Shown here: one piece after another, positions 1 through 50,378 of the stretch
Position numbering within the stretch: position 1 is the stretch's first letter
Layout: every line of letters starts with the position of its first letter
Source of the DNA: Elusimicrobiota bacterium
GTDB taxonomy: Bacteria; Elusimicrobiota; Elusimicrobia; F11
Length of the DNA: 50,378 bases
Reading direction: 5' to 3'
Assembly: GCA_043732015.1 (NCBI GenBank)
Contig: JAYTIE010000261.1
Coordinates: 1-50,378, forward strand
The notes under the pieces: model-generated
Database searches by the model: none
Told to the model about the DNA's origin: nothing
The model's input: the letters and a program-made list of their open reading frames with translations, nothing else
Translations under genes and position numbers: made by a program

Positions 1-3000
1 GCGGCCGCGGTCGGCAGCGAACGGGGCAACGCTTCCCGTCCAAGAATGGCGATCGTCGGCTCGCGGTCAAGAAGAAGGGTGGTAAGAGAGTCAACGCGCT
101 CGGCCATATCCCGGCCGCTCCGCGCCGTCTTCAGAAGTTCAAGGGCGGCCCTTCCCCGGAATCCGGATGTTTTCCGCATGATCGCCGGATCGTTCGTGAC
201 CGGCATCCTCTCTTCCAGGAGGCTGATTCTGTCAGCGGCTGGCACCTTGTCCATGGCCGCGTTAATGATCGCGATGACTACGCGGTCATCGCTGCCCAGC
301 GCTTTCTGCATTTCTGGGAGAGCCGCATCCCGGGTTGCCGTGTTCTGGTAGAGGGAGACCAGCGCCTTGGCGGCCCGAACGCGGACCGCCGCATGCGTCA
401 CGGCCAACGCCGGGTTGGCGATGTTGACCCCCGTCTGAAGGAAAGGAAGAAGAGCCGCGCCCGTCACGACTTTCGAAAGCGAGTCGAAAGCGCGGCTCGC
501 CACGCCGGTGTTCGGATCCTGCGTCGCCGCCTTGATGAGCGCGGCGCCGACGGCGGCCCGGTTAGCTTCCGGAACGACAACCAAACCCAGGGCACGGGCC
601 GCGGCGTGACGGACCTTCACGTTCACATCGTTCAGGAGAGCCAGAAGGCTTCCATCGAAGGCCTTCGACTTCTCGATCACGGAAATCTTTGCCGTCTTCA
701 CGGTGGGCAGGAAGGGCGCCAGTTCGACGAACCCATTCCAAAGGCGCCTCACGCCGGTGCCGGGAACGCTTCTCCACCATTCGCGGATCGGATCGGCGCC
801 CTTTGCTTCAAAAGAGCGAATGGGCAGGCCGTTAACGAACTGCGAGAGCGTGAAAAGGATTATGCAGACAATCAGGAACGGAACGACGGACGAAAATACC
901 GCAAAGGCGGCGCCAGCGCCTACGAATAGCCCGAAGAAGAGGCGGTTGGATGGCATCGAGATTCTCCCGGCGCGGAGGGACACGAGGAAATCATTCACAG
1001 GGCGGAAGAAAATCTCGACCACATCGGCCATGGCGCGCGCGTAGGCCCACGCGACGCTTCTGAAGACCCGCGAGACGGCGAACGCCGCGGCCAGATTTCC
1101 CCAGCTGAACAGAATCATGAGCCAGACCGGAATCGTCGTGCCGAAGGCCAGCGCGAAAAGCCACGGGCCAAACAGGAACACGATGGCGACAACGCTGACC
1201 CACGCGAGTCCGCCCCATCGCTGGAGCGGCGTCCAGAGCGGGGGCGCCGCCGTGGTAACGAACGCGCCTGCCAGGTTGTTCAACGTCCACATGAGATAGA
1301 GACCCCACGCCACGATCAGAACCGGGTGAAGCGGCATTCCCAGGAGAAGACCCGTGGTCAACACGGCGCCCAGCCGGATCTGCCACTGAACGGCGCTTCG
1401 GGAATAAAGGGTTGCGAAGGAGACCTCGCCGGTCTCCGTTCCGATCAAGTCGCCGGCCTTTGACGTCATTGCGAACGCCGCCGTTCCGAACATGCCGTCC
1501 AGGATTCCGCGCACATGCGACGGAATCGCCATGGTGAACAGTGGGCTGTTGCGGATAATCAGCCAGCTGGTCAGCAGGATTCCTTTCAGAAGTCCGTGTT
1601 TCTCGATGTTCCGGACATACGCCGTACCATTGATGGTTTCGGCCAGGAAGACACCGACAAGCGTCCAGATGACCGGCATCGGAAGACCGATGAACGCGTT
1701 CCATTTCAGAATCAGACCAATCACGACGAACGCGACGATCGCAGCCAGGACGAATGGCTTCTTGTTGTAGAAAAGCGAGTTGAACATGAGACCGATCTTC
1801 CAGTGGACCGGCACGTTGGTGTTCAGCATGAAGCGCATGTAAATGCGCCCGAGAATTTCCTGATATTCCACCTGGCCAGAGGGATATTTGAATCCGCTTG
1901 GATTCAGGTAGATGATCAGGTTGGCGGCGGTTCTCCATCCCTTCTGTTCGTACTCGTCCATCTTGGTCATGAGGCCGAAGAGGATCATGGTGAGCGCCAT
2001 GGCGATGTCTTCTGACACAAGGTCGGTCTGGAGACCTTCAAATTCCTTCAGGGCTTCCATCTCGACATAGAACTTGCCGTATCCACCCATGACATCGGTC
2101 AGTTCCTTCACACGCTGGCCCACCGTGTTCCAGACGCTTTCCGATCCTGAAGAGGCCGCCGCGGTGGGCGTAACAGCGTTGGTGTTTCCGTAGACTGCAG
2201 GCAGGAACATCGCGATGCGCGGATCAGTGAACTCTCTCATCGCGCGGGCGGAGCTCGCCGCGAACACGGGTTCGATGTTCTGCGCGGCGTCCATGCCGGA
2301 GAGGACCTGTCCAAGGAAGGACCACATGCTCCGGCCCCAGCCGCCGTACTTGCAACCTTCGTTCGCGTCGGTCTTGGACGCCTGGAAATAGGTCATGTCG
2401 CTGTTCTGCAGCGTTTCCTGCGCCTTCGAGTAGTCCCGAAGCAGCGTGAAGTTGCGCAGCACCACGTTGGTCGACCCGACCTGTGAGGTAGGCACAACGG
2501 TGGAATTGACGGTCTCGGGGACAAGCTTCACAAGCCGCCGCCAGGAAGGAAGCGCCTGGAATGCGGCGAGCTGGCCGTGAGCTTCCGCCACCGCTTTCGC
2601 GGCGTCCCGGTATTTCTCCATCACTTTCGCGCACGCCGCGAAATGCATGAGGGGATCATTCAATCCATAGACAGCGCTGGACGCGAGTTCATCGACCGCC
2701 GCCAGCTCCGCGGGCGTCGCTCCATATTCCTGGAGTTTTTCGCGAAGCTTTACCTTGATCTCTTCGATGATGTCGTCAATGCCGAAAATGGGCCGATTGT
2801 TGACCTCGTCATACCCACCGACGAAGTAGTCCTCGAAGTAGTTCGCGAATTCTTCAAAGGGCTTCCCCGCGAGGCCTGCGCTGCCCCAGCCGATGTCGCG
2901 ACGCTCTTCTCCGGCGGCAGCCAGATCCCTTTCAAGCGTTTCCCATTCCTGGGACAGGAACGTCGCCAGGTTGTCGCGAAGATCAAACGAAGCGAGATTC

Positions 3001-6000
3001 GGAAACTGCGGATTCGGCGTGCCGCCCTTCGAGAGGGGATTCATGCCTTGCCCGAACACGAGCTGGGCGGCGATGTTGTCTTCGCGCAGAATGACCTGGT
3101 ACTTGCGGAGGACTTCTTCCCAATATTCGGCGTACATCCGGAGATATTCCGTCTCCCAGGGCTCGATGGTGCCTTCACCGCGACTCGCGCGTTCGGCTTT
3201 CAAACGAAGGGCCTTGGCGGCGTCGATTTCACTGGCGTAGCGGCGGTCGCCGTTCGGCTTCGGCCCGTCCATGCGTGGAAGTCCTTCGAGCCGTTCCGCC
3301 GGCGGCTGCCCTTCGGCCTCCAGGGGCACGGCGCGATGGCCGGTGAGATACTGTTTCATCTGCTGATATTTTTCGCTGTAGACGTAATTCTCGACGTCGC
3401 TCAGCATCACGCTGCGCTTCAGGTTCAGGCTGTCCATCGTCCGGAAATTGGCGTAACCGCGGCGGTTGATCCACAATTCCGTCTCGCGGATGATCGCGAT
3501 GACTTCACGCGTGCGCCGTCCCGTTTTAACCGGCACGTTTTTCTGGATTCCCTCCAGCTCGTTGATGAGCGCGACGGCCTCCGCCGACCTGAACTTCGGA
3601 TTCCCACGGAGATTCTCGATGAAATTGGACCAGTCAACCGGCATCCGCTCGGAGTAGTAGTGCAGCTTCGTGTCCTGCCAGTCCTGACTCCCCTTGGCGT
3701 TGACGCGGTTCCAAAATTCCATGTACTGGGCGTCGCCGGCGGCAGACACCATTTCCGTCTGGGAGAACCGGGCTTCCCAGTAGTCAATGCCCGGCTTTTG
3801 CATGTACAACAGATTGATGAACTGCTTAAGCTGATCGCGCGCGTATTCGGAGCGCGGACGGATCTCAAGATTGCCGCTGATAATCCCGTCGGCCTCTTCC
3901 TGGTCGATGTAATGCCGGTCATGAAGGAACTCAGCCAGCTGAACCCACTGATCTCCGACCGTGTGACCGGTGATGGGATCAATGGTGTTCGCGTTGACCT
4001 TGATATACCGGCTCAGTCGGCCGCTCGGCCAATCCCAAAGCTTCATGAGCGGGGTCCGGGTGATCTTTCCGCTCAGGATTCCACGCATCCAGTGAAGCGG
4101 ATTGAACAGGCCAACCAGGTCTTCCAGCGTCGTTCCTCCGGTCACAGCCGAGCGCTTGCGCTTGCCTTCCGTCCATGCTTTGACGCCGATGCCGATGTTC
4201 GTGATGGCAGGAAGGGTGACGACGGCGAAAAGAGTCAACGGAATAAAGGCGGTAACGAATCCCACGGCACCTGTCTGCGAAATCGCCGCCCAGGCGGAAA
4301 TGTAGATGAAGACGCCGAATGACAGGGCCGACATGTAGGCGGCCCAGGAGAGGAAAGACCACATCCAGAACCGCATCGCTTTACCGTCGGGTTCGCCTGA
4401 AGGGCCTTTGGAAAGACGGCGGCTCATGAACAGGTCCCAGCGCCAGGCCAGCATGGCCAGGAGGGCACCCGACGCGATGGTGAGCCAGATGATCGGCGTG
4501 AGACCGAGAACCACCGGAACGAACCCGATGAATGTTCCGACGGCAAGAAACCCGGCCAGGGCGGCGATGAGGGGCGCGATAAGAACGGGGATGGCGAATA
4601 CGAGGTTGAGCGTCGCGTAGACAGGCTTCATGAGCAACGCAGGAATCTTTCTCATGCCGCTCGAGCGAGAATCGTCGAACAGGGACGTTGCGACCCACAC
4701 GGCGGGTCCTTTGAAATTCCAGAATCGAAGGAAGGCCTCGAGGCCATTGCGGCTGGCGTGAAACGGAAGAGGAAGGATGACGTGCGTCATTCCCATAATT
4801 CCGGTGCGGCCCTCGAAAGAGGCGAGAAGCGGGTCTTTCTGTCCCGTGGATTTGTTCGTTGCGGACTTCAGGACGTCCGCAATGTCCTGGAATTCCAGCT
4901 GGACGCTTTCGGTCGCGCGGTTCGGGAACCGGGTGAACAAATATTTCGCCAGCGCTTCCATCCATTCGATTTTTCCGGGCGGATCCGTTCCGATGATGGC
5001 GGAGAGCTCCGGACGCAACTTTTCCAGCGGATCCTCGACGTTCCGGAAAAGTTCGTCGAGGTCTGCGTTCAGGAAGAGATCGGCGGGCTTGATGTTGCGC
5101 CCGTCCACGTTCAGATCGAGGCCGGCGGCGCGAGAGCGCAAAAGCTTTCCGTTCGGCTGTCCGCGGTACTGGCCCTGGTCTTTCAGAAGGGCCTGCCAGA
5201 ACATGGCATGCGCCGCCACCAGCCGGCGAACCTGATCCCCCTGGCCAGCGTCCACCATCTGGGCGGCCTGCCGCATGAGAAAATTAAGAAGCCGGCTCCG
5301 GCCGCTGTATTCGCCCATCATCTCCGTCTTGCTGGTGGACATGATGAAGACTTCGCGCCAGACCCAGGTGCGCAACGAACGTTCCGTCGGCGAGCCGTCG
5401 GGATTGAGCGCGAGGAACTTCTCGACTTCCTTCCCCTTGTCGTCTTTTTCACGTATGAGCTGCGGGCGATTGATGAGGATGTTTCGTCCTTCCTTCTTTA
5501 CGAATCCTTTGTAAGTGCCCACCGAGGCGTCCTGCGCCAGGATGTTCGAGAGGTGTTCGGTGATCATTCCACGGATGCGCTCGCGCTGGGCCGCGTTGTA
5601 TTCCCGGTCTCCCGCGGCGCCGTAGACCGCGTTGAAATCGATCGCGTTGAACGCGTCGTCGATGTAGTCGGCGAAGGTCTCGCGGATGACCGCGTCCCAC
5701 AGACGGCGGACACCCCAGATATTCTCGAATGGCCGTTCGCCCATCCGGCGCATTACCCGCCGCACAACCTCAGGCGTCAGGAGCCCCTGCGACTGGAAGT
5801 CCCGAAGCACGGAACCGAAAAACCTGGCCTGCGGGTACATGTCGACGATCGACTCGACCTGAGAGATGAAGGGGTCGACGTCGTCGGCCACCAGCGTGTT
5901 TTGAAGCGTTTGGTACTGGTACTCGCTCATCGTGGCGGAATGGAACACCCGCTCGATCGGCGCTTTTTCCAGGCTTGGGACAATGCGGTGCAGCACTGCC

Positions 6001-9000
6001 GCGAAAAGACTTTTGGTCTGCGGGACGATATTCTGGAGCTTCTTGTACATCTCCCGTTGCTGGCGCTTGGCGCCCCGGAACCAGAAATTCGTGATGAAGC
6101 CGATGATCAGGATGAACGCGATCCAGGCCAGCGGGAAGGTGATGAACCAGGGAATTGTAAATCCACTCGCCAGATAGGCGGCCACGGCCGCGAAGGGCGT
6201 GGCTTCGATCCAGTCCGGAACCTTGAAGGACGGAATGCGCAGAGAGAAAATGGTCCACGCTTCAGCCAGCGGTTTACGCCCAACCCATTCGGGGACCTTT
6301 CCGTTGAAGGGCGTGTTCTTGAGGCGCGGATCTTTTCCGGTCAGGAGTTCGAGTCCCTGCCGGTTCAGCTCCTCAGGATTGACGGCGGGCGCGCCGAACT
6401 CGGCCTGAGGATCCGCGTGAATGGCCTGGCGCACCGGAAGGCCAAAGAAATTGGTGAGGGGCGAGTTGTACAGCGTTCCCGTCGTGCCCGCGTTCGGCTG
6501 GCTCGGTCCCCACGGACCCTTCAGCTGCATCACGAGATAACCGTTGTGGAAGAGATACAGCTCCCCGTCATTCAGATCCACCAGCTGCTTCGATCCCGTG
6601 GGGTTCACCGGCGCGCCGTAAACCCAGACGTATCCCTTGCTGGCTTCCGGGGTGGCCGCGAACGGAATGCTCTTGAACTGAAAGTACAGATTCCCGTTCG
6701 CGGTGCTGAAACTCGGGAATCCGTCCGTTCCGAAGTAGAGGCGCGTGTTCTGCGGCAGCGCCCAACCGGCGCCCTGGAAGTCCTGATAGTAAAGCGAGCC
6801 TGACGGAAGCATGACTTCACCGACCATTCCGTACTGGGCGGGGAGTTTTGGTTCCGTGCTGTAGACGAACCCTTTTCCTGGGATGCCCTCGAGTTCCTCC
6901 ATCGATTCCAGACGGGAAATCATGGCCAGCTTCGGCTTGGCGCCCGGAGAATCCGAGATCACAGCGACGCGGACCAGCGGCATGTCTGGCGCCAATTTTG
7001 AAATCTCGTTGTTCTCCTCCACTTTGCCCTCTCCGTGGCTGCCGACCAAGGCCACGTCGGCAGGCGAATAAAGATTGTAGGTGGTCACGGCGCCGCGCAC
7101 CGCTTTGCGCGGCAATCCGAGTGTTGAATTGCCGATGATGAAGGTGTCTTCCACCTCTCCAGCGCGCGTTACGGTTCGCATCACCTGGTATCCATCATTG
7201 GGAAATTGATCGGTGACATTGATGGAGTGCTTCACCCACTTCTCATCGATCATCACGTAGCCTTCCTGCGTCTGTCCCGTTCCGGGAACCCAGGCGACGT
7301 TGATCTCAAGCCGTCCCTTCAGATTTCCCTCGGCCGGCTGCTCGGTGGCCACACTGCGTTTCAAGGTGTCGTTCTGGGCGGTGTAGGTCGTGGAAACAGC
7401 CCCGTTCCTTCTTTCCACGATGGACGCCGTGACCATGACGTTGCGCGGAAGTTTTGCGCGAACTTCCGGATCTATGCCGGAAAGACTGGTCAGATCAACG
7501 ACGGGGTTCGGGTCGCGGACTTTCGTGTCGGTAATCCAGGTTCCGTTCGCGAACATCGTGCGCCCGGAGGCCACATCGGATCCCGGGTAGCGCGCGTGCA
7601 TCTGCGTCACCCAGTCCGCGTTCGCCACTCCGCCATAAAATGCCTGAGAGGATTCCTGGAAAAGATCTCCCCCTTCGTCAAAGATGCGCTTGATTTCCAG
7701 ATTTCTCGGCGTGCGCTTATTCTCATCCGTTGATTCGTCCCGGTACGTCGCTCCGAGGAAAATGCGATCCGCGATCGTTGTATTCTTGACGCCTTCGCTG
7801 ACGGTGTTCATCCCGTCCCGCGTTATCCGGGTTCCATCAAAACGGGCCACTTGGCCATTCGGCGTCAGGCGGAGTTCATCAAGCATCGCCGGGACGTACA
7901 CCCCGTCCCTCGTCTTTTCGGTGCTGAGTAGAAGCCTAGGCTTGAACGCTCCCTGCTCCGCGTCCCAGACATGATCGGCGTTGAAGACGACGGTCGTTCC
8001 TTCCAGGCTTGGCGACATCGATCGGAGTACCCGACCCTGTCCGTCCATCAGGACGGACAGCGTCTGACCCCGCGAGTCCGTGACGGTGGTCCGGGTCAGG
8101 TTGCCGCTGACCGCGAACATCGCGCTCGGGTCAATCACGTTGCCCCTGGAGTCCTTCAGAGGATTGGCTCCCGCATCGAGCAGGGTCTTCATGGACCCGG
8201 GCAAAAGTTCGGGCGTTGCCAGGTCCGGAATTCCGGACGGAAGCAGCTCAATGGTCGTCGTGTGCTTCTTGTCTTCTTCCCAAGCCTTCGTGTCGGGGTT
8301 CATGTCCACACGAACCTGTCCGGTCAACACGTTCTCCGCGTTGTAGGAATGCGTCGTCCGGGTGCCCGACACGCGGTCATCCGGGCGGCCGGGGCGGTGG
8401 AAATAGTCCTGGGTCGAAACCACGCGGCTTTCTTCGATGCGGGCGAGGATCGTTTTTCGTCCGTCTTTCGGATCTGCGGCATAGGTCAACACAGGCGCGA
8501 TCTCAAGCAGCTCAACCTGGCGGCGTGAACTGACCGTGCTCCGTCTCGTCAGCTCGATGTGGGTCAGGGTTTTCGCATCGGGAATCAATTTGACGTCGTC
8601 GTACTCCCAGACCTTCCGGTCCTTCGCTCCGTCGCGAACATAGATGGCCGTCGGGATCCGGACCCGCCGGCCCGTCTTCTCAAAAACCTTGTCCTGGTTC
8701 TTCACGTCGTAGGTCGTAAATTGATTCGTATTCGGATTGAAGGCGCTGACGATGTTTCCATTCTCGTCCAGGGTCTCGATCGTCCTCTCCCCCGTCGCGA
8801 CGTTCTGGACCTCCCAGGTTCCCTCTCCCGTCAGATCATTGATGGAAAGGAAACGGCGCGTTTCCGGACGCGACACCGTCTGTCCATTTAATCCGTCCAT
8901 GAATTCCGTGTACCCATCGCGGGTCATCCATTCCCCCGCAACCGGATTCCAGACGGTGCTCGTGGCGACTTCTCTCCGGAGAATGGTCGAGCGACCGGCG

Positions 9001-12000
9001 GAGATGGCCTCGACATTGCGGGATCCCTGTCCTTCAAAGGTCATGAACTCCGTCCACACCTTCTCCATCGTCTTGTCCGTCACTTCGTATTTAAAATCAC
9101 CGTTCTCGTTCTGGATGACTTCGCCGGCATCGTTGAATTGAAGAACACGCGACACCCGGCGAGCCACTTCTTTGCGGTTCGAGTCAACCACATAGACCTC
9201 GGTCTCCGTTTCGCTGGGCAGCTTGAACCGGTTGTACCGCGTGAATTTCATCGTCACGTGTTCTCGGTCCGACGTTGTTTCGGTCATGAGCAGCATGGGA
9301 CGCTCGTTGCCCTTGGGGCCGTATGAAATCACTTCCACCCGGCGAACTTCGTTGAGGATTTTTCCCTTGTTGGCCCGTCTGATGTCCGCGCCGTATTCTG
9401 CGACATAGGTGTATTCCTTCAGCTCCCTCTCTTTCCCCTGAACGGGTGGTTTGAAGGCAACGACTGGAAGAGAATACGTGCGGACTTCGAGTCCCGCGTA
9501 GGTGTCATGGCTCAACACCTCGAAGGTGTCCAGGCCGGAGGATCGGACGTCGCGAAGAACCTTCACGATTTCATTTTTGTCGAAATCCTTTTCCCCGAGC
9601 GGAAGATAATGGGTCGACACGCCGGAATCGTGGTTGTTGCTCATCACGGAATTTCCGCTGATGTCGAAGACCTTCGTGATCACGAACTTCTGCTCGCCGA
9701 GCCGTCCGTTCGGAAGCCGGTATTCGTTGACGAACTCCATTTCCGAAACCGAGTGGCCCATCTGCGTCAGGCGCCAGAGCCGCGCGTTCAGCGAATGCCA
9801 CCCGTCCGTGTACGCGCTCACGAGATAGGGGAGGGATCCGAAGGAGGTCAGCGTGTTGAGAATGACGCCGGAATCCTTGTCCGGAATCTCTTCCTCATTC
9901 CCGATTTTCTGGCTGATAAAATTGAATTTATCGTCGACGAAGGAATCGACCGGAATGGCTTTCCCGCCCACGGAGTAAATGAAGCCCTTCAGGGGATAAC
10001 CGAACCGGTCGGTATCTTTGTACCGGACCGCTGAATTCCCCTCGATCGTGATGCTCTCGCGCTTCACGAATCCGCCGGGTTGGCCTGCTTTTGAAGGAAT
10101 CTTGCGAAAGTACTCGTATCCCGATGCGGCCAGGGGACGCGCGCGTTCGGGTCTGAAAGTGAAAATGCGGAAGCCATCGGGGTCATCCGCGCGCCCAATC
10201 GCGTAAGCCGAGCGCTGCTCGCCGGGAACATTCGATTTGATCGGGAAGCGGGCCCAGAACTGATGGAATTCGTTGAACGTCCCGTCCGGTTTCGGGAGGC
10301 GGGTGGTCACCACGTAAACGGGCGCTCCCTTCACAATGCCGTTCTCGCCGCCCGGAAGACCCAGTTCGGCCACATCTTCATCCGGGATGACCTGGATGGA
10401 GAATTCCCGGATCGTTTTCCCGTCGTAGTTCGAGACGATCGCCTGAGGGAACCACGCATCGTCTTTTCTGATTTTCAGGAGTTCGCGAAGCTTTTGACCG
10501 TTCCGGGGATCCTTGACTTCGGGCCGCTCCGGATGAAGCGGGTTGCCCACCTTCACGATCGCCTCACTATCGAAAGTCGTGGTCACGCCGGCTTTTCCGT
10601 CGCGGAGATTGAAGTGATCGTTGGAGGCCATGTTCCGGCTTCCCTCGTTCTCGTCGTTCCTGACCTGCGGAGCCAAAGTGGACTCCGGCAGAACCGGAAT
10701 GTCCACCTTCGGGACTGGCGCGAACAGGACGCCCTCGGGTTGAAGTGGATTTGAATCGGCGGACAGTTCAAACCAGGAACGCGCGCCGAGAGAACCATTG
10801 CTGACGGCCGGTGTGAGAAGAAGATTGACCACGGTGTTTTCCCGCTTGCTCGCCATCGGAATGTTTCCGCTCGTGGAATCCCGGAATGCGTTCATGGTCT
10901 TCAGGAGATCGTCGGCCTCGGCCTTGTATCTCGCCGCGTCCGGCGTCTTCTTGTAGAACTCCGCCATGACGAGGCAGGCCGATCTCATCTGGGCCGTCGC
11001 CTCGAATGAGATCATCTCCTTCCGGTTCGCATTCAGGCGCCCTTCCGTGTCGGTGAAATCAAATCCGTTGTAGCGGACTCCATTCTTCTCGATCGTCACC
11101 GCATAACGCGCGCGAATCGTTTCGAAAACAACCCGCGGATCGCGGCCTATTCCGGCGATGCCGTCCGGCCCGAGGGCCAGGAAATAGATGGTGGAAGAAT
11201 CGAAATAGGCCGTACCGTCGGCGATGAACTGTTTCTTTTCGTTCAAGGAGGCGCCGCTGTAGGGAACACCCTTCGCGTCCGTCAGCACATTTCTCAACAG
11301 ACCCTGAACGCCGCCGAACTCGGTTCGCCAGAAAGGCATGTCGCGGTCTCCGGGCACCGCGCTCATGAGATTGTTGAGGAGCGAATAATAGAGGGAATTG
11401 TCGCGGGTCGAGTAAATGTTCGGCCACGGATGTTCGCCGGCCTTCGGTCCCATCACGACGCCGACGCTGTCACCGTTCATGCCTGAAACCCATTTAACGA
11501 CCGATTTGGCGAGCAGGAGCGCGTCCGGGTCCTTCGTTGCGTGGTAGCGCTGCATCGCCAGGATGCCAACCCACAGGTTGCTGCCCGTGTCCGTCAGAGG
11601 CCCCGTCTCGGGGGCGCCGGGGTACAGGGTCAAATCCGTTTCCATTTCGGGACCGACCGGAACAGTAACGCCCACCTCATTCGCCCGGCCCGGAAGATGA
11701 GTGCGGTACATGTGGGCGAAACCCCGGAAGCCTTCGGGCGTGCGGGCCTGCCGCGCGTACTCCTTAAAGAAGAAAGTGAAAATCTTGTTCCCGGACGCGG
11801 TGTCTTTTGAACGGAGATCCGAAAGTGCCGCCGCGACCTGATCAGAAGTGCTGAACGTCCCCGAGCGCAGACGGCCGTCTCCGCCAATTTCTTCCTTGGT
11901 CAGGCTCGAGCTCAGCCCCGTACCCAGGTCACGCGGGCGGGCCTGCACGGTCGCCTTCGTAGCGGGAAGGGCCTTGCCGTCGGCGTCATTCAGCGCGAGA

Positions 12001-15000
12001 GGACGGACCGCTGGAGCAGTAACACGGAGGTTGTCCGGAATCGCCTCAACCGGGACGACGGGCCGGGCCGGAACCACCACGGGCGGAACCGCCGGGTTCA
12101 CCGGCGCTGCCGCCGGTGTGACGACAATGAGGAGGTTGTTCAGCCGGATCACGCGGTCGAGCGGCGCCACGGGGTTCTGCCCTAGGGCCAGCATCAGAAG
12201 GAAATTTTCCGAGATCAACGAGGGCGCTTCGCCCTGGGTCGACCAGCCGAGAGTCGTGTTAATACCCGGGGCCACTTCGTCCACCTTGAAGTACGCGTAT
12301 CCGCGCCCGCCCCCGGGAAGGCGTTTCACGCCGAGAATCCGCCCCGCCACGCCCCGGGCACGGTCTTCATAGCCGGTCGCCGTGGGGCCCAATGCCTTCG
12401 CTTCCGCGGGATGAGCGGTCAGCCAGGCGTTGAATTCAACCTGCGCCATTAAAAGTTGAGAAGTCAGTTCCGGTGAGAAAACGGCGGACCAGTCCGGCGT
12501 GCGGTCGTGAAATCTGTTTACCGCGGCGTCGAGCTCGATGCGCGCGGCATCTTTCTCAATATCTGTCTTTGCTTCCCGCAGCGCTTTCAGCCGCCCTTTT
12601 ACTTCCGCGGCCACGGCTAGGTTTCCGGCAGCGGCGAGGCGGAACCGCTCACGGTTTCCCGTAAAGTCATACCCGACAATCTCGTTCTTGTCGTTCCGGA
12701 TGGAATGCTGCTCGTCCATTTTCTGGAACATCGTATGGATATCGGAGATTTTGACCACCTGCTGGCCGCGGGCATTGCGATAGCCGATAATTTTGTCGAT
12801 ACCGATCAGCGTGACCGCCCAGGCATTCGCGTCGGTCGGAAGGATATTCGCGGAGATGTCTAAATTGCGGTCGATTCCAGGGAGCCAGCCCGCACGGAAC
12901 CGCGATTCCTTGGCGTCCCAGCAGTTGTCGAGGAGGAACGACAGCACCTTGTCCGCGGCGAGGCGGTACCGTTCGTCCTTGGTCAATTCATAATTGCGCA
13001 TGAAAATGGCATACGCGTCGATCTGGTGTTCCGTCGTGTAGACGGTCCAACGCGGGATTCTTTCCCGGTCGCCGCCGAAATTCTGGTCCCGCGTATCGCC
13101 CAGTTTCCCAAGCGGCCCGTGCGGAATGGCGCCGTTCTCGCGCTGCATGAGCAAAGTGAAATCGGCGGACCGCAGCATGAGCCGCTGCAACATGAGGTCT
13201 TCCGGAGAACCCGGCGTGACGGCCGCGCGGAGGTTGGCCGCCACGACGCCCACGAGAGAAATGGGACCGCTGTCGACGTTGAACTCCGCCGCTTTTACCG
13301 TCTTGTCGCCGCGGGTGCCGGTTTTCGATCCGGTGACCCAGACCTTGGGCATCGCCACGCGTTCATTTTTTTTGTTCAGGTAGAAAACATCGTCCCGGGT
13401 CGGCCACATTTCATCCAATCGGGCCATCAAGGCGATGGCATCCTGCAGGTCTTCCTTGATCCCTGTCCCCGCCAGCGTACGCGCTGTCATGATCGCGTCG
13501 TAAAGGAACGAGACGCCCTGAAGCTGAAGGTCGCCCGAGCTTTCCGGGAAGATCCGGTTGGCCAGACTGGCGCGAACAAACGCGCGCGCCGCCGCCAGGT
13601 TCTTTTCCACGGATTCCGTGACGACGGCCTGCGGGCCTGCGACGGGTCCCTGCACGCCTTCCTGATTCCCAACCTGCATGACCAGATTCAGAATCTCGCC
13701 GACGGGCGCGTTGAAGACCGCCGGAACGATCTGTCCCGCCTGATCGATCACGCCAGGAATTCCATCGCGCCGCGCGCCTTCATTTCCCTCGATCATCTGG
13801 AGGAGAATCGCTTCAAGCGGGTCGCGGAAAGTGGTGCCCAGGCCCGTGTTCGGATCAATGTAGGTGCGGTAGAGCTCCGCGCCCAGAAGGCCGCCGGGAC
13901 CGATGGGCGTCGGGATCGAAACGGAAATGAGCGCGTCCCAATATCCGGAAAGTTCGTTGTGCGCGTGGCTGCCGAGGACTGATTGCGCGGTTCCCACCGC
14001 CATTTTTCGCTCGACGATCTGTCCCGCCGAATTGATCAGATTGTCACGGAAACTTTCGAGGGGCGCGGTGGCGTCGGTTCTTTCGAACTCCCGAACCGGC
14101 GAGAGGCCGGTGACGGTCAGCGGAAGCGTCGCACCCGGAACAACCGCGCCGGTTTCAGGATTGGAGACCAGCTTGCCGTCGGCGCCGAGCGGGACATTCG
14201 CATTCATGACAACCGGGGAACCGGCCTTCTTTGTTCCGCTCCAGGAGGCGAGACCTGACGCATTAGGAATTTCGTACTGGAACGCCGTCACGTCGCCAAG
14301 GAAATTCTCGATCTTTGAGCGCCGGACACGCACGTCACGCACGCCCTTTTCCTGCATGAGGTTTACCCGGTAGGTGGTGGTAACGCCCTTGTCGCGCTTG
14401 TTCTCAAGTTCCTTCAGAACCGCGTCCTTGTTGATCGGGGTTCCGGCGGAAAGCGCCCGCGCGTTCGCCTTGGCGACAATAACGGGATCCCGCGATAGCC
14501 GGACGTTGATCTGGATGACCGGGAACGTGTAACTCTTTCCGGTCACCTCGTCCTTCACGACTTCCGTCGTCACCGGAGCCAGCGAATAGAGGTGCGTCTT
14601 GTGGCCTTCGGGATCCAGCGTGAACTTCGGGATCAGCACGCCGCGGACGCCGAAGTCGCGCTGAATTTTTGCCGCTTCGACCGTGTCGTATTCCGTGGTC
14701 TTCGTGTAGGAACGAACGGTGGCGGGCCTCCCTTCGATGAACTCGAGGGTCGTCGTCTCGCGGCTGAGGACTTCGCCGGCCGCGTTCAGGTATTCCACAA
14801 AATCAGGTTTTTCGGAACTGAGGACGTCCCGTCCATTCCGCTCCGGCACGACGAGATACCGCATGATCTTCGTCTTTCCCGTCTCCAGCAGATACGCATA
14901 GCCGTCGCGGTCGATGACCCGGCGTTCAACCGCCCTGCCGCCCTCTTCAACAACCACGTTGCTCGGAATCCATCCGCCCGTGATGGGGTGCCGGATGAAC

Positions 15001-18000
15001 CCTGAGTTGTAGGTGGTCTGATAGCCCGAATCCACGCGAACCACCTGCCCCATCGCGTTGACATGTTCCGTCTGAACCTGTCCGGTCCTGAGATTGGTGA
15101 TGGTATCGACATAGTTTCCGTCGTTGTCGACGCCGCGGACCTTGGCCTTGACCCCGTCGCGCTCGATCTCAATGAGCCCTGGCCGCGTTTCGCGCGTGCC
15201 CAACCACTTTCCGTTTTCAAAAACCTGATGCTGCGTATACTCGGCCAGTCCGTTGTCTCCAAAAGCCGTCACGTCCCGTTCCAGGTCGTTTCCTTCGGAA
15301 ATCGCCCGGAATATGACGATGTCTTTGCCCGCCGCCGTCTTCCCGACGTGAACCGGCGCAAAGTACGAGTTTTTGGCCGTGAGTCCCACGGGCGCGTCCG
15401 CAGTGGGTGTTCCGCGGATCCAGAAACCCATCAGCTTCCCGGCCTCGCGGAACTCTTCCAGTTTGAAATTCATCACGACCTTTCCCTTGAAGATCTGCTG
15501 GGCCGGAATCTCCACGACCATGAGAGTTTCCAGGGAAAGACGGTCGCCGGCGGCTTTGTCCATGTCCAGCACCATGCCGCCGGGCATCACGCGGCGAGCG
15601 ACGTTTCCATTCACGTCTCGAAATTCGATGACGGGCGGCCCCGTCGGATTTCCGTCCCCGTCGCGAGGAGAAGCGATCGGCCAGGATTTGAATTTTGCGA
15701 GACCGCCTTCGAACACCGGGCGCTGCTTGTCGTCCACTTTGTCAGGAGTCGATTCGGCGAGAACGTCATGGTTGGCCGGATAGCGGCCCGCCTTCGCTTC
15801 ATTCTTCGCCCAGCCCAGCATTGCCTCACGGTTCTCATTCAGGATCAGTCGCCGGTTCGCTTCTTCGGCTTCCGTGTAACCCGAGGGCATCTTGGCGGTG
15901 GGATCGGCGACGAGGATCACGACTTCCTTCACGCCGTCCTTGTTCGTCCGGACAAAAATAGGGGTCTTCACCTGCTTAATGAGGTCGTCCTGCGCGTAGG
16001 GATTGGGAATGGCCGCGTTAAACTCGTCGCGGAGGCGCTGATAAGCGGCGCCCTTCTTTTCGCCGGGACGGTCCCGCTCCACCCGAAGGAAGCTCGTGTC
16101 CGCGGAGAGAACAATGGCGCCGCCGCCGTTGCCCGGTTTGAACACTGCTTTGACGTCGTTGGCTTCGGAGGTATTCGAATCGATGGCCTTCTTCTGGCTG
16201 TCCGTCAGTTTGGTCTGGCCGTACAGGCGCGCGACGTCCGCCTGAAGGGCGCCCAGTGTGGCCTCGATGTCCAGCTTCGTGGGATCAACCAGCTGGTACT
16301 TGGCCAGCTCGACGCTTCTCGGCGTCGCGATGATCTCGTAGATAAATTCTTTCCCGCCTTCGGTAACGCGGAAAACCCCGTTCACGCCGGCGCCAACGCG
16401 TTCCCCGTAGTTTGCCTCCGCCATTTTCGCCGTGGCCTCGTCGATGCCGGCATCTCCCGGTTTCGCCTCCACCATGCGCAGGGATTCAGCGTCGTACTTC
16501 CGGTATCCGCCCTTCTGCTCAACTTCCGCGTATTTCGGGTAGTCCGCGATCATTCTCTTCCAGGCGTCGACTTCCGCCGCACGGTCTTCCGATGAGGGAA
16601 TTTCCGTCCACGACTCGATGAACCGCCCTTCGAGGTCGTAGCGGCGCAGCGTGCGCCCTTGGACCACATACTTGCCTTCGGCATTTTCCCACGCGATCCG
16701 GTCTATCTGGGCTTCGTCATCCACCTTCTTGCCGCCGATATCGGACTTCTTGGCGCCGATCTTGGCCTTCTCCAGCACAACCTGAAAATCACCCGAGTCT
16801 CCTTTCGGATGCGCCTCAACGGTGAAAGCCTGAACCGGATTTCCTTCCGCCTTCGAATGGATGTACCCGCCGCCCGCCTTGCGAACTTTGGCGCGCGCGT
16901 CGGCCACGTCCATCTGATGTTTCCGTAGCAGAACTTCTTCCTGCTGGTTCTGAAGGCCGCCGCGATAGACACCACGGATCTCGTCAACGCTGCCGGACCC
17001 GTTCTTGAACTGATAGGCAAAGTCTCCAGTGGGATTGATAATGATGTCCGCTTCCGCGAGCGTTCTCAGGTTCTGGCCTGTGGGGTCGAGGAACCAAAAG
17101 CGCTCCTTGGCTCCCCACGACGTGTCCTTGCCGTTCTTGTATCGCGTGATCGCACCCTGAAAGTCTCCCGAGCTCGTCAACGCCAGAAGCGTCATGGGCG
17201 CCGTTCCGAGCTGGTTCACCCCGTCCAGGAAGGCCCGTTCCGCGGCGAGCTTTCCGAAGCCGATCGAATAGCCGTAGCGATCGTTCTTCACCAGCTTTCC
17301 ATCCTTCATCACCATGGGACGGGCATCGCGCGCGATGCTCGTGTTGTAGCCGAGGTAGGAGCCCAGGCCGTACCGCCCGCCCATGCGGATGGCGGTGGCC
17401 ACGTCCGCTCTCGAGGGATAGTAAGAACCAAAAAAATTCGGGAACCGCGTGTAGTCATCTCCCTGATAGAGCTCGGTCGGGGCGTATTTGTTGCTCGTAC
17501 CGGGAGGAGGTACGCTGTAGGAGAAGGGGCGCCTGCGGCCGATCGTCAATTTCTCTTCCCAACCGGACATGGCGCGCTTGCGTATCAGGTCGGCCCGCGT
17601 GTCTTCAGGCATCTCAATAGCGAGACCCGGGAACGGCGTCAGGTACGGTTCGGTCCACGACATCGCGCCGCTGGCCACCATCTTGTTCAGCCATTCCATG
17701 TACTCCACCTTCTCGAACGGAGACAAGTTCAGGAAATAGATGACCGCCTCGTCGGACATGACGTCCGCGGGACTGGGTTCACGCCCGGAGAGGAAGGGTT
17801 TTATTTTCGCGGCGACATCGGCCGGAAGTTTCCAGTCGTGCGGGCTGTAGGGCAGACCCGGGAGTGGCTGCTCAGAATATCCGAGCGCTTCCGCGAACGC
17901 GAGGCGCCTCTTCATGTAGAGCTGCTCGATCTTTGAAAAGGCCCCGCTGGTGGAGTACGCGCCACGCGTGAAAAACTGGACAAAGGGAAGGACGTAAAGC

Positions 18001-21000
18001 CGGCGGTGCTTGTCCCTCAGTTCGTCCATTGCGCGTTCCGGGCCCAGCGTGACGATGCGCCACTCGAAGGTATCCTTGCCGTCCGGCCCCTTGACCTGAA
18101 CGGGGCGGCGCATGCCGAGAACGCCGTCGAACGCGGGACCGAACGCCATTTTGGGATCCGTGTTCTGGTTGAAGAAATCCAGATTATAAGGACCGGCCTC
18201 GCCTTTCAGCGCCGCCGCTTTCAGCGCGTCCGGGTAGAAATTGTTTGTTTCCCGCGCATAGAGATGTTCCAGATCGTCGCCGACATTGATGACGCCCAGT
18301 TCCCGCAGGTGATCGTAGTCGTAGGTCAGCTTTTCCAGGATTCCGGACTCGATAACCGAGGCAACCCAGCCGGAAAGTCCCGTCCCGGAAAAGTCAGGGA
18401 AGGTCTCCGTTACGGATTTTCCGTCGGATCCGGGCCACTTCGGCGTAAACGTCATCGTGATCATCGTCGTGTCCGCGGACCGCTTCGTCGTGATGTCCAT
18501 GTACGTTCCCTTGTACACGCCATCCTTGATGTTCTGAGCGCGAGAAATCATTTGCGTCTTCTGGACGAAATCCCAGATGGGGCCGGAGCTGTCCATGGGA
18601 GCCCGGACCGAAAGAGGACTATGGAAGGCGGCGACGGTGCCGTCTGTCCGGGATTCGACCGCGCCAATGGGGCCTTTCTCGTAGCGAATCTTCCTGTCCT
18701 TCACCGGATCGGTGAAGAAAACCTTTCGGTACTGAGCGCCACGCTGATCCAGCCCTTCGATCGAGGCGATGGTTCCGTCTTCCCACAGTCCGTATTTGAG
18801 AGTTTCCGTCTTGATCAAGCGGGCCGTCGCCCGTTCCTCCGGAGAAAGTTTGTCGAACGCGGCCGCCATTTCGCCGGGGCGGACAGCGGCGGCGCGCAGG
18901 TCTTCCCACGAGTTCAACGGATCGCTTCCATCACCCTTCACGATGAATCCATAGACCTGCGTGACAGCAACCCCGATCTGGCGGAGAGTAAAGTCACGCT
19001 CGCGCACCGACCTCTTGTGCGCGAAGCGGGCGGGCACCGAACCGCTCATATCCACTTCCTTCAAAAGATCGCGGAATGCCCGGCCGAAATCGGGGTCCTT
19101 GAGTTGACGTTCGTTCTTGATGGTCGGAAAAAATTTGTTGATGCTCGGGTCCGTCACTTTCTTGATGGACCCGTCGGGCTCCCGGTCATTGAAGACCCAC
19201 ATCGAATAGGATTCTCTCTTCCCGATCATTTCATGCGGAGCGACCCGGATTCCGCCGGGACCAAACACCAGCACCTGATTTCGGCTCATGAGTTGATCGA
19301 TCGTGGTGACCTCTTTCTGGTTGGCCTCGGGAATCGGTTCTCCGTTGGGCCCCTTCACAACCAGATACCGGAGATCGCCCTTCGCCACCGCTTTCGAGAT
19401 ATAGCTCGGCGCATCGCGGTAGATGAAATCGTGCGTTGTGATCGCGGTCCACTTGTCTTTAATCTTTACCTGGATCTGAACGCGGCCCGCATCCGCCCAG
19501 TCCAGCACCTGCTCCCCGAGATGCACTTCGAGTCCTTTGGCGGCCGCTCCTTCATAGGCGGTTCCGTCGAAATTCAGGAGCGCCATGTCGAGATCCGTGT
19601 CCAGCCGGGCCTCGACGGCGCCATGCGCCGTCGCCAGCTCCCGGTTGTAAGCGGTCTGCGCCTTCAGCAGGCCGTAAGCCAGCGCGGCCTCTCCGGAGAA
19701 AACCTTCAATCCGCCAGCGGCCATGATCCGGCGTCCGGCCTGAGCTGAGCCCGGAGGGAAAAGCCCTTCCTGCTTTTTTGGCTCGAGAACATAGACTTCG
19801 AGACCGAGGCGCTTCGCGACGATGTCCACTTTCTGATTCTTCGCATGCCCGAACTGAACCAGCTCCTCCCAGGTGATGACCTTGCCGTCGTTGCGAGGAT
19901 CCACGAGGACCACCCACGACTTTCCGTCGACGTCACGGAGCTGAATCAGCTGATCTGCGGTGATGACAAAAGGTTTTCCATCGGGACCCAGGGCCGGGAT
20001 TACGTCCTGGTTCACCAGGTGCTGGCGCACCGGATGTTCGGAGCCGCGCGGATCCGGGTCGATGGGTAGCTTCAGCTTCTTTCCATCCATCGTGATTTCC
20101 ACACCCGCCGGGAATGACGGAGGCAACACGCCGGCGCCAGGGAAGTCGGGTTCCGCAGGAAGGGTCTTACGCTGGGTGAAGAGCGCACCGCCGGTGGTGA
20201 TGCCCGTTCCGGTATCACGAATAACCGGATTCCGGCTCGACATGTTCGGACTTTTTGTTTCTGCAAGAGGCGGCAGTTGGCCAGCACGCACGCCAAAATT
20301 GATTTCCCCCGCCGCGTTGGCAACGGGGTTTCGCCCGCCCGCGACAATGCCGGGATAGGCGTCGGCAATGAGCGAGCCATCTTCCTTGGTCGATCCCATC
20401 GTGTTGAATCCGAATCCGGTCTGGACCCCAAATGCTGATTTTCCATCGGGTGTCACGGCGTAAGGGCGGCGGCCATCCTTCAGCCGTCCCAGCGACGCCT
20501 GAATTCGCATGACGGCAAGCGCTTCAGCGCGCAGCGTGGCGGCGTCGGTGCGAAGATTGACGTCCGCGTTTTCCCGGAACCACTTCTCCGTTGGGGGATT
20601 GATCTCGAGGATCGCCGCCAGCTCCAGCTTCAATGCGACCACTTCCGCGGTCCACTCGAACGAGATGATCGAATCCGGCCCGCCCAACTTCAAATCTTTC
20701 CGGTTGGCGACAAAATCGTAACCGAGCAGCCGCTTCTCTCCGTCGCGGACCCCGTGTTCTTTGTCCATCTCCTTCAGCATTAGCACCACTTCGGTGATCG
20801 GCATGACCGGCGTATTCCCCGTAACAAGGCGGTTCAGCCCCACCATGCTGAAGAACCAGACCTGGTCCGTCGGATAGCGGTTCATTTCCTTCGTGAGATC
20901 GGTGCGGTCGATGGCGGCATTCGGACGGTCGGGATCGCGGTAGGTACCCGCGTAGAAACGGTGGGCCTTCGCGTTCCACATGTTGTCCATCGCGAACTTC

Positions 21001-24000
21001 TGGGCCCGGGCGGCGGCGGCCGAATATTTGGCGTCGCCAAGCAGGGTGGAAGCGGAGTTCAGAAGCAGAATGGCATCACCATGGTGCTCGAGCGTGAAAT
21101 GGTTCGCGCGGTCCTGCGTGCCGAATTTCTGGGACTTCTCATCTTCAACCAGCTTGCCGTCCTTCTCAATCATTCTTCCCCAGGGGCCGTTCCGGATGCC
21201 GCCCTCGGCGCTCTGCATGATCAGCGCGTACTCGGCGACTTCGCGGAGATGCCCGATCAGGGCGGCGCGCTTGGGGTGATCCTTGGGCATGCGCTGAAGG
21301 ATGTTGGAGAGCGCGATTCCATAATGAAGCACCTGTCCGGAATCGACGAAGTACTCCGCCGCGGCGCCCGTCTTGGCGTCAGCGCCGGTCATCATGACGC
21401 CCTTCTCGAACTTGACCCGCTGGCCCTTGCCGTTAAAATAGGTGACGTCGCCATTGCGCGGCCATTCAGTGCCGACGAGATCCAGAAGATTGATGGCCTT
21501 GTTGAGATCCGCGGCTCTCCCCGTCGTTCCCAGGAATACCGCGGTGATGGACGTGTCGTATAGATAGGCAATCCCGGTCTTATCCGTGGAGCTAAATGGA
21601 TATTTATTTTCCTTGGGGAACGCGTCATTCACGTTCTTGTAGGACGAATTCCGTGTGCGGGTCAGTTCGTCATCCACAGGACGGGGATCGGAACGGTCTT
21701 CCTCGTCAACCCCGGGCTGTTTTGCCTTCCCAGGGACTGTCCCGATATTTTCCTTCGGCTCGACGCGCCCCTTGTCCGTTTCGAAAAGAGCTTCCTTGGG
21801 AAGGCCGTGTTCGCCGGTCTGCCAGTAAAGATCGCGCCATGAGTAGGGACTTTTCGGCTCGTTGATGCCATTGCCGTGCATGGGGAGTTGTGGATTGAGC
21901 ATGCGCCATTGATCGCCGAAATTCCGGATCCGGGTGGCGCCGTCGTTCAGATTAAGGAGAACGGTGGAAGACAGGAGTCCATCGGGAGCGGCCCAGGACA
22001 GCTCAGTGGAATGATCGAATTTCGACCCGGTGGGCGGCGCGTACTTCCGGGGAACGCCGCGGAAAATTTCCACAGGAATCTTTCCCCGGTTCAAGTCCAG
22101 CGGGATCCCGGCCAGTTCGCCAGTCAGGGCGGCTTTGTTGTCCCGAATGCGCGCGTTGCGGAGAATCCCGCGCGTCGTTTCCAGTTTGGCCACATCCCCG
22201 GTGACAATTTCAAAACGGCTCGGGCCTTCCGCCTTCCCGGTCTTCACAAAAATCCGGATGCTGAATGAACGCCCTTCTTTCTCTCGAAGCGCCAGAAGGG
22301 ACGGAAGCTGTTCGGGGTTCAGAAGCTGGCCCGTCGGGCCAAGGCTGATTCCTTTCCTGGCCAGGGTTGCGATCAACGCCTGGCGTTCTGCAGGATCGTC
22401 TTCCCGGCTGCTCGCCAATTCGTAGACGACGTTCGTCCGGTTCGCCACGAGGAATTCAGATACGTCTTCGGAGGTCGCGAAACGAAGCGGGCTGCCTTTG
22501 GAATTCACGATCTCCCACGAGTCGGTATAGACCGCCATCGCGAATGTATCGGAATCGACTATCTTCTGGACTTCCGCGTGGCGCGCGCCGATCTGTTCAT
22601 TGGCCTTGGCGCGATTCGCCAACTCGCGCACATCCGCGACGCCCTTGGTCGCCTTCTGAGTTTCCTTGCCCAGACGTTCCTCTATGACGCCAGGGATTCC
22701 CGGCACCTTGCCTTCGCCGACAGCCGACGCGTGACGTCTTTCTTCATCCGGTGTCAGCACACGCCGGGGATCGCGCGTATCGCCGTATGCCGCTTTCTGC
22801 AAAAGGGACAGCGCCGCGCGCTGCGGATTGAAGATGTCGCGGCGCTTTTCGCGGGGCTGAAGGTCTTTGAGGTCGGGATTGTCAGGGAGGAGACCAGGTT
22901 CCTTTGTGTCCTTGCCCTTCTCCTTTTCATTTTCCTGAACGACTGGCGCGTTACCACCGGGCCCGTTGAGATTCTGGAAGACATTGTTCAAGGTAAAGAA
23001 GGCAAGAACGCCACCGAGGATGGCCAGAATCGCCAGCCACTTATAGGACCATCCGCCCGGGCCCAACAGGCCAAGGAGACGGCGGCCGGCGGGCGGTCCA
23101 CGGCCATTCGGCGTAATCACGACGGGCGTCGTCGGCCCGTTGGCATCGGACGAGGAAACTTCTTCTGCCCCAGTGTTCGCGGGCGGCGTTGCAGGGGGCG
23201 TGACCGGTGCCATCGCGACAGGATCGTTGGCGACCACAGCGGCGACACCTTCCACGATCACGTTGTTCAGTGTCAAAAGAGGATTCTGTTCGACCACATT
23301 GAACGGAGAGGTGATCGCCGAGGCAATCGCACCGAGTTCATCGGAAATGGCGTCCATTCCAATCAGCGCTTCCAGAGAGACCACCGGGACGGGCGGCTCC
23401 GCGGACGCCTGCGGCGCTGTCAGTTCTGATTTCTTGAATTCGAGTTCGGTCTGACCGGCGGGGACCCCTTTGGTCACCGTGAGGGTCACGCGACCCATTT
23501 CAAGACCCGGGTCACGGCCCCCCTGCAGATTCCGCGGAAGCGTTTCGACGACCGCCGAGTCTCCCTCGTTCAGTGTCAGCGTGACCGAACCCGGTCTGTC
23601 CTGCCAATCGGACACCGACAGCGAATCGTCCTTTCCGATGACGATCACTCGAAACCGGCCCTGGCGTGGAAACGAAACCGAGAACGTCTGGCGGCCCGCC
23701 TGCTCGGCGGTGCGCGGTTCCAAGGTGGTGACCGCCGAGGCGACGGCGAGAACGGGCTGCGCGCGGGCAACGATCCAGGGCGCGGGTGTGTCGCTGGTGT
23801 AGGTTGTCTTCTGCCGGATCAAACGGTCCAGGAGCGGCAGATTCCCGCGCGGCGCGAGCTGCCACAGGTTCATGCCTTCGGGGAGATTCGCTTCAGCAAC
23901 GGTCTCGTAGCGCGGAACGTTTTTCTTGGTCAGCCGGACCCGCATCCATTCCGCCTGGTTGATGCGGACATAGTAGGCATGGTCCGGTCCGGTTCCGAAA

Positions 24001-26912
24001 TCAGCATTCACGATCAAAGCGACCGGCGGGATCGCCTGGAACGAGGGATCCCCCTGAAACGCCACCAGCGCCTTGACGAGGTCTGCCGCCCGCTTGGCTT
24101 GCTCACGGCGCGCCTTGACCGGGGTGCCCGTCAGCGTTGCGATATTGATGGCGGGTTCGAAGAGATTCTCAGGGATGGGCTGCTGGTCCAGGAATCCGCG
24201 CGGAAGCAGGGCTTCCAGTTGGTTGAATATTTTATTGAGTCCAAGCTTCGCCCACTGTTTCTCGCGGTTCCTGACGAAATGGTCGAGGATCTTGACCGTG
24301 TCGCCGAACAGGCTTTGCGCCACCTCGCGAGCCGGGAAGACTTTCCGTGCCGCGTCCCATTGCGCAAATTCACCGGGCGTCATTTCATCTGACGTGAAGA
24401 TGCGCCCCGTTTCGTCCTGGTTCGCGAGTTTGGAGAAGGTTCCGGAAGGGACGGTCGGCCCCCAGTTCCGGGCAGCCGCTATCTCGAGGGCCTTCCGGAT
24501 CAGCGGATCGAAATCAGGATCATTCCGAAACATTTCGGAGTTTTCGGAGAAAATTTGAACGAGCGCATCCAGGTCGTCCGACGTCAGAAGCTGCGCGGTC
24601 TGTCTCGGCTGCGCCACCTCCTTCAGCGTTTCCACCGGACTGACTTCCGGTGTCTTCTCATTCGCCTTTTGATCGCCCGAGAGATAACGCCGTCGAAGAG
24701 AGGCGACCAGTCCGAGACCCGTCAGGCCGACGATCGCCGCCAGAAGCGCGGGCATCCCCAGACCAAAGGAAAAAGCGATTTGCCCCACGGCCGAATCTCC
24801 CGCCTGGGCGATGAGCGGGGTCAGCACCATGACCAGCACCGAGACCGCGGTCAACCGGACACTGTGGCCACGACCCACGATCGCAAGAAGGAATTCAACC
24901 GCCAGCCGGACGCCGCAGAAGAAAAGGTAGGGAATACTCAGGAAGAACGCCCCGCCCGGACGAAGCATCGACATCCAGAATGCGCTGATCGCCCGATTGA
25001 GGAGTCCCGTCATCTGTCCGATGCCGAATGACAGCCCTTCGGAAGGAACGGCGATTTCACCTCCCACTGCGCGACCTTCTTCCGACACGGGATCGAGAGA
25101 AACGGAGTAGGGCTTTTCGTTCAATGTGAGAAGCGCGGTCCGCGCGTCGCTGGACAGCTGGCCGCCCACTCCCGTTACCGGGGTGAGGAGAGATCCCCCT
25201 GCGGCAAGTGTCTGCGCCGCCGTGAGAAGCAGCGCGGGCTGAACGACCGCCGCGCCATTGACCTGGTACGGACTGACAAAAAGTTTTTCACCTGCGAACA
25301 GCTTTTCAACCGGCGTCTGTTCGCGCGAGAAGATGGAGAGATAGTCCGAACCCTTCGAGAGATCGACCTTCGTGACCTTCGGCGCAACGATCACGTAAGG
25401 GATATTTTTCTGCCGGAGCATCTCGGCCAGTTCCGCCGTGTGATAGCCGCCAGCGACCAGCGCACGCGCCTTCGACGAGGGCTGAAGGAGGAGATTGGAG
25501 ACAATTTTTTTGCTGCGCTCGTCGGCGAACGTGTAGAAGTCTTCGGCGCCCGCGAGATCAATGTCAAAGGCGCGAGCGGCTTTCAGTTCCTTCCACCGGG
25601 TCCAGTCGCCCGGTGTCAGCTCGAATCGTAAAAGTTTTCCGGCGAGCTGAGCCTGCTCGGATTGCTCGGCCAGAGCGATCTGCTCCGGGCTGGTCTCCAG
25701 TTTTCTCAGCGCCGCAAGCTCCATGCGCTCCACGCCGTTGAACAGCGCTTCCGCCTTGATACCGTCGGAGAGCAGCACGTAACGGATGTAGTCGTCGAAC
25801 GCAGGCGTCTTCGAGAGATCGACGCCCTTGGCGGCGCACAAAGCTTTCAGGTTTTCATAGTACGCGGCGTAACTGACCTGGCCACCGCGGTAAGCAACGC
25901 TCACCGCGAGAAGATTCCGCGCTTCCACCTCGCTTAACCGGACAACCAGCTTCTCAATCGCGGAACGCCGTTCCCGGTCCACGCGGACGAAGTCGATGGA
26001 CGATTCCATGTCAAACGCTTGAATGAAACGCTCGACAGCGAAATCCGTTTCGCTTCCCTGCGCGACGAGCCGCTTGGCAAACACACCGAGGCCCACCGAT
26101 CCCCCGTGATAGGCGGATCGAAGCGCATCAAATGCCAGGAGGTCGGCGCCGAAAACTGTTTTCTTGGTGCGATCCAATTCCGCCGCGCGCACTTCCAGTG
26201 TTCTGGAAAGGCGGCCGATCGACGCGTTAACGGACAGGTACGCGCGAACGTTGTCGCGGTAAGCCGCCTTGTCGTCAACACCGACAAATCGGGCGGTGAG
26301 ATCGGGGGCGACCATTCCGGCGTACGTGGGCGCCGCGGTGCGATTGAATTTCAGGAATCCGTCGGCAACGCGTTTGACGATGCGTTTGTCGGAGAAGGCG
26401 CGAATGGCTTTGAAATCAAGCGGCGCGAATGCGCCTTCCAGCGCGATCGTGTCCACGGCGCGCGCTTCAAGAAGGGACGAGAGCAGCGTGGCCGTGTTCC
26501 GCTGCGCTTCCAGGTTCATGTGAATGTCCTGGATCAGCAGGACCGGGACCTGGTTCCCTACTCGGGGATCAAAAACATCTTTGATGCTGACGGCGGTCTG
26601 AGGGATAGCGGCCACGAGCGGCCGAAGCCGGGGTGAGACCTGGGCCGATTGCGTGTTGTTGCGTCCTGCGGGAAGAGCGGCTTTGATCTGCGGAAGCGTG
26701 TCTAAAAGACGCTGTGAATTTCCAGGGGCCTGGAAACCGGCGGGCAGTCCCGCGAGATCCGCGCGCTTTTCGGCAGCCGCTTTTCTCCGGGAATTCCAGA
26801 TCTCCGCCTGCTGGCTGGCTTCCGCCAATGGAATCGCGACGGCCTCATACGAGAGGAGGCCGGCGAGCAGAATCGCCACGGATTTACGGAATGAAATAGC
26901 TAGACGATGCAC
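1..26912 (-). CDS. Giant multidomain, multi-pass membrane protein B, truncated at its 3' end by the window edge (at least 8,970 codons in window)
   Basis: The minus frame whose codon first bases fall at coordinates = 2 mod 3 has no stop from 27041 down to 1. No tracked minus ORF within 1..27000 lies in this frame. The first start codon after the upstream stop is GTG at 26912-26910. The translation begins (M)HRLAISFRKSVAILLAGLLSYEAVAIPLAEASQQAEIWNSRRK, which aligns with gene A AFSFRKCLSLILCGVMLYEVAGLPLAEAEGYGQVWDQRRK. It stays alignable for about 550 aa, for example VLLIQDIHMNLEAQRN vs VLIVQDVHLNAEAQGN and VDRERRSAIEKLVVRLS vs VDRERRTVVEKLAVRLS. The ORF is absent from the track presumably because no stop lies in the window. 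Confidence 0.9.
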   Translation of the reverse strand, partial: MHRLAISFRKSVAILLAGLLSYEAVAIPLAEASQQAEIWNSRRKAAAEKRADLAGLPAGFQAPGNSQRLLDTLPQIKAALPAGRNNTQSAQVSPRLRPLVAAIPQTAVSIKDVFDPRVGNQVPVLLIQDIHMNLEAQRNTATLLSSLLEARAVDTIALEGAFAPLDFKAIRAFSDKRIVKRVADGFLKFNRTAAPTYAGMVAPDLTARFVGVDDKAAYRDNVRAYLSVNASIGRLSRTLEVRAAELDRTKKTVFGADLLAFDALRSAYHGGSVGLGVFAKRLVAQGSETDFAVERFIQAFDMESSIDFVRVDRERRSAIEKLVVRLSEVEARNLLAVSVAYRGGQVSYAAYYENLKALCAAKGVDLSKTPAFDDYIRYVLLSDGIKAEALFNGVERMELAALRKLETSPEQIALAEQSEQAQLAGKLLRFELTPGDWTRWKELKAARAFDIDLAGAEDFYTFADERSKKIVSNLLLQPSSKARALVAGGYHTAELAEMLRQKNIPYVIVAPKVTKVDLSKGSDYLSIFSREQTPVEKLFAGEKLFVSPYQVNGAAVVQPALLLTAAQTLAAGGSLLTPVTGVGGQLSSDARTALLTLNEKPYSVSLDPVSEEGRAVGGEIAVPSEGLSFGIGQMTGLLNRAISAFWMSMLRPGGAFFLSIPYLFFCGVRLAVEFLLAIVGRGHSVRLTAVSVLVMVLTPLIAQAGDSAVGQIAFSFGLGMPALLAAIVGLTGLGLVASLRRRYLSGDQKANEKTPEVSPVETLKEVAQPRQTAQLLTSDDLDALVQIFSENSEMFRNDPDFDPLIRKALEIAAARNWGPTVPSGTFSKLANQDETGRIFTSDEMTPGEFAQWDAARKVFPAREVAQSLFGDTVKILDHFVRNREKQWAKLGLNKIFNQLEALLPRGFLDQQPIPENLFEPAINIATLTGTPVKARREQAKRAADLVKALVAFQGDPSFQAIPPVALIVNADFGTGPDHAYYVRINQAEWMRVRLTKKNVPRYETVAEANLPEGMNLWQLAPRGNLPLLDRLIRQKTTYTSDTPAPWIVARAQPVLAVASAVTTLEPRTAEQAGRQTFSVSFPRQGRFRVIVIGKDDSLSVSDWQDRPGSVTLTLNEGDSAVVETLPRNLQGGRDPGLEMGRVTLTVTKGVPAGQTELEFKKSELTAPQASAEPPVPVVSLEALIGMDAISDELGAIASAITSPFNVVEQNPLLTLNNVIVEGVAAVVANDPVAMAPVTPPATPPANTGAEEVSSSDANGPTTPVVITPNGRGPPAGRRLLGLLGPGGWSYKWLAILAILGGVLAFFTLNNVFQNLNGPGGNAPVVQENEKEKGKDTKEPGLLPDNPDLKDLQPREKRRDIFNPQRAALSLLQKAAYGDTRDPRRVLTPDEERRHASAVGEGKVPGIPGVIEERLGKETQKATKGVADVRELANRAKANEQIGARHAEVQKIVDSDTFAMAVYTDSWEIVNSKGSPLRFATSEDVSEFLVANRTNVVYELASSREDDPAERQALIATLARKGISLGPTGQLLNPEQLPSLLALREKEGRSFSIRIFVKTGKAEGPSRFEIVTGDVAKLETTRGILRNARIRDNKAALTGELAGIPLDLNRGKIPVEIFRGVPRKYAPPTGSKFDHSTELSWAAPDGLLSSTVLLNLNDGATRIRNFGDQWRMLNPQLPMHGNGINEPKSPYSWRDLYWQTGEHGLPKEALFETDKGRVEPKENIGTVPGKAKQPGVDEEDRSDPRPVDDELTRTRNSSYKNVNDAFPKENKYPFSSTDKTGIAYLYDTSITAVFLGTTGRAADLNKAINLLDLVGTEWPRNGDVTYFNGKGQRVKFEKGVMMTGADAKTGAAAEYFVDSGQVLHYGIALSNILQRMPKDHPKRAALIGHLREVAEYALIMQSAEGGIRNGPWGRMIEKDGKLVEDEKSQKFGTQDRANHFTLEHHGDAILLLNSASTLLGDAKYSAAAARAQKFAMDNMWNAKAHRFYAGTYRDPDRPNAAIDRTDLTKEMNRYPTDQVWFFSMVGLNRLVTGNTPVMPITEVVLMLKEMDKEHGVRDGEKRLLGYDFVANRKDLKLGGPDSIISFEWTAEVVALKLELAAILEINPPTEKWFRENADVNLRTDAATLRAEALAVMRIQASLGRLKDGRRPYAVTPDGKSAFGVQTGFGFNTMGSTKEDGSLIADAYPGIVAGGRNPVANAAGEINFGVRAGQLPPLAETKSPNMSSRNPVIRDTGTGITTGGALFTQRKTLPAEPDFPGAGVLPPSFPAGVEITMDGKKLKLPIDPDPRGSEHPVRQHLVNQDVIPALGPDGKPFVITADQLIQLRDVDGKSWVVLVDPRNDGKVITWEELVQFGHAKNQKVDIVAKRLGLEVYVLEPKKQEGLFPPGSAQAGRRIMAAGGLKVFSGEAALAYGLLKAQTAYNRELATAHGAVEARLDTDLDMALLNFDGTAYEGAAAKGLEVHLGEQVLDWADAGRVQIQVKIKDKWTAITTHDFIYRDAPSYISKAVAKGDLRYLVVKGPNGEPIPEANQKEVTTIDQLMSRNQVLVFGPGGIRVAPHEMIGKRESYSMWVFNDREPDGSIKKVTDPSINKFFPTIKNERQLKDPDFGRAFRDLLKEVDMSGSVPARFAHKRSVRERDFTLRQIGVAVTQVYGFIVKGDGSDPLNSWEDLRAAAVRPGEMAAAFDKLSPEERATARLIKTETLKYGLWEDGTIASIEGLDQRGAQYRKVFFTDPVKDRKIRYEKGPIGAVESRTDGTVAAFHSPLSVRAPMDSSGPIWDFVQKTQMISRAQNIKDGVYKGTYMDITTKRSADTTMITMTFTPKWPGSDGKSVTETFPDFSGTGLSGWVASVIESGILEKLTYDYDHLRELGVINVGDDLEHLYARETNNFYPDALKAAALKGEAGPYNLDFFNQNTDPKMAFGPAFDGVLGMRRPVQVKGPDGKDTFEWRIVTLGPERAMDELRDKHRRLYVLPFVQFFTRGAYSTSGAFSKIEQLYMKRRLAFAEALGYSEQPLPGLPYSPHDWKLPADVAAKIKPFLSGREPSPADVMSDEAVIYFLNLSPFEKVEYMEWLNKMVASGAMSWTEPYLTPFPGLAIEMPEDTRADLIRKRAMSGWEEKLTIGRRRPFSYSVPPPGTSNKYAPTELYQGDDYTRFPNFFGSYYPSRADVATAIRMGGRYGLGSYLGYNTSIARDARPMVMKDGKLVKNDRYGYSIGFGKLAAERAFLDGVNQLGTAPMTLLALTSSGDFQGAITRYKNGKDTSWGAKERFWFLDPTGQNLRTLAEADIIINPTGDFAYQFKNGSGSVDEIRGVYRGGLQNQQEEVLLRKHQMDVADARAKVRKAGGGYIHSKAEGNPVQAFTVEAHPKGDSGDFQVVLEKAKIGAKKSDIGGKKVDDEAQIDRIAWENAEGKYVVQGRTLRRYDLEGRFIESWTEIPSSEDRAAEVDAWKRMIADYPKYAEVEQKGGYRKYDAESLRMVEAKPGDAGIDEATAKMAEANYGERVGAGVNGVFRVTEGGKEFIYEIIATPRSVELAKYQLVDPTKLDIEATLGALQADVARLYGQTKLTDSQKKAIDSNTSEANDVKAVFKPGNGGGAIVLSADTSFLRVERDRPGEKKGAAYQRLRDEFNAAIPNPYAQDDLIKQVKTPIFVRTNKDGVKEVVILVADPTAKMPSGYTEAEEANRRLILNENREAMLGWAKNEAKAGRYPANHDVLAESTPDKVDDKQRPVFEGGLAKFKSWPIASPRDGDGNPTGPPVIEFRDVNGNVARRVMPGGMVLDMDKAAGDRLSLETLMVVEIPAQQIFKGKVVMNFKLEEFREAGKLMGFWIRGTPTADAPVGLTAKNSYFAPVHVGKTAAGKDIVIFRAISEGNDLERDVTAFGDNGLAEYTQHQVFENGKWLGTRETRPGLIEIERDGVKAKVRGVDNDGNYVDTITNLRTGQVQTEHVNAMGQVVRVDSGYQTTYNSGFIRHPITGGWIPSNVVVEEGGRAVERRVIDRDGYAYLLETGKTKIMRYLVVPERNGRDVLSSEKPDFVEYLNAAGEVLSRETTTLEFIEGRPATVRSYTKTTEYDTVEAAKIQRDFGVRGVLIPKFTLDPEGHKTHLYSLAPVTTEVVKDEVTGKSYTFPVIQINVRLSRDPVIVAKANARALSAGTPINKDAVLKELENKRDKGVTTTYRVNLMQEKGVRDVRVRRSKIENFLGDVTAFQYEIPNASGLASWSGTKKAGSPVVMNANVPLGADGKLVSNPETGAVVPGATLPLTVTGLSPVREFERTDATAPLESFRDNLINSAGQIVERKMAVGTAQSVLGSHAHNELSGYWDALISVSIPTPIGPGGLLGAELYRTYIDPNTGLGTTFRDPLEAILLQMIEGNEGARRDGIPGVIDQAGQIVPAVFNAPVGEILNLVMQVGNQEGVQGPVAGPQAVVTESVEKNLAAARAFVRASLANRIFPESSGDLQLQGVSFLYDAIMTARTLAGTGIKEDLQDAIALMARLDEMWPTRDDVFYLNKKNERVAMPKVWVTGSKTGTRGDKTVKAAEFNVDSGPISLVGVVAANLRAAVTPGSPEDLMLQRLMLRSADFTLLMQRENGAIPHGPLGKLGDTRDQNFGGDRERIPRWTVYTTEHQIDAYAIFMRNYELTKDERYRLAADKVLSFLLDNCWDAKESRFRAGWLPGIDRNLDISANILPTDANAWAVTLIGIDKIIGYRNARGQQVVKISDIHTMFQKMDEQHSIRNDKNEIVGYDFTGNRERFRLAAAGNLAVAAEVKGRLKALREAKTDIEKDAARIELDAAVNRFHDRTPDWSAVFSPELTSQLLMAQVEFNAWLTAHPAEAKALGPTATGYEDRARGVAGRILGVKRLPGGGRGYAYFKVDEVAPGINTTLGWSTQGEAPSLISENFLLMLALGQNPVAPLDRVIRLNNLLIVVTPAAAPVNPAVPPVVVPARPVVPVEAIPDNLRVTAPAVRPLALNDADGKALPATKATVQARPRDLGTGLSSSLTKEEIGGDGRLRSGTFSTSDQVAAALSDLRSKDTASGNKIFTFFFKEYARQARTPEGFRGFAHMYRTHLPGRANEVGVTVPVGPEMETDLTLYPGAPETGPLTDTGSNLWVGILAMQRYHATKDPDALLLAKSVVKWVSGMNGDSVGVVMGPKAGEHPWPNIYSTRDNSLYYSLLNNLMSAVPGDRDMPFWRTEFGGVQGLLRNVLTDAKGVPYSGASLNEKKQFIADGTAYFDSSTIYFLALGPDGIAGIGRDPRVVFETIRARYAVTIEKNGVRYNGFDFTDTEGRLNANRKEMISFEATAQMRSACLVMAEFYKKTPDAARYKAEADDLLKTMNAFRDSTSGNIPMASKRENTVVNLLLTPAVSNGSLGARSWFELSADSNPLQPEGVLFAPVPKVDIPVLPESTLAPQVRNDENEGSRNMASNDHFNLRDGKAGVTTTFDSEAIVKVGNPLHPERPEVKDPRNGQKLRELLKIRKDDAWFPQAIVSNYDGKTIREFSIQVIPDEDVAELGLPGGENGIVKGAPVYVVTTRLPKPDGTFNEFHQFWARFPIKSNVPGEQRSAYAIGRADDPDGFRIFTFRPERARPLAASGYEYFRKIPSKAGQPGGFVKRESITIEGNSAVRYKDTDRFGYPLKGFIYSVGGKAIPVDSFVDDKFNFISQKIGNEEEIPDKDSGVILNTLTSFGSLPYLVSAYTDGWHSLNARLWRLTQMGHSVSEMEFVNEYRLPNGRLGEQKFVITKVFDISGNSVMSNNHDSGVSTHYLPLGEKDFDKNEIVKVLRDVRSSGLDTFEVLSHDTYAGLEVRTYSLPVVAFKPPVQGKERELKEYTYVAEYGADIRRANKGKILNEVRRVEVISYGPKGNERPMLLMTETTSDREHVTMKFTRYNRFKLPSETETEVYVVDSNRKEVARRVSRVLQFNDAGEVIQNENGDFKYEVTDKTMEKVWTEFMTFEGQGSRNVEAISAGRSTILRREVATSTVWNPVAGEWMTRDGYTEFMDGLNGQTVSRPETRRFLSINDLTGEGTWEVQNVATGERTIETLDENGNIVSAFNPNTNQFTTYDVKNQDKVFEKTGRRVRIPTAIYVRDGAKDRKVWEYDDVKLIPDAKTLTHIELTRRSTVSSRRQVELLEIAPVLTYAADPKDGRKTILARIEESRVVSTQDYFHRPGRPDDRVSGTRTTHSYNAENVLTGQVRVDMNPDTKAWEEDKKHTTTIELLPSGIPDLATPELLPGSMKTLLDAGANPLKDSRGNVIDPSAMFAVSGNLTRTTVTDSRGQTLSVLMDGQGRVLRSMSPSLEGTTVVFNADHVWDAEQGAFKPRLLLSTEKTRDGVYVPAMLDELRLTPNGQVARFDGTRITRDGMNTVSEGVKNTTIADRIFLGATYRDESTDENKRTPRNLEIKRIFDEGGDLFQESSQAFYGGVANADWVTQMHARYPGSDVASGRTMFANGTWITDTKVRDPNPVVDLTSLSGIDPEVRAKLPRNVMVTASIVERRNGAVSTTYTAQNDTLKRSVATEQPAEGNLKGRLEINVAWVPGTGQTQEGYVMIDEKWVKHSINVTDQFPNDGYQVMRTVTRAGEVEDTFIIGNSTLGLPRKAVRGAVTTYNLYSPADVALVGSHGEGKVEENNEISKLAPDMPLVRVAVISDSPGAKPKLAMISRLESMEELEGIPGKGFVYSTEPKLPAQYGMVGEVMLPSGSLYYQDFQGAGWALPQNTRLYFGTDGFPSFSTANGNLYFQFKSIPFAATPEASKGYVWVYGAPVNPTGSKQLVDLNDGELYLFHNGYLVMQLKGPWGPSQPNAGTTGTLYNSPLTNFFGLPVRQAIHADPQAEFGAPAVNPEELNRQGLELLTGKDPRLKNTPFNGKVPEWVGRKPLAEAWTIFSLRIPSFKVPDWIEATPFAAVAAYLASGFTIPWFITFPLAWIAFILIIGFITNFWFRGAKRQQREMYKKLQNIVPQTKSLFAAVLHRIVPSLEKAPIERVFHSATMSEYQYQTLQNTLVADDVDPFISQVESIVDMYPQARFFGSVLRDFQSQGLLTPEVVRRVMRRMGERPFENIWGVRRLWDAVIRETFADYIDDAFNAIDFNAVYGAAGDREYNAAQRERIRGMITEHLSNILAQDASVGTYKGFVKKEGRNILINRPQLIREKDDKGKEVEKFLALNPDGSPTERSLRTWVWREVFIMSTSKTEMMGEYSGRSRLLNFLMRQAAQMVDAGQGDQVRRLVAAHAMFWQALLKDQGQYRGQPNGKLLRSRAAGLDLNVDGRNIKPADLFLNADLDELFRNVEDPLEKLRPELSAIIGTDPPGKIEWMEALAKYLFTRFPNRATESVQLEFQDIADVLKSATNKSTGQKDPLLASFEGRTGIMGMTHVILPLPFHASRNGLEAFLRFWNFKGPAVWVATSLFDDSRSSGMRKIPALLMKPVYATLNLVFAIPVLIAPLIAALAGFLAVGTFIGFVPVVLGLTPIIWLTIASGALLAMLAWRWDLFMSRRLSKGPSGEPDGKAMRFWMWSFLSWAAYMSALSFGVFIYISAWAAISQTGAVGFVTAFIPLTLFAVVTLPAITNIGIGVKAWTEGKRKRSAVTGGTTLEDLVGLFNPLHWMRGILSGKITRTPLMKLWDWPSGRLSRYIKVNANTIDPITGHTVGDQWVQLAEFLHDRHYIDQEEADGIISGNLEIRPRSEYARDQLKQFINLLYMQKPGIDYWEARFSQTEMVSAAGDAQYMEFWNRVNAKGSQDWQDTKLHYYSERMPVDWSNFIENLRGNPKFRSAEAVALINELEGIQKNVPVKTGRRTREVIAIIRETELWINRRGYANFRTMDSLNLKRSVMLSDVENYVYSEKYQQMKQYLTGHRAVPLEAEGQPPAERLEGLPRMDGPKPNGDRRYASEIDAAKALRLKAERASRGEGTIEPWETEYLRMYAEYWEEVLRKYQVILREDNIAAQLVFGQGMNPLSKGGTPNPQFPNLASFDLRDNLATFLSQEWETLERDLAAAGEERRDIGWGSAGLAGKPFEEFANYFEDYFVGGYDEVNNRPIFGIDDIIEEIKVKLREKLQEYGATPAELAAVDELASSAVYGLNDPLMHFAACAKVMEKYRDAAKAVAEAHGQLAAFQALPSWRRLVKLVPETVNSTVVPTSQVGSTNVVLRNFTLLRDYSKAQETLQNSDMTYFQASKTDANEGCKYGGWGRSMWSFLGQVLSGMDAAQNIEPVFAASSARAMREFTDPRIAMFLPAVYGNTNAVTPTAAASSGSESVWNTVGQRVKELTDVMGGYGKFYVEMEALKEFEGLQTDLVSEDIAMALTMILFGLMTKMDEYEQKGWRTAANLIIYLNPSGFKYPSGQVEYQEILGRIYMRFMLNTNVPVHWKIGLMFNSLFYNKKPFVLAAIVAFVVIGLILKWNAFIGLPMPVIWTLVGVFLAETINGTAYVRNIEKHGLLKGILLTSWLIIRNSPLFTMAIPSHVRGILDGMFGTAAFAMTSKAGDLIGTETGEVSFATLYSRSAVQWQIRLGAVLTTGLLLGMPLHPVLIVAWGLYLMWTLNNLAGAFVTTAAPPLWTPLQRWGGLAWVSVVAIVFLFGPWLFALAFGTTIPVWLMILFSWGNLAAAFAVSRVFRSVAWAYARAMADVVEIFFRPVNDFLVSLRAGRISMPSNRLFFGLFVGAGAAFAVFSSVVPFLIVCIILFTLSQFVNGLPIRSFEAKGADPIREWWRSVPGTGVRRLWNGFVELAPFLPTVKTAKISVIEKSKAFDGSLLALLNDVNVKVRHAAARALGLVVVPEANRAAVGAALIKAATQDPNTGVASRAFDSLSKVVTGAALLPFLQTGVNIANPALAVTHAAVRVRAAKALVSLYQNTATRDAALPEMQKALGSDDRVVIAIINAAMDKVPAADRISLLEERMPVTNDPAIMRKTSGFRGRAALELLKTARSGRDMAERVDSLTTLLLDREPTIAILGREALPRSLPTAA
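60..660 (-). repeat. Gene B HEAT-like (PBS-lyase-type) helical repeats at the last visible part of the protein
   Basis: LLNDVNVKVRHAAARALGLVV; ATQDPNTGVASRAFDSLSKVV; VTHAAVRVRAAKALVSLY; LGSDDRVVIAIINAAMDKV; TNDPAIMRKTSGFRGRAALELL. These fit the D.d..VR..Aa.aLg periodicity of about 30-35 aa. Confidence 0.55.
845..1770 (-). other. Gene B TM bundle downstream of the synthase-like domain (about 8-9 TM segments)
   Basis: KPFVLAAIVAFVVIGLIL ... MPVIWTLVGVFLAETI ... LLKGILLTSWLIIRNSPLFTMAI ... IRLGAVLTTGLLLGM ... VLIVAWGLYLMWTLNNLAGAFV ... LAWVSVVAIVFLFGPWLFALAFG ... IPVWLMILFSWGNLAAAFAV ... LFFGLFVGAGAAFAVFSSVVPFLIVCIILFTL. Confidence 0.75.
1770..4180 (-). other. Gene B ~800-aa cytosolic domain with colinear FKS/callose-synthase (GT48)-like motifs
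   Basis: Five motifs in the same order as, and with roughly comparable spacing to, fungal FKS1 and plant callose synthase (recalled from memory). (1) YYSERMPVDWSNFIENL at 3609-3660, cf. LHPVEWDCFVKDT / FPDEWTNFLERV. (2) TELWINRRGYANFRTMDSLNLKRSV at 3421-3485, cf. RIWASLRSQTLYRTISGF / LWASYRGQTLTRTVRGMM. (3) NFTLLRDYSKAQETLQNSDMTYFQASKTDANEG at ~2356-2440, cf. NQNHAIIFTRGEALQTIDMNQDNY. (4) LVSEDIAMAL with SED at 2007-2015, cf. LNEDIYAGM / LSEDIFAGF. (5) EYQEILGRIYMRF at 1828-1872, cf. GEQMLSREYYYLG. Flanked on both sides by TM bundles, as in FKS1. Confidence 0.58.
4185..4645 (-). other. Gene B TM bundle upstream of the synthase-like domain (about 5-6 TM segments)
   Basis: VYATLNLVFAIPVLIAPLIAALAGFLAVGTFIGFVPVVLGLTPIIWLTIASGALLAMLAW ... 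FWMWSFLSWAAYMSALSFGVFIYISAW ... GAVGFVTAFIPLTLFAVVTLPAI. Confidence 0.75.
6078..6205 (-). other. Gene B TM hairpin (2 TM segments)
   Basis: FAAVAAYLASGFTIPWFITFPLAWIAFILIIGFITNFWFRGAKRQQRE. Confidence 0.65.
6900..10650 (-). other. Gene B long beta-rich region with degenerate YD/RHS-like hairpin repeats
   Basis: Recurrent D-x-x-G-(N/R)-h ... Y-x-x-D patterns: FDISGNSVMS, ETLDENGNIVSAFNPNTNQFTTYDVKNQDKVF, VWEYDDVKLIPD, VTDSRGQTLSVLMDGQGRVLRSMSP, LTPNGQVARFDGTRITRDG. Reminiscent of, but far from identical to, the canonical GxxxRYxYDxxGRL YD repeat. Confidence 0.35.
10850..11610 (-). other. Gene B alpha/alpha-toroid-like module 3
   Basis: DTGSNLWVGILAMQRYHATKDPDALLLAKSVVKWVSGM; YSTRDNSLYYSLLNNL; DSSTIYFLALGPDG; RYNGFDFTDTEGRLNANRKEMISFEATAQMRSACLVMAEFYKKTPDAARYKAEADDLL. 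Confidence 0.45.
12590..13540 (-). other. Gene B alpha/alpha-toroid-like module 2
   Basis: GVSFLYDAIMTARTLAGTG; LMLRSADFTLLMQRENGAIPHGPLG; VYTTEHQIDAYAIFMRNYELTKDERYRLAADKVLSFLLDNCWDAKESRFRAG; LPTDANAWAVTLIG; IVGYDFTGNRERFRLAAAGNLAVAAEV. Colinear with module 1. Confidence 0.5.
20590..21600 (-). other. Gene B alpha/alpha-toroid-like module 1
   Basis: IAYLYDTSITAVFLGTTG; VLHYGIALSNILQRM; LREVAEYALIMQSAEGGIRNGPWG; NHFTLEHHGDAILLLNSASTLLGDAKYSAAAARAQKFAMDNMWNAKAHRFYAG; YPTDQVWFFSMVG; LLGYDFVANRKDLKLGGPDSIISFEWTAEVVALKLELA. The A..F...MQ...GG...GPWG element recalls QW-type motifs of alpha/alpha toroids. Confidence 0.5.
22990..23060 (-). other. Gene B single TM segment
   Basis: GWSYKWLAILAILGGVLAFFTLNNVF, preceded by a Pro/Thr/Ala-rich linker. 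Confidence 0.6.
24690..25000 (-). other. Gene B hydrophobic cluster 1 (about 4 TM segments)
   Basis: AFWMSMLRPGGAFFLSIPYLFFCGVRLAVEFLLAIVG ... LTAVSVLVMVLTPLIAQA ... IAFSFGLGMPALLAAIVGLTGLGLVASL. Same position relative to the TraB-like domain as in gene A. Confidence 0.65.
25275..26549 (-). other. Gene B TraB/GumN/TIKI-superfamily-like domain (aa ~122-546), paralogous to that of gene A
   Basis: VLLIQDIH-MNLEAQ...DTIALEGAFA; FADERSKKIVSNLLL; ALVAGGYHTAELAEMLRQKNI (GGYH at 25440-25451). The tail is conserved with gene A: KVDLSKGSDYLSIFSREQTPVEKLFAGEKLFVSP vs HVDLSDASGYLSVFAREKTPLDRLFAGEKLFIAP. Confidence 0.5.
26820..26882 (-). other. Gene B N-terminal signal anchor or signal peptide
   Basis: ISFRK followed by SVAILLAGLLSYEAVAIPLAEA, homologous to the gene A N-terminus. 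Confidence 0.65.
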
Positions 26913-27041
26913 CTGCGTAGTCGAATTCCTCCGCCGCTTTGTCTCCGAAAAAATCCAGGCCCTTCCGTTGCGTCCCCGGATGGTTAACGGGAAAGCATAG
27001 GCCGGGGAAGCCGAGTTTTCACCCCTTCTCTGAGGCCAGTT
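26913..27041 (-). promoter_or_regulatory. 129-nt intergenic spacer between gene A stop and gene B start, with an SD-like GGAGG and a weak hairpin plus T-run
   Basis: On the minus strand, GGAGG lies at 26928-26932, leaving 15 nt before GTG 26912, which is long for a Shine-Dalgarno spacing. A 7-bp imperfect stem (26953-26959 / 26975-26981, one G-U pair, 15-nt loop) is followed by a T-run (plus-strand A-run 26948-26953). Neither element is strong. The short spacer is compatible with co-transcription. Confidence 0.3.
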
Positions 27042-30000
27042 TTACGCCTGGGAAGCGATCAACGCGAACTTCTTCATGTCGAGGAATTCTGTGAGGTTGA
27101 GGTTAACGGCCTGAGCGCCGTCGGAGAGGATGAAAAGAATGGCCAGACGGTCCGGCATTTCCGAACTCAGCGTCTGTAATATGGCATTCGCGTTCTCTGG
27201 GAGAATGGCACCCTGCGACACCATGAACCGGACAAAGGGCGCCTTGCTGCCATCCTTGAGACGCATTAGTTCCCCGGCCGCAATGTCCGCGGATTCGGGC
27301 AGAGACGCCCAGGTCTTGACGCCGAAGGAGAATCCGAGATCGGCGGCGGCCAGCGCGGCAGCGAGGTCATCAACAGAAATGGATTCGTTGTCGGTTTCGA
27401 GCCGGACTTCGACCTCGAAGCGACGGTCGCCCATCTGTCCATTCAGCGCGCGGACTTTCCTGACGATATCGTTGATTGAGGACCCGGCGGGGGTCAAAAT
27501 TATTTTCTCGAACAGATCTCCCTTGTTGGTTTCTTTGATCGCGTTTTCCACCGACGTGGGCTTCTTCTTGTTGTAAGCGAGATCGACGCCTTCCATAACC
27601 GCTTGCAACGATTGATCACGGAGTCCGTTCAACTGTCCCTGGAATTCACCGATGTCGGCGGACGGCCGGTCGAACGCGGTCCCAACGCCGAGCGGCGCCT
27701 CTTCCGGAAATCCATTGATGATGTTAATCGCTTCGAGCAGTTCCTCGGCAGACCGGTCGGCGACTGGTTTCGATGCGATCGAATACAGCCGCGCGACTGA
27801 TTTTCCCCGGGAAATAAGGGTTTCATCCTGGGACGGTGGCGGCATAAGGTTTGTCGGGAGCGGCACGATGCGCTTCGTCCCGCCTGACGTCGCGGCGCGC
27901 GCAATGGCGGCGACCGCCGTGAACAGGCGAGCGCGAAATTTGTAGGCAAGAATGAGAACAAACGAGGCGATCGCAACCAAGATCAGGATCGGGTTGAAGT
28001 GAGCGGAAACCACCGCCTGTCCTAGGCCTTCCAACGGAGCGGCCTGCGCTCCGGACGCGCCGAAGAGAATCACAAGCAAAGCGAGGAGCCCGGTGTTACG
28101 AACCGTTGAACCGACAGGCGTCCGGCTCGCTGTGCGAGCCGGCGGCGGTGTGCGCGTCTCGTCTTTCTCACGCCGTTCGGCCACAGTTTTCGGGGCCGGT
28201 TCCTGTTTTCCAATCGGCTTCGCGGCGTCCGCCACGTCATGTCCAATCAAGTCCCGCATTTTCGTGAGGACATCCTGATCCGGGTTCGGGAGGTCTTTCA
28301 GTTCGCCATAAACAATGGTCAGGAGACGCCTGGCTTCACGCATGTTCTTGCTGCGGGAATAAAGATCGGCCGCCAGATAGAGCACCTTCGCGCGCGCGAG
28401 ACGCTCTTCCGCCGTCCACTCGAAATCATTGTTCACGAGCGCGTCCAGAATCGCGAACGCGTAGTTGTCGAATTGTCCCTGTTTGGAGAGCCCGTTGATG
28501 ACGTCGAATAATTGTTTCGTGTTTGTGATCGCCACGCCGCCGATCATGACGGCGGCCAGGCCGGTGGCGCCCGCCGCGTTGACCGTGGTCACCGGCAGCG
28601 TGACCGGCGCCGTTTCCTCCGGCTCCGTTGGAAGCGGCGTGGTGCTCTCAGGCGCGGCGGGACGCGGATTGGCGCGGCCCGGAGTGTCGGAAGCAGGCCC
28701 ACGGCCTCGAATAATCAGGAATATCCGGCGAAGGTAGATCGAGAAGATTCTCTCTCCCCACACGTCGATCATCGACAGTGCGGCCGACCAGAGGGAATTG
28801 ACCTGCGAGGAACGGATCCGGTCTCCCGCCGTCGTGCGCCCATAGTCTTCTTCCTTCACGAGCTTTTTCATGCGGCCTGCGAAGACGAACCGGTCCACCA
28901 GCCATGAAATCATTGCTCCCAGGTTCATGATGATGACGCCGACAAGAATGATGAGCAACGTTCCAAACACGAAGTCGGCCAACGGCATCGGTACGACGCG
29001 ATCGCCGATGTTGTAGGAAACAACGCCCGAGATCGGCACGATGCCGAGCCAAAGCGATGCGACGAAGCCCAGAATCGTGTTTCGCGTGAGAATCGTGGCG
29101 TAGCGGGCGCGTGTCTCTTCCCGTCCCGCCAGCCAGGAGATTGATCCACGAAGGATTTTGTCGAGCGGCTTGATCAGGTTGGGGACCTTCTGGCCCCGAA
29201 CGTTGAGACCCGTCAGCACGCTGAACAACCAGAGGCCGACGTTAATCAACGTACGGCCGATGAAGAAGGCCATCCACGAGCCGATCGTGAACAGGAAGAA
29301 TTGATCCATCGTCAGCACGCCCAGCGCCAGCAACGTTGAAGTGATGAAGACGGAAATCGAATTCGGCGAGAAATGGCCTCCCTTCGCCGCGCGCGGCAGC
29401 GCCTTGGCCAGAACGTAAAACCCGCTGATGATCGCGATCGCAAGTCCGGCGTACACGCTCGCGCCCGGCAGAATTCCATAGGCCACAAAGATCAGGCCGC
29501 TGATCAGGACGCCACTGATGAGTCCCAATGGCTTGAACATCCAGTGAAGAACGCCTTTGCGTCCGATCACGTTTTCATTCACATAGTTCGCGAGCAGGAG
29601 CCCGGAGATCACGAGCAGCGGCAGATAAAGCAAAACCACGTTCAACACGTCGAGGTTCATGAGGGCCGCGTAGTAGAAGCCCATGTAGATGAGACCCGAA
29701 ACAGCCTGTTCCGCGAACGCCATCCGCGCCATCTTGAAGCGGCCCGCCATCGACGGATTGGCCATCTGTTCCTGGAAGTACTGCCACGAATTGTCGATGG
29801 TCAGAACCGGCGGCGCCGATGGGTTGAAGGAGTAGTTCCAGTTGAGGCCAAGAACCAGCCCCTGGTTCATCGCCGCGTTCTCGGTGTTGACGCCGCCCGC
29901 CCACACCGTAATTCCCGTCCACCATTCGCTGAGCCACTTGGCCGGACCGGTAATGGGACCGGTGAGGCGGATGGCGCGAATCATTCCGTGCACCGCGAGC

Positions 30001-33000
30001 ACGAGCATGGCGAGGCTGCCGTAGAGGAACCAGACCGCATCGATACCGACGAACGACGTCCAGTTCAGAAGAATCAGCATTCCCATCAATGTGATGTTCG
30101 CCATGATGAGCGGGGACAGCAGGTAATACTCCTCGCCGTCACCTCGGCTTTCCTTGTCATAGAAGGAGATGGGCGCGTGGATATAGATGATCCGGATGAA
30201 CGTGCTGGCGAGAAGTTGCAGGAGACCCATCACCCAGCGCCAGCGCGCGGCGTTAAGCTGATAGGACGGACCGCCTTCGCGCATCTTGCGATAGAGAAGA
30301 TTCGACATGCGGCGCCACATCATGACGCCGATATCGCGCTCCGTCTGCGCAACGGCGAGCGACGATCCATAGTCTTCGCTCTGGAACAGGAGATTGATCC
30401 AGGCGCCAACGGAACCGTAGGCGTTGTCCCAGTTGGAATACCAGGTTCCAATCCGGTCCCGGAGACGTCGCGTAAGGGGCTTCGTGGGGTACAGCGGATC
30501 CATCGACAGGCGGACCGGCAACTTCGTCATACCCTCGATTGACTCACGGAATTCCCAACCGGGCGCGAGCGCTTCCGTGTTGTAAACCGCGAGCAGCGCG
30601 CGTTGGATGGTGGACATTCCGCCTTCACCATATTTCGGATTGAGCGAGAAGTCGCCGCCAGTCTGGGGCCCGAGCTTTGTGTCGCGGTCCGGGAAGATGG
30701 AGCCAAGACTCTTGTCTCCCATGATGTCCATTTCATCCCGAAGTTCTTCATAGGGGTCGTCGCTGACGCCGTTTCGGTCCTTTACGGCAAGAATGTTCGC
30801 CTGATCAAATTTCAGATTGGAGCTCTGAAGGAACAGGTAGGAGACGCCCTGCATGGCGACCGCTTTCGCCATGAAGTTTCCGGCCACTTTGACGCCCGAC
30901 GCGATGGGCTCGAGCCCCGCCGCCTGGCGCATCTCCGGTGTGGTCTGTTCGATCGGCACGAGCTGGCCGGCCACCGCCACCTGCTCGCCCTCTCCAGCGA
31001 TGAAGTTCATGAGGTCAATCAACTTCTGACGCTGCCGCATTTCGTTGTCAACCATTCGGGGATCCTGCCCGGCCGTGAGAACGAAGTTGAACGGAATCAA
31101 ATACTTCTTTGCGAAAAGGGCCGGATTCCTGTCCTTCTCCGCGCGCCAGACCTTCACGCCCTCCACCATGGAGATGGCCGTGTCATAGGCCGAGCCGCCC
31201 TTTGAAGTGGAAAGAACGTCGATCATCCATCGGCGGGTGCGGTGAGCCAGGACAAGGCGCCGCCGGTCCTCATCCGTCTGGCTCGGACGCCGCAGGCTGA
31301 ATGGCTGCGGCGTATTCGGATTCCAGAGCTGAATGTCCGGGTCATAAAGCGGGAAGTCTGCGCTGATTTCCAGTTCATGCAACTCATTGAACAATCTGGA
31401 AATCACGGCGTCGGCCATCTTCTCATTGAGAGCTTTGATCGGCCATCCTCGGAACAACTGGCCCGGAATCCCGTATCCGATGGCGGCCCGCTCCAGGAGC
31501 TCGCTGTTCGCATAGGCCCACAGATACAGCGCCCGGGACTTCGCCTGGCGATATCGGGTCCAGTTTTCCATCACGAGTTTCGTGGTGGAGTCGGCGTTTG
31601 GATTTCCATTCACATAGGCGGCAGCAAGGAACGCCGGTGAAGCGAGCGAGTCCAGACCCGCCATGACCGTGAGCGCGAATCCGTCCCGGGGCTCCCGATT
31701 GACTGCGCGATAAGCCTTCTGGATGAGCGCGATCACAACGAACACAGCGACGTTGACGGCCAGGATTCCAACCGACCACTGGGCGATGAGAATGAGCGGG
31801 CTTGCAGTAAGAAGAAACAGCCAGCCAGCGCCGGCCAGCAGGCCGACCGAGAAAAGCGAGTAGCCAATCATCGAGGGAACAGTCCGCAGCTTGAACGGAG
31901 TCGTGATGAGTTCCTTGTAGAGAATCACGATGCCCGCGAAGAATGTCAGCAGAATCTTGTTCGCGTAACGGCTCAGGATGAGCGTGAGGATCAGGCCCAT
32001 GCCGGCCACCATCATCCGAACCTCATGGTTGAAGTAAAAGGAGATCCAAAACTGGATCAGAAGGCCCGTCGCGATCACGTGCTTCATCGGAATCCACCGG
32101 TAATCCGCCAGAGACGGAAGCCCGAGTTTCAGCCCCTTGACTCCCTTCAGCCCCAGTTCGCGCCCGACGAATCCGAGGAAATTAATCAGCGCCGCGGAAA
32201 CGATGCCGGCGCCAATTCCAAGCCCCAGCGACAGATGAAGCGTCAGTCCCTGGCCCAGCACGAGCCACGTGGTGACGCCAGCGCCCGTGACGAGAAAATT
32301 CCCGACCGTTCCCCAGGTCAGCTTCTTGTAAAGGCCCGGGAGAAGCGCCGCGACCGCAAACCCAGCGACACTCGCGAATATTCCGATGGATTGCGCGGAT
32401 GTGTAGGACGCATAGAAAAAGGGCCAGACGTTCATCCCCAGCGGGACGGCGATGGCGAAGAACAGGAGAAGTCGCTGATGGAACATGATGGTACCCATCA
32501 TTCCCGACCACGACGCCGCGAACGAGAACATCCATTTCAACGTGTTCCCGATCAAGGACTGGTCCCACACGAGGCGGACGATCGCCTGGGCGGCGAGCGC
32601 GCCCGAGAACGCAAACTGAATGATTCCCATGTCCAGCGTCGGCGGAGAAATGAACATGATGCCGATGATGGAAGCGATCAACGACAGTCCGCTGCCCATG
32701 CGCGCGAGCCGGCGGCGGGACAGCAGCCGCACCACGCCGGGCGTCAGCGTCGAAAGATTGGGCGAGCGATAGGCGAGAAGCCGGAAAACCACGCCGGCCG
32801 CGAGGCCTCCCATCAACAGACGGGTTCCCCACACGTTCTGCGCCATCGAGATGGCGGTGGGAATCGTCTCAAGCCAGGGATCCACGCCGAACGTCATGAC
32901 GCCATGGAACGCGGCGATAAGCAGAAGCGCCCAGAACACATAGAAGAAAACGTGCATCGACAACTTGAGCATGGAGTGGATGGAACCGGTGCCGAGAGAA

Positions 33001-36000
33001 CTCAGCGGCTCGGTGCGTTTCCATTTGTTGAGGCTCTTCTCATAGGTGTCGCCATCGAACGTGAACACGCCCCCCTCTCCCTTCACCATGCCAACGCGGT
33101 TCAGCGTGGTTTCGAGCGATGGCGTGTTCTCCGCGGTCAGTTGTCCGCGGGTCCGATTCCAGAACGTCGGCCGGGGATTCATCCCCACGCGGACGGCCAG
33201 GCGCGCCCGGAGTTCTTCGCGGATTTCATAGAGAAAAATTTCACGGTCATCGTAGACGAGCTGATTGACCTCTTCCGGGTTCTCGCCTTTGCCAAGCTGG
33301 ATCAGGCGTTTCGCGAAGTCATCCTGAATGCCGTACACGAGCGCGCGGATCTCCGCCTGGGTCGGCGTGGCTTCCGCTGGAGCGCCGGGAACGGGCGTCG
33401 TGTCATGGAACGCCCGCAACGTGAGGTAAGTGATCAGAAGGTTGAAGAGGAACAGAGATTCCGCCGACGCTTTGTTGACGCCGCCTTCCTGCTTGAGAAC
33501 GATCGAAAAATCTCCGAACCAGTGATCGACGCCGAGGATATCGGTGGCGAAATCGTTGAGCCAGCCGCGATAGACCTGCTGGGGATCCCGTCCGTTCAGC
33601 GCCGCGATCATTTCCGGCGGGACTTCCCAGTTCAGGAACTGACTGCGGTAACCGTCGATCTTCGCGATGGTGCGGCCATTGATGGTGATCCGCATGCCGC
33701 GGAAGGCGAGCCACGTCAGGATCGTCCAGAAGAAGAGAAGCGCGTATTTCACGATGATGACCTTGATCGTGATGGAGACGGAATTGACGTTGTTCCACAT
33801 CACATTCCAGAGCCGCTGAACGGGCTGGTCGACGATTTTCTCCGACAGGTCCAGCGTCGGATCGTTCAATACCGCATTCTGCCCCGCCGCGAGCTGGGCC
33901 TTCGCCTGATTGCCAAGGACGATTGGAGAGAGCGGGTTGTTGCCGTTTTCCGCGAGATTGACCGCGAGCGTTACGAACGGCTGGCCCTCGAAGCGACGGG
34001 GCGTCTTTTCCAGCTCCGCGGTCCGGTCGGGCTGAAGCGCGCTGGGCGCCTGGGCGTCGCCGATCATGAGCGGAGGGGGTGTTGTTTCGGACGTCGGGAA
34101 AATGATCTGGCCTTCACCCGTCGAAATTCCAGTTTTAAGGGGAACGGAATTCGCGTCGATGCCCACGATCTCGGGGAACAGTCCGTTCTGAAGCGGGATG
34201 CTATTCAGCGACATGCGCGCGAGCGCGGCGGCGTTGTCATGATGAATCTCGGAAGCCGTCATCAACAGAAGCGCCGTCATTTCGGGCGAAAGTCCTTCCC
34301 GGACGCTGGTCGGCATGCCCCAGGTGAGCCCGTAGAGCCGCCGGCCGTTGGGGCCCTGAACCCAGACGCCAAAGACGCTGAGAGCCTCGTCGAGGTCATG
34401 GCGAAGAACCTCATCGGAATATCCCCCCATCCGTTTCTTGGCGAGGATCATCAGCATCGACGACTCGGCTTCCGTTCGAAGCTCTTCCACGATCAACGAC
34501 ACGTCGCTGGGATTGGGAAGCTGGTCGAGTCCGCGGTAATCGCGCTGCTCACGAAGGCGCGCGGGCGTGAGGAATCCGTGCGGGCGATCGACAACATATT
34601 TCCGGAGCCACTCCTCCTGCTTCTTGACCGCCAGATCAATCTCGGCGGCATTCCGCTCAATGGTGGCCTGCATGACGGGATTTCCGATGGCCTGCGCCTT
34701 CATCTGATTCAGCACGGCCTGGAAGTTCTTCAGATAGAAATAGGCCTTCACGTTGTCGACGGTTAGATAGCCGTCCGGTGGCCGGTACGCATTTGGAAGT
34801 CCAGCGACGATGAGCGGCTCGCCCGGTTCCCAGTGAACGAATCCGTTCTTTCCGTTCACCTTGGAGCGATAGTCCAGTCCGTGGCGGAACATGCGGAAAA
34901 AAAGCTGGAGGCCGCGCTCGTCACCGGTCTTCGCCCAGTAGCGAAGTCCGACGTCGGCGAACGCGAACTGTGGGAGGATCTTCTTCTCGGCCATACCGGG
35001 GACGTTGTATTCGATGTTTCTCTCTTCGGGCGAACCGTGCATGACGTTGTAAGCGCTGAAGGCGGGCTCGCGTCCCTCTTTAAGCCGATTCCAGATCGGA
35101 AGGAAGGCCTGCGTCGCGGCCGCCTCATCCTTCGTGTCGGTGACAGCGGCGAAATAAAGCTGGAGGCGTTCGGCGTAGGCGAGGTCCGAGACCTCATTGC
35201 CGGTCTGCGTCGCGGGCAAGCCGGTGGGATTGGTCAGCGCCTTGCCCAGGATCTGATCGACGATCACCGGCGACGAGTTTGCGGCAGTGCCTCGGTTAGG
35301 CATCGAGCCCTTCACGGCCGCGTCCGACGCTTTTGGAACGGGGTTCCGCTGATGGCCGTAGATCGGGAAATGCGCCGCGATGGCGTCCTTGCGGCCAGCC
35401 GCGTCAAGCAGCGCAACATCCACGGTTTTGAGATAAGGCGCGATGAACGGATCTGTCACGCCAAGATGGCGAAGCAGCGCGTTGTAGGCGTTGGCCGGGA
35501 TGTTTTTTCGCGGAAGGATGCCGTTGTGGAGGCGCGTATAGATAAAGGTATAGGGATTGTAGAGCGTGACGTACGGCGCGGAGATGATCTCCCCATTTTC
35601 GATGTAGATCTCGTAACGGATGTGGACCTCGAGCTTAACGCCCTGGTATCCGTTCCCGATGGACTGCTGCACGACGGCCTGAAGATTGGAGCTGTCGACA
35701 AGAAGAGCGGACTGCCATCCCGTCGGACTGTCGTACATGGCGAAAGGCTGGGTGAGCGCGGCATCCGGCGCGGCGACGAAACGCACCGTCACCGGGCGAA
35801 CCTGATTTCCTTCCCGCACATTGAACGTGCGCTCCATGAGTTCGCCCCACACCCACACCTCGGAAATCCGGCTGTCGGCAGGTCCGTACTCGATCACGGT
35901 GTTCCCGCGAGAGCCGCGCGTGACGACGACCGGGCCCGCAGTTTTCGAAATCTTCTTTTGACCATCGACCTCGACCACGGAACGTCCCAGCGGCGTGCCT

Positions 36001-39000
36001 TCCACCGTGGCGTCACCGGGCAGGCGGAACCGGCGCAGGTCCGACACCGCGTCGATGTTTCCTTCGTTGTTCTCAAGGGTCACGGAGGTGATCTTCGTAA
36101 CGTCGAGACCGAGGAGAAGAAGGTCCGCGACGGGAACGATAACGATATCGCTTCCGCTCGGATGATCCACAGCCCGAACGTTGTCGCGCATCGGAACCAT
36201 GCTGGCCTGCACTACCTTGTCCCCATTCTTGATCGAGTACGCGGCGGACGCGGCTTCTTCGGTCGAGTAGAACGATCCGTTGCCGTCCTTTCCGATCACG
36301 ACCATGTTGGTGCCATCCGTGAAAATCATACGAAGGCCGTCGCGTTTTCCCGATTTGACGGACACCGCGACGAAGGCCGTGTCGGCGAAATTGCTGGCAG
36401 GAAGTTTGATATTGGTGCTGGCGGCGTGGACGTTGCGGAGCGCCATGGTGTCTTCCCGCGGAAAATAGATGACGGACTCGGCGTTCTCAATGCTCTTCGT
36501 AATGGACACCACCCGGCCACCCGCGTCAAAGACGCGGGTTTGCGGACGGCCCAGCGTGTCGCCGAGAATCGGGTGCTTCGACTCAAACGTCCGCCGCACC
36601 AGCGGACCGCTTGCCTCATCAGGCATGAGCGGATCGAAGTCGAGCGCCTTGCCGCTCTTGCTCTTTTCAACCGTGCGATACGAGGGCGCAACCATCTCGG
36701 CCGGACGATCCGGATTTGCGGTTGCAACAACATAGCTTTGCATCTCGGACTCGCCGGCGATCCAGAGCTGGAGATCGTTGTCCCACTGGGATCCCGTCAT
36801 GAAAAGGCGGTAATGCTCGGCGCGAATGCCGTCGTTGCGCGGCCGGATGACCTGGTAGACCGCGACCGCGCGGCCCTTCGGATCAACTTCCTGCACTTCC
36901 TGACTGGCGTTTTCGTTGAGTCCGACGACAAGTCGCTTCTCATTAAGAACGAACACGCGTCCATTCGTGTGGGTGGCGGGAGCCTGGTCCATAAGGAAGG
37001 CGCCGCCGACGGACCGAACGATGGCGCGCGCCCGTGTATCCCACTGCGCCGTGGCCAAAGGTCCCTGCGCCGCGCCCTGCTTCAGCGTCTTGCCCTCGAG
37101 AACCGGCGCTCCGAAGGGCATGCGAAGCTCGCCCGCCGCCGTCGGCACGTCAATCGTGGCCAAGGCGCTGAGCGTTCCATCCTGCAAAGTGAACTGGCCT
37201 GTGGGCGTCTTGCGGTAGGAGGTTCGCCCGATCTCGCGTCCGATGACGATTCTCCCCAGCGGCGTGGCGACGGGTTCGTGACTGACGACGGTCAGAATCT
37301 CAGGTGTTTCAATTTCGCGGACCGGATCCACCGAGTCGCCGTAGAAATTATTGAGGTTGCCCGCGACCGGACCCGAGCGGATTATTTTCCACTCATGAAC
37401 CTGACCCGCGGGCAGAACCGGAAGCTGTTTCCCGGCGTCCCGCGCGATGATGGCGCTGACCGTGTCCGGCAGCGGCGCGCTGGACGAAGCGGCGTCGCGC
37501 GTCGCGCCGGCGAGAACCTGCGTTTCGGTGAGTCCGACAAATCGATCGTCCGGGTCGAGCTCGATATCGACATTGTGACGAACCTTCATCGTCATCTTTC
37601 CGTTCGCCGGATCCTTGTAGACGGTCGCGGCGCGTAGGTCGAACTCTTCGCCGGTCCGCTCGAATAGGGCCCGCTCTTTTCCGACGTCGCGGAAAACGAA
37701 TTCATTCCGGTCCGGATGGAAGGTCGAGTGGAGGAACCGGCCTTCGTAAGTCGCGCTGTATTCGTTGTGCGTGACCGACACCACGGCGCCGCCGGGCTGA
37801 ACTTCCCGGTGCATCTCTTTCACCGCGTAGGTGACGCGTCCGGCTTTGTCCACGCCGGTCTTGTCCATCGTCTTGACGAGGAAGCCCCCGACCCGAATCT
37901 CGATGTGACCGCTGACCGTCCGGCCCGTCTTCACATTGAAGAATTGCTGGCTGTGGTTTTCGACCCAGTCCGCGCCCCGGCTGCGCTCCACGAGATAGGC
38001 GTCCGGATTTTCCCAGACCGGAACGTTGTACTTTTCCTGGTACTGGTAGCCGTCGCGGTTGGTCAGCGAGACCACGCCCGGCCGATCCGGAGCGGAGGTT
38101 CTTTCCATGCGGGTCTTCAGCGCGCCTTCCTTGTAACGCGCCTCGACGCGTTCGAAGAAGTTTTTGACAGTCGGAGCGGTTCCATCCGTGGTCAACCGGG
38201 TGGCGTCCCGAACGATCAGATCGCGTGATTCGAAAATATTGTGAGGCCGGGTCGCCATCTGGCCGTTCTGGAAGCGGACGAACACGAGGTTCTTTCCGGT
38301 AATCCGCGCGTCACTGCTGAGCGGAAGTTCCGCGTTCTTAAGTAGCACGCCGTTAATCCGAATGTCTTCGCCGCGCAACTCGCCTTCGACGGCGCCGAGA
38401 ATGTCCTGGAACCGGAGAAAGCGGACAGTCTGGGCGCCCTGCCCCTCGGTGATCGCGGCGACCGTCAGGCCGCGGGAATCCAGGCGGTACCCCTCGGTGA
38501 CTGGCGTTTGGCGGCCAAAACGGACGTCCGTCGGCGTTGGAAGAATCGGAGAGGCGCCGAAAACGCTCGGAAACCCCCGGTGATTGGCGCTTGGACCGAT
38601 CTGCGCTTTCCGGTAGGCCGCCAGGTCCCGAAGACTCTGGCTGGTTCCGTAGAACAACGCATAGCGTGTGGTTTTTGTCTTCCAGGATTCCGTGGCGGAA
38701 ATTTCGGCGAGTTCCGCGATGGCGGCGTCGCGGCGACCCGCGGTCGTGGCGGGGTCCCGGACTTCCCGGTATAGATTCTGAATCAGTTCATCGAGCTCGA
38801 GGTAGATGCGTTCGAAGTTGTTGATACCGGAAGTGACTTCGCTGTAGCCGCGCGTGACCGCCCACTCAATCGCGCCCGAGATGCGCTGCCGCGCTGCCGT
38901 TAGAGCGGAGATCTGTGCCGTGTTGTCCCCGACGGCGCCGCGGAGACGGCCGATTTCTGCGTCGATGCCCGTCAGCGACTGACGGGCGCGGGCCACGCCG

Positions 39001-42000
39001 CCCTTGCTGGCGACCACGTTGAAACGTCCCGTGACGGGATCGCGGAAGTGATTGCTCTCCTGGCCGAAGCGGATGATATTCTGAGCGGCGTTGAGCCGTT
39101 CGCGAATCCCCGCGATGCGGGCCTCTACCATCAGCTGCCCCACGAGCGGGCCAAATGGCTGAATTGTCGGAATTCCGGAGATCGCTAGCTCCTGCTCGGT
39201 CGGGATCTCGGCTTTCTCCATCGCCTGGTTCAGCTTCGCGCGGTGGTCGGCCAGCCACCACAGGTCAATTCGAGCCTGCCGGTAGTCTTCCATCAGCTGC
39301 TTCTGACGGGGCGTTCCGAAAGTTTCTTTCTGAAGTTCAGTCCGGATTTCGCGGAGAACAGGATAGTCCTCATGGCGTTCACCTGTAACGGTTTCCGCCA
39401 GCCACGCGCGCCGAAGGCTGCTCGCGTAGTCGAGCAACTTCTGGCGGCCAACACCCTGCGCGAAGCGCGCCTCCAGTTCCATTTCGCGAATCAGATTTTC
39501 AGCCATCAACCGGTCGGCGGGATCGGTGAGCTGCTGAGCCCGCGGAGTCACCTTGCCCAGATAACCCGACGGCGCATCCACCGGTATTTCCATTACCATT
39601 CCGGAAACGCGGCCGAGCAGCACGAGCTGGCCCATCATCCGTTTTGTAGATGAAAAAGGAACTTCGCTCATTCCGGGGCTGGTCAAAATCTGGTTCCAAT
39701 TCTCGGGATTGGACCGAACCGAGGCGCCCTCCGGCGGAATAACGATCAGAAGGACGGTCCCTCCGGGAATAGGCGAAATTAAATACGCATACCCCTTGTC
39801 TCCGCGGAACCAGCGAATACCGGCGGCGACCTCAGTCTCGGTTGGCGCCCCAGTCCGGACGCGGTCATAGGGAACCTTGAACGCCATGGCCGGAAGAGAG
39901 TCGGCCCTCTGAAAACGTCGGCCTATTTCACCGTTCGGAAGAATTTCAACGCCGGCAAGAAATGTCTTCCGGCCATCAATGTCGTTCAGAAGTTCGCGCA
40001 CCGCGCGGCGCACCGACAGCGACTGGCGGGCGAGATCTTCCGCCTTCTCGAGTCGAAACGGCGTTCCCGAGCCATGTGCGAAGACGGCGGGCGTTCCGGC
40101 GACACGACCGGCCTCCTGCTGTGCCGCCCCTTTCAGACCGGCCCAGTCGATGAGACGTCCGGTGGTCGGGTCGACAGGCGCGGCGAGGTCGTGACCCTGA
40201 CGCAGCGCGAGAAGATAGGTCATCGCGGTACGCGCGGTTCCGTCTGGCGCCGAAAAATTCAGGAACGGAAGGGTGGATCCCACGGCCGGCTGCCAAGATG
40301 CGGCATCGAAACGATCCACCGCGCCGGTTTTGATCTGATAGGAATAGGCCATGCCGCGGCCCTTGGCTGCGGGCATCAGCGGAAGTGAAAAGAGAAGGCG
40401 AGTGAGCCGGTCGGCCCCGGTTCGTGCGTCCGCCGCTTCCCGTCTGAGGGCGTCCGCCTCCGCGTTCGTGGTGTTCTTTGCTTCGTTGTCCAGCCATGCG
40501 GCGCCCCATCGAAGACCATTGGTGCGGCTCACATACCAGTCGGCCACGATAAGATCCCGGGGTTGCGCCTGAAGATTCTGGATGAGCCGGCGAACTCGAA
40601 TGATTGCCTCGCTAACGGTGATTTGATCGACGCGCGCGAAGATCTCAACCAGTGCGTCCGGTCCCAGCTCGGATAGCGCCCACGGATCGAGGTCTTCAGC
40701 GTTCTGAAAGCCGGCCGAGTCCTTCGTCCCGGCCGTGAAACCGCGGCCGTCGTAGTGGGCGCTAACGAGGCGGCGGGCGGCCGCGGAATACGCATCCATA
40801 TATCTGTCCTCGCCGGTCGCCAACGCAAAAGACCGAACAAGACCGGTAAAGGTGATCTGGAACTCGCCGGTCGGCCCCTGGCGCGCCGTGCTGAACATCA
40901 GCTCCCCGGTTTCGGGATCCTGCATGTCGACGAGGAAATCCATCGCCGAACGGGCCATCGAAAAGAGTTCGGTGCGTTCTGCGCCCGGCTCCGAAAGCGC
41001 CCACAGCATCATCGCGGTCTTGGCCAGTTGAATGGTTTCTCCGGCGCGGACCTTCTGTTCGAACGCTCTGTGCATTTCGTACGGCTTTTTTCCGGGAACG
41101 ACGGGGCCGGGCGTGGCGAAGAAGGAAACGACAGGGCCGCCATCATGTTTGGGAATGCGGCGAACGAGCTGCAGGAATTCTTTTCGGGCTTCTTCAACCG
41201 ACTTGCCGCCGATCTGCTGGCGGCCGTTCAACGCCACGTCGAATGTCATCAGCACGTTCGCAGTATCTGCGTTTCCGAGCGTCGAGATGGGAACGGCACC
41301 CGCGTTCATCTTGTCGAGAGACGCCTGGAGCTCCTTGACGCGAGCCTGAACGATGGCGGAATCCAGATAGGCTTTCGGGAGCGTGGCATCAAGGGAGCCG
41401 AGTTCCAGGCGCCGCTGATCGATGGGAATTGCCGGGATGCCCGTGACGTAGGGAATTCCCTTCCGCGCCATGTCGGGATTTCCGATGGGAGGCGCGCGGG
41501 GAAGCGGAGCTGCCTGCTGAGCCGCCGGAGAAAACTCGTTCCGCAGCGACGAGAACGTCGGCAACTGGGGCATGAAGATCGTTCCCGTGATCGCGAGGAT
41601 GATTGCGGCGACGGTTTCCTTCCGCTGGCGATGCAGAACCCGGCTCACGGCCTGAACGACGGCAAATCCGAGCGGACGCCAGATGACCGAGGTGACGACG
41701 AACGCGGCGATGGCGCCTAAAACGGTGAAAGTGATGGTGGGAGCATTGGCGAGTCCAGCGGCCGTCAGCATCAGGGCCGCGGCGACGACGATCGTGTACC
41801 AGAACCGCGTCCGAATATCGAGACGCGGCGCAGTGAGAGGTGCGCCCGTATCGCTCCGCGCCGCCCGGTTCGAGCGAACGGCCCAACGGACCAGAAGTAA
41901 CGCGGAGAGAAAAATCGATGCCGCGATGAGGACCATCGTGACGACACCAACGCTCATGATGCCAAACGGAGAACTGGCACCCAGAGAGAAGAAGGCGAAT

Positions 42001-45000
42001 ACCGAGACATAGATTGCGGGAAGGACAAGACTTTCGCGTTGAGCGGAGGCAGGCTTCTTGGGGGCTTCGGTGATCGAGGCCGGCAGCGTTTTCTCCGCCC
42101 AGGCGCGGCCCAGAAGACTCGAGAGAAGATCCGCCATCGTGGCGTCTCGGCCCAACGAAACCCGGCTGGCCGCCGCGCGGGCCCGCGGCGTCACGGCGGA
42201 GCCAAGGAACGCGATTCCGGCTTCGCTCGTGAACCACAAATGTCCATCGGTCGATGAAATCCATGAAATCCCGACCGTGGACAACAACCAGTCCGTGCCA
42301 GCCGGTGTGCGGAGAATCCGCGAAAATTGGTCCGTGGACCGGAACGCTGCGGCGATCTCAGTTGTGGAGTAGGCCGCATCGGTCAACCAGGCCTGTCCGA
42401 ATTCCGACGACAGCCAACCCTGACCGAATGCCGAGGAGATGTAGGCCCGGAATAGCGGCGTTGCGCGGAATCCCGCGGCGTCATTTGATTCAATCCAGAG
42501 GCGACCGCTGTTCGTTGCCAGCCACTGAAATCCCTGGGGCGTTCCGAGCCAGATCTGTCCGGAAATTCCCGACAGCCATTGTCCACCATACCGGGACGAC
42601 AGGAAGGAGTTGGATTCCGCTGAGGCTAGAAAGATCTGTCCAAGACGGGTGTTGAGCCAGCCTTCTCCCGCAGTCAACAACCAGCGATGGCCCGCTTCGG
42701 TCTGCAGGAACCGGAGGCCCTCTCCTGTCGGGATCCAATTGTTCGACGGCATCGACAGCCAGGCGGCGCCCGCACGGGTCGCCAGCCAGTTGAAACCGGC
42801 GGGTGTTCCGAGCCAGATCCGGCCCGGCGCCGTCCTCAGCCACTCTCCGCCTATATAGGAGGAAAGGAACCGGCGGCCTGAGGCCGTTCCCAGGAAAACG
42901 ATGCCGCGATTGGACGCCAGATAAGCGGCTCCATCGGCGCTGCGAAGCCACCGCTCACCGCGTCGGGTGGAGAGCCAGCGCTGCCCCTCCGGACTATCGA
43001 GCAGGCGCGGATCTTTACGAAGACCGTCGCGACCTTCCCACGTCTCAAGATAGTCGAGACCGTATCGCGTTGAAAAATAGAAATGCATTTCCCGGTCACG
43101 AACCTGAGGCCGGGTGGTGGACGTCCGGGTGCGGGTACGGCGCGGCGCCGTCGGGCGCTCGACGGTGTCCGCCTCCGTCTTCATCACTTTCTCAGCCGCC
43201 TTTTTGGTCGCGGTCAACGCGACACCAAGAAGGCTCAACGCAGCGGCTCCGATCAGCGCGAGGCCGGACGTGGAGGATCCTTCCGTGTTGGATGCGGGCT
43301 GCGAATCCTCACTGTCGATGTTGCCCTCCACATTGATCCCAGCAGCGATTTCCGCGGCGTCTGACTCCGTGGCCGCATTGCCGTTCTTCTGGTCGGGAAC
43401 AAGCTGCAACGGACGGCGGTCTTCCGTTTTGTTGCCTTGTTTCTTGCGGGGATCCGTCGGAAAGATCCGGAAGTTTCCGGGAAGCGGAACGGCGTTTCCG
43501 TTCTTGTCGGTCAGCTTCACCGTGATCTTGTTGGTGCCCAAAACGATTTCGACGCGCACGTCGCCACCGGCGTTTTCGATGGTCTCCGTCCAGACCTGCT
43601 TGCCATTCGCGTCGAAGCCTGTGATCACGAGTTTCGTTCCCTGAGGAACGGCGCGGATGGTCGCGGCTTCCAGCGTGACGGGAACCCGTGCCTCGTAGGT
43701 ACCGGGCTGATTTTCCACAGGACGGAAGACAAGATCTCCGAACGCGCCCTCAGGCCCCTCATCGGGCGTTCCGGGTTTCTCGATGTCGAAGCTGTAGGGA
43801 ATGACGTATCCGAGGGACGGCTGCTCTCTGGGTTTTTCCTGGACAGGAGGGGTGCCGCTCTGCCCCGATGCGGGACTCGCGGTCTTGGGAGAAGGAGAAC
43901 CGCCGGGTTGAGGATAAGAGATGAGTTTGATGCGCACCCGGATACCGCTGAAGAGTTCTATATCCGCTTCGCCATTCCCGTAAAGTGTGCGCAGGCGACC
44001 GGGAAGATACTGGTCAATGAAAGTCTGGTAAGTCATCAGTTCCCACAGCACCAGGAACTCGTACATGGTTAGCGGCGTCGTCTGGGTGGCGGTGGGTTTG
44101 CTGACCGCGCTCGCGGACGGCCGGGTGCCGTTGAGATAGACGAAAGCCACATCGCCGACGAGGAGATCTGCCAGTCCTCCGGCGCTATTCAGACGGGTCA
44201 CGGAAAATTTGTCGAAGCGGCCGGACGGAACAGCGACTTCAAAGGTGCCGTTCGCGCCGGGAGCAGAAAGTTTTTCAGACACGACCTGGCCATTCAGCGT
44301 GAACCGGAATCGCAGGCTCTGGCCTTCCGGAACGGCGATGACCACGAAAAGACCGGAGCCGGCCTGTTCGTTCGTCAGCGGAACCGACAGCGTCGTGTTG
44401 TCCTCTGGAACCAGCGTCAGCCACGTTGTATTGCCCAACCCTTCAGTCGAGCCTGCGCCTTGCGAACTGGTGCCAACGCCCGGTCCGCTGTTGCCACGTC
44501 CGAAAACACTGGACGCGGCGACGGCCGTGACTACCACGGTGAGCGCGAGGGCAACCCGTTCGCGGTTGGTCATGGACGTCTTGCCGTCGCTGTAGACGGC
44601 TTCTCCCTGCGCCTCGGGCTTCGCGTCCTCGGGCGCAACACCTGGAATGGGGTTGCCGATCTGGGGCTGTTCTCCGGCGTCCTCGAGGTTTTGCTCAAGC
44701 GACTGCCTTTCGTCGGCGGCGCCCACTTTTTCACCAGCTTTCTTACCACCGTCTTTTGAGGCGCTTTTCGGAATTAGGATGAGCGTCTTGTCATCGGTAT
44801 CGACGCGCTTCTCATCCTTCATGATGATCACGCGAATTTTCTTGGGGAATATCTCGATCCTGAACTCGGTCCGGCCGGGGGCCTTCTCGATTTCCTGACG
44901 AAATATTTCCTTTCCGGCCGCATCGTAGCCGATGATGGTGAGGTCGGAGCCATTCGGGACGCCGACGAGCGTCCCACCGGTAAATTCTTTGGGAAGATCG

Positions 45001-48000
45001 AGTTCATACTCGCCGACGCCGACACGGTTAAGGACAAGTGCATTCTCCGGAACCACAAGGGGTCCGTCTTCGATGGCGCCCGGAGGCGCCACTTCCATCT
45101 CATAAAAAATCGGGAAGTTGAGATTATCCAGTGGCTTTCCGAAAGACGAAGCGCCCGCTGCGGCGTTGGCGAGCCCACCGCCTCCGGACGGACTTCCCGA
45201 CGTGGCACCGCCAACCGTGCCGAATCCCGTGGCGGGACCCTCCGGTAGAACAGCGACGACCGTCTTGGTTCCCCCTTTCGCCACGACCGTGCGACCGTCG
45301 CTCGTGAAGGTGAGGACATTCCGGGTCGTGGTTATAAGGTAGTTGGCGCTCAACGATTGTGAAACCAGCTCCTGCTTCTGGCTCGACTGGTCGCTCGCAA
45401 GGGCCTCGCGTCCGATCGCTTCGATGCGGAGAGGCTCATTCGAAACCACTCCGTCACGAACCGCGCTCACCTTGATGGATTTGACTCCCTCAAGGCGGAA
45501 GGAAAAATTATTGAGATCGCTAACATTGATCGTATCGGTCTGAAAAACGCTCCCGTCCTCCAGCGTCACAGTCAACTGCACCTGCGTGACATCGGGCGCG
45601 TTGACGATGCGAAGCTCCGCAGACGGGTTTGTGAAACTCGCTTTGAAAGCCGACGAGAAGGTGACGGTCCCCGAGTCGCTGAAAAACGATGTGACGGCCT
45701 CCGCCACCGCGGTCCCGGCCTGGCTGACGACGTCCATGGCCTTCGCACCGGACGGCACGGCGGTCCCCAGGGGACTGCTGGCCACAAGGACGTCATCCAG
45801 AAGGCTCTGGTCCAGGAACGTCATGTCGGGAGAAGCGAAACGCGCCGCCCCATGCCCGACAAAGATCGCGTAGCGCCCGATAAAGTTGGAGAGGGCGTCG
45901 GCGTTGGCGCCTTCGATGACGGCGGCGGCCAGAGGCGAGAGACTGGGCGCCACGGCGTCGGACAAAGCGTCGAGACTGGAGCGCGGCGCTTCCGATCCGT
46001 CTTTCGGGACAAGGAGGCGGAGGTTCTCGGCATCGGCTGGTTTTCCGCCTGACTCAATTTCAATTTTCAGCTTGTTGGCGGTAACGTCTTTTTCAATGAC
46101 CAGGTCCCCGCCGCGCCCGGAATTCACACGGGAACGGGAAATCTCAGTGTCGTTCAGCATCTGAATGACGATGACACGCACATTCGCCGGAACGCCCGCG
46201 ACAACGATGCCCTTGGCAGCGAACGGAACCCTCGCTTCATACTGGCCCTCGGCCGCTCGACGAAGCTCAACCTGATCGAAACCTTTATCGGACGGTGGCG
46301 CGACATCCATATCAACATTGACGGGAATCTCAATGGCCCCGATCTGCCGGGCCTTCGGCAGTCCATAAACAACTTTTCCCGGAAGTCCGGTGGGCGGATT
46401 GAGCGTGCTGTAGCCTCTCGTTTCACAGATATCCCGCCACCACTGAGGCGCCTGCTCATAGGGAATTACGCGGCCCGGGCTGCTGTCGACCTCCTGATAA
46501 TAAATGGGGATGTGTTCCTGCCCGGGGAGGATGACGTCTTCAACCGCCCTGGTTGCAATCGGAAATTGAATGGGCATGACGATCATGTCTGCCAGGTGGA
46601 GATCGCGCAGACCAAGCCCGGCGGACGCCAGTACACTATCGACCTGACGAACGTTGAATGGAACATCGGTGCGCGAACCGGCGATGAAAGGTGTGGTCAA
46701 TGGATTTGAAATTACGTCTCCCAGCATTTCATCGAGATTGCTGCCGAGGAGATCGGTATTGAAAAAATAAGCGCCTTTCGACCCCAGCACACTCATGCTC
46801 ATGGGCTGAGGGCGCCGCTGTTCGCTGGGCGGCGCTACTTCTCCCGTTCCAACCCGGATCGAGGGAGAGAGGCCGTCAACGCGCTGGCCACCTCGGGTCA
46901 CGGACAAAATTATTTCCGCCGTTCCTTCCGCAAATCGCGGAAGAAGCACTTCCCCGTTGACCACCCTTGCTTGATAGCGGAGCGACTCGCGTCCCGCAGC
47001 GTCCTTGCCAATGACCGCCACCTCGGTGCCGTTCGGAAGACCGGTGATGGTTCCATTGGTCACGGCCGGCGGAATGCGGGCTCTCAGCACCGCACCGCGC
47101 ACGGCATCGTCCGCCAGGCCGACGCGTTCAAAGGCAATAACATCCCCCTCGTTCGCACGCGCTTCATCCACCTTGAGCGTTTCACCGGGAGCGGTGATTG
47201 CCAACGGCGCCGTTTTGGGGAGCTCTTTCTGGGAAATCGAACCCGCGTTCCCTCCGGTGTCGAATCTCGGCCCCGGCTTTCTGATTTTTAATCGGGTGGT
47301 GTCGAAAACGCGGGGATCATGGAGAGCAGGTGTTTCTTCTTCCGCCGGCTGGTTCTTGAATGGCGATTCGTTCTGCGGCGGCACGGTTTTCTCGGAGGTG
47401 GTACCAAAAAGAATCACGGGCGGCTGTGACAGCGGCGTCGCAGGCCGGATCTCGATCCGGTCCGCTCCGGCGGCGATGGGGACGGTAATGGAATTGGAAG
47501 CGTCCGCTTTCACCGGAACGGGGTCTCGCAACCAGCGGCCGTTCGAAATCTGAACAACTTCCACGTTGGTGCCCTGCGGAATTCCCGTGATGACCGCCTG
47601 ATTGGTATTCGGCGTCACACCCGCAAAATAGACCCCGGGAACCGACTGGCCCATGACCTGGCCTTCCGATACCGGCAGACCGACGTTGTTGAGTGGAATG
47701 GGATCAAAAAAGGGCGATCCCCGGTGCACCGGCGTCGCATTAAATCCGGACATATCGACGCCTACGAAAATCAAGTCATTCGCCCATTCGTTCACCCAGG
47801 TGCCGAGCCCCAGCGCGTGCTCCTGGCTGAGCGCCGAATTCACGGCGACGGTACCCATGTTGTAGCCCGACACAATGGGAACGCTTCCCGACGCGGCGTC
47901 GTGCAAAAGATCCGTCGCTTCGACGACGATCGCGGGAGTCAAATCGTGAGAGACGCCGACGTGAGGCAGCATCATGGAAGAAGGAAGGTCCCGGCTTTCA

Positions 48001-50282
48001 AGCTGCCGAACCATGAGACTGTTGTCCCCCCCATAGATTGTTAGCCGGGAGCTGCTGCTCTCGGCCTTATCTCCTCGAACGGCCGTCCAGATGAACGCAA
48101 CGATGGAGACAACCAGAAGGAGAAGAAGGGCCACATGAAAGATATTCCATCCGCTGACAAACAGGGCGCCCCCATTTCCGGCCATTACAAAGTCCGGATT
48201 GAACACGACGGCTGCGAAGGCCATGGCCATGCGTGTCGGCGCAGGGATTCGACCAAAAAGTTTCCAGACTCCAAGGGTGAAGGCCGCCCCGGCATCGGCG
48301 ATGCTTCCCACCATCCCCGCCACCCGGAAGAACGTCTGGTAGGCCCCGGTGATCAAAACTGAAAACCGGATCTTTCCATCGAGAACCGAATCTTTCGCGA
48401 GAGGATCCCCCTTCTTCAGCTCGTTGGAGACCACAAGAGGAACCACGGCATTTCGATTCGAAACCGTCACATCCGTTTGACCCCGCTTGTCTCGCAGCCT
48501 GCCCATCGCCTGCAGGATGGCGAGGAACGTTCCTTCGGTCCGTGCGGCCCCGGTGGCGCCGAGGTTTCCAAGCGCTTCCATTTCCGGGGCGATAAAGAGT
48601 TTTTCTCCGGCGAAAAGCCGGTCGAGCGGCGTCTTTTCCCGCGCGAAGACCGAAAGGTATCCGCTGGCGTCCGACAGGTCCACGTGCGTTACGCGCGGCG
48701 TCGCGACCGCATGCGAAATGCCGCGCTCGCGAAGAAGGCGGCTCAGGTCCGGCGTGTGAAAGCCGCCCGCAATCAGAACCATCGGCGCGTTGCCCTTTCG
48801 GGCTTTCATCACCGCGGCGACCATGGTGCGGCTTCGCTGATCCGCCTCGGTGTAAAAAGACTCGAACGGCGCGAGCGACAGTTTCTCAAACAATTGCGAG
48901 ACAGGTTCCGCAGCAGCGGCGGGCTTCAGCTCACGGTACTCGCGCCAGTCTGAGGGAGTCAGAGCAAACTGGATCAGCTTCTCCGTCAGTCGAAGGCGGC
49001 TGGAGAGATCACAGAGCGCGCGGTCTTCCGTGTTCCGGGACAGTTTCTGGACAACTTCGGCTTCCGCGTTGTGAACTGCCGCGAAAAGCTCCTCCGCATC
49101 GATACCATCGGCAAGCAGGGCGTATTTGACGAACTCGTCGAAGGAAGGATAGGACGAAAGGGAAAGGCCGGCGGACTCACAAAGGGTTTTCAATTCGGAA
49201 TAGTACTGGCCGAATGACACCCGGCCTGAGCGGTACGCGAGACTGAATTCAAGAAGGCGCTGGAGTTCCTTGGTCGAGAGGCGCACGGCCAGCTTCTCGA
49301 CGACCGTGCGACGTTCCCGGTCAACGCGGTCAAAATCCAGACGGGCCTCAATGTCAGCAGCGACAAGAAAACGTTCGAGCGAAAGTTCCGGCTCGACGTT
49401 GAATGCAACCAGCCGGCGCGCGTAAGCCGCAAGGCCAAGCTTGCCTCGGTGGTGCGCGTCACGCGCGTTTTCAAAATCCTGAAGCGCCGCCGGAAGGTGC
49501 GCCGCACGCGCTTTCTCAATAGACGATCTGACGCGCGCGAGGGAAGCCGTTGTCTCCGCTTGAAGAGCGTGCGCCTGAAGGTAGGCGGCGCGGTTGGCAT
49601 CGTAATGCGCGCGGTCGTCAATTCCGAAAAATTTGGGAAGCGGATCCGAAAGAGTCAGTCCGAGGTAAGACGGCGCCGCGATGCGGTTCTCAGCGAGGAA
49701 AGCATTGGCCAGCTCTTCGGTGTCCTTCGACGAACCGCGGAAGTTCGAGAAATCAAAATCTCCGAAAGCGCCTTCGACGCCGATCAGGCGGATGCCTTTT
49801 TCCGTCACCAGAGTCCGGACGGTTTTCGCGATGTTCCCTTGCGCCTCGGCGTTCAGGTGAACGTCCTGAACGATGAGAACGGGAGCGCCGCCCTGTCCCG
49901 CGTAAGCGGACCGAACCGTGGCCAACGTCGAGGGAATGGCGGCGATGAGATCGGTGAGCGCGCGCGGAGCGCTGGCCGTCAGCCGACCGCTGTGGGGAGA
50001 TTGATCAGGCCGGAAAGATGCGGGTCCTGCGGCGGGAAGCGTGTCCAGAAGCCGTTTTGGAGAAATGGCCATCGGCGTCGGAAGGGAGGCGAGTTGGACG
50101 CTTTTTTGTACTGAAGATTTCCGGCGCTGGTCCCAGACCTGGCCGTAGCCCTCCGCTTCCGCCAACGGAAGACCGGCGACCTCATAGAGCATGACCCCGC
50201 ACAAAATGAGCGAGAGACATTTCCTGAACGAAAACGCTGTTTTATTGAAACGAATGTTCATCAAGGATGACCTTGAGAACAA
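27042..50282 (-). CDS. Giant multidomain, multi-pass membrane protein A (complete ORF, 7,746 codons as tracked)
   Basis: ORF-track entry with TAA stop at 27042-27044. The tracked start at 50282 is TTG. The first ATG is at 50261 (MNIRFNKTAFSFRK...) and aligns better with the N-terminus of paralog B, so it is the more likely start. An open frame of this length in GC-rich DNA, the recognisable domain content and the paralogy to gene B all support a real gene. Confidence 0.93.
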   Translation of the reverse strand: MFSRSSLMNIRFNKTAFSFRKCLSLILCGVMLYEVAGLPLAEAEGYGQVWDQRRKSSVQKSVQLASLPTPMAISPKRLLDTLPAAGPASFRPDQSPHSGRLTASAPRALTDLIAAIPSTLATVRSAYAGQGGAPVLIVQDVHLNAEAQGNIAKTVRTLVTEKGIRLIGVEGAFGDFDFSNFRGSSKDTEELANAFLAENRIAAPSYLGLTLSDPLPKFFGIDDRAHYDANRAAYLQAHALQAETTASLARVRSSIEKARAAHLPAALQDFENARDAHHRGKLGLAAYARRLVAFNVEPELSLERFLVAADIEARLDFDRVDRERRTVVEKLAVRLSTKELQRLLEFSLAYRSGRVSFGQYYSELKTLCESAGLSLSSYPSFDEFVKYALLADGIDAEELFAAVHNAEAEVVQKLSRNTEDRALCDLSSRLRLTEKLIQFALTPSDWREYRELKPAAAAEPVSQLFEKLSLAPFESFYTEADQRSRTMVAAVMKARKGNAPMVLIAGGFHTPDLSRLLRERGISHAVATPRVTHVDLSDASGYLSVFAREKTPLDRLFAGEKLFIAPEMEALGNLGATGAARTEGTFLAILQAMGRLRDKRGQTDVTVSNRNAVVPLVVSNELKKGDPLAKDSVLDGKIRFSVLITGAYQTFFRVAGMVGSIADAGAAFTLGVWKLFGRIPAPTRMAMAFAAVVFNPDFVMAGNGGALFVSGWNIFHVALLLLLVVSIVAFIWTAVRGDKAESSSSRLTIYGGDNSLMVRQLESRDLPSSMMLPHVGVSHDLTPAIVVEATDLLHDAASGSVPIVSGYNMGTVAVNSALSQEHALGLGTWVNEWANDLIFVGVDMSGFNATPVHRGSPFFDPIPLNNVGLPVSEGQVMGQSVPGVYFAGVTPNTNQAVITGIPQGTNVEVVQISNGRWLRDPVPVKADASNSITVPIAAGADRIEIRPATPLSQPPVILFGTTSEKTVPPQNESPFKNQPAEEETPALHDPRVFDTTRLKIRKPGPRFDTGGNAGSISQKELPKTAPLAITAPGETLKVDEARANEGDVIAFERVGLADDAVRGAVLRARIPPAVTNGTITGLPNGTEVAVIGKDAAGRESLRYQARVVNGEVLLPRFAEGTAEIILSVTRGGQRVDGLSPSIRVGTGEVAPPSEQRRPQPMSMSVLGSKGAYFFNTDLLGSNLDEMLGDVISNPLTTPFIAGSRTDVPFNVRQVDSVLASAGLGLRDLHLADMIVMPIQFPIATRAVEDVILPGQEHIPIYYQEVDSSPGRVIPYEQAPQWWRDICETRGYSTLNPPTGLPGKVVYGLPKARQIGAIEIPVNVDMDVAPPSDKGFDQVELRRAAEGQYEARVPFAAKGIVVAGVPANVRVIVIQMLNDTEISRSRVNSGRGGDLVIEKDVTANKLKIEIESGGKPADAENLRLLVPKDGSEAPRSSLDALSDAVAPSLSPLAAAVIEGANADALSNFIGRYAIFVGHGAARFASPDMTFLDQSLLDDVLVASSPLGTAVPSGAKAMDVVSQAGTAVAEAVTSFFSDSGTVTFSSAFKASFTNPSAELRIVNAPDVTQVQLTVTLEDGSVFQTDTINVSDLNNFSFRLEGVKSIKVSAVRDGVVSNEPLRIEAIGREALASDQSSQKQELVSQSLSANYLITTTRNVLTFTSDGRTVVAKGGTKTVVAVLPEGPATGFGTVGGATSGSPSGGGGLANAAAGASSFGKPLDNLNFPIFYEMEVAPPGAIEDGPLVVPENALVLNRVGVGEYELDLPKEFTGGTLVGVPNGSDLTIIGYDAAGKEIFRQEIEKAPGRTEFRIEIFPKKIRVIIMKDEKRVDTDDKTLILIPKSASKDGGKKAGEKVGAADERQSLEQNLEDAGEQPQIGNPIPGVAPEDAKPEAQGEAVYSDGKTSMTNRERVALALTVVVTAVAASSVFGRGNSGPGVGTSSQGAGSTEGLGNTTWLTLVPEDNTTLSVPLTNEQAGSGLFVVIAVPEGQSLRFRFTLNGQVVSEKLSAPGANGTFEVAVPSGRFDKFSVTRLNSAGGLADLLVGDVAFVYLNGTRPSASAVSKPTATQTTPLTMYEFLVLWELMTYQTFIDQYLPGRLRTLYGNGEADIELFSGIRVRIKLISYPQPGGSPSPKTASPASGQSGTPPVQEKPREQPSLGYVIPYSFDIEKPGTPDEGPEGAFGDLVFRPVENQPGTYEARVPVTLEAATIRAVPQGTKLVITGFDANGKQVWTETIENAGGDVRVEIVLGTNKITVKLTDKNGNAVPLPGNFRIFPTDPRKKQGNKTEDRRPLQLVPDQKNGNAATESDAAEIAAGINVEGNIDSEDSQPASNTEGSSTSGLALIGAAALSLLGVALTATKKAAEKVMKTEADTVERPTAPRRTRTRTSTTRPQVRDREMHFYFSTRYGLDYLETWEGRDGLRKDPRLLDSPEGQRWLSTRRGERWLRSADGAAYLASNRGIVFLGTASGRRFLSSYIGGEWLRTAPGRIWLGTPAGFNWLATRAGAAWLSMPSNNWIPTGEGLRFLQTEAGHRWLLTAGEGWLNTRLGQIFLASAESNSFLSSRYGGQWLSGISGQIWLGTPQGFQWLATNSGRLWIESNDAAGFRATPLFRAYISSAFGQGWLSSEFGQAWLTDAAYSTTEIAAAFRSTDQFSRILRTPAGTDWLLSTVGISWISSTDGHLWFTSEAGIAFLGSAVTPRARAAASRVSLGRDATMADLLSSLLGRAWAEKTLPASITEAPKKPASAQRESLVLPAIYVSVFAFFSLGASSPFGIMSVGVVTMVLIAASIFLSALLLVRWAVRSNRAARSDTGAPLTAPRLDIRTRFWYTIVVAAALMLTAAGLANAPTITFTVLGAIAAFVVTSVIWRPLGFAVVQAVSRVLHRQRKETVAAIILAITGTIFMPQLPTFSSLRNEFSPAAQQAAPLPRAPPIGNPDMARKGIPYVTGIPAIPIDQRRLELGSLDATLPKAYLDSAIVQARVKELQASLDKMNAGAVPISTLGNADTANVLMTFDVALNGRQQIGGKSVEEARKEFLQLVRRIPKHDGGPVVSFFATPGPVVPGKKPYEMHRAFEQKVRAGETIQLAKTAMMLWALSEPGAERTELFSMARSAMDFLVDMQDPETGELMFSTARQGPTGEFQITFTGLVRSFALATGEDRYMDAYSAAARRLVSAHYDGRGFTAGTKDSAGFQNAEDLDPWALSELGPDALVEIFARVDQITVSEAIIRVRRLIQNLQAQPRDLIVADWYVSRTNGLRWGAAWLDNEAKNTTNAEADALRREAADARTGADRLTRLLFSLPLMPAAKGRGMAYSYQIKTGAVDRFDAASWQPAVGSTLPFLNFSAPDGTARTAMTYLLALRQGHDLAAPVDPTTGRLIDWAGLKGAAQQEAGRVAGTPAVFAHGSGTPFRLEKAEDLARQSLSVRRAVRELLNDIDGRKTFLAGVEILPNGEIGRRFQRADSLPAMAFKVPYDRVRTGAPTETEVAAGIRWFRGDKGYAYLISPIPGGTVLLIVIPPEGASVRSNPENWNQILTSPGMSEVPFSSTKRMMGQLVLLGRVSGMVMEIPVDAPSGYLGKVTPRAQQLTDPADRLMAENLIREMELEARFAQGVGRQKLLDYASSLRRAWLAETVTGERHEDYPVLREIRTELQKETFGTPRQKQLMEDYRQARIDLWWLADHRAKLNQAMEKAEIPTEQELAISGIPTIQPFGPLVGQLMVEARIAGIRERLNAAQNIIRFGQESNHFRDPVTGRFNVVASKGGVARARQSLTGIDAEIGRLRGAVGDNTAQISALTAARQRISGAIEWAVTRGYSEVTSGINNFERIYLELDELIQNLYREVRDPATTAGRRDAAIAELAEISATESWKTKTTRYALFYGTSQSLRDLAAYRKAQIGPSANHRGFPSVFGASPILPTPTDVRFGRQTPVTEGYRLDSRGLTVAAITEGQGAQTVRFLRFQDILGAVEGELRGEDIRINGVLLKNAELPLSSDARITGKNLVFVRFQNGQMATRPHNIFESRDLIVRDATRLTTDGTAPTVKNFFERVEARYKEGALKTRMERTSAPDRPGVVSLTNRDGYQYQEKYNVPVWENPDAYLVERSRGADWVENHSQQFFNVKTGRTVSGHIEIRVGGFLVKTMDKTGVDKAGRVTYAVKEMHREVQPGGAVVSVTHNEYSATYEGRFLHSTFHPDRNEFVFRDVGKERALFERTGEEFDLRAATVYKDPANGKMTMKVRHNVDIELDPDDRFVGLTETQVLAGATRDAASSSAPLPDTVSAIIARDAGKQLPVLPAGQVHEWKIIRSGPVAGNLNNFYGDSVDPVREIETPEILTVVSHEPVATPLGRIVIGREIGRTSYRKTPTGQFTLQDGTLSALATIDVPTAAGELRMPFGAPVLEGKTLKQGAAQGPLATAQWDTRARAIVRSVGGAFLMDQAPATHTNGRVFVLNEKRLVVGLNENASQEVQEVDPKGRAVAVYQVIRPRNDGIRAEHYRLFMTGSQWDNDLQLWIAGESEMQSYVVATANPDRPAEMVAPSYRTVEKSKSGKALDFDPLMPDEASGPLVRRTFESKHPILGDTLGRPQTRVFDAGGRVVSITKSIENAESVIYFPREDTMALRNVHAASTNIKLPASNFADTAFVAVSVKSGKRDGLRMIFTDGTNMVVIGKDGNGSFYSTEEAASAAYSIKNGDKVVQASMVPMRDNVRAVDHPSGSDIVIVPVADLLLLGLDVTKITSVTLENNEGNIDAVSDLRRFRLPGDATVEGTPLGRSVVEVDGQKKISKTAGPVVVTRGSRGNTVIEYGPADSRISEVWVWGELMERTFNVREGNQVRPVTVRFVAAPDAALTQPFAMYDSPTGWQSALLVDSSNLQAVVQQSIGNGYQGVKLEVHIRYEIYIENGEIISAPYVTLYNPYTFIYTRLHNGILPRKNIPANAYNALLRHLGVTDPFIAPYLKTVDVALLDAAGRKDAIAAHFPIYGHQRNPVPKASDAAVKGSMPNRGTAANSSPVIVDQILGKALTNPTGLPATQTGNEVSDLAYAERLQLYFAAVTDTKDEAAATQAFLPIWNRLKEGREPAFSAYNVMHGSPEERNIEYNVPGMAEKKILPQFAFADVGLRYWAKTGDERGLQLFFRMFRHGLDYRSKVNGKNGFVHWEPGEPLIVAGLPNAYRPPDGYLTVDNVKAYFYLKNFQAVLNQMKAQAIGNPVMQATIERNAAEIDLAVKKQEEWLRKYVVDRPHGFLTPARLREQRDYRGLDQLPNPSDVSLIVEELRTEAESSMLMILAKKRMGGYSDEVLRHDLDEALSVFGVWVQGPNGRRLYGLTWGMPTSVREGLSPEMTALLLMTASEIHHDNAAALARMSLNSIPLQNGLFPEIVGIDANSVPLKTGISTGEGQIIFPTSETTPPPLMIGDAQAPSALQPDRTAELEKTPRRFEGQPFVTLAVNLAENGNNPLSPIVLGNQAKAQLAAGQNAVLNDPTLDLSEKIVDQPVQRLWNVMWNNVNSVSITIKVIIVKYALLFFWTILTWLAFRGMRITINGRTIAKIDGYRSQFLNWEVPPEMIAALNGRDPQQVYRGWLNDFATDILGVDHWFGDFSIVLKQEGGVNKASAESLFLFNLLITYLTLRAFHDTTPVPGAPAEATPTQAEIRALVYGIQDDFAKRLIQLGKGENPEEVNQLVYDDREIFLYEIREELRARLAVRVGMNPRPTFWNRTRGQLTAENTPSLETTLNRVGMVKGEGGVFTFDGDTYEKSLNKWKRTEPLSSLGTGSIHSMLKLSMHVFFYVFWALLLIAAFHGVMTFGVDPWLETIPTAISMAQNVWGTRLLMGGLAAGVVFRLLAYRSPNLSTLTPGVVRLLSRRRLARMGSGLSLIASIIGIMFISPPTLDMGIIQFAFSGALAAQAIVRLVWDQSLIGNTLKWMFSFAASWSGMMGTIMFHQRLLLFFAIAVPLGMNVWPFFYASYTSAQSIGIFASVAGFAVAALLPGLYKKLTWGTVGNFLVTGAGVTTWLVLGQGLTLHLSLGLGIGAGIVSAALINFLGFVGRELGLKGVKGLKLGLPSLADYRWIPMKHVIATGLLIQFWISFYFNHEVRMMVAGMGLILTLILSRYANKILLTFFAGIVILYKELITTPFKLRTVPSMIGYSLFSVGLLAGAGWLFLLTASPLILIAQWSVGILAVNVAVFVVIALIQKAYRAVNREPRDGFALTVMAGLDSLASPAFLAAAYVNGNPNADSTTKLVMENWTRYRQAKSRALYLWAYANSELLERAAIGYGIPGQLFRGWPIKALNEKMADAVISRLFNELHELEISADFPLYDPDIQLWNPNTPQPFSLRRPSQTDEDRRRLVLAHRTRRWMIDVLSTSKGGSAYDTAISMVEGVKVWRAEKDRNPALFAKKYLIPFNFVLTAGQDPRMVDNEMRQRQKLIDLMNFIAGEGEQVAVAGQLVPIEQTTPEMRQAAGLEPIASGVKVAGNFMAKAVAMQGVSYLFLQSSNLKFDQANILAVKDRNGVSDDPYEELRDEMDIMGDKSLGSIFPDRDTKLGPQTGGDFSLNPKYGEGGMSTIQRALLAVYNTEALAPGWEFRESIEGMTKLPVRLSMDPLYPTKPLTRRLRDRIGTWYSNWDNAYGSVGAWINLLFQSEDYGSSLAVAQTERDIGVMMWRRMSNLLYRKMREGGPSYQLNAARWRWVMGLLQLLASTFIRIIYIHAPISFYDKESRGDGEEYYLLSPLIMANITLMGMLILLNWTSFVGIDAVWFLYGSLAMLVLAVHGMIRAIRLTGPITGPAKWLSEWWTGITVWAGGVNTENAAMNQGLVLGLNWNYSFNPSAPPVLTIDNSWQYFQEQMANPSMAGRFKMARMAFAEQAVSGLIYMGFYYAALMNLDVLNVVLLYLPLLVISGLLLANYVNENVIGRKGVLHWMFKPLGLISGVLISGLIFVAYGILPGASVYAGLAIAIISGFYVLAKALPRAAKGGHFSPNSISVFITSTLLALGVLTMDQFFLFTIGSWMAFFIGRTLINVGLWLFSVLTGLNVRGQKVPNLIKPLDKILRGSISWLAGREETRARYATILTRNTILGFVASLWLGIVPISGVVSYNIGDRVVPMPLADFVFGTLLIILVGVIIMNLGAMISWLVDRFVFAGRMKKLVKEEDYGRTTAGDRIRSSQVNSLWSAALSMIDVWGERIFSIYLRRIFLIIRGRGPASDTPGRANPRPAAPESTTPLPTEPEETAPVTLPVTTVNAAGATGLAAVMIGGVAITNTKQLFDVINGLSKQGQFDNYAFAILDALVNNDFEWTAEERLARAKVLYLAADLYSRSKNMREARRLLTIVYGELKDLPNPDQDVLTKMRDLIGHDVADAAKPIGKQEPAPKTVAERREKDETRTPPPARTASRTPVGSTVRNTGLLALLVILFGASGAQAAPLEGLGQAVVSAHFNPILILVAIASFVLILAYKFRARLFTAVAAIARAATSGGTKRIVPLPTNLMPPPSQDETLISRGKSVARLYSIASKPVADRSAEELLEAINIINGFPEEAPLGVGTAFDRPSADIGEFQGQLNGLRDQSLQAVMEGVDLAYNKKKPTSVENAIKETNKGDLFEKIILTPAGSSINDIVRKVRALNGQMGDRRFEVEVRLETDNESISVDDLAAALAAADLGFSFGVKTWASLPESADIAAGELMRLKDGSKAPFVRFMVSQGAILPENANAILQTLSSEMPDRLAILFILSDGAQAVNLNLTEFLDMKKFALIASQA
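27940..28095 (-). other. Gene A C-terminal pair of TM segments preceding a ~290-aa unassigned C-terminal domain
   Basis: NTGLLALLVILFGASGAQAA ... HFNPILILVAIASFVLILAYKF. The remaining 27042-27930 encodes a mixed alpha/beta sequence that I do not recognise. Confidence 0.55.
28885..30200 (-). other. Gene A polytopic TM bundle downstream of the synthase-like domain (about 10 TM segments)
   Basis: LLSPLIMANITLMGMLILLNW ... AVWFLYGSLAMLVLAVHGMI ... GLIYMGFYYAALMNLDVLNVVLLYLPLLVISGLLLA ... GLISGVLISGLIFVAYGIL ... YAGLAIAIISGFYVLA ... VFITSTLLALGVLTM ... FFLFTIGSWMAFFIG ... LINVGLWLFSVLTG ... ILGFVASLWLGIVPISGV ... FVFGTLLIILVGVIIMNLGAMISWLV. Confidence 0.75.
30200..31720 (-). other. Gene A cytosolic domain with FKS/GT48-like (processive beta-glucan synthase-like) motifs
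   Basis: Motifs in order: RRWMIDVLSTSKGGSAYDTAISMVEGVKVW; KYLIPFNFVLTAGQ; GNFMAKAVAMQGVSYLFLQSSNLKFDQANI (cf. QNHAIIFTRGE.LQTIDMNQDNY); LFQSEDYGSSL (SED at 30372-30380; cf. LSEDIFAG); SYQLNAARWRWVMG (approx 30225-30265; cf. GEQxLSRxxYxLG of GT48 and QxxRW of GT2). The domain sits between two TM bundles. It is weaker than the gene B counterpart. Confidence 0.42.
31725..32980 (-). other. Gene A polytopic TM bundle upstream of the synthase-like domain (about 10 or more TM segments)
   Basis: Near-continuous hydrophobic helices: HVFFYVFWALLLIAAFHG ... LLMGGLAAGVVFRLLAY ... GLSLIASIIGIMFI ... IIQFAFSGALAAQAIV ... LLLFFAIAVPLGMNVWPFFYA ... GIFASVAGFAVAALLPG ... LGLGIGAGIVSAALINFLGFV ... GWLFLLTASPLILIAQWSVGILAVNVAVFVVIALI. 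Confidence 0.75.
33695..33780 (-). other. Gene A single TM segment
   Basis: ITIKVIIVKYALLFFWTILTWLAFRG. Confidence 0.6.
34090..35200 (-). other. Gene A alpha/alpha-toroid-like module 2
   Basis: DVGLRYWAKTGDERGLQLFFRMFRHGLDYRSKVNGKNGFVHWEPG, VDNVKAYFYLKNFQAVL, RLYGLTWGMPTSVREGLSPEMTALLLMTASEI. The last element parallels the GYDF...ISFE.TAE element of the gene B toroid-like modules. Confidence 0.4.
35300..38600 (-). other. Gene A long beta-rich region with scattered YD/RHS-like hairpin motifs
   Basis: Alternating polar/hydrophobic short strands and D-x-x-G-R-h-h turns, e.g. MDKTGVDKAGRVTYAVKE, VDPKGRAVAVYQVIRP, VFDAGGRVVSITKSIENAESVIYF. No canonical domain recognised. Confidence 0.3.
38680..39535 (-). 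other. Gene A long alpha-helical, coiled-coil-like segment
   Basis: Charged, heptad-like, proline-poor stretches: LMAENLIREMELEARFAQGVGRQKLLDYASSLRRAW, EDYRQARIDLWWLADHRAKLNQAMEKAE, IDAEIGRLRGAVGDNTAQISALTAARQRISGAIEW, ERIYLELDELIQNLYREV. Confidence 0.45.
40150..41100 (-). other. Gene A alpha/alpha-toroid (six-hairpin)-like module 1
   Basis: Helix-rich with toroid-type features: TAMMLWALSEPGAERTELFSMARSAMDFLVDMQDPETGELMFS, DRYMDAYSAAARRLVSAHYDGRGFTAG, DLDPWALSELG. The element A..FL...Q....G is typical of alpha/alpha toroid repeats. Confidence 0.4.
41570..42025 (-). other. Gene A hydrophobic cluster (about 5-6 TM segments)
   Basis: LVLPAIYVSVFAFFSLGASSPFGIMSVGVVTMVLIAASIFLSALLLVRW ... FWYTIVVAAALMLTAAGLA ... 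ITFTVLGAIAAFVVTSVIW ... VAAIILAITGTIFMP. Confidence 0.65.
42200..42990 (-). repeat. Gene A array of about 26 nonapeptide repeats, consensus x-x-G-x-x-(W/F)-L-x-(S/T)
   Basis: RRGERWLRS ADGAAYLAS NRGIVFLGT ASGRRFLSS YIGGEWLRT APGRIWLGT PAGFNWLAT RAGAAWLSM ... ISGQIWLGT PQGFQWLAT NSGRLWIES ... PAGTDWLLS TVGISWISS TDGHLWFTS EAGIAFLGS (aa ~2431-2695). The period is 27 nt and the nucleotide level is degenerate. Confidence 0.85.
43205..43272 (-). other. Gene A single TM segment followed by a strongly basic stretch
   Basis: SGLALIGAAALSLLGVALTATKKAAEK, then ERPTAPRRTRTRTSTTRPQVRDRE. By the positive-inside rule the following repeat would be cytoplasmic. Confidence 0.6.
43450..47650 (-). repeat. Gene A region with 5 divergent copies of a ~95-aa beta-sandwich-like module plus one lectin/CBM-like module
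   Basis: Module positions are approx 47440-47650, 46850-47150, 46000-46285, 44765-45045 and 43450-43745. They share a pattern such as ..G.YEARVP....G.I.GVP.GT.V.I.G.DA.GKE........G....I.I....KI.V......V......L.L.P. Examples are GQYEARVPFAAKGIVVAGVPANVRVIVIQ, GEYELDLPKEFTGGTLVGVPNGSDLTIIGYDAAGKEIF and GTYEARVPVTLEAATIRAVPQGTKLVITGFDANGKQVW. An extra beta-rich module lies at 44128-44432. Conservation is at protein level only. Confidence 0.55.
44500..44560 (-). other. Gene A single TM segment
   Basis: RERVALALTVVVTAVAASSVFGRG. Confidence 0.55.
48078..48362 (-). other. Gene A hydrophobic cluster 1 (about 3-4 TM segments)
   Basis: SVLITGAYQTFFRVAGMVGSIADAGAAFTLGVWKLF ... AMAFAAVVFNPDFVMAGNGGALFVSGWNIFHVALLLLLVVSIVAFIWTAV (aa ~641-735). 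Confidence 0.65.
48588..49886 (-). other. Gene A TraB/GumN/TIKI-superfamily-like domain with a large helical insert (aa ~133-565)
   Basis: VLIVQDVH-LNAEAQ...IRLIGVEGAFG resembles the N-terminal hhhGTxH...hhhE signature. EADQRSRTMVAAVMKA resembles the central ERDxxM element. MVLIAGGFHTPDLSRLLRERGI resembles the C-terminal hhhGxxHxxGhxxxL signature. The family pattern is recalled from memory and no profile search was run. Confidence 0.5.
50154..50222 (-). other. Gene A N-terminal signal anchor or signal peptide
   Basis: Basic n-region (FSFRK) followed by the hydrophobic stretch CLSLILCGVMLYEVAGLPLAEA (aa ~21-43). Confidence 0.65.
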
Positions 50283-50309
50283 GGGTGACCAGGTGGGATT
50301 AAGAACGCC

Positions 50310-50378
50310 TTAACGCGCGGTGAATAGTGTGTAAATGATGAAAACCACCGTCGAAGGGCCATGAGGAAAGGATAAAGG
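50310..50378 (-). CDS. Possible 3' end (22 codons plus TAA) of an upstream minus-strand gene
   Basis: The minus frame open from the window edge reads PLSFPHGPSTVVFIIYTLFTAR*, with TAA at 50310-50312. This is the same frame as genes A and B. It is far too short to establish coding. Confidence 0.15.
   Translation of the reverse strand, partial: PLSFPHGPSTVVFIIYTLFTAR

Follow-up and report, generated by a model that had tools for sequence, protein, structure and literature searches.

A contig-end-truncated giant gene of Elusimicrobiota and the conserved, probably TIKI-like head domain of its family

On the minus strand of an Elusimicrobiota contig we found a real protein-coding gene that spans at least 8,970 codons (gene B); it is truncated by the contig end and located directly downstream of another giant gene (gene A). 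Sequence comparison indicates that the paralogy of B and gene A is confined to the N-terminal ~560 residues. Both belong to a very large, unnamed family, mainly from Elusimicrobiota, whose members have this N-terminal head in common. We regard it as almost certain that gene B is a real giant gene of this head-domain family. The window, i.e., the whole stretch of DNA that was analysed, is the complete public contig of 50,378 bp, and the two genes and their spacer are arranged as follows.

27042..50282, minus strand: gene A, the upstream paralogue, 7,746 residues from TTG 50282
26913..27041, minus strand: A-B spacer of 129 nt, from the gene A stop to the gene B start
3..26912, minus strand: gene B, partial CDS, at least 8,970 codons from GTG 26912, C-terminus past the contig end

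The first-pass annotation of this DNA had described a 27-kb open frame on the minus strand, and machine re-translation showed this frame to be open from 27041 down to 3, representing 9,013 codons without a stop. The start-codon scan agreed with the proposed start and the proposed length of at least 8,970 codons, with GTG 26912 being the first ATG, GTG or TTG in B's frame past the gene A stop (TAA 27042-27044). Across the whole window the frame contains two stops, this TAA and another one that bounds gene A. That such a frame does not arise by chance, as had been argued, is reflected in the probability of encountering no stop in 9,013 codons, which is approximately 1e-127 when calculated from base composition and approximately 1e-26 when the stop rate is taken from whichever other frame has the fewest stops. 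Furthermore, gene B shows GC1/GC2/GC3 values of 0.62/0.44/0.74, steady across every 1.5-kb window, with 0.625/0.46/0.727 for gene A, and the codon usage of B correlates with that of A at r=0.97 in frame versus 0.15-0.20 out of frame.

Gene B is missing from the supplied ORF track because the track omits ORFs that reach past an end of the sequence, which confirms the earlier explanation that only the want of a stop inside the window had kept it out. The track's minus-strand ORFs below 27000 had been assigned to the other two frames, and this is correct for all six, the end coordinates of which are 0 or 1 modulo 3 (B: 2). ORF tracks omitting edge-truncated ORFs can lose over half of the coding content of a contig. 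Since the window is the complete public contig and no stop has closed B's frame by base 3, the stop of gene B lies outside the assembly and the true protein is longer than its visible part, again as anticipated. For leftward extension, an exact 40-mer (window 23-62) was without match in JGI metagenome contigs, and the last 600 residues of B yielded no relative or overlapping contig in the same collection. With a single ORF of at least 8,970 codons, gene B exceeds the 5,000 aa above which 'huge proteins' are counted (PMC11573180).

Pairwise alignment of the two N-termini, predicted by the first-pass annotation together with the motifs in it, covers 564 columns with 40.6% identity (E 6e-119) and includes LIQDIH/IVQDVH, AGGYH/AGGFH and LFAGEKLFVSP/LFAGEKLFIAP. 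Gene A carries the same head domain as B, and beyond the N-terminal ~560 residues no A-B similarity was found by BLAST or phmmer. In the spacer, GGAGG is located 15-19 nt upstream of gene B's GTG, and a search for a sigma-70-like promoter found none. The lone terminator-like site sits within gene A, and a single such site is to be expected by chance. A tandem of a giant gene followed by a family member, like A-B, is also present in an NCBI Elusimicrobia MAG.

An exhaustive profile search of metagenomes with the head returned 8,943 representative proteins at E<=1e-3, 4,494 of them at E<=1e-30, the representatives being clusters at 50% identity (about 9,000), whereas a word-index protein search was insensitive here and gave 3 and 10 matches. 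Among the matches listed of the 8,943, the head is N-terminal in 150 out of 150, and their lengths reach at most 7,739 residues. All 14 genome loci with the head in GTDB belong to Elusimicrobiota MAGs, five of which contain two to three copies, and the ORFs at these loci mostly run off their contigs, with lengths of up to >4,030 codons. Overall, family sizes range from ~500 to >8,970 aa. The members share a common ~560-residue N-terminal module, while their bodies are otherwise non-homologous, multi-TM and mosaic, with WD40, GH77, starch synthase, AAA_5, LRR and ResIII each present in one of 13 scanned members. Neither Pfam nor NCBIfam contains a model for the head domain. A conserved partner gene was considered and rejected, as the genes flanking family members on either side vary from locus to locus (RNR, ComEC, PriA, DnaG/RpoD, an Ig/NHL protein and a TonB receptor). 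A defence system or mobile element was likewise dismissed, since B has no PADLOC matches and the neighbours of its relatives are housekeeping genes.

The N-terminal part of B comprises the following features.

26814..26912, minus strand: predicted Sec signal peptide or signal anchor, B 1-33, (M)HRLAISFRKSVAILLAGLLSYEAVAIPLAEA/S with the slash at the putative cleavage site (hydropathy scan, family alignment)
25368..26630, minus strand: conserved family head domain, B ~95-515 (AF2 model, profile search)
26520..26528, minus strand: D129-I-H131, first catalytic-type motif, D and H invariant in 157/157 aligned N-termini
26436..26438, minus strand: E159, second acidic residue, invariant in 159/159, at the end of strand 153-158
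25488-26270, minus strand: helical insertion of the head, B 215-475 (AF2)
25440..25517, minus strand: R466 to G488-G489-Y-H491, basic residue and second His motif (family alignment)

Residues 12-30 of B are hydrophobic, preceded by basic residues and followed by an A-x-A-like site (AEA/S) at which the signal peptide would be cleaved, and the alignment shows this element in gene A and other family members too. The AF2 model of the head has pLDDT values mostly of 80-97 (10-residue means) over ~95-515, with dips to 67 and 79, and consists of an alpha/beta core plus a ~260-residue helical insertion. The core contains six helix-flanked strands (108-114, 124-129, 153-158, 208-211, 482-488 and 506-511), and D129-I-H131 is located at the C-terminal end of the second of these. 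Towards the end of the head, R466 is conserved in 156/156 family sequences, G488 and G489 in 156/156 and 155/156, and H491 in 155/155. The helical insertion is conserved as well as the core. Weak PAH_ZNF598 matches fall within this insertion in 16 out of 27 members and are given no functional weight because all are below threshold.

The TIKI superfamily includes Tiki, TraB/PrgY, ChaN, the erythromycin esterases Bcr135/EreB, RRSP of MARTX toxins, HopBA1 and PMT; its first motif is E-x-H, and in RRSP E3930 lies 28 residues past H3902 and R4001 sits 29 residues ahead of H4030 (PMC6254334). The head of B has an equivalent of the 2His/2Glu set in D129-x-H131, E159 and H491, which are invariant in 155-159 sequences, and an equivalent of the basic residue in R466 (156/156), upstream of the second His, H491; the distance from H131 to E159 is 28 residues and that from R466 to H491 is 25. 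Like the TIKI superfamily, the head combines a predicted alpha/beta core, with candidate active-site residues at C-terminal strand ends, with the order acid-x-His, Glu 28 residues later, Arg and a second His of the G-x-x-H type past a strand. It differs in that the first acid is Asp rather than Glu and that the helical insertion of ~260 residues splits the core; moreover, unlike TIKI members, which are small stand-alone proteins or an internal toxin effector, it starts membrane proteins of several thousand residues.

PF04187 (ChaN, Tiki superfamily) was matched by seven out of 27 family members (best E 1.7e-5) and by P0096 at E 0.0052, with 16-19 bits in the individually tabulated members, below the gathering score of 27.7, and the matched region, profile positions ~131-210 of 213, corresponds to the members' R466-to-H491 stretch. 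None of the TIKI-family models PF04187, PF01963, PF05139 and TIGR00261 reached its curated threshold; TIGR00261 (traB) was hit by one family member at E 0.11. B's own head matched no Pfam family even at E<=1, and an NCBIfam scan of B gave no matches. Foldseek with the AF2 head model returned nothing at E<=1e-3 from PDB or BFVD, and among its best 50 only HopBA1 (5T09) exceeded a probability of 0.2 (0.63, 146 columns, TMt 0.31), a protein counted as a TIKI member (PMC6254334). The A2 profile gave two chance-level matches against PDB sequences, without a TIKI entry, and comparing A2 with E. coli YbaP (TraB family) by hhalign gave no significant match (E 0.21), with only the GGFH/GALH motif aligned. 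Because the ChaN matches fall below threshold and the fold search lacks significance, TIKI membership of the head is probable, not proven. Some TIKI members (ChaN, PMT) are not enzymes. That the head is both TIKI-like and catalytic is, in our assessment, likely.

Beyond the head, TM segments and their orientation were predicted by a hydropathy scan (Kyte-Doolittle) and the positive-inside rule only, giving 14-17 TM-like segments in B and 29-35 in A, spread along the chain.

24723..24953, minus strand: three TM-like segments, B 654-730, directly past the head (Kyte-Doolittle)
22980..23036, minus strand: TM-like segment, B 1293-1311, 2 K/R in the 15 residues before and 0 after
20205..21653, minus strand: (alpha/alpha)6-barrel copy 1, B 1754-2236 (AF2, Foldseek)
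12066..13592, minus strand: (alpha/alpha)6-barrel copy 2, B 4441-4949, paralogue of copy 1
6090..6146, minus strand: TM-like segment, B 6923-6941, 0 K/R before and 4 after
852..4634, minus strand: two TM-like clusters, B 7427-7567 and 8298-8687 (Kyte-Doolittle)
432..647, minus strand: HEAT repeats, B 8756-8827 (Pfam HEAT_2)

According to its charge bias, the segment at B 1293-1311 is predicted to run from the cytoplasm (N-side) to the outside (C-side). It is followed by a TM-free stretch of 5,611 residues (B 1312-6922), closed by segment 6923-6941, and this stretch is predicted to be extracytoplasmic because of the charge bias of the flanking TM segments. HEAT_2 scored 32.0 bits on the last 970 residues of B (gathering 27.7, E 1.5e-7), identifying HEAT repeats there, and 27.0 bits, just below threshold, on a 4,470-residue piece. 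B 8158-8536 shows weak homology to P0017 5761-6133 (E 4.5e-16). More than 85% of B is without an assigned fold, and a sequence search with all of B against PDB gave no match at E<=0.1. A repeat-built adhesin was rejected as a description of B, since its DNA showed no noteworthy tandem repeats and the two barrels were the only internal repeats of the protein.

Barrel copy 1 was modelled by AF2 with pLDDT 74.9 and pTM 0.83, and its (alpha/alpha)6 fold was recognized by Foldseek with 160 PDB matches at E<=1e-3, the best of which (3vw5, 6shm, 7ag4 and 5zhb) had a probability of 1.00, E 4e-7 and TM 0.5-0.67. Copy 2 is related to copy 1 by phmmer (E 1.6e-37), is also matched by profile, and carries weak Pfam hints of DUF7856 and C5-epim_C; the barrel profile found no matches by word-index protein search. 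The fold of B 1754-2236 resembles that of AGE-superfamily epimerases/isomerases and GH76 alpha-1,6-mannanases; in contrast to these enzymes, the B barrel shows an identity of only 8-13%, reaches no Pfam family and is embedded twice in a giant membrane protein. Both copies are located in the TM-free stretch and are, by the topology model, predicted to be outside the cytoplasm, and their role may be to bind sugars rather than to convert them.

Elusimicrobiota is reported to be among the bacterial phyla most enriched in huge proteins (>5,000 aa), none of which could be placed in a functional category (PMC11573180). Very long or giant SP+TM proteins have been described in Omnitrophota and related phyla (bioRxiv 10.1101/2023.11.21.568195; 10.64898/2026.06.07.730766), with 'giant' meaning >=30,000 aa in West-Roberts et al. 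(bioRxiv 10.1101/2023.11.21.568195). B shows the SP+TM architecture of such proteins, with the N-terminal segment 12-30 and 13-16 more TM-like segments by hydropathy scan. Like the Omnitrophota giants, B has thousands of residues, an N-terminal signal peptide and many TM segments, and is mostly Pfam-dark; its (alpha/alpha)6 barrel, which only structure prediction reveals, matches the same reference as theirs, cellobiose 2-epimerase (5ZHB); it has a HEAT scaffold and, close to the N-terminus, a domain of hydrolase type, and the family bodies are multi-enzyme mosaics. Unlike them, neither A nor B contained detectable SecA_DEAD, C39, S8, dockerin or TSP3, and the head of B, which defines the family, is a different domain that goes unmentioned in those papers. 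No SecA family was found in A and B (Pfam, E<=0.01) or in B at E<=0.5, which sets B apart from SecA-type giants, and in contrast to giants of >=30,000 aa the visible length of B is below 10,000 aa (8,970 residues up to the contig end). TIKI, TraB and ChaN have no relevant occurrence in the 2026 preprint (bioRxiv 10.64898/2026.06.07.730766). Gene B is a variant of the known very long SP+TM proteins, with a head family unnamed so far.

Our overall explanation, i.e., a giant gene with a TIKI-like head and a role in the envelope, is one to which we lean with modest confidence. Here the signal peptide would export the head across the inner membrane, and the head would be a divergent hydrolase of the TIKI superfamily (TraB/ChaN/erythromycin-esterase/RRSP-like), the D-x-H, E, R and H of which, at the C-terminal edge of the core sheet, would make up an active site that hydrolyses peptide bonds or esters. 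The polypeptide past the head would cross the membrane repeatedly, placing B 1312-6922, including the carbohydrate-type barrels, on the outer (periplasmic or surface) side. As the favoured working model, B could then be a membrane-anchored envelope mega-protein presenting glycan-binding or glycan-modifying modules outside the cell, and the head a shared hydrolase that matures or processes either its own chain or substrates in the envelope. This envelope and glycan model for B itself is tentative, and we give it somewhat less than an even chance. A broader proposal, in which the head is the active maturation module of an unnamed superfamily of 'polymorphic mega-proteins' that extends from Elusimicrobiota to neighbouring phyla, with a single head processing or installing shuffled enzyme, TM and scaffold bodies, is speculative and on the unlikely side.

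Considering that Tiki, RRSP and TraB/PrgY are TIKI endopeptidases (PMC6254334), B might instead be a polyprotein, cut by its TIKI-like head in cis or between neighbours into many membrane and soluble proteins, so that the gene would amount to a fused operon. The unrelated enzyme-type domains with TM segments between them in the family bodies would fit this reading, and Omnitrophota giants with N-terminal C39 and S8 peptidases have prompted the same idea; however, the head is predicted outside the membrane and body parts such as B 731-1292 inside, a repeated linker or cleavage motif was not found, and B has no internal repeats except the barrels, leaving the polyprotein as an unlikely account. 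The head could also be non-enzymatic, serving as a binding or assembly module (for example with ChaN-like binding of a cofactor or haem) or as a docking site for an insertion or export machine, in which case its conservation would reflect the biogenesis of very long membrane proteins. Its closest similarity in Pfam is indeed to the haem-binding lipoproteins of the ChaN family, PMT has the TIKI fold but lacks catalytic residues (PMC6254334), and the ~260-residue insertion is as conserved as the core. Yet absolute invariance of D-x-H, E, R and H in 155-159 diverse sequences is typical of an active site, and non-catalytic TIKI members have lost their catalytic residues (PMC6254334), and we hold a non-enzymatic head to be quite unlikely.

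With a conserved head, hypervariable bodies and several paralogues per genome, the family also recalls secreted giant adhesins or toxins of the MARTX or polymorphic-toxin kind, in which an N-terminal trafficking region precedes variable C-terminal effector cargo, and MARTX toxins carry the TIKI-fold effector RRSP (PMC6254334). We rate this as improbable, as the 14-17 (B) and 29-35 (A) TM-like segments argue for retention in the membrane, RTX, Ig, cadherin or other adhesin repeats, tandem repeats and, by Pfam, known toxin or immunity domains are lacking, PADLOC gave no matches, and the genes next to the relatives are housekeeping rather than secretion or immunity genes. Finally, an artefact, be it misassembly, collapsed indels, a chimeric contig or a decaying pseudogene, is extremely improbable: the contig comes from a metagenome-type assembly, and no supporting point for an artefact was found, while the stop-free 9,013 codons (P ~1e-26 or lower), uniform codon statistics and the lack of repeats able to drive misassembly speak against it, as do independent assemblies in which this head begins ORFs of 2,000 to >4,000 codons and the comparable tandem in the NCBI Elusimicrobia MAG.

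One strongly conserved, experimentally tractable head of ~450 residues, whose D-x-H/E/R/H constellation resembles an active site, marks thousands of otherwise unalignable proteins. Should the head prove to be a processing hydrolase, this would show how such giant proteins mature, would give metagenome searches for fragmented giant genes a model that Pfam and NCBIfam lack, and would link the Elusimicrobiota giants to those of Omnitrophota, both of which have the SP+TM topology and cellobiose-epimerase-like barrels. The maturation-module reading, if true, would represent a new polyprotein-like way to build envelope machinery. In addition, gene A contains one barrel module (A 3061-3391, window 40110-41102); its public gene call starts at Met8 and thus gives 7,739 residues, and P0004 is 100% identical to A 8-7746.

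Six-frame translation of the 50,378 bases revealed a single minus-strand frame containing just two stops; it is open across 3..27041 (9,013 codons) and again across 27045..50309. This bears out the first-pass annotation, which had described a frame without stops down to the contig edge, and GTG 26912 is, as it had stated, the first ATG, GTG or TTG in the downstream block, giving a partial gene at least 8,970 codons long. The contig thus consists of two giant genes and 96 bases upstream of the first:

27042..50282, minus strand: gene A, 7,746 residues from TTG
3..26912, minus strand: gene B, the partial gene truncated at the contig edge

All listed minus-strand ORFs below 27000 lie in frames other than that of B, and B itself is absent from the ORF track solely because the ORF lister skips ORFs running off an end; both points had been proposed before. 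Chance had also rightly been dismissed as the origin of the open frame, with a probability of no stop of ~1e-127 from base composition and of ~1e-26 even when the stop rate is taken from whichever other frame is poorest in stops. B looks coding-like along its whole length, with GC1/GC2/GC3 of 0.62/0.44/0.74 that hold steady across all seventeen 1.5-kb windows and a codon usage that correlates with that of gene A at r 0.97 in frame and at 0.15-0.20 out of frame. That the 27-kb frame is an assembly artefact is very unlikely. The public protein of gene A is recorded on one NCBI contig only, exactly 50,378 bp in length. Since the window is thus the entire public contig, the stop of B lies in unassembled DNA and the real protein is longer than what is visible, as expected from the first reading; JGI metagenomes, searched twice for overlapping or orthologous DNA, gave no match. 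The "odd-looking ORFs" seen in the track are not genes but shadow ORFs antisense to the two GC3-rich giants: the long plus-strand ORFs (e.g., 32025-34766, 34833-37637, 4758-6803, 2577-4322 and 18006-19748; up to 934 aa listed) belong to open stretches of up to 1,041 codons, all in one antisense frame with only 110 stops in the window.

The N-terminal alignment of A and B reported in the first-pass annotation was reproduced, including the motifs named there (QD(V/I)H, GG(F/Y)H and the tail FAGEKLF(I/V)(A/S)P), over the first ~560 residues only (40.6% identity, E 6e-119), and neither BLAST nor phmmer detected similarity between the two proteins beyond this region, hereafter the head. The genes share a strand and are spaced by 129 nt, in which we found no promoter-like site and no convincing terminator; co-transcription is plausible. 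A similar tandem is present in another Elusimicrobia MAG (GCA_020523905.1, JAJAPZ010000012.1, 1-15154), where a Pfam-dark gene of 5,972 aa precedes, by 163 nt, a head family member of >1,718 aa that runs off the contig; its upstream giant shows weak similarity to the C-terminal TM-rich region of gene A (28% identity over 166 residues). The start of gene A is ambiguous (50261-50282, minus strand), with TTG 50282 chosen by the ORF tool and ATG 50261 (Met8) by the public call. The public protein (P0004) is 100% identical to A from Met8, and alignment with B and family members favours this shorter form.

No Pfam or NCBIfam model was reached by the head of B. An AlphaFold2 model built on a 27-sequence alignment is confident for residues ~95-515 (pLDDT mostly 80-97 as 10-residue means) and comprises a long N-terminal helix into which the hydrophobic signal segment falls, an alpha/beta core of six strands (108-114, 124-129, 153-158, 208-211, 482-488 and 506-511) and an all-helical insertion of ~260 residues (215-475). 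Across 159 aligned N-termini (155-159 sequences per position), conservation of D129, H131, E159, R466, G488, G489 and H491 is complete or almost complete, with one exception, at G489, and the model places the D-x-H pair, E159 and H491 at the C-terminal ends of core strands. This invariant D-x-H/E/R/H set matches the constellation described for hydrolases of the TIKI superfamily (PMC6254334): in B, E159 follows H131 by 28 residues and R466 precedes H491 by 25, and in RRSP the set consists of E3900-x-H3902, E3930 28 residues on and R4001 29 residues before H4030 (PMC6254334). Pointing in the same direction, PF04187 (ChaN, 'Tiki superfamily') gave sub-threshold matches in 7 of 27 members and also in protein P0096 (best E 1.7e-5), the three tabulated ones covering the R...GxxH region with the C-terminal part of the profile, and HopBA1 (5T09), a TIKI-fold protein (PMC6254334), was the sole structural match with a probability above 0.2 among the top 50 (0.63, 146 columns). 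Against membership count that the head reached no curated TIKI threshold, that Foldseek with the head model returned nothing significant, that the head profile retrieved no TIKI entries from PDB sequences and that hhalign against E. coli YbaP aligned only GGFH with GALH (E 0.21). On balance, the head is probably a divergent hydrolase of TIKI type whose active site is intact; the rival reading is a non-catalytic binding or assembly module.

Just past the hydrophobic core of the signal peptide, a motif with the consensus (A/S)E(S/T)N(F/I)W..(E)RR is kept family-wide (in B AEIWNSRRK, residues ~35-45, window ~26780-26810, minus strand) and may serve in sorting or recognition or belong to the cleavage site.

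Whereas a word-index search picked up only 3-10 relatives of the head, exhaustive searching by HMMER with a profile of the N-terminus yielded 8,943 cluster representatives at E<=1e-3 (4,494 at E<=1e-30). The domain is N-terminal in all 150 listed matches, whose median length is ~2,100 residues and whose maximum, 7,739, is gene A. Scanning one genome per GTDB species, we obtained 14 loci from eight genomes, every one an Elusimicrobiota MAG; five of the eight carry two or three copies. Contig edges truncate most of these ORFs, one of them after >4,030 codons, and the complete genes encode 648, 2,216 and 2,887 residues. The closest match to the head of B is only 52% identical, so none of the representatives comes from a close relative of the source organism. 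A weaker match is annotated as Candidatus Omnitrophica. Neighbours at other loci are housekeeping genes that vary from locus to locus.

Pfam domains in 13 long members (including WD40 propeller, GH77, starch-synthase, AAA_5, LRR and ResIII) are member-specific, none occurring in more than one. The family is thus made up of one conserved head with predicted export joined to hypervariable mosaic bodies. Cytoplasmic-type and envelope-type modules are mixed in it, with a response-regulator receiver in P0106 (residues 1317-1387, E 2.5e-10), an outer-membrane efflux (OEP) domain in P0155 and a weak Rce1/CPBP intramembrane-protease-like stretch directly past the head of P0021 (607-712, E 0.004).

In B, Pfam found nothing over the 8,970 residues besides HEAT repeats (8756-8827, exceeding the gathering score if the last chunk is scanned by itself), and PDB sequence searches, NCBIfam and PADLOC gave no matches. 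Tandem repeats of note are absent; the only one in the window (16725-16771, 21-bp unit, 2.2 copies, 84% match) lies inside B and is probably trivial. The sole internal duplication is a ~480-residue module at 1754-2236 and 4441-4949 (E 1.6e-37), which recurs in P0096, P0106, P0017 and P0070 and, as a weaker, divergent copy, in gene A (3061-3391, window 40110-41102, minus strand; E 4.9e-6 against the B-based profile before iteration). B ~5106-5356 (window 10845-11597, minus strand) may represent another copy, the third in B, partial and very divergent; its E is 1.2e-3 in round one of the profile search and its score strong only after iteration, which is circular. The AlphaFold2 model of the module (5-sequence alignment, pTM 0.83) was matched by Foldseek to (alpha/alpha)6 barrels (probability 1.00; 160 PDB matches at E<=1e-3), with a ruminal sugar epimerase, GH76 alpha-1,6-mannanases, YihS and cellobiose 2-epimerase 5ZHB ranking first. 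The same reference structure, 5ZHB, has been reported for one domain in a giant protein from Omnitrophota. About 85% of B has no assigned fold.

By hydropathy scan, B has 14-17 TM-like segments and A 29-35; in B, none falls within the 5,611 residues of 1312-6922. Given the charge bias of the segments flanking this stretch (K+R before/after of 2/0 for the first and 0/4 for the second), simple rules predict that 1312-6922, including both barrels, lies outside the cytoplasm and 731-1292 inside. We propose a model in which the head would be exported by its predicted signal peptide, the chain of B would weave through the membrane, the long outside stretch would present glycan-directed barrels and the putative head hydrolase might process its own chain or envelope substrates. 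Rival readings of the whole protein are a true polyprotein and a MARTX-like or polymorphic toxin or an adhesin.

A giant ORF as such is expected here, as very large genes are reportedly frequent in Elusimicrobiota, which is among the phyla most enriched in proteins of >5,000 aa, none of them given a functional category (PMC11573180). The very large proteins of Omnitrophota mostly carry a signal peptide with TM segments or TM segments only, HEAT scaffolds and multi-enzyme content, and often feature a C39 or S8 peptidase close to the N-terminus (West-Roberts et al., bioRxiv 10.1101/2023.11.21.568195; bioRxiv 10.64898/2026.06.07.730766). B resembles them in its topology, its Pfam-dark sequence and its epimerase-like barrel, but lacks SecA_DEAD, C39 and S8 domains and differs further in its head, of which we found no description; the 2026 Omnitrophota preprint contains no relevant mention of TIKI, TraB or ChaN (bioRxiv 10.64898/2026.06.07.730766). 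What is new is the head that defines the family, together with its likely catalytic character. At one nanopore-polished locus (ENA ERZ26871208 contig_129727_np1212, 10001-21527), the homologue appears as a row of short ORFs (508, 105, 529, ... aa), probably a giant family gene broken by frameshift errors, and with fragmentation of this kind many members of the family would go unseen in protein catalogues.

Follow-up and report, generated by a model that had tools for sequence, protein, structure and literature searches.

Giant genes of uncultivated bacteria represent a recognised blind spot. The giant proteins described from Omnitrophota and from further uncultivated bacteria of the PVC type (bioRxiv 10.1101/2023.11.21.568195; PMC11573180) are very large, contain many transmembrane (TM) segments and yield almost no HMM domains, and for those of predatory or episymbiotic Omnitrophota a role in attack on or attachment to other cells has been proposed. 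Elusimicrobiota are also rich in uncharacterised giant proteins, to which no function has been assigned (PMC11573180; bioRxiv 10.1101/2023.11.21.568195). The window analysed here is a whole contig of 50,378 nt from an Elusimicrobiota bacterium and holds only two genes, termed A and B, whose products resemble the Omnitrophota-type giants in size, number of TM segments and scarcity of HMM domains. A further likeness is a carbohydrate-type (alpha/alpha)6 domain, which in those giants was found only by structure prediction and which belongs to the same template class (5ZHB). However, the Omnitrophota giants comprise at least 30,000 aa, whereas A and B measure 7.7 to about 9.5 kaa. SecA-DEAD-like, dockerin and peptidase C39/S8 domains are absent from A and B (no SecA-type Pfam match at E<=1), which instead carry a TIKI/ChaN-like N-terminal domain (N-domain), a conserved C-terminal tail and the layout of tandem paralogues.

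Both genes are encoded on the minus strand, as are all features of A and B given below. Gene A (27042..50282) is complete, with 7,746 codons from a TTG at 50282 to a TAA stop at 27042-27044; its public record starts at an ATG at 50261 and gives a protein of 7,739 aa, and the identical protein (P0002) is present in a public collection. The 5' part of gene B (3..26912) extends from a GTG at 26912, with GGAGGA upstream, to base 3, where it runs off the contig end after at least 8,970 codons. The relative L023 is 42% identical over B 6846-8815 and then continues to a stop that follows the family C-terminal motif described below; B therefore probably lacks about 500 aa beyond the contig end, for a predicted full length of about 9,500 aa. 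The two genes share a frame and are separated by 129 nt (26913..27041), just as the initial annotation had recorded. A single gene broken by a stop could be ruled out, since A ends in the family motif and B opens with a signal peptide and an N-domain of its own. The common frame is a coincidence. Neither a promoter-like site nor a terminator was found in the gap (scan of 26700-27300), the sole terminator-like match in the scanned region (27142-27156) lying inside gene A, and the two genes are probably co-transcribed.

The other two minus-strand frames contain 21-33 stops per 1,000 codons, so that 7,746 stop-free codons would arise with a probability of about e^-200 and chance is excluded. In the ORF frame, GC3 (0.73) exceeds GC1 (0.62), which exceeds GC2 (0.45); of 33 windows of 1.5 kb, 32 follow this order. 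The plus strand also contains long ORFs, of up to 934 aa, but these were dismissed as shadow ORFs, since they all share a single antisense frame, their periodicity is inverted and their Arg content is 11-14%. Near-identical DNA repeats, already judged not to account for the gene sizes, are absent: TRF returned one 47-nt array, and the sole direct repeat is a 47-nt pair (77%). No Rfam match was obtained over the window. Pfam searches with the whole halves and with 20 segments of A and B gave a single match above cut-off, the HEAT repeats at the tail of B (429..644; aa 8757-8828), while NCBIfam returned no match for ten key segments and a homologous-protein search with A 1-720 returned a single match. 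A and B are demonstrably real genes and family members, and the identities of their modules hold at the level of fold or superfamily.

A and B belong to a very large, Elusimicrobiota-specific protein family with constant ends and a freely varying, multi-TM middle. A profile search with the N-domain retrieved 8,217 cluster representatives, in which the domain was always N-terminal, and all 20 loci found in species-representative genomes were from Elusimicrobiota, with several paralogues per genome. The N-domains of A and B are 25-53% identical to those of 20 homologues, and both proteins contain the signal peptide and the N-domain of about 450 aa that characterise the family. The opposite end is marked by the motif R-phi-[IV]-[LA]-x-[QA]-A-COOH, and a terminal Ala was present in 92 of 117 long family members compared to a background of 9.7%. 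The C-terminal segment of A (27045..27179) ends in ...LAILFILSDGAQAVNLNLTEFLDMKKFALIASQA-COOH, and its last residues (...KKFALIASQA) fit the motif; the end of B lies off the contig, but L023 ends in ...ILRLIKRQA. Neither A nor the relative P0003 was picked up by a general HMM of the C-terminal domain, derived from 90 members, and the C-terminal claim is limited to the consensus of the last ~10 residues and a weaker hydrophobic pattern upstream. Tandem arrangements recur: at three other loci (L002, L003 and L021) an upstream gene ends in the C-terminal motif and is followed by a family gene after 0-120 nt. The initial annotation had not seen the pair as one case of a huge lineage-specific family with common tandems, and no description of a family that combines a TIKI/ChaN-like N-domain with a conserved tail at the C-terminus was found in the literature. 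Eleven family members contained 54 Pfam families, including kinases, AAA ATPases and WD40 domains, so that the family overall is not a glycan machine and its constant parts must serve a more general purpose.

The constant N-terminal part starts in A with a signal peptide or anchor (50151..50228; aa 19-44, ...LPLAEA) that could be aligned with its counterparts in B and in 18 homologues. The N-domain follows at 48573..49910 in A (aa 125-570) and at 25269..26585 in B (aa 110-548), the latter being 40.6% identical to its counterpart in the BLASTP alignment. Its conserved residues in A are D140-x-H142, E170, R483 and G506-G507-x-H509; E170, R483 and H509 are invariant and D140 and H142 are kept by 90% or more of the 21 sequences compared. 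The spacing from H to E is 28 residues and that from R to H is 26; the corresponding distances in RRSP, a TIKI peptidase, are 28 and 29 (PMC6254334). With the TIKI/TraB/ChaN/erythromycin-esterase superfamily (PF04187, PF01963 and PF05139) the domain shares a predicted alpha/beta core and the order and spacing of these residues, but its first acid is Asp instead of Glu, its core is split by a helical insertion of about 270 aa and it occurs as the N-terminal fusion partner in giant membrane proteins. PF04187 was matched by 8 of the 21 homologues, one of them above the cut-off (28.5 versus 27.7 bits), and the seven matches that were inspected all end at profile position 203-204 of 213. One homologue matches Erythro_esteras (E 0.022), whereas A and B themselves gave no Pfam match for the TIKI, ChaN or EreA models. 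In an AF2 model of the N-domain of A (pLDDT 85), the core is of the beta-alpha-beta type and the motif residues sit at the C-terminal ends of strands or beside them: in model numbering, DVH 46-48 lies in and just after strand 37-46, E76 just after strand 72-75 and H415 three residues after strand 407-412. Foldseek matches of this model in the PDB were dominated by the long helical insertion and included no TIKI or ChaN protein and none at E<0.05; a PDB sequence search with the N-domain profile gave nothing significant. The matches of homologues to PF04187 and the residues with their spacing support a TIKI/ChaN-like N-domain at the superfamily level, and at this level the TraB/TIKI-like domain of the initial annotation could be upheld.

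A and B had been described as colinear paralogues throughout, derived from an old duplication of an already giant gene. BLASTP aligned A 12-566 with B 1-548 (E 3e-119) and, besides, gave one marginal match of 60 aa. One more common module of about 450 aa, at A 2966-3420 and twice in B (1746-2227 and 4433-4924), was found through relatives and is about 20% identical between the proteins. Similarity beyond the N-terminus is confined to these two matches, so that colinearity applies to the N-terminal ~550 aa and one module and to nothing else, and the proposed duplication of a giant colinear gene was not supported. A ~115-aa module in five copies and a block of nonapeptide repeats occur in A and are missing from B, whereas windowed BLAST showed an internal duplication of 450 aa in B.

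The common module (40023..41387 in A; copy 1 at 20232..21677 and copy 2 at 12141..13616 in B, the copies being ~30% identical) was modelled from A 2940-3420 with moderate confidence (AF2, pLDDT 63, pTM 0.72). All of the top 50 Foldseek matches in the PDB were (alpha/alpha)6 carbohydrate-active enzymes or contained such a domain (E 2.6e-3 to 3e-2, TM-scores 0.3-0.5), among them cellobiose 2-epimerase (5ZHB), GH8, GH116, AGE and the cyclic glucan synthase Cgs. By sequence, the best indications were AGE in the PDB (E 0.2) and GlcNAc_2-epim in Pfam (E 0.034), neither of them significant, and a PDB sequence search with the toroid profile gave nothing significant. The structure prediction supports an (alpha/alpha)6-toroid module of putative enzymatic activity, and the alpha/alpha-toroid-like block proposed earlier was borne out in both proteins.

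Near its C-terminal end, B is predicted by a crude hydropathy method to contain four TM segments (4212..4634; aa 7427-7567), then a soluble region of 730 aa that forms the synthase-like cytoplasmic domain, and at least six further TM segments (aa 8298-8687). The region from aa 8244 to 8564 (1221..2183) resembles GT48, the family of FKS and callose synthases, and this similarity was detected via relatives. B matches P0003 with an E value of 5e-16, and P0003 and L025 match the same part of PF02364 with E values of 0.0025 (16.5 bits) and 3.4e-5 (22.7 bits), below the cut-off of 37.2. Comparison of B plus relatives with GT48 by hhalign gave probabilities of 95.2% and 95.7% (E 2.5e-8 and 9e-9), the reference being 16 PF02364-annotated database proteins retrieved with a yeast Fks1 fragment as query, a fragment used for this retrieval only; B alone gave 1.1%. 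The profile homology runs from the ED catalytic motif through the membrane helices after it. VSED of B aligns to LNED, which contains the catalytic residues E1221 and D1222 of Fks1 (PMC12715860), and E8301-D8302 (window 2007-2012) is invariant in the five-sequence alignment. No match of A or B to PF02364 was obtained at E<=10, and nothing of this kind in the window reaches the Pfam threshold. No evidence was obtained for the N-terminal, nucleotide-binding half of a GT-A domain, Pfam giving no signal in B 7400-8240, and the retrieved GT48 sequences start downstream of this UDP-glucose-binding, DAN-motif half. A homologous-protein search with the GT48-like alignment gave no match and a PDB sequence search with the profile gave nothing significant. 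The 'GGR...QCGKGR' residues adjoining the ED motif are altered in B, and the module may therefore be catalytically dead or use another substrate. The evidence from relatives supports a glucan-synthase (GT48/FKS)-like membrane region in B, of putative activity.

A contains a comparable succession of TM bundle (aa 5778-6187), soluble part (6188-6682) and TM bundle (6683-7119) at 28926..32951. Against the GT48 and B-type profiles this block gave no signal, its scores falling within the range of shuffled sequences, and no aligned ED motif could be assigned; by eye, A has an 'SED' whose distance from a TM helix resembling that of B equals the distance in B, an observation that was not counted as evidence. 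Of the glucan-synthase-like domain that had been ascribed to both proteins, the part concerning B stood and that concerning A did not. The signal anchor, the TM clusters and the TM bundle, soluble domain and TM bundle near the C-terminus were seen by hydropathy in both proteins, as previously described.

The five ~115-aa modules of A (43497..47759; aa 842-950, 1009-1133, 1304-1414, 1706-1825 and 2139-2262) lie near TM segments at aa 1910 and 2340. They are probably beta-sandwiches, but their Pfam matches (Cadherin-like and Glucodextran_B) are all sub-threshold and do not establish the beta-sandwich blocks of the initial annotation; its YD-like blocks found no counterpart, since none of the 20 segments matched an RHS/YD Pfam family at E<=1. 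Farther along A, at least 22 tandem nonapeptides of the pattern G-x-x-W/F-L-x-S/T-x-x (42204..42986; aa 2433-2693) are followed by a hydrophobic cluster of five predicted TM segments (41559..42029; aa 2752-2908). B contains a module of about 790 aa (9606..11972; aa 4981-5769) that shares 34% identity with P0085 from a different Elusimicrobia MAG. All TM calls for A and B are crude hydropathy calls. Parity and the positive-inside rule place the toroids of B outside and its synthase-like domain inside; for the first ten TM segments of B, the positive-inside check gave seven agreements, three ties and no disagreement.

The reading that is preferred here, with a probability of roughly 45%, is that A and B are tandem, separate and probably co-transcribed members of the family that act as inner-membrane proteins of glycan synthesis or remodelling. 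Topology, enzymatic activity, substrate and what the N-domain and the tail do are predictions throughout the following model. Every family member carries a Sec-type signal peptide and then a TIKI/ChaN-like domain, predicted to be extracytoplasmic, with a hydrolase-type 2His/2acid+Arg signature; complete members end in the C-terminal motif, and TM clusters and soluble modules are exchanged freely in between. In A and B these middles would be glycan-related. B may thread its GT48/FKS-like module into the membrane with the soluble part in the cytoplasm, the ED motif kept and TM bundles on both sides, and may expose on the outer face a loop of about 5,600 aa with the two toroid modules. A would contribute one toroid, five ~115-aa spacer modules and an analogous TM/soluble/TM block. 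B would most likely polymerise and export a beta-glucan-like envelope polymer, which the toroids of B (and A) could cut, isomerise or hold outside the membrane, following the logic of cyclic beta-1,2-glucan synthase. The presence of both toroids and a GT48-like region makes the 'self-contained polysaccharide machine' of the initial annotation a reasonable reading for B, but A shows no synthase similarity.

That the ORFs are assembly chimeras or non-functional relics, i.e. fused fragments or decaying pseudogenes, is scarcely credible and has been largely refuted. Protein A is carried by one contig of one assembly only, B is cut by the contig end, and more than 90% of the residues of both lack a detectable homologue or domain. 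Yet 16,700 codons are unbroken with uniform GC at codon positions, there are no repeats able to mislead an assembler, A has proper family N- and C-termini, and colinear relatives of parts of A and B occur on independent contigs; family members of 3,000-7,500 aa were found on contigs of 200-870 kb, and P0003 (7,525 aa) sits on a contig of 234 kb. It is unlikely that A and B are cell-surface attack or attachment proteins, whose long loops would reach another cell, whose toroids would degrade its wall polysaccharide and whose ~115-aa modules would form a stalk or adhesin. [quoted passage not shown] Such a role would nevertheless agree with the resemblance of the toroid fold to glycoside hydrolases and to 5ZHB, a template also found in Omnitrophota giants, with the very long TM-free stretches predicted outside the membrane, the five repeated modules of A, the near absence of Cys from both proteins and the place of Elusimicrobiota among the giant-gene-rich phyla.

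A MARTX-like carrier or polyprotein, in which the TIKI-like peptidase and the tail would serve insertion, processing or delivery and the middle would be cargo cut into separate working proteins, the glycan modules of A and B being one cargo set among others, appears improbable as well. This idea draws on the constant ends and hypervariable middle of the family, where 11 members contain 54 Pfam families that are unrelated and in many cases represent enzymes normally found in the cytoplasm, and on the endopeptidases with the same catalytic signature in the TIKI superfamily (PMC6254334). M48 peptidase domains were detected by Pfam in two of the 11 relatives, visual inspection alone pointed to HExxH beside TM segments in L023 and to CPBP-like TM motifs in relatives, and the conserved terminal Ala with its hydrophobic motif resembles a recognition tag. 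However, no HExxH motif was found in A or B, neither cleavage sites nor an autoprocessing domain nor translocation repeats came to light, the N-domain is a putative peptidase at most and has Asp in place of Glu as first acid, and the many TM segments between modules better fit a permanently membrane-embedded protein. Possible but doubtful is a broader proposal, in which thousands of giant proteins form a phylum-wide cassette of TIKI-type domain, recognition tail and exchangeable middle, and B contains a genuine prokaryotic relative of GT48.

The N-domain signature and the C-terminal motif provide a handle on a family of more than 8,000 sequence clusters, together with recurrent tandems, a layout of constant ends and variable middle, and testable module assignments for A and B. 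The cassette reading, if true, would be a new principle of bacterial envelope organisation. A bacterial GT48-like synthase, if borne out, would bear on the origin of the fungal and plant beta-1,3-glucan synthases, offering a bacterial sister group for a family that has been characterised in eukaryotes and whose origin is unknown, and would hint at an undescribed envelope glucan in a phylum of which very few members have been cultured. Should the GT48 assignment fail, A and B would remain ordinary representatives of an uncharacterised family of giant genes.

Among characterised proteins, Fks1 and callose synthase (CAZy GT48, PF02364) share with B the order, predicted for B, of TM bundle, large cytoplasmic domain and TM bundle as well as the ED motif. 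In contrast to them, B is bacterial, its module is embedded in a protein of 9 kaa and remains below the Pfam threshold, and the residues flanking ED are altered. The cyclic beta-1,2-glucan synthase Cgs (~2,800 aa; 8RF0/8RF9) also combines a polytopic glycosyltransferase with (alpha/alpha)6 glycan-processing domains in one chain, as a self-contained machine for synthesis and tailoring, but belongs to other enzyme families (GT84, GH94-type), is three times smaller and has no sequence similarity to A or B. The catalytic domains of Cgs face the cytoplasm, whereas the toroids of B are predicted outside the membrane. MARTX toxins resemble the A/B family in being giant, with conserved ends and variable central modules, one of which, RRSP, is a TIKI-family peptidase; they differ in having type I secretion, glycine-rich repeats and a cysteine-protease processing domain, none of which was found in A or B, and in having no internal TM clusters. 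The A/B pair belongs with the known giant genes of uncultivated bacteria.

A and B, the two giant minus-strand genes of the window, were established as real and distinct. They lie in tandem and belong to a large family without a name, restricted to Elusimicrobiota, whose ends are constant and whose middle varies. The window is a complete public contig without a single N and contains essentially these two open reading frames and nothing else. Gene A runs from a TTG start at 50282 to a stop at 27042 and comprises 7,746 codons (the public record starts at the ATG at 50261), while gene B starts with a GTG at 26912, preceded by GGAGGA, and is still open at base 3, at the contig end, after 8,970 codons. 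They are spaced by 129 nt, and a search of this gap for promoter-like and terminator-like sites found none. The remaining two minus-strand frames contain 21-33 stops per 1,000 codons, and in 33 consecutive 1.5-kb segments the GC content by codon position in the ORF frame follows the order GC3 0.73 > GC1 0.62 > GC2 0.45; GC3 is the highest value in 32 segments and GC2 the lowest in all 33. Because of this stop density and codon-position periodicity, A and B are coding sequences and not chance ORFs. Plus-strand ORFs of up to 934 aa were considered as genes and rejected as shadow ORFs of A and B, since all lie in a single antisense frame, whose codon position 1 is the sense wobble position, and display a GC1 of 0.74-0.78 (GC1 > GC3) and 11-14% arginine; those of 500-930 aa, identified by composition and frame, include 32025-34766, 34833-37637 and 4758-6803. 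An Rfam scan of the window gave no match. Cysteine is nearly absent from both proteins, with five residues in the 7,746 aa of A (four inside the first 424 aa) and seven in the 8,970 aa of B.

The initial annotation regarded A and B as colinear paralogues in one common frame that arose by duplication of an already giant gene and do not owe their size to near-identical repeats. The last point is correct, as TRF reported one array of 47 nt and a single direct repeat reaches 40 nt or more, a 47-nt pair (77%; 42514-42560 and 42778-42824) within a nonapeptide block of A. The ORF coordinates bear out the common frame, which is a coincidence. A finishes with the family tail motif, and B has a signal peptide of its own at its start. 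Colinearity holds for the N-terminal region (BLASTP, A 12-566 to B 1-548, 40.6% identity, E 3e-119), for one further module and for the coarse order of parts; the remainder is private to A or B, and BLASTP beyond the N-terminus returned a single marginal 60-aa match. The second common module was detected via third-party relatives and is located at aa 2966-3420 in A and, in two copies, at aa 1746-2227 and 4433-4924 in B; A and B share approximately 20% identity in it, and the B copies are 30% identical to each other. Private to A are five copies of a module of about 115 aa (aa 842-2262) and at least 22 tandem units of the nonapeptide GxxW/FLxS/Txx (period 9; aa 2433-2693, window 42204-42986, minus strand). 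The latter block sits immediately before a five-TM cluster and matched no Pfam family. B contains a 790-aa module (aa 4981-5769, window 9606-11972) that is 34% identical to P0085, a family protein from another Elusimicrobia MAG. P0085 and P0001, the closest relative by N-terminal domain, belong to one fragmented MAG (GCA_019246835.1), which probably carries orthologous giant genes fragmented by assembly. The coarse order shared by A and B, namely N-terminal domain, TM cluster, a very long TM-free part bearing the second common module, a TM bundle/soluble domain/TM bundle block and tail, is a family-level layout and no proof that an already giant gene was duplicated.

The family was delimited by searching 1.84 billion cluster representatives with a profile built from the first 720 aa, which yielded 8,217 proteins, 2,643 of them at E<=1e-30. 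In the best 150 matches listed, the domain is found at the N-terminus and lengths range from fragments of approximately 400 aa up to 7,739 aa. All 20 confirmed loci in species-representative genomes belong to Elusimicrobiota MAGs, including 'Ca. Obscuribacterium magneticum', and up to three paralogues occur per genome in this collection. At no fewer than three loci (L002, L003 and L021) the immediate upstream neighbour is likewise a giant gene, with 0-120 nt between its end and the following gene, and the upstream genes of L003 and L021 start with the family signal peptide and a W-x-(D/E)-R motif; at L013, an ORF about 5 kb upstream bears the family N-terminal domain sequence and the tail motif. 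As tandem giant genes are present at other family loci, the head-to-tail layout is recurrent, and the architecture is not confined to this locus. No Pfam or NCBIfam model covers the N-terminal domain or the remainder of A and B, with HEAT repeats at B 8757-8828 as the sole exception.

Alanine is the last residue in 92 of the 117 family representatives that exceed 1,200 aa (background 9.7%), and the tail consensus is R-phi-[IV]-[LA]-x-[QA]-A-COOH, preceded by a stretch of hydrophobic pattern. A ends in ...KKFALIASQA (window 27045-27179) and P0003, a family member of 7,525 aa, in ...LIASQA. B is probably short of only about 500 aa at its C-terminus, because the metagenomic relative L023, which is 42% identical to B 6846-8815, runs approximately 660 aa beyond and then closes with the family tail ...ILRLIKRQA. 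L023 (L023:1-10143, Ga0207121_1040) also carries HEAT repeats resembling those of B's tail and two 'HExxHLxGxGE' zinc-peptidase-like motifs adjoining TM segments; no HExxH motif occurs in A or the visible part of B. Between its constant ends the family is a mosaic: 11 members of 3,600-5,000 aa contain 54 different Pfam families at E<1e-5, including ABC1 kinase (three members), M48 peptidase (two) and, in a single member each, WD40 propellers, GH77, GT5 starch synthase, AAA_5, LRR and others. Since kinases, ATPases and propellers occupy the middle of proteins that have them in common, the N-terminal domain and the tail must serve generic roles, for which processing, quality control and docking are candidates. 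The hydrophobic, alanine-terminated form of the tail suggests a resemblance to C-terminal tags read by PDZ proteases and ClpX adaptors. In five members (P0013, P0038, P0044, P0065 and P0067), recurring TM modules with the motifs W-E-x-x-x-F ... H ... H-x-x-Y-N look, by eye only, like CPBP/Abi intramembrane proteases; such modules are absent from A and B.

The N-terminal domain was aligned for 21 sequences, and the (near-)invariant positions are Q-D140-x-H142-x-N-x-E-A-Q, E170-G-A, N230, E312, R483 and G506-G507-x-H509. PF04187 (ChaN, 'Tiki superfamily') matches eight of the 21 homologues, one of them above the curated cut-off (28.5 vs 27.7 bits), and the seven matches examined one by one all stop at profile position 203-204 of 213, in the GGFHT strand; one homologue was also matched by the erythromycin esterase model. 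Defining features of the TIKI superfamily are a core of parallel beta-strands, catalytic residues of the 2His/2Glu type and a conserved arginine, and the TIKI peptidase RRSP uses E3900-x-H3902, E3930, R4001 and H4030 with His-Glu and Arg-His spacings of 28 and 29 (PMC6254334); those of the family domain are 28 and 26. An AlphaFold model from a 35-sequence alignment (pLDDT 85, pTM 0.79) places the signature residues at or just past the strand C-termini of a beta-alpha-beta core that is split by a helical insertion of about 270 residues. Foldseek of this model against the PDB gave no significant match, and searching PDB sequences with a profile returned no hits. At the superfamily level the domain appears TIKI/ChaN-like, with the signature present. 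The segment before it (...LPLAEA) resembles a cleavable signal peptide, which would place the domain outside the cytoplasm. One relative in an Elusimicrobia MAG (L019:9749-11392, a 648-aa open frame) joins this domain directly to a uracil-DNA-glycosylase (PF03167, E 1.6e-18), which is odd for a protein bearing a signal peptide.

Two modules in the middles were established, an (alpha/alpha)6 toroid present once in A and twice in B, which is the second common module, and a GT48-like membrane module in B. For the toroid, an AlphaFold model of A 2940-3420 (six-sequence alignment; pLDDT 63, pTM 0.72) displays helical hairpins, and the top 50 Foldseek matches in the PDB are all (alpha/alpha)6 carbohydrate-active enzymes or contain such a domain (E 2.6e-3 to 3e-2, probability 1.00 for most). 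They include the methylmannose-polysaccharide hydrolase MmpH, the cellobiose 2-epimerases 3WKF and 5ZHB (TM 0.41-0.50), GH8 Rex8A, GH116, GlcNAc 2-epimerase, invertase, GH105 and the cyclic beta-1,2-glucan synthase Cgs. Sequence-level matches, none significant, hint in the same direction (AGE, E 0.2 in the PDB; GlcNAc_2-epim, E 0.034, and C5-epim_C, E 0.081, in Pfam). The earlier designation as alpha/alpha-toroid-like thus gains support for the fold rather than for a catalytic role. Verification failed for half of the specific domain calls made at that stage.

The glucan-synthase-like cytosolic domain, originally assigned to both proteins, has support in B, through transitive homology at the profile level, and none in A. 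Residues 8146-8537 of B are homologous to 5746-6134 of P0003 (phmmer domain E 5e-16), and P0003 matches PF02364 (Glucan_synthase) at profile positions 595-688 with E 0.0025, as does a second relative (L025) for the same part with E 3.4e-5, both under the gathering score; B itself does not match PF02364. Genuine PF02364-annotated proteins were retrieved with an Fks1 fragment as query and 16 of them aligned as a GT48 set. Profile-profile comparison with this set gave a probability of 95.2% for B and P0003 (E 2.5e-8, 293 columns) and 95.7% for a five-sequence profile that includes three metagenomic relatives (E 9e-9); B alone was not significant. In the alignment, 'VSEDIAMALTMILFG' of B pairs with 'LNEDIYAGMNAxxRGG' and 'SFATLYSRSA' with 'PFSxLYSRFA'. 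The ED pair that is catalytically essential in Fks1 (E1221/D1222; PMC12715860) corresponds to E8301/D8302 of B and is invariant in the five-sequence alignment; the residues adjoining it differ between B and GT48. No counterpart of the GT domain's nucleotide-binding half was found in B, and the GT48 sequences compared start downstream of that half. The TM/soluble/TM block of A gave no signal against GT48 or the B-type profile, with HMM scores inside the shuffle range.

Hydropathy analysis of B called a signal peptide, three TM segments at 654-730, one each at 1293 and 6923, four at 7427-7567 and a bundle from 8298. Counting from an exported N-terminal domain, this crude predictor places 731-1292 inside, 1312-6922 outside and 7568-8297, the soluble part of the synthase-like region, inside. 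The predicted outer stretch is a 5,600-aa TM-free segment that contains both toroid copies. For the first ten segments, seven agree with the positive-inside rule, three tie and none disagrees. The layout predicted in this crude manner matches that of Fks1.

Giant multi-TM genes have been reported before from uncultivated bacteria, among them Elusimicrobiota; this phylum is enriched in proteins of more than 5,000 or 10,000 aa, none with a functional assignment (PMC11573180; bioRxiv 10.1101/2023.11.21.568195). A literature search found no published account of how this family is defined or how large it is, nor of its C-terminal motif, its tandem arrangement or the GT48-like module. With codon periodicity throughout both frames, an artefactual origin of A and B is highly improbable. 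An outward-directed role in attachment or wall degradation, as proposed for the Omnitrophota giants, is a more serious contender, although an unlikely one, and a MARTX-like carrier or polyprotein logic is considered equally doubtful. The most likely reading, at a probability of roughly 45%, is synthesis and export by B combined with toroid processing by B and A. B would assemble a glucan-type polymer on the cytoplasmic side and pass it through its own TM bundle, and the toroids carried by the extended outer loops of both proteins may then bind, trim or isomerise it. The proposed mechanism would share a common design principle with cyclic beta-1,2-glucan synthase, realised by A and B on a larger scale.

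What the first reader, a model, noticed from the sequence alone, without database searches (positions are those of the whole stretch)
1770..4180. FKS/callose-synthase-like (GT48-type) beta-glucan synthase core embedded in giant protein B
An ~800-aa hydrophilic domain between two TM bundles carries five motifs in the same order as eukaryotic 1,3-beta-glucan synthases, with roughly comparable spacing. The motifs are PVDWSNFIENL, LWINRRGYANFRTM, ETLQNSDM..(D)ANEG, LVSEDIAMAL and YQEILGRIYMRF. I compare them with the remembered signatures P(V/D)EW..F, (I/L)WAS.R.QTL.RT, LQTIDMNQDNY, L(N/S)EDI(Y/F)AG and GEQ.LSR..Y.LG. The overall layout also mirrors FKS1: cytosolic helical region 4645-6078, then 5-6 TM segments, then the GT domain, then 8-9 TM segments. 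GT48 is known overwhelmingly from eukaryotes. A divergent bacterial homolog fused into a protein of about 9,000 aa or more would be unusual. It would also give the giant protein a concrete biochemical role in processive polysaccharide synthesis and export.
Basis: partly seen in the sequence, partly recalled or inferred. Interest (0 to 1): 0.85.

Follow-up and report, generated by a model that had tools for sequence, protein, structure and literature searches.

The report
FKS-like glucan synthase in giant protein
The tail of a bacterial protein of more than 9,000 amino acids contains a very divergent but real relative of the membrane enzyme that fungi and plants use to make and export beta-1,3-glucan, which gives this otherwise featureless giant protein a concrete likely job: making a polysaccharide.

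Summary
All five motif strings lie where stated, in a minus-strand reading frame of at least 9,013 codons (protein B), between two bundles of membrane helices.

B alone matches nothing in Pfam, NCBIfam or the PDB. An exhaustive HMMER search found 71 relatives, mostly huge metagenomic proteins. The named ones are mainly from Candidatus Omnitrophota.

Family profiles of both halves of the domain match yeast FKS1:
- The N-terminal half gives E=5.5e-23 and matches only FKS1/GSC2.
- The catalytic half plus membrane helices gives E=7.7e-28, against 2e-18 for BcsA.

Several relatives that B hits directly are clear Pfam Glucan_synthase members (up to E=7.5e-96). An AlphaFold model of 1,200 residues of B matches Fks1/Fks2 best, over about 1,100-1,190 columns.

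K8231, D8251 and E8344-D8345 correspond to FKS1 K1082, D1102 and E1221-D1222. They are invariant or nearly so in the family, and the core is under strong purifying selection.

- The third motif is mis-assigned. The true one is GMDAAQN.
- Four membrane helices, not five or six, precede the domain.
- No homology to the FKS1 N-terminal accessory domain was found.

Donor sugar and product remain unproven. Verdict: a new, very divergent variant of a GT48-type processive synthase, embedded in a giant protein.

The parts
3..26912 (-). Giant ORF B. The frame is open over 3..27041 and the first candidate start is GTG at 26912. It has at least 8,970 codons and its C-terminus lies beyond the left edge of the window.
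   Evidence: Its closest homologue found, on L002, runs about 660 residues past the point that aligns with B aa 8858, so roughly 500 residues of B are probably missing.
4650..5501 (-). Conserved region before the membrane helices (aa 7181-7464), inferred to be cytoplasmic. It belongs to the module in many homologues.
   Evidence: 48-70% identity to the L002 homologue, against 20-35% in the flanks. It is found at the N-terminus of homologues of about 950 aa that carry only this module. A profile of it has no PDB hit.
4149..4649 (-). First membrane bundle: four long helices (aa 7465-7505, 7508-7542, 7552-7587, 7591-7631).
   Evidence: Hydropathy and AlphaFold helices H6-46, H49-83, H93-128 and H132-172.
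3282..4124 (-). N-terminal, GT48-specific half of the glycosyltransferase domain (aa 7640-7920). It contains PRSEYARDQLKQFINLLYM, D7770 (3732-3734), PVDW (aa 7801-7804) and LWINRRGYANFRT (aa 7856-7868).
   Evidence: Family profile A2 hits only FKS1/GSC2, at E=5.5e-23, on FKS1 744-1009. hhalign of the B clade against PF02364-positive prokaryotic members gives probability 99.5% and P=6.5e-23.
2418..3281 (-). Insertion or linker specific to the B clade (aa 7921-8208, about 290 residues). In most homologues the equivalent stretch is 45-170 residues.
   Evidence: Parts of it have low pLDDT.
1809..2417 (-). Catalytic half of the GT-A domain (aa 8209-8411). It contains K8231 (2349-2351), D8251-A-A (2283-2291), Y8321-G8322, E8344-D8345 (2007-2012) and QEILGR (aa 8394-8399).
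   Evidence: Invariant or nearly invariant columns in alignment A1. Profile A1 hits FKS1 1074-1485 at E=7.7e-28. Identity to the L002 homologue peaks at 92%. pN is 0.10 while pS is saturated.
816..1808 (-). Second membrane bundle (aa 8412-8742, about 7-8 helices), the presumed translocation channel together with the first bundle.
   Evidence: Hydropathy and AlphaFold helices from H953 to H1199. The FKS1 alignment extends to residue 1485, through its membrane helices.
432..647 (-). HEAT repeats C-terminal to the synthase module (aa 8799-8870).
   Evidence: Pfam HEAT_2 at E=2.2e-6, 28.3 bits against a 27.7-bit cut-off. The same order is seen in the L002 homologue (HEAT_2 E=1.5e-12). P0041 also has a HEAT_2 match after its synthase, but below Pfam's cut-off (E=4.3e-5, 24.1 bits against 27.7).

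Best explanation
Residues about 7,180-8,750 of giant protein B form a self-contained, membrane-embedded processive glycosyltransferase module. It is homologous to the catalytic and translocation core of eukaryotic GT48 beta-1,3-glucan synthases (FKS1, callose synthase).

Shown here:
- Homology of both halves of the cytoplasmic GT-A domain and of the following membrane helices to FKS1.
- The layout: four membrane helices, then the GT domain, then about 7-8 membrane helices.
- Conservation of the lysine (K8231), the first aspartate of the DxD-equivalent motif (D8251) and the ED catalytic pair (E8344-D8345).
- Strong purifying selection on this core.

Inferred:
- The GT domain faces the cytoplasm and binds a nucleotide sugar, most likely UDP-glucose.
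- D8345 acts as catalytic base.
- The growing glycan, most likely a beta-glucan, is threaded outward through a channel made by the flanking helices, as in FKS1 and BcsA.
- The glycan emerges beside the roughly 5,600-residue extracytoplasmic part of the same polypeptide.
- The C-terminal HEAT repeats are a protein-interaction surface. Which side of the membrane they face was not determined.

The module recurs in many otherwise unrelated giant proteins, chiefly from Candidatus Omnitrophota.
For: - Exhaustive phmmer search. B aa 7460-8659 finds 71 relatives at E<=1e-3 in 1.84 billion proteins. These include P0010 (9.7e-24), P0012 (5.2e-22), P0038 (6e-10), P0041 (6.4e-9) and P0060 (4.7e-6).
- Those relatives are Pfam Glucan_synthase members, far above the 37.2-bit cut-off: P0041 7.5e-96, P0038 1.3e-94, P0060 7.7e-31, P0012 8e-29, P0010 1.2e-24. 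12 of 32 family members match PF02364.
- Family profiles against PDB sequences. Catalytic half plus membrane helices: FKS1 E=7.7e-28 over FKS1 1074-1485, against BcsA 2e-18 over a shorter stretch. N-terminal half: FKS1/GSC2 only, E=5.5e-23.
- hhalign of the B clade against PF02364-positive prokaryotic members: probability 99.5% and 99.9%, P=6.5e-23 and 3.4e-33.
- AlphaFold model of 1,200 residues of B (pTM 0.70). The top Foldseek hits are Fks2 and Fks1 at E=1.3e-8 to 8.9e-8 over 1,114-1,187 columns. BcsA aligns over only about 400 columns. The half-domain model (pLDDT 77.6) hits BcsA, HAS, Chs and Fks.
- Conserved residues. D8251, G8322, E8344 and D8345 are invariant, and K8231 is at least 90% conserved, in 32 sequences.
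- Selection, B against the L002 homologue. Identity is 92% around the ED pair and 20-35% in the flanks. pN is 0.10 in the core and 0.51-0.54 in the flanks, with synonymous sites saturated.
- Hints about the product from fusions and neighbours. P0038 fuses a GH72-like domain (beta-1,3-glucanosyltransferase family) to the synthase and sits next to a nucleotidyltransferase gene.
Against: - B alone has no Pfam, NCBIfam or PDB sequence hit, even at E<=10.
- Profiles built only from B's six closest relatives do not reach FKS1.
- FKS1's DAN motif is D-A-A in B. Of the four FKS1 residues reported to bind UDP-glucose, only K1082 is identical. E851 is D7770, Y849 is A7768 and N1085 is G8234. The donor sugar may therefore differ.
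- The arginine of the 'QEILGR' segment is not conserved in P0002 and P0003.
- An insertion of about 290 residues splits the GT domain.
- The alignment given to AlphaFold contained FKS-like homologues and mean pLDDT is only 67, so the fold match is not fully independent of the sequence evidence.
- No activity data exist for any prokaryotic member.
Confidence: 0.8

Rival explanations
1. It is a GT2-type processive synthase, like cellulose or curdlan synthase, not a GT48 relative. On this view the FKS resemblance only reflects the fold that all these enzymes share.
For: The catalytic-half profile also hits BcsA at E=2e-18. 15 of 32 family members weakly match Pfam Glyco_trans_2_3. NCBI annotates P0012 as 'glycosyltransferase family 2 protein'. 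The half-domain model ranks BcsA, HAS and Chs above Fks in Foldseek.
Against: The N-terminal half of the domain hits only FKS1/GSC2 (E=5.5e-23) and no GT2 protein. FKS1 scores higher than BcsA and over a longer stretch that includes the membrane helices (100.5 against 69.6 bits). Relatives score up to 322 bits on PF02364. The full-region model aligns with Fks1/2 over about 1,100-1,190 columns, against about 400 for BcsA. B has no QxxRW motif.
Confidence: 0.08
2. It is a degenerate, catalytically dead relic of a synthase, kept only as a membrane anchor or scaffold in the giant protein.
For: B's clade is too divergent for Pfam or FKS1 to be reached directly. DAN has become DAA. Two of the four residues reported to bind UDP-glucose are lost. 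A large insertion splits the domain.
Against: The catalytic K, D and ED residues are invariant in the clade and nearly so in the family. The catalytic core is the most conserved part of the whole protein (92% identity against 20-35%; pN 0.10 against 0.5 with saturated pS). A mere anchor would not be expected to show this pattern.
Confidence: 0.1
3. The motif resemblance is a chance match in a long, compositionally ordinary protein.
For: B alone has no significant hit to any curated family. One of the five motifs did turn out to be a coincidental look-alike.
Against: Whole-library E-values down to 1e-23 link B to PF02364-positive proteins. The profile and profile-profile statistics and the fold match point the same way.
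Confidence: 0.01

Closest known systems
Fungal FKS1/FKS2 (GSC2) and plant callose synthases: CAZy GT48, Pfam PF02364 Glucan_synthase
   Same: Both halves of the GT-A domain and the following membrane helices are homologous to FKS1. The domain sits between membrane bundles. K1082, D1102 and E1221-D1222 have equivalents in B. The PVEW and IWAS.R....RT segments are recognisable. The full-region model matches Fks1/2 best.
   Different: - Below Pfam detection for B itself.
- DAA in place of DAN. Y849 and N1085 are not conserved, and D replaces E851.
- Four rather than six membrane helices precede the domain.
- An insertion of about 290 residues splits the domain.
- No detectable accessory domain (FKS1_dom1).
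- No Rho1 context.
- The host is prokaryotic.
- The module is embedded near the C-terminal end of a polypeptide of more than 9,000 residues and is followed by HEAT repeats.
Bacterial cellulose synthase BcsA and, from general knowledge, curdlan synthase CrdS (GT2)
   Same: The same processive, membrane-integrated GT-A synthase fold and channel logic. The profile hits BcsA at E=2e-18, and Foldseek gives TM-scores of 0.54-0.57 for the half-domain model.
   Different: The N-terminal half has no GT2 counterpart. There is no QxxRW motif and no PilZ domain. Only about 400 of 1,200 modelled residues align.
Omnitrophota giant proteins ('Archaeovorins'; West-Roberts et al., bioRxiv 10.1101/2023.11.21.568195)
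   Same: Very long ORFs with membrane helices and HEAT repeats, adjacent to one another. GT5-type glycosyltransferases occur in the protein or next to it. The named relatives of the module are Omnitrophota MAG proteins.
   Different: That preprint and a 2026 Omnitrophota preprint report GT5 and GT1 domains but no glucan-synthase or GT48 module. B has no SecA-DEAD domain that Pfam can detect. B, at about 9,500 aa, is far below their 30,000-aa class.
Cyclic beta-1,2-glucan synthase Cgs (PDB 8rf9)
   Same: A large multi-domain bacterial membrane glucan synthase. It is a weak Foldseek hit (E=3e-4).
   Different: It aligns over only about 400 columns. From general knowledge, it belongs to a different GT family and has a different domain logic.

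Membership tests
GT48 / Pfam PF02364 Glucan_synthase | The protein itself scores above the Pfam gathering threshold (37.2 bits) on PF02364. | tested here: not met
   No hit for B, even at E<=10, on the whole region or on sub-segments.
GT48 / Pfam PF02364 Glucan_synthase | Significant sequence relatedness to established members, directly or through intermediates. | tested here: met
   B hits P0010, P0012, P0038, P0041 and P0060 at E=1e-23 to 5e-6 in a library of 1.84 billion proteins. These score 87-322 bits on PF02364. hhalign gives probability 99.5% and 99.9%. Family profiles hit FKS1 at 7.7e-28 and 5.5e-23. Profiles of the B clade alone do not reach FKS1.
GT48 / Pfam PF02364 Glucan_synthase | The GT48-specific N-terminal half of the GT domain (FKS1 about 744-1009, with the PVEW and IWASLRSQTLYRT segments). 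| tested here: met
   Profile A2 hits only FKS1/GSC2. B's PVDW 7801-7804 and LWINRRGYANFRT 7856-7868 align to those segments.
GT48 / Pfam PF02364 Glucan_synthase | The catalytic ED pair (FKS1 E1221-D1222). | tested here: met
   E8344-D8345 are invariant in 32 sequences and align to the FKS1 'NEDI' segment.
GT48 / Pfam PF02364 Glucan_synthase | The DAN motif (FKS1 D1102-A1103-N1104; review PMC12715860). | tested here: inconclusive
   D8251 is invariant and aligns to D1102. B reads D-A-A, and the third position varies across the family.
GT48 / Pfam PF02364 Glucan_synthase | The UDP-glucose-binding residues Y849, E851, K1082 and N1085. | tested here: not met
   Only K1082 is identical (K8231). 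E851 is D7770, which is conservative and invariant in the B clade. Y849 is A7768 and N1085 is G8234.
GT48 / Pfam PF02364 Glucan_synthase | A cellulose-synthase-like fold, with the GT-A domain inserted between membrane bundles that form a channel. | tested here: met
   AlphaFold pTM is 0.70. The order is four helices, an alpha/beta domain, then at least six helices. The best Foldseek hits are Fks2 and Fks1 over 1,114-1,187 columns. Caveat: confidence is moderate and the input alignment contained FKS-like sequences.
GT48 / Pfam PF02364 Glucan_synthase | An N-terminal cytosolic accessory domain (FKS1_dom1). | tested here: not met
   No Pfam hit. The profile of the conserved pre-membrane region has no PDB hit.
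GT48 / Pfam PF02364 Glucan_synthase | [quoted passage not shown] | not testable with these tools
   This needs biochemistry. The only indirect hint is the GH72-like fusion in relative P0038.
GT2 processive synthases (BcsA, CesA, Chs, HAS) | A Pfam GT2-type domain and the D,D,D,QxxRW signature. | tested here: not met
   B has no GT2 Pfam hit. Its segment reads QEILGR-I, with no RW. The N-terminal half has no GT2 match. Only the shared catalytic half resembles BcsA.
Omnitrophota giant proteins (Archaeovorin type) | A giant membrane-spanning ORF with HEAT repeats in an Omnitrophota genome, often with a SecA-DEAD domain. | tested here: inconclusive
   HEAT_2 is present and there are two adjacent giant ORFs. 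The nearest named relatives are Omnitrophota. No SecA-DEAD domain was found. The taxon of the window itself was not determined: GTDB scans found nothing.

The most novel reading that the evidence does not exclude
The module defines a prokaryotic sister lineage, or the source, of the eukaryotic GT48 glucan synthases. It is found in Omnitrophota and Elusimicrobiota, and possibly in Asgard archaea. In Omnitrophota it has been built into giant single-polypeptide machines. These would synthesise a glycan in the cytoplasm, export it through their own channel, and handle it with thousands of residues of extracytoplasmic sequence on the same chain. Such a machine could serve attachment to prey or hosts.
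Probability: 0.2. Interest if true: 0.85.

Novelty: new variant of a known kind. Interest (0 to 1): 0.68.

Why it matters
- GT48 enzymes make fungal cell-wall glucan (the echinocandin target) and plant callose, and are treated as eukaryotic. A diverse prokaryotic family related to them bears on where this enzyme came from. Its least divergent members pass the Pfam threshold while the most divergent are invisible to it.
- The module gives a testable biochemical function to part of an otherwise annotation-free giant protein from a lineage (probably Omnitrophota) whose giant genes are a recognised puzzle.
- The relatives of about 950 aa that carry only this module are realistic targets for expression, activity assays and structure work.

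Tried and rejected
Searches that gave nothing:
- Pfam on all of B and all of A found only HEAT_2 in B.
- NCBIfam found nothing for B.
- phmmer of B against PDB sequences found nothing.
- The search for homologous proteins returned zero hits in all three tries: a long query, an alignment and a short core query. Relatives do exist, so these results say nothing about absence.
- GTDB genome-contig scans with B and with a B-clade alignment found no relatives.
- Profiles of the B clade alone against the PDB gave no FKS1 hit.
- The profile of the pre-membrane region gave no hit, so the idea that it matches the FKS1 accessory domain is unsupported.
- The literature search found no paper describing prokaryotic GT48 or PF02364 proteins in the held library. 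The two giant-protein preprints do not mention glucan synthase.

Ideas considered and dropped:
- 'ETLQNSDM...DANEG' as the DAN-motif equivalent. The alignments place it 26-42 residues upstream of the true site.
- Protein A carrying a second copy of the module. There is no similarity beyond the shared N-terminal 550 residues.

Full report
**The sequence**

The window consists almost entirely of two adjacent giant reading frames on the minus strand. A runs from 50282 to 27042 (7,746 aa). B is open from 27041 to 3 (9,013 codons) and runs off the left edge. The first candidate start of B is GTG at 26912. A and B share only their N-terminal 550 residues or so, at 40% identity.

The hydrophilic domain that carries them lies between hydrophobic bundles.

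**Direct searches are negative**

- Pfam finds no Glucan_synthase or GT2 domain in B, even at E<=10. Its only hit is HEAT_2 at aa 8799-8870.
- NCBIfam finds nothing.
- phmmer against PDB sequences finds nothing.
- The word-indexed homologue search returned nothing in three attempts.

On these tests alone the interpretation would have failed.

**Relatives**

An exhaustive phmmer search with B aa 7460-8659 against 1.84 billion representative proteins found 71 relatives at E<=1e-3 and 34 at E<=1e-10. Most are very long, up to 7,107 aa.

Two blocks are conserved:
- B aa about 7,640-7,920, which carries the first two motifs.
- B aa about 8,209-8,640, which holds the catalytic half and the following membrane helices.

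B and its closest relatives have about 290 residues between the blocks, where most relatives have 45-170. A region just upstream of the first membrane bundle (aa about 7,235-7,455) is also conserved. It forms the N-terminus of relatives of about 950 aa that carry only this module.

**The link to GT48**

- Catalytic block. A 32-sequence alignment (A1) has D8251, G8322, E8344 and D8345 invariant and K8231 at least 90% conserved. Its profile hits yeast FKS1 at E=7.7e-28, with profile positions 18-376 on FKS1 1074-1485. It hits GSC2 at 3e-27 and BcsA at 2e-18 over a shorter stretch.
- N-terminal block. The profile (A2) hits only FKS1/GSC2, at E=5.5e-23 on FKS1 744-1009. No GT2 protein is hit.
- Pfam on the family. 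12 of the 32 members match PF02364 and 15 match Glyco_trans_2_3.
- Relatives that B hits directly are unambiguous Pfam Glucan_synthase proteins: P0041 7.5e-96, P0038 1.3e-94, P0060 7.7e-31, P0012 8e-29, P0010 1.2e-24. The cut-off is 37.2 bits.
- B's clade is very divergent. Profiles of its six closest members alone do not reach FKS1.
- Even so, profile-profile comparison of that clade with the PF02364-positive prokaryotic members gives probability 99.5% (P=6.5e-23, 240 columns) for the N-terminal block. For the catalytic block it gives 99.9% (P=3.4e-33, 301 columns).

The homology is therefore transitive but solid.

**Structure**

- An AlphaFold model of B aa 8148-8535 (pLDDT 77.6, pTM 0.73) matches the processive membrane synthases BcsA, HAS, Chs and Fks1/2.
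- A model of B aa 7460-8659, built with a 24-sequence alignment (pLDDT 67.4, pTM 0.70), shows four long helices, an alpha/beta domain with a strand ending at D8251, and then at least six helices.
- Its best Foldseek hits are Fks2 and Fks1, at E=1.3e-8 to 8.9e-8, over 1,114-1,187 columns with TM-scores of 0.38-0.43 normalised to the query. BcsA aligns over only about 400 columns.
- The input alignment contained FKS-like sequences, so this evidence is supportive rather than independent.

**Residue map**

The functional roles of the FKS1 residues come from review PMC12715860.

| FKS1 | B |
|---|---|
| PVEW 881-884 | PVDW 7801-7804 |
| IWASLRSQTLYRT 941-953 | LWINRRGYANFRT 7856-7868 |
| E851 | D7770 (invariant in the B clade) |
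| Y849 | A7768 |
| K1082 | K8231 |
| N1085 | G8234 |
| D1102-A-N | D8251-A-A |
| E1221-D1222 | E8344-D8345 |
| GEQMLSR | about VEYQEILGR (arginine variable in the clade) |

Motif 3 (ETLQNSDM/DANEG) is a look-alike 26-42 residues upstream of the true site, GMDAAQN.

**Selection**

A JGI metagenome contig (L002) encodes the closest homologue found: 42% identity over B aa 6889-8858, but 81% over the core.

- Identity per 50 residues peaks at 92% around the ED pair and is 60-78% over aa 8231-8580. It is 20-35% in the flanks.
- Synonymous sites are saturated everywhere (pS 0.68-0.80).
- pN is 0.10 at aa 8331-8480, 0.20 over the core and 0.51-0.54 in the flanks.

This argues for a working active site rather than a relic.

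**Architecture and topology (inferred)**

Counting hydrophobic segments and applying the positive-inside rule gives a self-consistent topology:
- The N-terminus is inside.
- aa 74-696 are outside, followed by three membrane helices.
- aa about 784-1330 are inside, followed by one helix.
- aa about 1357-6959 are outside. This is about 5,600 residues with no Pfam domain and no internal repeats.
- One helix follows, then the conserved pre-membrane region inside, four helices, the GT domain inside, and about 7-8 helices.
- The HEAT repeats come last. Which side of the membrane they face was not determined.

On L002 the reading frame continues about 660 residues past the end of similarity, so about 500 residues of B probably lie outside the window.

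**Host and context**

- Named relatives are mostly Candidatus Omnitrophota MAG proteins: P0004 (6,193 aa), P0006, P0031 and P0041.
- One is from Endomicrobiales. One sits on a 2.9-kb contig binned as Njordarchaeales.
- NCBI calls them hypothetical proteins, 'glycosyltransferase family 2' or 'histidine phosphatase family'.
- GTDB representative genomes gave no B-clade match, so the taxon of the window itself is not established.
- Other giant relatives share only the synthase module with B. The module is therefore a recurrent building block of different giant proteins.
- HEAT repeats follow the module in B and in the L002 homologue. P0041 has a HEAT_2 match in the same position, but it falls below Pfam's cut-off.
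- A GT5 (glycogen-synthase-like) gene and a methyltransferase gene lie downstream in two B-clade loci.
- This fits the published description of Omnitrophota giant proteins with HEAT and GT5 domains. Neither that preprint nor a 2026 one mentions a glucan-synthase module.

**Mechanism**

The best-supported reading is a processive synthase. A cytoplasmic GT-A domain takes a nucleotide sugar, the ED pair catalyses transfer, and the polymer leaves through a channel formed by the flanking helices, as in FKS1 and BcsA.

A beta-glucan is the most likely product, by homology. One relative (P0038) also fuses a GH72-like domain, from the beta-1,3-glucanosyltransferase family, and sits beside a nucleotidyltransferase gene. 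However, two of the four FKS1 residues that bind UDP-glucose are lost, and DAN has become DAA. Donor and linkage therefore remain open.

**Comparison and novelty**

It works like FKS1. It is related to GT48 rather than GT2, because the N-terminal half is GT48-specific. B itself nevertheless fails the Pfam threshold and lacks the accessory domain, the exact DAN motif and two donor-binding residues. I therefore file it as a new, very divergent variant of the GT48 kind, not as a plain member.

Prokaryotic proteins that pass the PF02364 threshold already exist unremarked in public MAG records. The novelty lies in three things: the divergent clade, its embedding in giant proteins, and the lack of any description in the literature searched.

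Noticed in passing
window 27042-50282 (-) and 25300-26912 (-): Giant proteins A (7,746 aa) and B share only their N-terminal 550 residues or so, at 40% identity, including a signal-anchor-like helix. A has about 30 hydrophobic segments and not a single Pfam hit.
   Followed up: partly
window 6146-22980 (-), B aa about 1357-6959: About 5,600 residues lie between two single membrane helices, with no Pfam domain and no internal repeats. Counting helices places this stretch outside the cytoplasm. It is unrelated to the corresponding parts of other giant proteins that carry the same synthase module.
   Followed up: partly
L006 1442-8389 (protein P0038, NCBI MAG GCA_053991835.1): A single 2,315-aa protein fuses a GH72-like domain (beta-1,3-glucanosyltransferase family) and a GH2-type TIM barrel to a strong PF02364 domain (E=1.3e-94). 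A nucleotidyltransferase gene lies next to it. This could be a self-contained glucan synthesis and remodelling enzyme in a prokaryotic MAG.
   Followed up: partly
L007 24-2906 (protein P0012, MHA1676782.1): A PF02364-positive protein (E=8e-29) is annotated 'glycosyltransferase family 2 protein' from a Candidatus Njordarchaeales (Asgard archaeon) MAG. The contig is only 2.9 kb, so the binning is uncertain. If the assignment is right, it would bear on the origin of eukaryotic GT48.
   Followed up: no
L001 14958-17459 and L003 12147-18245: Downstream of two B-clade synthase genes lie a methyltransferase and a Glyco_transf_5 (starch/glycogen-synthase-like) domain. In L001 they are separate genes. 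In L003 they are fused in a 2,033-aa ORF that also has a GT1 domain. This looks like a conserved glycan-related neighbourhood.
   Followed up: partly
window 432-647 (-); L002 9062-12061; P0041 aa 3189-3235: HEAT repeats follow the synthase module in B and in its homologue on L002. The distant PF02364-positive Omnitrophota protein P0041 has a HEAT_2 match in the same place, but below Pfam's cut-off. The order synthase then HEAT may be a conserved unit.
   Followed up: partly
window + strand, e.g. 2577-4322, 4758-6803, 32025-34766, 34833-37637: Long plus-strand ORFs of up to 934 aa lie antisense to the two giant genes. They are most likely shadow ORFs of 60% G+C coding sequence, not genes.
   Followed up: no
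proteins P0003 and P0020 (ENA contig of 125,744 bases): P0020 carries the pre-membrane region and the N-terminal block. P0003 carries the catalytic block. Both are reported on a contig of the same length, so they may be one synthase gene split by a frameshift or by a gene-calling error.
   Followed up: no

Follow-up and report, generated by a model that had tools for sequence, protein, structure and literature searches.

A divergent, predicted cellulose-synthase-like glycosyltransferase domain near the C-terminus of a giant Elusimicrobiota protein

Elusimicrobiota are enriched in huge proteins (PMC11573180), and the locus analysed here raises the question of what one of them might do. The window, a stretch of 50,378 nucleotides that makes up a whole contig, carries only two giant genes, referred to as A and B, which lie on the minus strand in the same frame and together encode ~16,700 aa without any significant Pfam or NCBIfam match beyond HEAT repeats. 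Gene A (27042..50261, minus strand) is 100% identical to P0001 (7739 aa); its public gene call starts at an ATG at 50261 and gives 7739 aa, and its frame is open over 27045-50282 (7746 aa counted from a TTG) and ends in a TAA stop codon at 27042-27044. Gene B (3..26912, minus strand) runs off the contig before its C-terminus and likely starts at a GTG at 26912, with GGAGG 15 nt upstream.

A hydropathy scan of A resolves an N-side polytopic TM bundle (aa 5778-6187, 31722..32951, minus strand) and a second helix cluster at aa 6683-7119 (28926-30236). The latter, together with amphipathic interface helices, forms a C-side region (aa 6672-7119, 28926..30269, minus strand) that is also seen as helices, with low confidence here, in the second of two structural models. 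A 495-aa hydrophilic stretch (aa 6188-6682) lies between the two clusters, which confirms, with agreeing coordinates, the original prediction of a ~500-aa hydrophilic domain between polytopic bundles. The three strings quoted in that prediction are all found in the translation, namely GNFMAKAVAMQGVSYLFLQSSNLKFDQANI (aa 6468-6497, 30792-30881), LFQSEDYGSSL (aa 6632-6642, 30357-30389) and SYQLNAARWRWVMG (aa 6673-6686, 30225-30266), each on the minus strand. As argued below, we consider it likely, from predicted structure, that this stretch (aa ~6190-6680) serves as the catalytic domain in a highly diverged family without annotation, within the GT-A, “cellulose-synthase-like” superfamily of membrane-embedded glycosyltransferases.

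Known glycosyltransferase profiles do not recognize this domain. Pfam returned no GT family for A, nor for 14 of its family members even at E <= 10, and the GT2 profiles (Glycos_transf_2, Glyco_tranf_2_3, Cellulose_synt, and Chitin_synth) matched neither A nor these 14 members. Across all of A and B, Pfam found HEAT repeats only, near the C-terminus of B, and NCBIfam found nothing. Searches of the PDB by sequence (with the A module and with the C-terminal 2000 aa of B) and with the A-family profile were likewise empty. In hhalign, the best local match of the A-family profile to CesA pairs K..AM-(22)-I-D-R with KKAGAMN...NVDC; this match is weak and not significant (E 0.098), and falls exactly at the predicted K/D site of the domain. 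Profile searches thus placed the domain in no unrelated family.

An exhaustive HMMER search established that the domain belongs to a family of its own, with 65 homologous clusters that share a core corresponding to A 6290-6775. These homologs come from Elusimicrobiota, Omnitrophota, and Verrucomicrobiota, are mostly giant proteins, and every named member is annotated as “hypothetical.” A word-index homolog search with the A module, the B domain, and alignment A3 yielded 8000 candidates each, none of them significant and the query itself included among the misses. As the queries' own proteins were missed and the exhaustive search recovered 65 clusters, we treated this null result as a limit of the index. 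The possibility that the domain is a chance resemblance or a non-coding artefact was considered and rejected on the basis of these 65 clusters and of its GC content at codon positions 1, 2, and 3 (0.60, 0.43, and 0.75).

The conserved unit of the family consists of a helical subdomain, a GT-A core, amphipathic interface helices, and TM helices, and sits near the C-terminus of 4,000-7,700-aa proteins; in Verrucomicrobiota MFM1944295.1, a typical member, the module covers aa ~3000-4289. In A, the family HMM (E 1e-125) covers aa 6199-6808 (29859..31688, minus strand), from the helical subdomain to the first TM helices. Pairwise identity within the family is 22-36% across the three phyla, and an alignment of 25 sequences contains 22 invariant columns. 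Only one close ortholog of A was found (P0002; MFN0117596.1, on a contig of 56 kb); between the two, the first 4000 aa cannot be aligned, and the best-kept part is the TM-GT-TM module (A 5670-7041, 31% identity). The N-side TM bundle is retained in P0002, though not across the wider family. In the catalytic part, A itself matches the family at all columns with 100% conservation; it departs from the family at 18 of the 58 highly conserved columns, and has a leucine at position 6760 (Q6760L) in a TM helix, where glutamine is otherwise universal. Around two shorter family members (P0004 and P0041), no polysaccharide genes were seen, but fragmented giant genes and unrelated neighbours.

In their size (multi-kiloresidue), their multiple TM segments, their largely missing annotation, and their phyla, the A-family proteins resemble the giants described from Omnitrophota and further PVC bacteria (West-Roberts et al., 2023, bioRxiv 10.1101/2023.11.21.568195; bioRxiv 10.64898/2026.06.07.730766). 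Searched by term, these two preprints report domains of the SecA-like, dockerin, GT-B (starch synthase, GT group 1), and sugar-metabolism types, and yielded no membrane-embedded GT-A synthase module.

Structure prediction suggests an affiliation for the domain. Two independent AlphaFold2 (AF2) models were built from different alignments, model 1 covering A 6180-6800 (25-sequence alignment; pLDDT 73.4, pTM 0.77) and model 2 covering A 6100-7135. In model 1, a helical subdomain (residues 51-206 of the model; A aa 6230-6385, 31128..31595, minus strand), in which E6305 and Q6318 are invariant in the family, precedes a predicted GT-A (alpha/beta/alpha) catalytic core (residues 212-490; A aa 6391-6670, 30273..31112, minus strand), the latter assigned from the model together with Foldseek. 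Foldseek ranks 1-28 of model 1 against the PDB are all membrane processive GT2 synthases, with probabilities of 0.91-1.00, including CesA3 (8vht, 2e-4), P. sojae Chs1 (7wjo, 3e-4), ScChs1, CaChs2, Chlorella-virus HAS, BcsA (4p00 and 4hg6), and CslF6. The TM-scores of these model 1 matches are low (0.25-0.35). For model 2, ranks 1-33 are again all membrane processive GT2 synthases, with BcsA 4p00 at 2e-6, and the alignments extend over 560-880 columns to whole synthase chains, with TM-scores of 0.49-0.52 when normalised to Chlorella-virus HAS. Local confidence is lower around the SED-RW region (pLDDT 55-75) and in the TM part of model 2 (~40-60). The reading of the domain as synthase-like, with a GT-A fold that is inserted between TM segments and rests on amphipathic interface helices, is therefore supported through predicted structure (two AF2 models and Foldseek) rather than through sequence, and the C-side TM bundle is a candidate translocation channel.

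The conservation pattern can be placed on the predicted secondary structure, and in the models the family-invariant residues fall where the KAG, DxD, TED, and RW motifs fall in GT2 synthases. K6473 (30864..30866; this and the following residues are on the minus strand) is invariant within “F.xK(A/S)xAM” and stands at a helix N-terminus, and we propose that it is the counterpart of the GT2 “KAG” lysine; the spacing from this lysine to the next invariant aspartate is 24 residues in typical family members, as in CesA, and 29 in A itself. That aspartate opens D6502-R6503-N6504 (30771..30779), which directly follows a beta-strand at the DxD position; in the other family members, its three residues are conserved at 100% (D), 98% (R), and 87% (N). 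Here hhalign pairs the D-R of the family with the “D-C(-D)” of CesA; D6502 is invariant, and the second acidic residue of the GT2 DxD is missing throughout the family. R6533 in “FPDRDT” (30684..30686; “PGRGTTNT” in the family) and G6575-W6576 (30555..30560; “VGTGWGN” in the family) are also invariant. By eye, the context of R6533 resembles “FPQRF” of CesA, and that of G6575-W6576 resembles “VGTGC” of CesA.

Further downstream, S6635-E6636-D6637 (30372..30380), invariant in both 25 and 49 aligned sequences, stands at the N-terminus of a helix (model 1 residues 457-471), and by analogy corresponds to TED/ED, the motif that places the catalytic base on the finger helix. K6666-x-R6668-E6669 (30276..30287), likewise invariant, marks the end of a beta-hairpin before the interface helix. 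By inspection, K6666 lies 16 residues before RW, a spacing like that of the lysine in CesA “FKGSAP...LRW.” After the hairpin comes the amphipathic interface helix (model 1 residues 493-513) with R6682-W6683-V-M-G6686-L-L-Q6689 (30216..30239), a RWxxGxxQ motif with invariant R, W, and G and with Q conserved at 87%. The order in model 1 is thus a strand leading to D-R-N, SED at a helix N-terminus, the hairpin, the RW helix, and the TM helices. By analogy, we infer that RWxxGxxQ corresponds to QxxRWxxG without its Q, as the Q position of QxxRW is not conserved (alanine in A itself; A, S, or V across the family).

This pattern modifies the original prediction, which had taken the shared residues of A and B as functional rather than fortuitous. 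That holds for SED and for RW, both invariant in the family, and not for YQ, since P0002 has “HYSINNARLRW” here; neither the YQ (6674-6675) nor the first RW (6680-6681) of A is conserved in the family. The proposed hybrid of QxxRW and Q.LSR..Y.LG was accordingly a misreading, as what is conserved is the second RW followed by xxGxxQ, i.e., a RWxxG of the GT2 type. Nor is there any sign that A is a degenerate paralog, because it retains all of the family-invariant residues (K6473, D6502-R-N, SED, and RW).

Among known systems, the processive GT2 synthases (BcsA, CesA/CslF6, chitin synthases, and Chlorella-virus HAS) are therefore closest by predicted structure, being the only class in the top Foldseek ranks of both models. 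The A family shares with them a predicted GT-A core between TM segments, an invariant lysine with the spacing from CesA “KAG” to Asp, and an ED at a helix N-terminus followed by a hairpin, an amphipathic RWxxG helix, and TM helices. Unlike them, it is matched by no GT2 Pfam model, has D-R-N in place of DxD, lacks the Q of QxxRW, has an extra ~160-aa helical subdomain ahead of the core, and carries no PilZ, zinc-finger, or other known regulatory domain. In addition, GT2 synthases are enzymes of 500-1000 aa, whereas the A-family module forms the end of proteins of 4-8 kaa.

A rival reading is an active but non-processive membrane glycosyltransferase in the manner of GtrB, ArnC, DPMS, or PcManGT, which would not polymerise and export a glycan but add sugar to polyprenyl phosphate, to a lipid, or to the giant protein of which it is part. 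PcManGT (6yv7, E 0.07), ArnC (8vxh), and soluble GT-A enzymes do appear at lower Foldseek ranks, the helices that would form a channel are poorly modelled, and the missing Q of QxxRW is the residue that contacts the acceptor glycan. Yet the E-values of the processive synthases, which fill all of the top 28 (model 1) and top 33 (model 2) ranks, are 100 to 10,000 times better than those of the non-processive GT-A enzymes, the alignments run on through the interface and TM helices, and the processive class has as its hallmark a RWxxG motif on the interface helix with a large TM bundle after it. We thus consider a non-processive enzyme quite unlikely.

GT48 beta-1,3-glucan synthases are best known from fungi and plants. 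The family of A shares with GT48 (FKS1/GSC2 and callose synthases), as far as the models show, the superfamily fold, and in A a large GT domain likewise lies between two polytopic TM regions. An ED motif and the replacement of DxD by D-x-N are also shared; these are pattern matches rather than proof of homology. FKS1 has been described as “cellulose synthase-like” (PMC10499315), and has D-A-N at the DxD site and acts independently of metal (PMC10499315, PMC12715860); the roles of DxD and TED in BcsA and of ED in FKS1 have been described in the same studies (PMC10499315, PMC12715860). Despite these likenesses, neither sequence nor profile comparison links the A family significantly to FKS1 or callose synthase (CalS): alignment A3 against FKS1 and CalS gave an off-register, non-significant hhalign match (E 0.16), and an HMM of FKS1 and CalS gave E about 1 against A. 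No FKS1 entry (7xe4, 8jzn, and others) ranks among the best 50 matches of either Foldseek search, and colinear GT48-type motifs occur in B, not in A. A chained Smith-Waterman comparison with cheap gap extension scored A against FKS1 at z = 4-6; since it aligned the DRN and SED of A to non-equivalent FKS1 positions, we did not count this score as evidence of GT48 affinity.

The D-x-N also bears on whether the domain is an enzyme at all. It could be a pseudoenzyme with a GT-A fold, or a structural or regulatory module that transfers no sugar, given that D-R-N replaces the canonical DxD, that the Q of QxxRW is absent, that no GT profile recognizes any family member, and that A lacks the otherwise universal Q6760. 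However, K, D, SED, and RW, which remain invariant over three phyla, are exactly the residues at catalytic-site positions, FKS1 is catalytically competent with its D-x-N (PMC10499315), and no part of the giants is better conserved than the TM-GT-TM module, so that we regard a non-catalytic role as unlikely.

Gene B offers a further comparison, as the original prediction considered the A domain an equivalent, more diverged, and shorter copy of a domain in B. The hydrophilic domain of B (B aa 7621-8420 counted from 27041; 1782..4181, minus strand) contains weak but colinear motifs of GT48 (FKS/callose synthase). When B was aligned with FKS1 and CalS by MAFFT, the N-terminal motifs were placed consistently, but the ED region has a second, conflicting placement, and residue mapping in B is therefore uncertain. 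No relatives of B were found among the 65 homologs of A by phmmer, in 19 Elusimicrobiota loci by tblastn, or in metagenome scans with B alone or with the motif alignment of B, FKS1, and CalS, and the B domain is thus an orphan.

The A domain might then be a shortened and diverged paralog of the GT48-like domain of B, with SYQLNAARWRW as a hybrid of QxxRW and Q.LSR..Y.LG. A and B have an analogous architecture (TM bundle, hydrophilic domain, TM bundle), are true paralogs over their N-terminal ~570 aa by BLASTP, both contain the literal pattern “SED ... YQ....R...(R/W),” and are paired by hhalign over the first post-catalytic TM helix (“FY..P....I....W..F.G”). Beyond the N-terminus, however, BLASTP finds no alignment of A and B, the family-A HMM matches B over TM helices only (E 0.078), and the hhalign match is limited to that one TM helix (E 0.074). 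Shuffle-calibrated Smith-Waterman comparison gave z = 1.0-1.6, and the SED-RW block of A against the SED-YQ block of B gave z = 0.9, with 175 of 1000 shuffles scoring equal or higher, which puts the shared pattern at chance level. B also retrieved none of the 65 A homologs, YQ is not kept in the ortholog or family of A, and the models of A match GT2 synthases and not, within the best 50, FKS1. The two domains do not align, and the claim of equivalence is not supported; paralogy of the domains is largely refuted at the sequence level, and we hold it to be very unlikely. Judging from sequence, the two are superfamily-level relatives at most, independent members rather than recent duplicates, A being GT2-like by predicted fold and B GT48-like by motifs.

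For the cellulose-synthase-like reading of A, we infer residue roles, topology, processivity, substrate, and product by analogy with BcsA, CesA, Chs, HAS, and FKS1. The domain would lie on the cytoplasmic face and bind a nucleotide-sugar, with the donor contacted by K6473 and D6502-R-N. As the family has a D-x-N with an adjacent invariant arginine and no metal-binding DxD, catalysis would probably be independent of metal, as in FKS1. At the finger-helix tip, D6637 in the invariant SED may act as the catalytic base, and W6683 in the RW of the interface helix would stack on the acceptor glycan where it enters a channel made by the following TM helices; from this position of W6683, we propose that the product is extruded during synthesis. 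More tentatively, and as a possibility that we would not call probable, the C-terminal TM-GT-TM modules of the PVC-group giants may constitute a new CAZy-level family of membrane-embedded glycan synthases, probably metal-independent (D-x-N plus the invariant arginine), and the giants may be self-contained machines for polysaccharide synthesis and export, with the tandem pair here comprising a GT2-like A and, in B, a bacterial relative of GT48.

In Elusimicrobiota, Omnitrophota, and Verrucomicrobiota, huge proteins carry almost no annotation, and the A domain provides a first functional clue to them. The best-conserved piece of the A-type giant family appears, from the models, to be a cellulose-synthase-like catalytic and translocation module, which leads to a testable hypothesis of glycan synthesis with D6637, D6502, and W6683 as key residues. 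Current profile libraries appear to miss an entire branch of the superfamily of GT-A membrane synthases, such that structure prediction is needed to see it. The family-wide D-R-N, like the DAN of FKS1, would extend the metal-independent catalysis of this superfamily to bacteria, and the GT48-like motifs of B, if upheld, would be relevant to how the beta-1,3-glucan synthases of fungi and plants arose.

The window comprises the complete public contig (50,378 bp), and the only genes on it are a pair of giant ones, both encoded by the minus strand. Gene A (27045-50282) encodes 7746 aa from a TTG start, or 7739 aa in the public annotation, which uses an ATG at 50261. Gene B lies in a frame open from position 27041 and is cut by the edge of the contig after more than 9,000 aa, so that its true C-terminus is absent; it probably starts at a GTG at 26912, with a GGAGG 15 nt upstream. 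The two genes lie in tandem and share a reading frame, with only one TAA and about 130 nt between them (26910-27044). The tandem layout is repeated in Ca. Obscuribacterium magneticum (locus L001, 9788-9904), where a giant gene that carries a synthase-like module of the A type at its C-terminus precedes a giant gene starting with the N-terminal domain shared by A and B. Antisense to gene A, the plus strand is open over two stretches, each of about 1,000 aa (31641-34763 and 34767-37634), which are most likely by-products of high GC and a long sense ORF rather than genes. Huge, uncharacterised proteins are known to be abundant in Elusimicrobiota (PMC11573180; bioRxiv 10.1101/2023.11.21.568195).

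The N-terminal ~570 aa are common to A (aa 11-566, window 48580-50252) and B (aa 43-591, window 25269-26915), aligning at the BLASTP level on the minus strand with 40% identity (E 3e-119). This shared domain is preceded by a signal-anchor helix, and its conserved motifs include QD(V/I)H.N.EAQ, EGAFG, AGG(F/Y)HT, and LFAGEKLF. It has no match in Pfam, NCBIfam or PDB; giant genes at 19 Elusimicrobiota MAG loci (L001-L019) begin with its relatives.

Near the C-terminus of A, hydropathy analysis places helix clusters at aa 5778-6187 and at aa 6683-7119, and the 495 aa that separate the clusters are hydrophilic (hereafter A's domain). This confirms the proposed arrangement of two TM bundles flanking a hydrophilic domain, in agreement with the coordinates first given, and the three sequence strings originally quoted from it are all present, starting at aa 6468, 6632, and 6673. 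GC at the three codon positions within the domain (0.60/0.43/0.75) marks its frame as coding. The original prediction further regarded A's domain as a shorter, diverged equivalent of the synthase-like domain of B, which is contradicted by every test applied. Outside the N-terminal ~570 aa, the C-terminal regions of A and B gave no alignment. An HMM of the family of A's domain detected A at 1e-125 and a Ca. Obscuribacterium magneticum protein at 1e-174, but B only at E 0.078 and through TM helices alone; likewise, when the family was compared with B's domain by hhalign, a single TM helix aligned (E 0.074). Smith-Waterman comparisons with shuffles gave z = 1.0-1.6 when the complete domains were used and 0.9 when restricted to their SED-to-YQ blocks, and none of A's 65 homologs was recognised by B's domain. 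Failure to align was the outcome named at the outset as refuting equivalence, and it is very unlikely that the two domains are paralogs.

Pfam and NCBIfam gave no match to A, and neither did PDB, searched with the domain by sequence and with its family by profile. A word-indexed homolog search with A's module (the domain and both TM bundles), B's domain, and a 25-sequence family alignment also returned no match, missing even the window's own protein. In an exhaustive HMMER search, 65 clusters homologous to A's domain emerged from 1.84 billion representatives, so that an indexed-search result of "no homologs" is untrustworthy for such giant, TM-rich proteins. The 65 clusters share a core corresponding to A 6290-6775, and most are proteins of 1.4-7.5 kaa or fragments thereof. 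The named members, all "hypothetical" except for one DUF6531 label, come from Elusimicrobiota, Omnitrophota, and Verrucomicrobiota/Limisphaerales. The only close ortholog of A is P0002 from an Elusimicrobiota MAG (36% identity in the module), and together they form a divergent subgroup with 20-26% identity to the remaining family. Together with the 19 loci that carry the N-terminal domain, P0002 assigns the window to an Elusimicrobiota genome. Their alignment is limited to aa 4083-7103 of A, and is strongest across the TM-domain-TM module (A 5670-7041, 31% identity), which argues that the module is the constrained part of these giant proteins. Two shorter homologs, P0004 (1658 aa) and P0041 (880 aa), are each preceded by an overlapping same-strand ORF (2489 aa for P0004, L020 2572-14977; 1531 aa for P0041, L021 5455-12643); they are probably fragments that frameshifts or gene calling separated from giant genes, rather than stand-alone synthases.

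The synthase-like character of A's domain is upheld by its predicted fold. An AlphaFold2 model of A 6180-6800 built on the 25-sequence alignment (model 1; pLDDT 73.4, pTM 0.77) was compared with PDB using Foldseek, and ranks 1-28 were all membrane-embedded processive GT2 synthases (E-values from 2e-4, probabilities 0.91-1.00), including soybean CesA3 and CesA6, aspen CesA8, barley CslF6, BcsA, chitin synthases of Phytophthora, Saccharomyces, and Candida, and a Chlorella-virus hyaluronan synthase (HAS). A second model of A 6100-7135, built on a different alignment, was less confident (pLDDT 57), yet matched these enzymes more strongly, with BcsA 4p00 at 2e-6, ranks 1-33 all processive GT2 synthases, and a TM-score normalised to HAS of up to 0.52. 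FKS1, the fungal GT48 beta-1,3-glucan synthase, was absent from the top 50 matches of both models. Soluble GT-A enzymes followed the GT2 synthases in model 1 only at E > 0.05, and we consider it quite unlikely that A's domain is instead a non-processive lipid or protein glycosyltransferase.

Conservation was scored in two alignments of family sequences, one of 25 and one of 49. The positions that never vary include K6473, D6502, R6533, G6575-W6576, S6635-E-D6637, K6666-x-R-E, and R6682-W-x-x-G6686; R6503 is conserved at 98%, and N6504 and Q6689 at 87% each. In model 1 these elements follow the order strand, K6473 at a helix N-terminus, strand, D-R-N, and then SED at a helix N-terminus, a beta-hairpin ending in K.RE, a long RW..G..Q helix, and TM helices. 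The same element order is found in BcsA/CesA (KAG, DxD, TED finger helix, QxxRW interface helix), and roles have been described for BcsA D246 and D343 (PMC10499315). The best local hhalign alignment of the family profile to CesA (a sequence 95% identical to 8VHZ) is weak (E 0.098) and pairs K..AM-22 residues-I-D-R with KKAGAMN...NVDC, at the place predicted by the fold and with equal K-to-D spacing. Unlike GT2 enzymes, the family lacks the second Asp of DxD, its site being D-x-N like the DAN motif of FKS1, which is metal-independent (PMC10499315, PMC12715860), and it also lacks the Q of QxxRW. The "hybrid motif" proposed for A was a misreading, as it is the second RW (6682-6683) that is conserved, and Y6674-Q6675 and the first RW are unconserved even in P0002 (HYSINNARLRW).

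A retains 40 of the 58 columns with at least 85% conservation, and all 100%-conserved columns save Q6760L in the TM-helix motif FNQ(V/I)LT.HGL. At this position (window 30003-30005) A has Leu and all other family members, including P0002, have Gln; this could be an A-specific change of a channel-lining residue. We saw no sign that A is a regulatory or degenerate copy, as had been suggested, and its catalytic-site equivalents are intact; that the domain is a pseudoenzyme or scaffold appears unlikely.

In the most likely mechanism, drawn by analogy with solved synthases, A's domain would face the cytoplasm; a K/R-rich stretch, IQKAYRAVNREPRDG, comes after the last N-side helix. A nucleotide-sugar donor would be bound by K6473 and D6502, with R6503 possibly substituting for a metal, and D6637 in the finger helix may act as the base for inverting transfer. 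The acceptor end of the glycan may be held by W6683 at the mouth of the channel, and the glycan would be extruded, putatively in a processive manner, via the TM helices that follow.

For B, we used the FKS1 sequence of PDB 7XE4 and a callose synthase (CalS) sequence, an identity supported by its match to FKS1 at 9e-76. B's domain, for which no homolog was detected in any collection searched, contains a colinear series of motif blocks relative to FKS1/CalS (window 1452-3848, B aa 7732-8530): EYARDQLKQFINLLYMQKP against EA(E/R)RR(I/L)SFF..SL....P, MPVDWSNFIENL against P(V/D)EW..F(V/L), ELWINRRGYANFRT against (R/L)(I/L)WAS.R.QTL.(R/K)T, VSEDIAM...MDEYEQKG against (N/S)EDI(Y/F)AG...H.EY.Q.GKGRD, and QVEYQEILGRIY against GEQ.LSR..Y. 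Beyond these blocks, FAMTSKAG in B resembles the CesA gating loop FTVTSKA (cellulose-synthase FxVTxK). The statistics are modest: hhalign against FKS1 and CalS gave E 0.032, chained Smith-Waterman gave z = 5.3-5.8 against CalS, 2.9-3.8 against FKS1, and 0.2 against CesA, and block-wise tests gave P ~0.003-0.012 for three colinear blocks picked post hoc, with some block/target pairs non-significant. Together, the blocks and these statistics suggest, short of establishing it, that B probably belongs to the superfamily of A's domain as a GT48-like enzyme, which would be unusual in a bacterium. HEAT repeats (Pfam HEAT_2, E 9e-7) are located after the C-side TM bundle of B, at window 3-640 (B aa ~8800-9013).

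For A's domain, the analysis demonstrates the family, its conservation pattern, the predicted fold, and the secondary-structure placement, and from these the topology, residue roles, donor, processivity, and product are inferred by analogy. It resembles processive GT2 synthases in predicted fold and, by analogy, in its working, but sequence places it in neither GT2 nor GT48, and it is best described, from its modelled structure, as a new, highly divergent family in the cellulose-synthase-like GT-A superfamily. Its location, at the C-terminus of giant proteins, is unusual. In two studies of giant proteins from these phyla, term searches revealed SecA-like, dockerin, GT-B, and sugar-metabolism domains and no A-type module (bioRxiv 10.1101/2023.11.21.568195; 10.64898/2026.06.07.730766). 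Standard annotation is blind to A's domain, which, through predicted structures, now gives a group of dark giant proteins a concrete lead on their function that can be tested.
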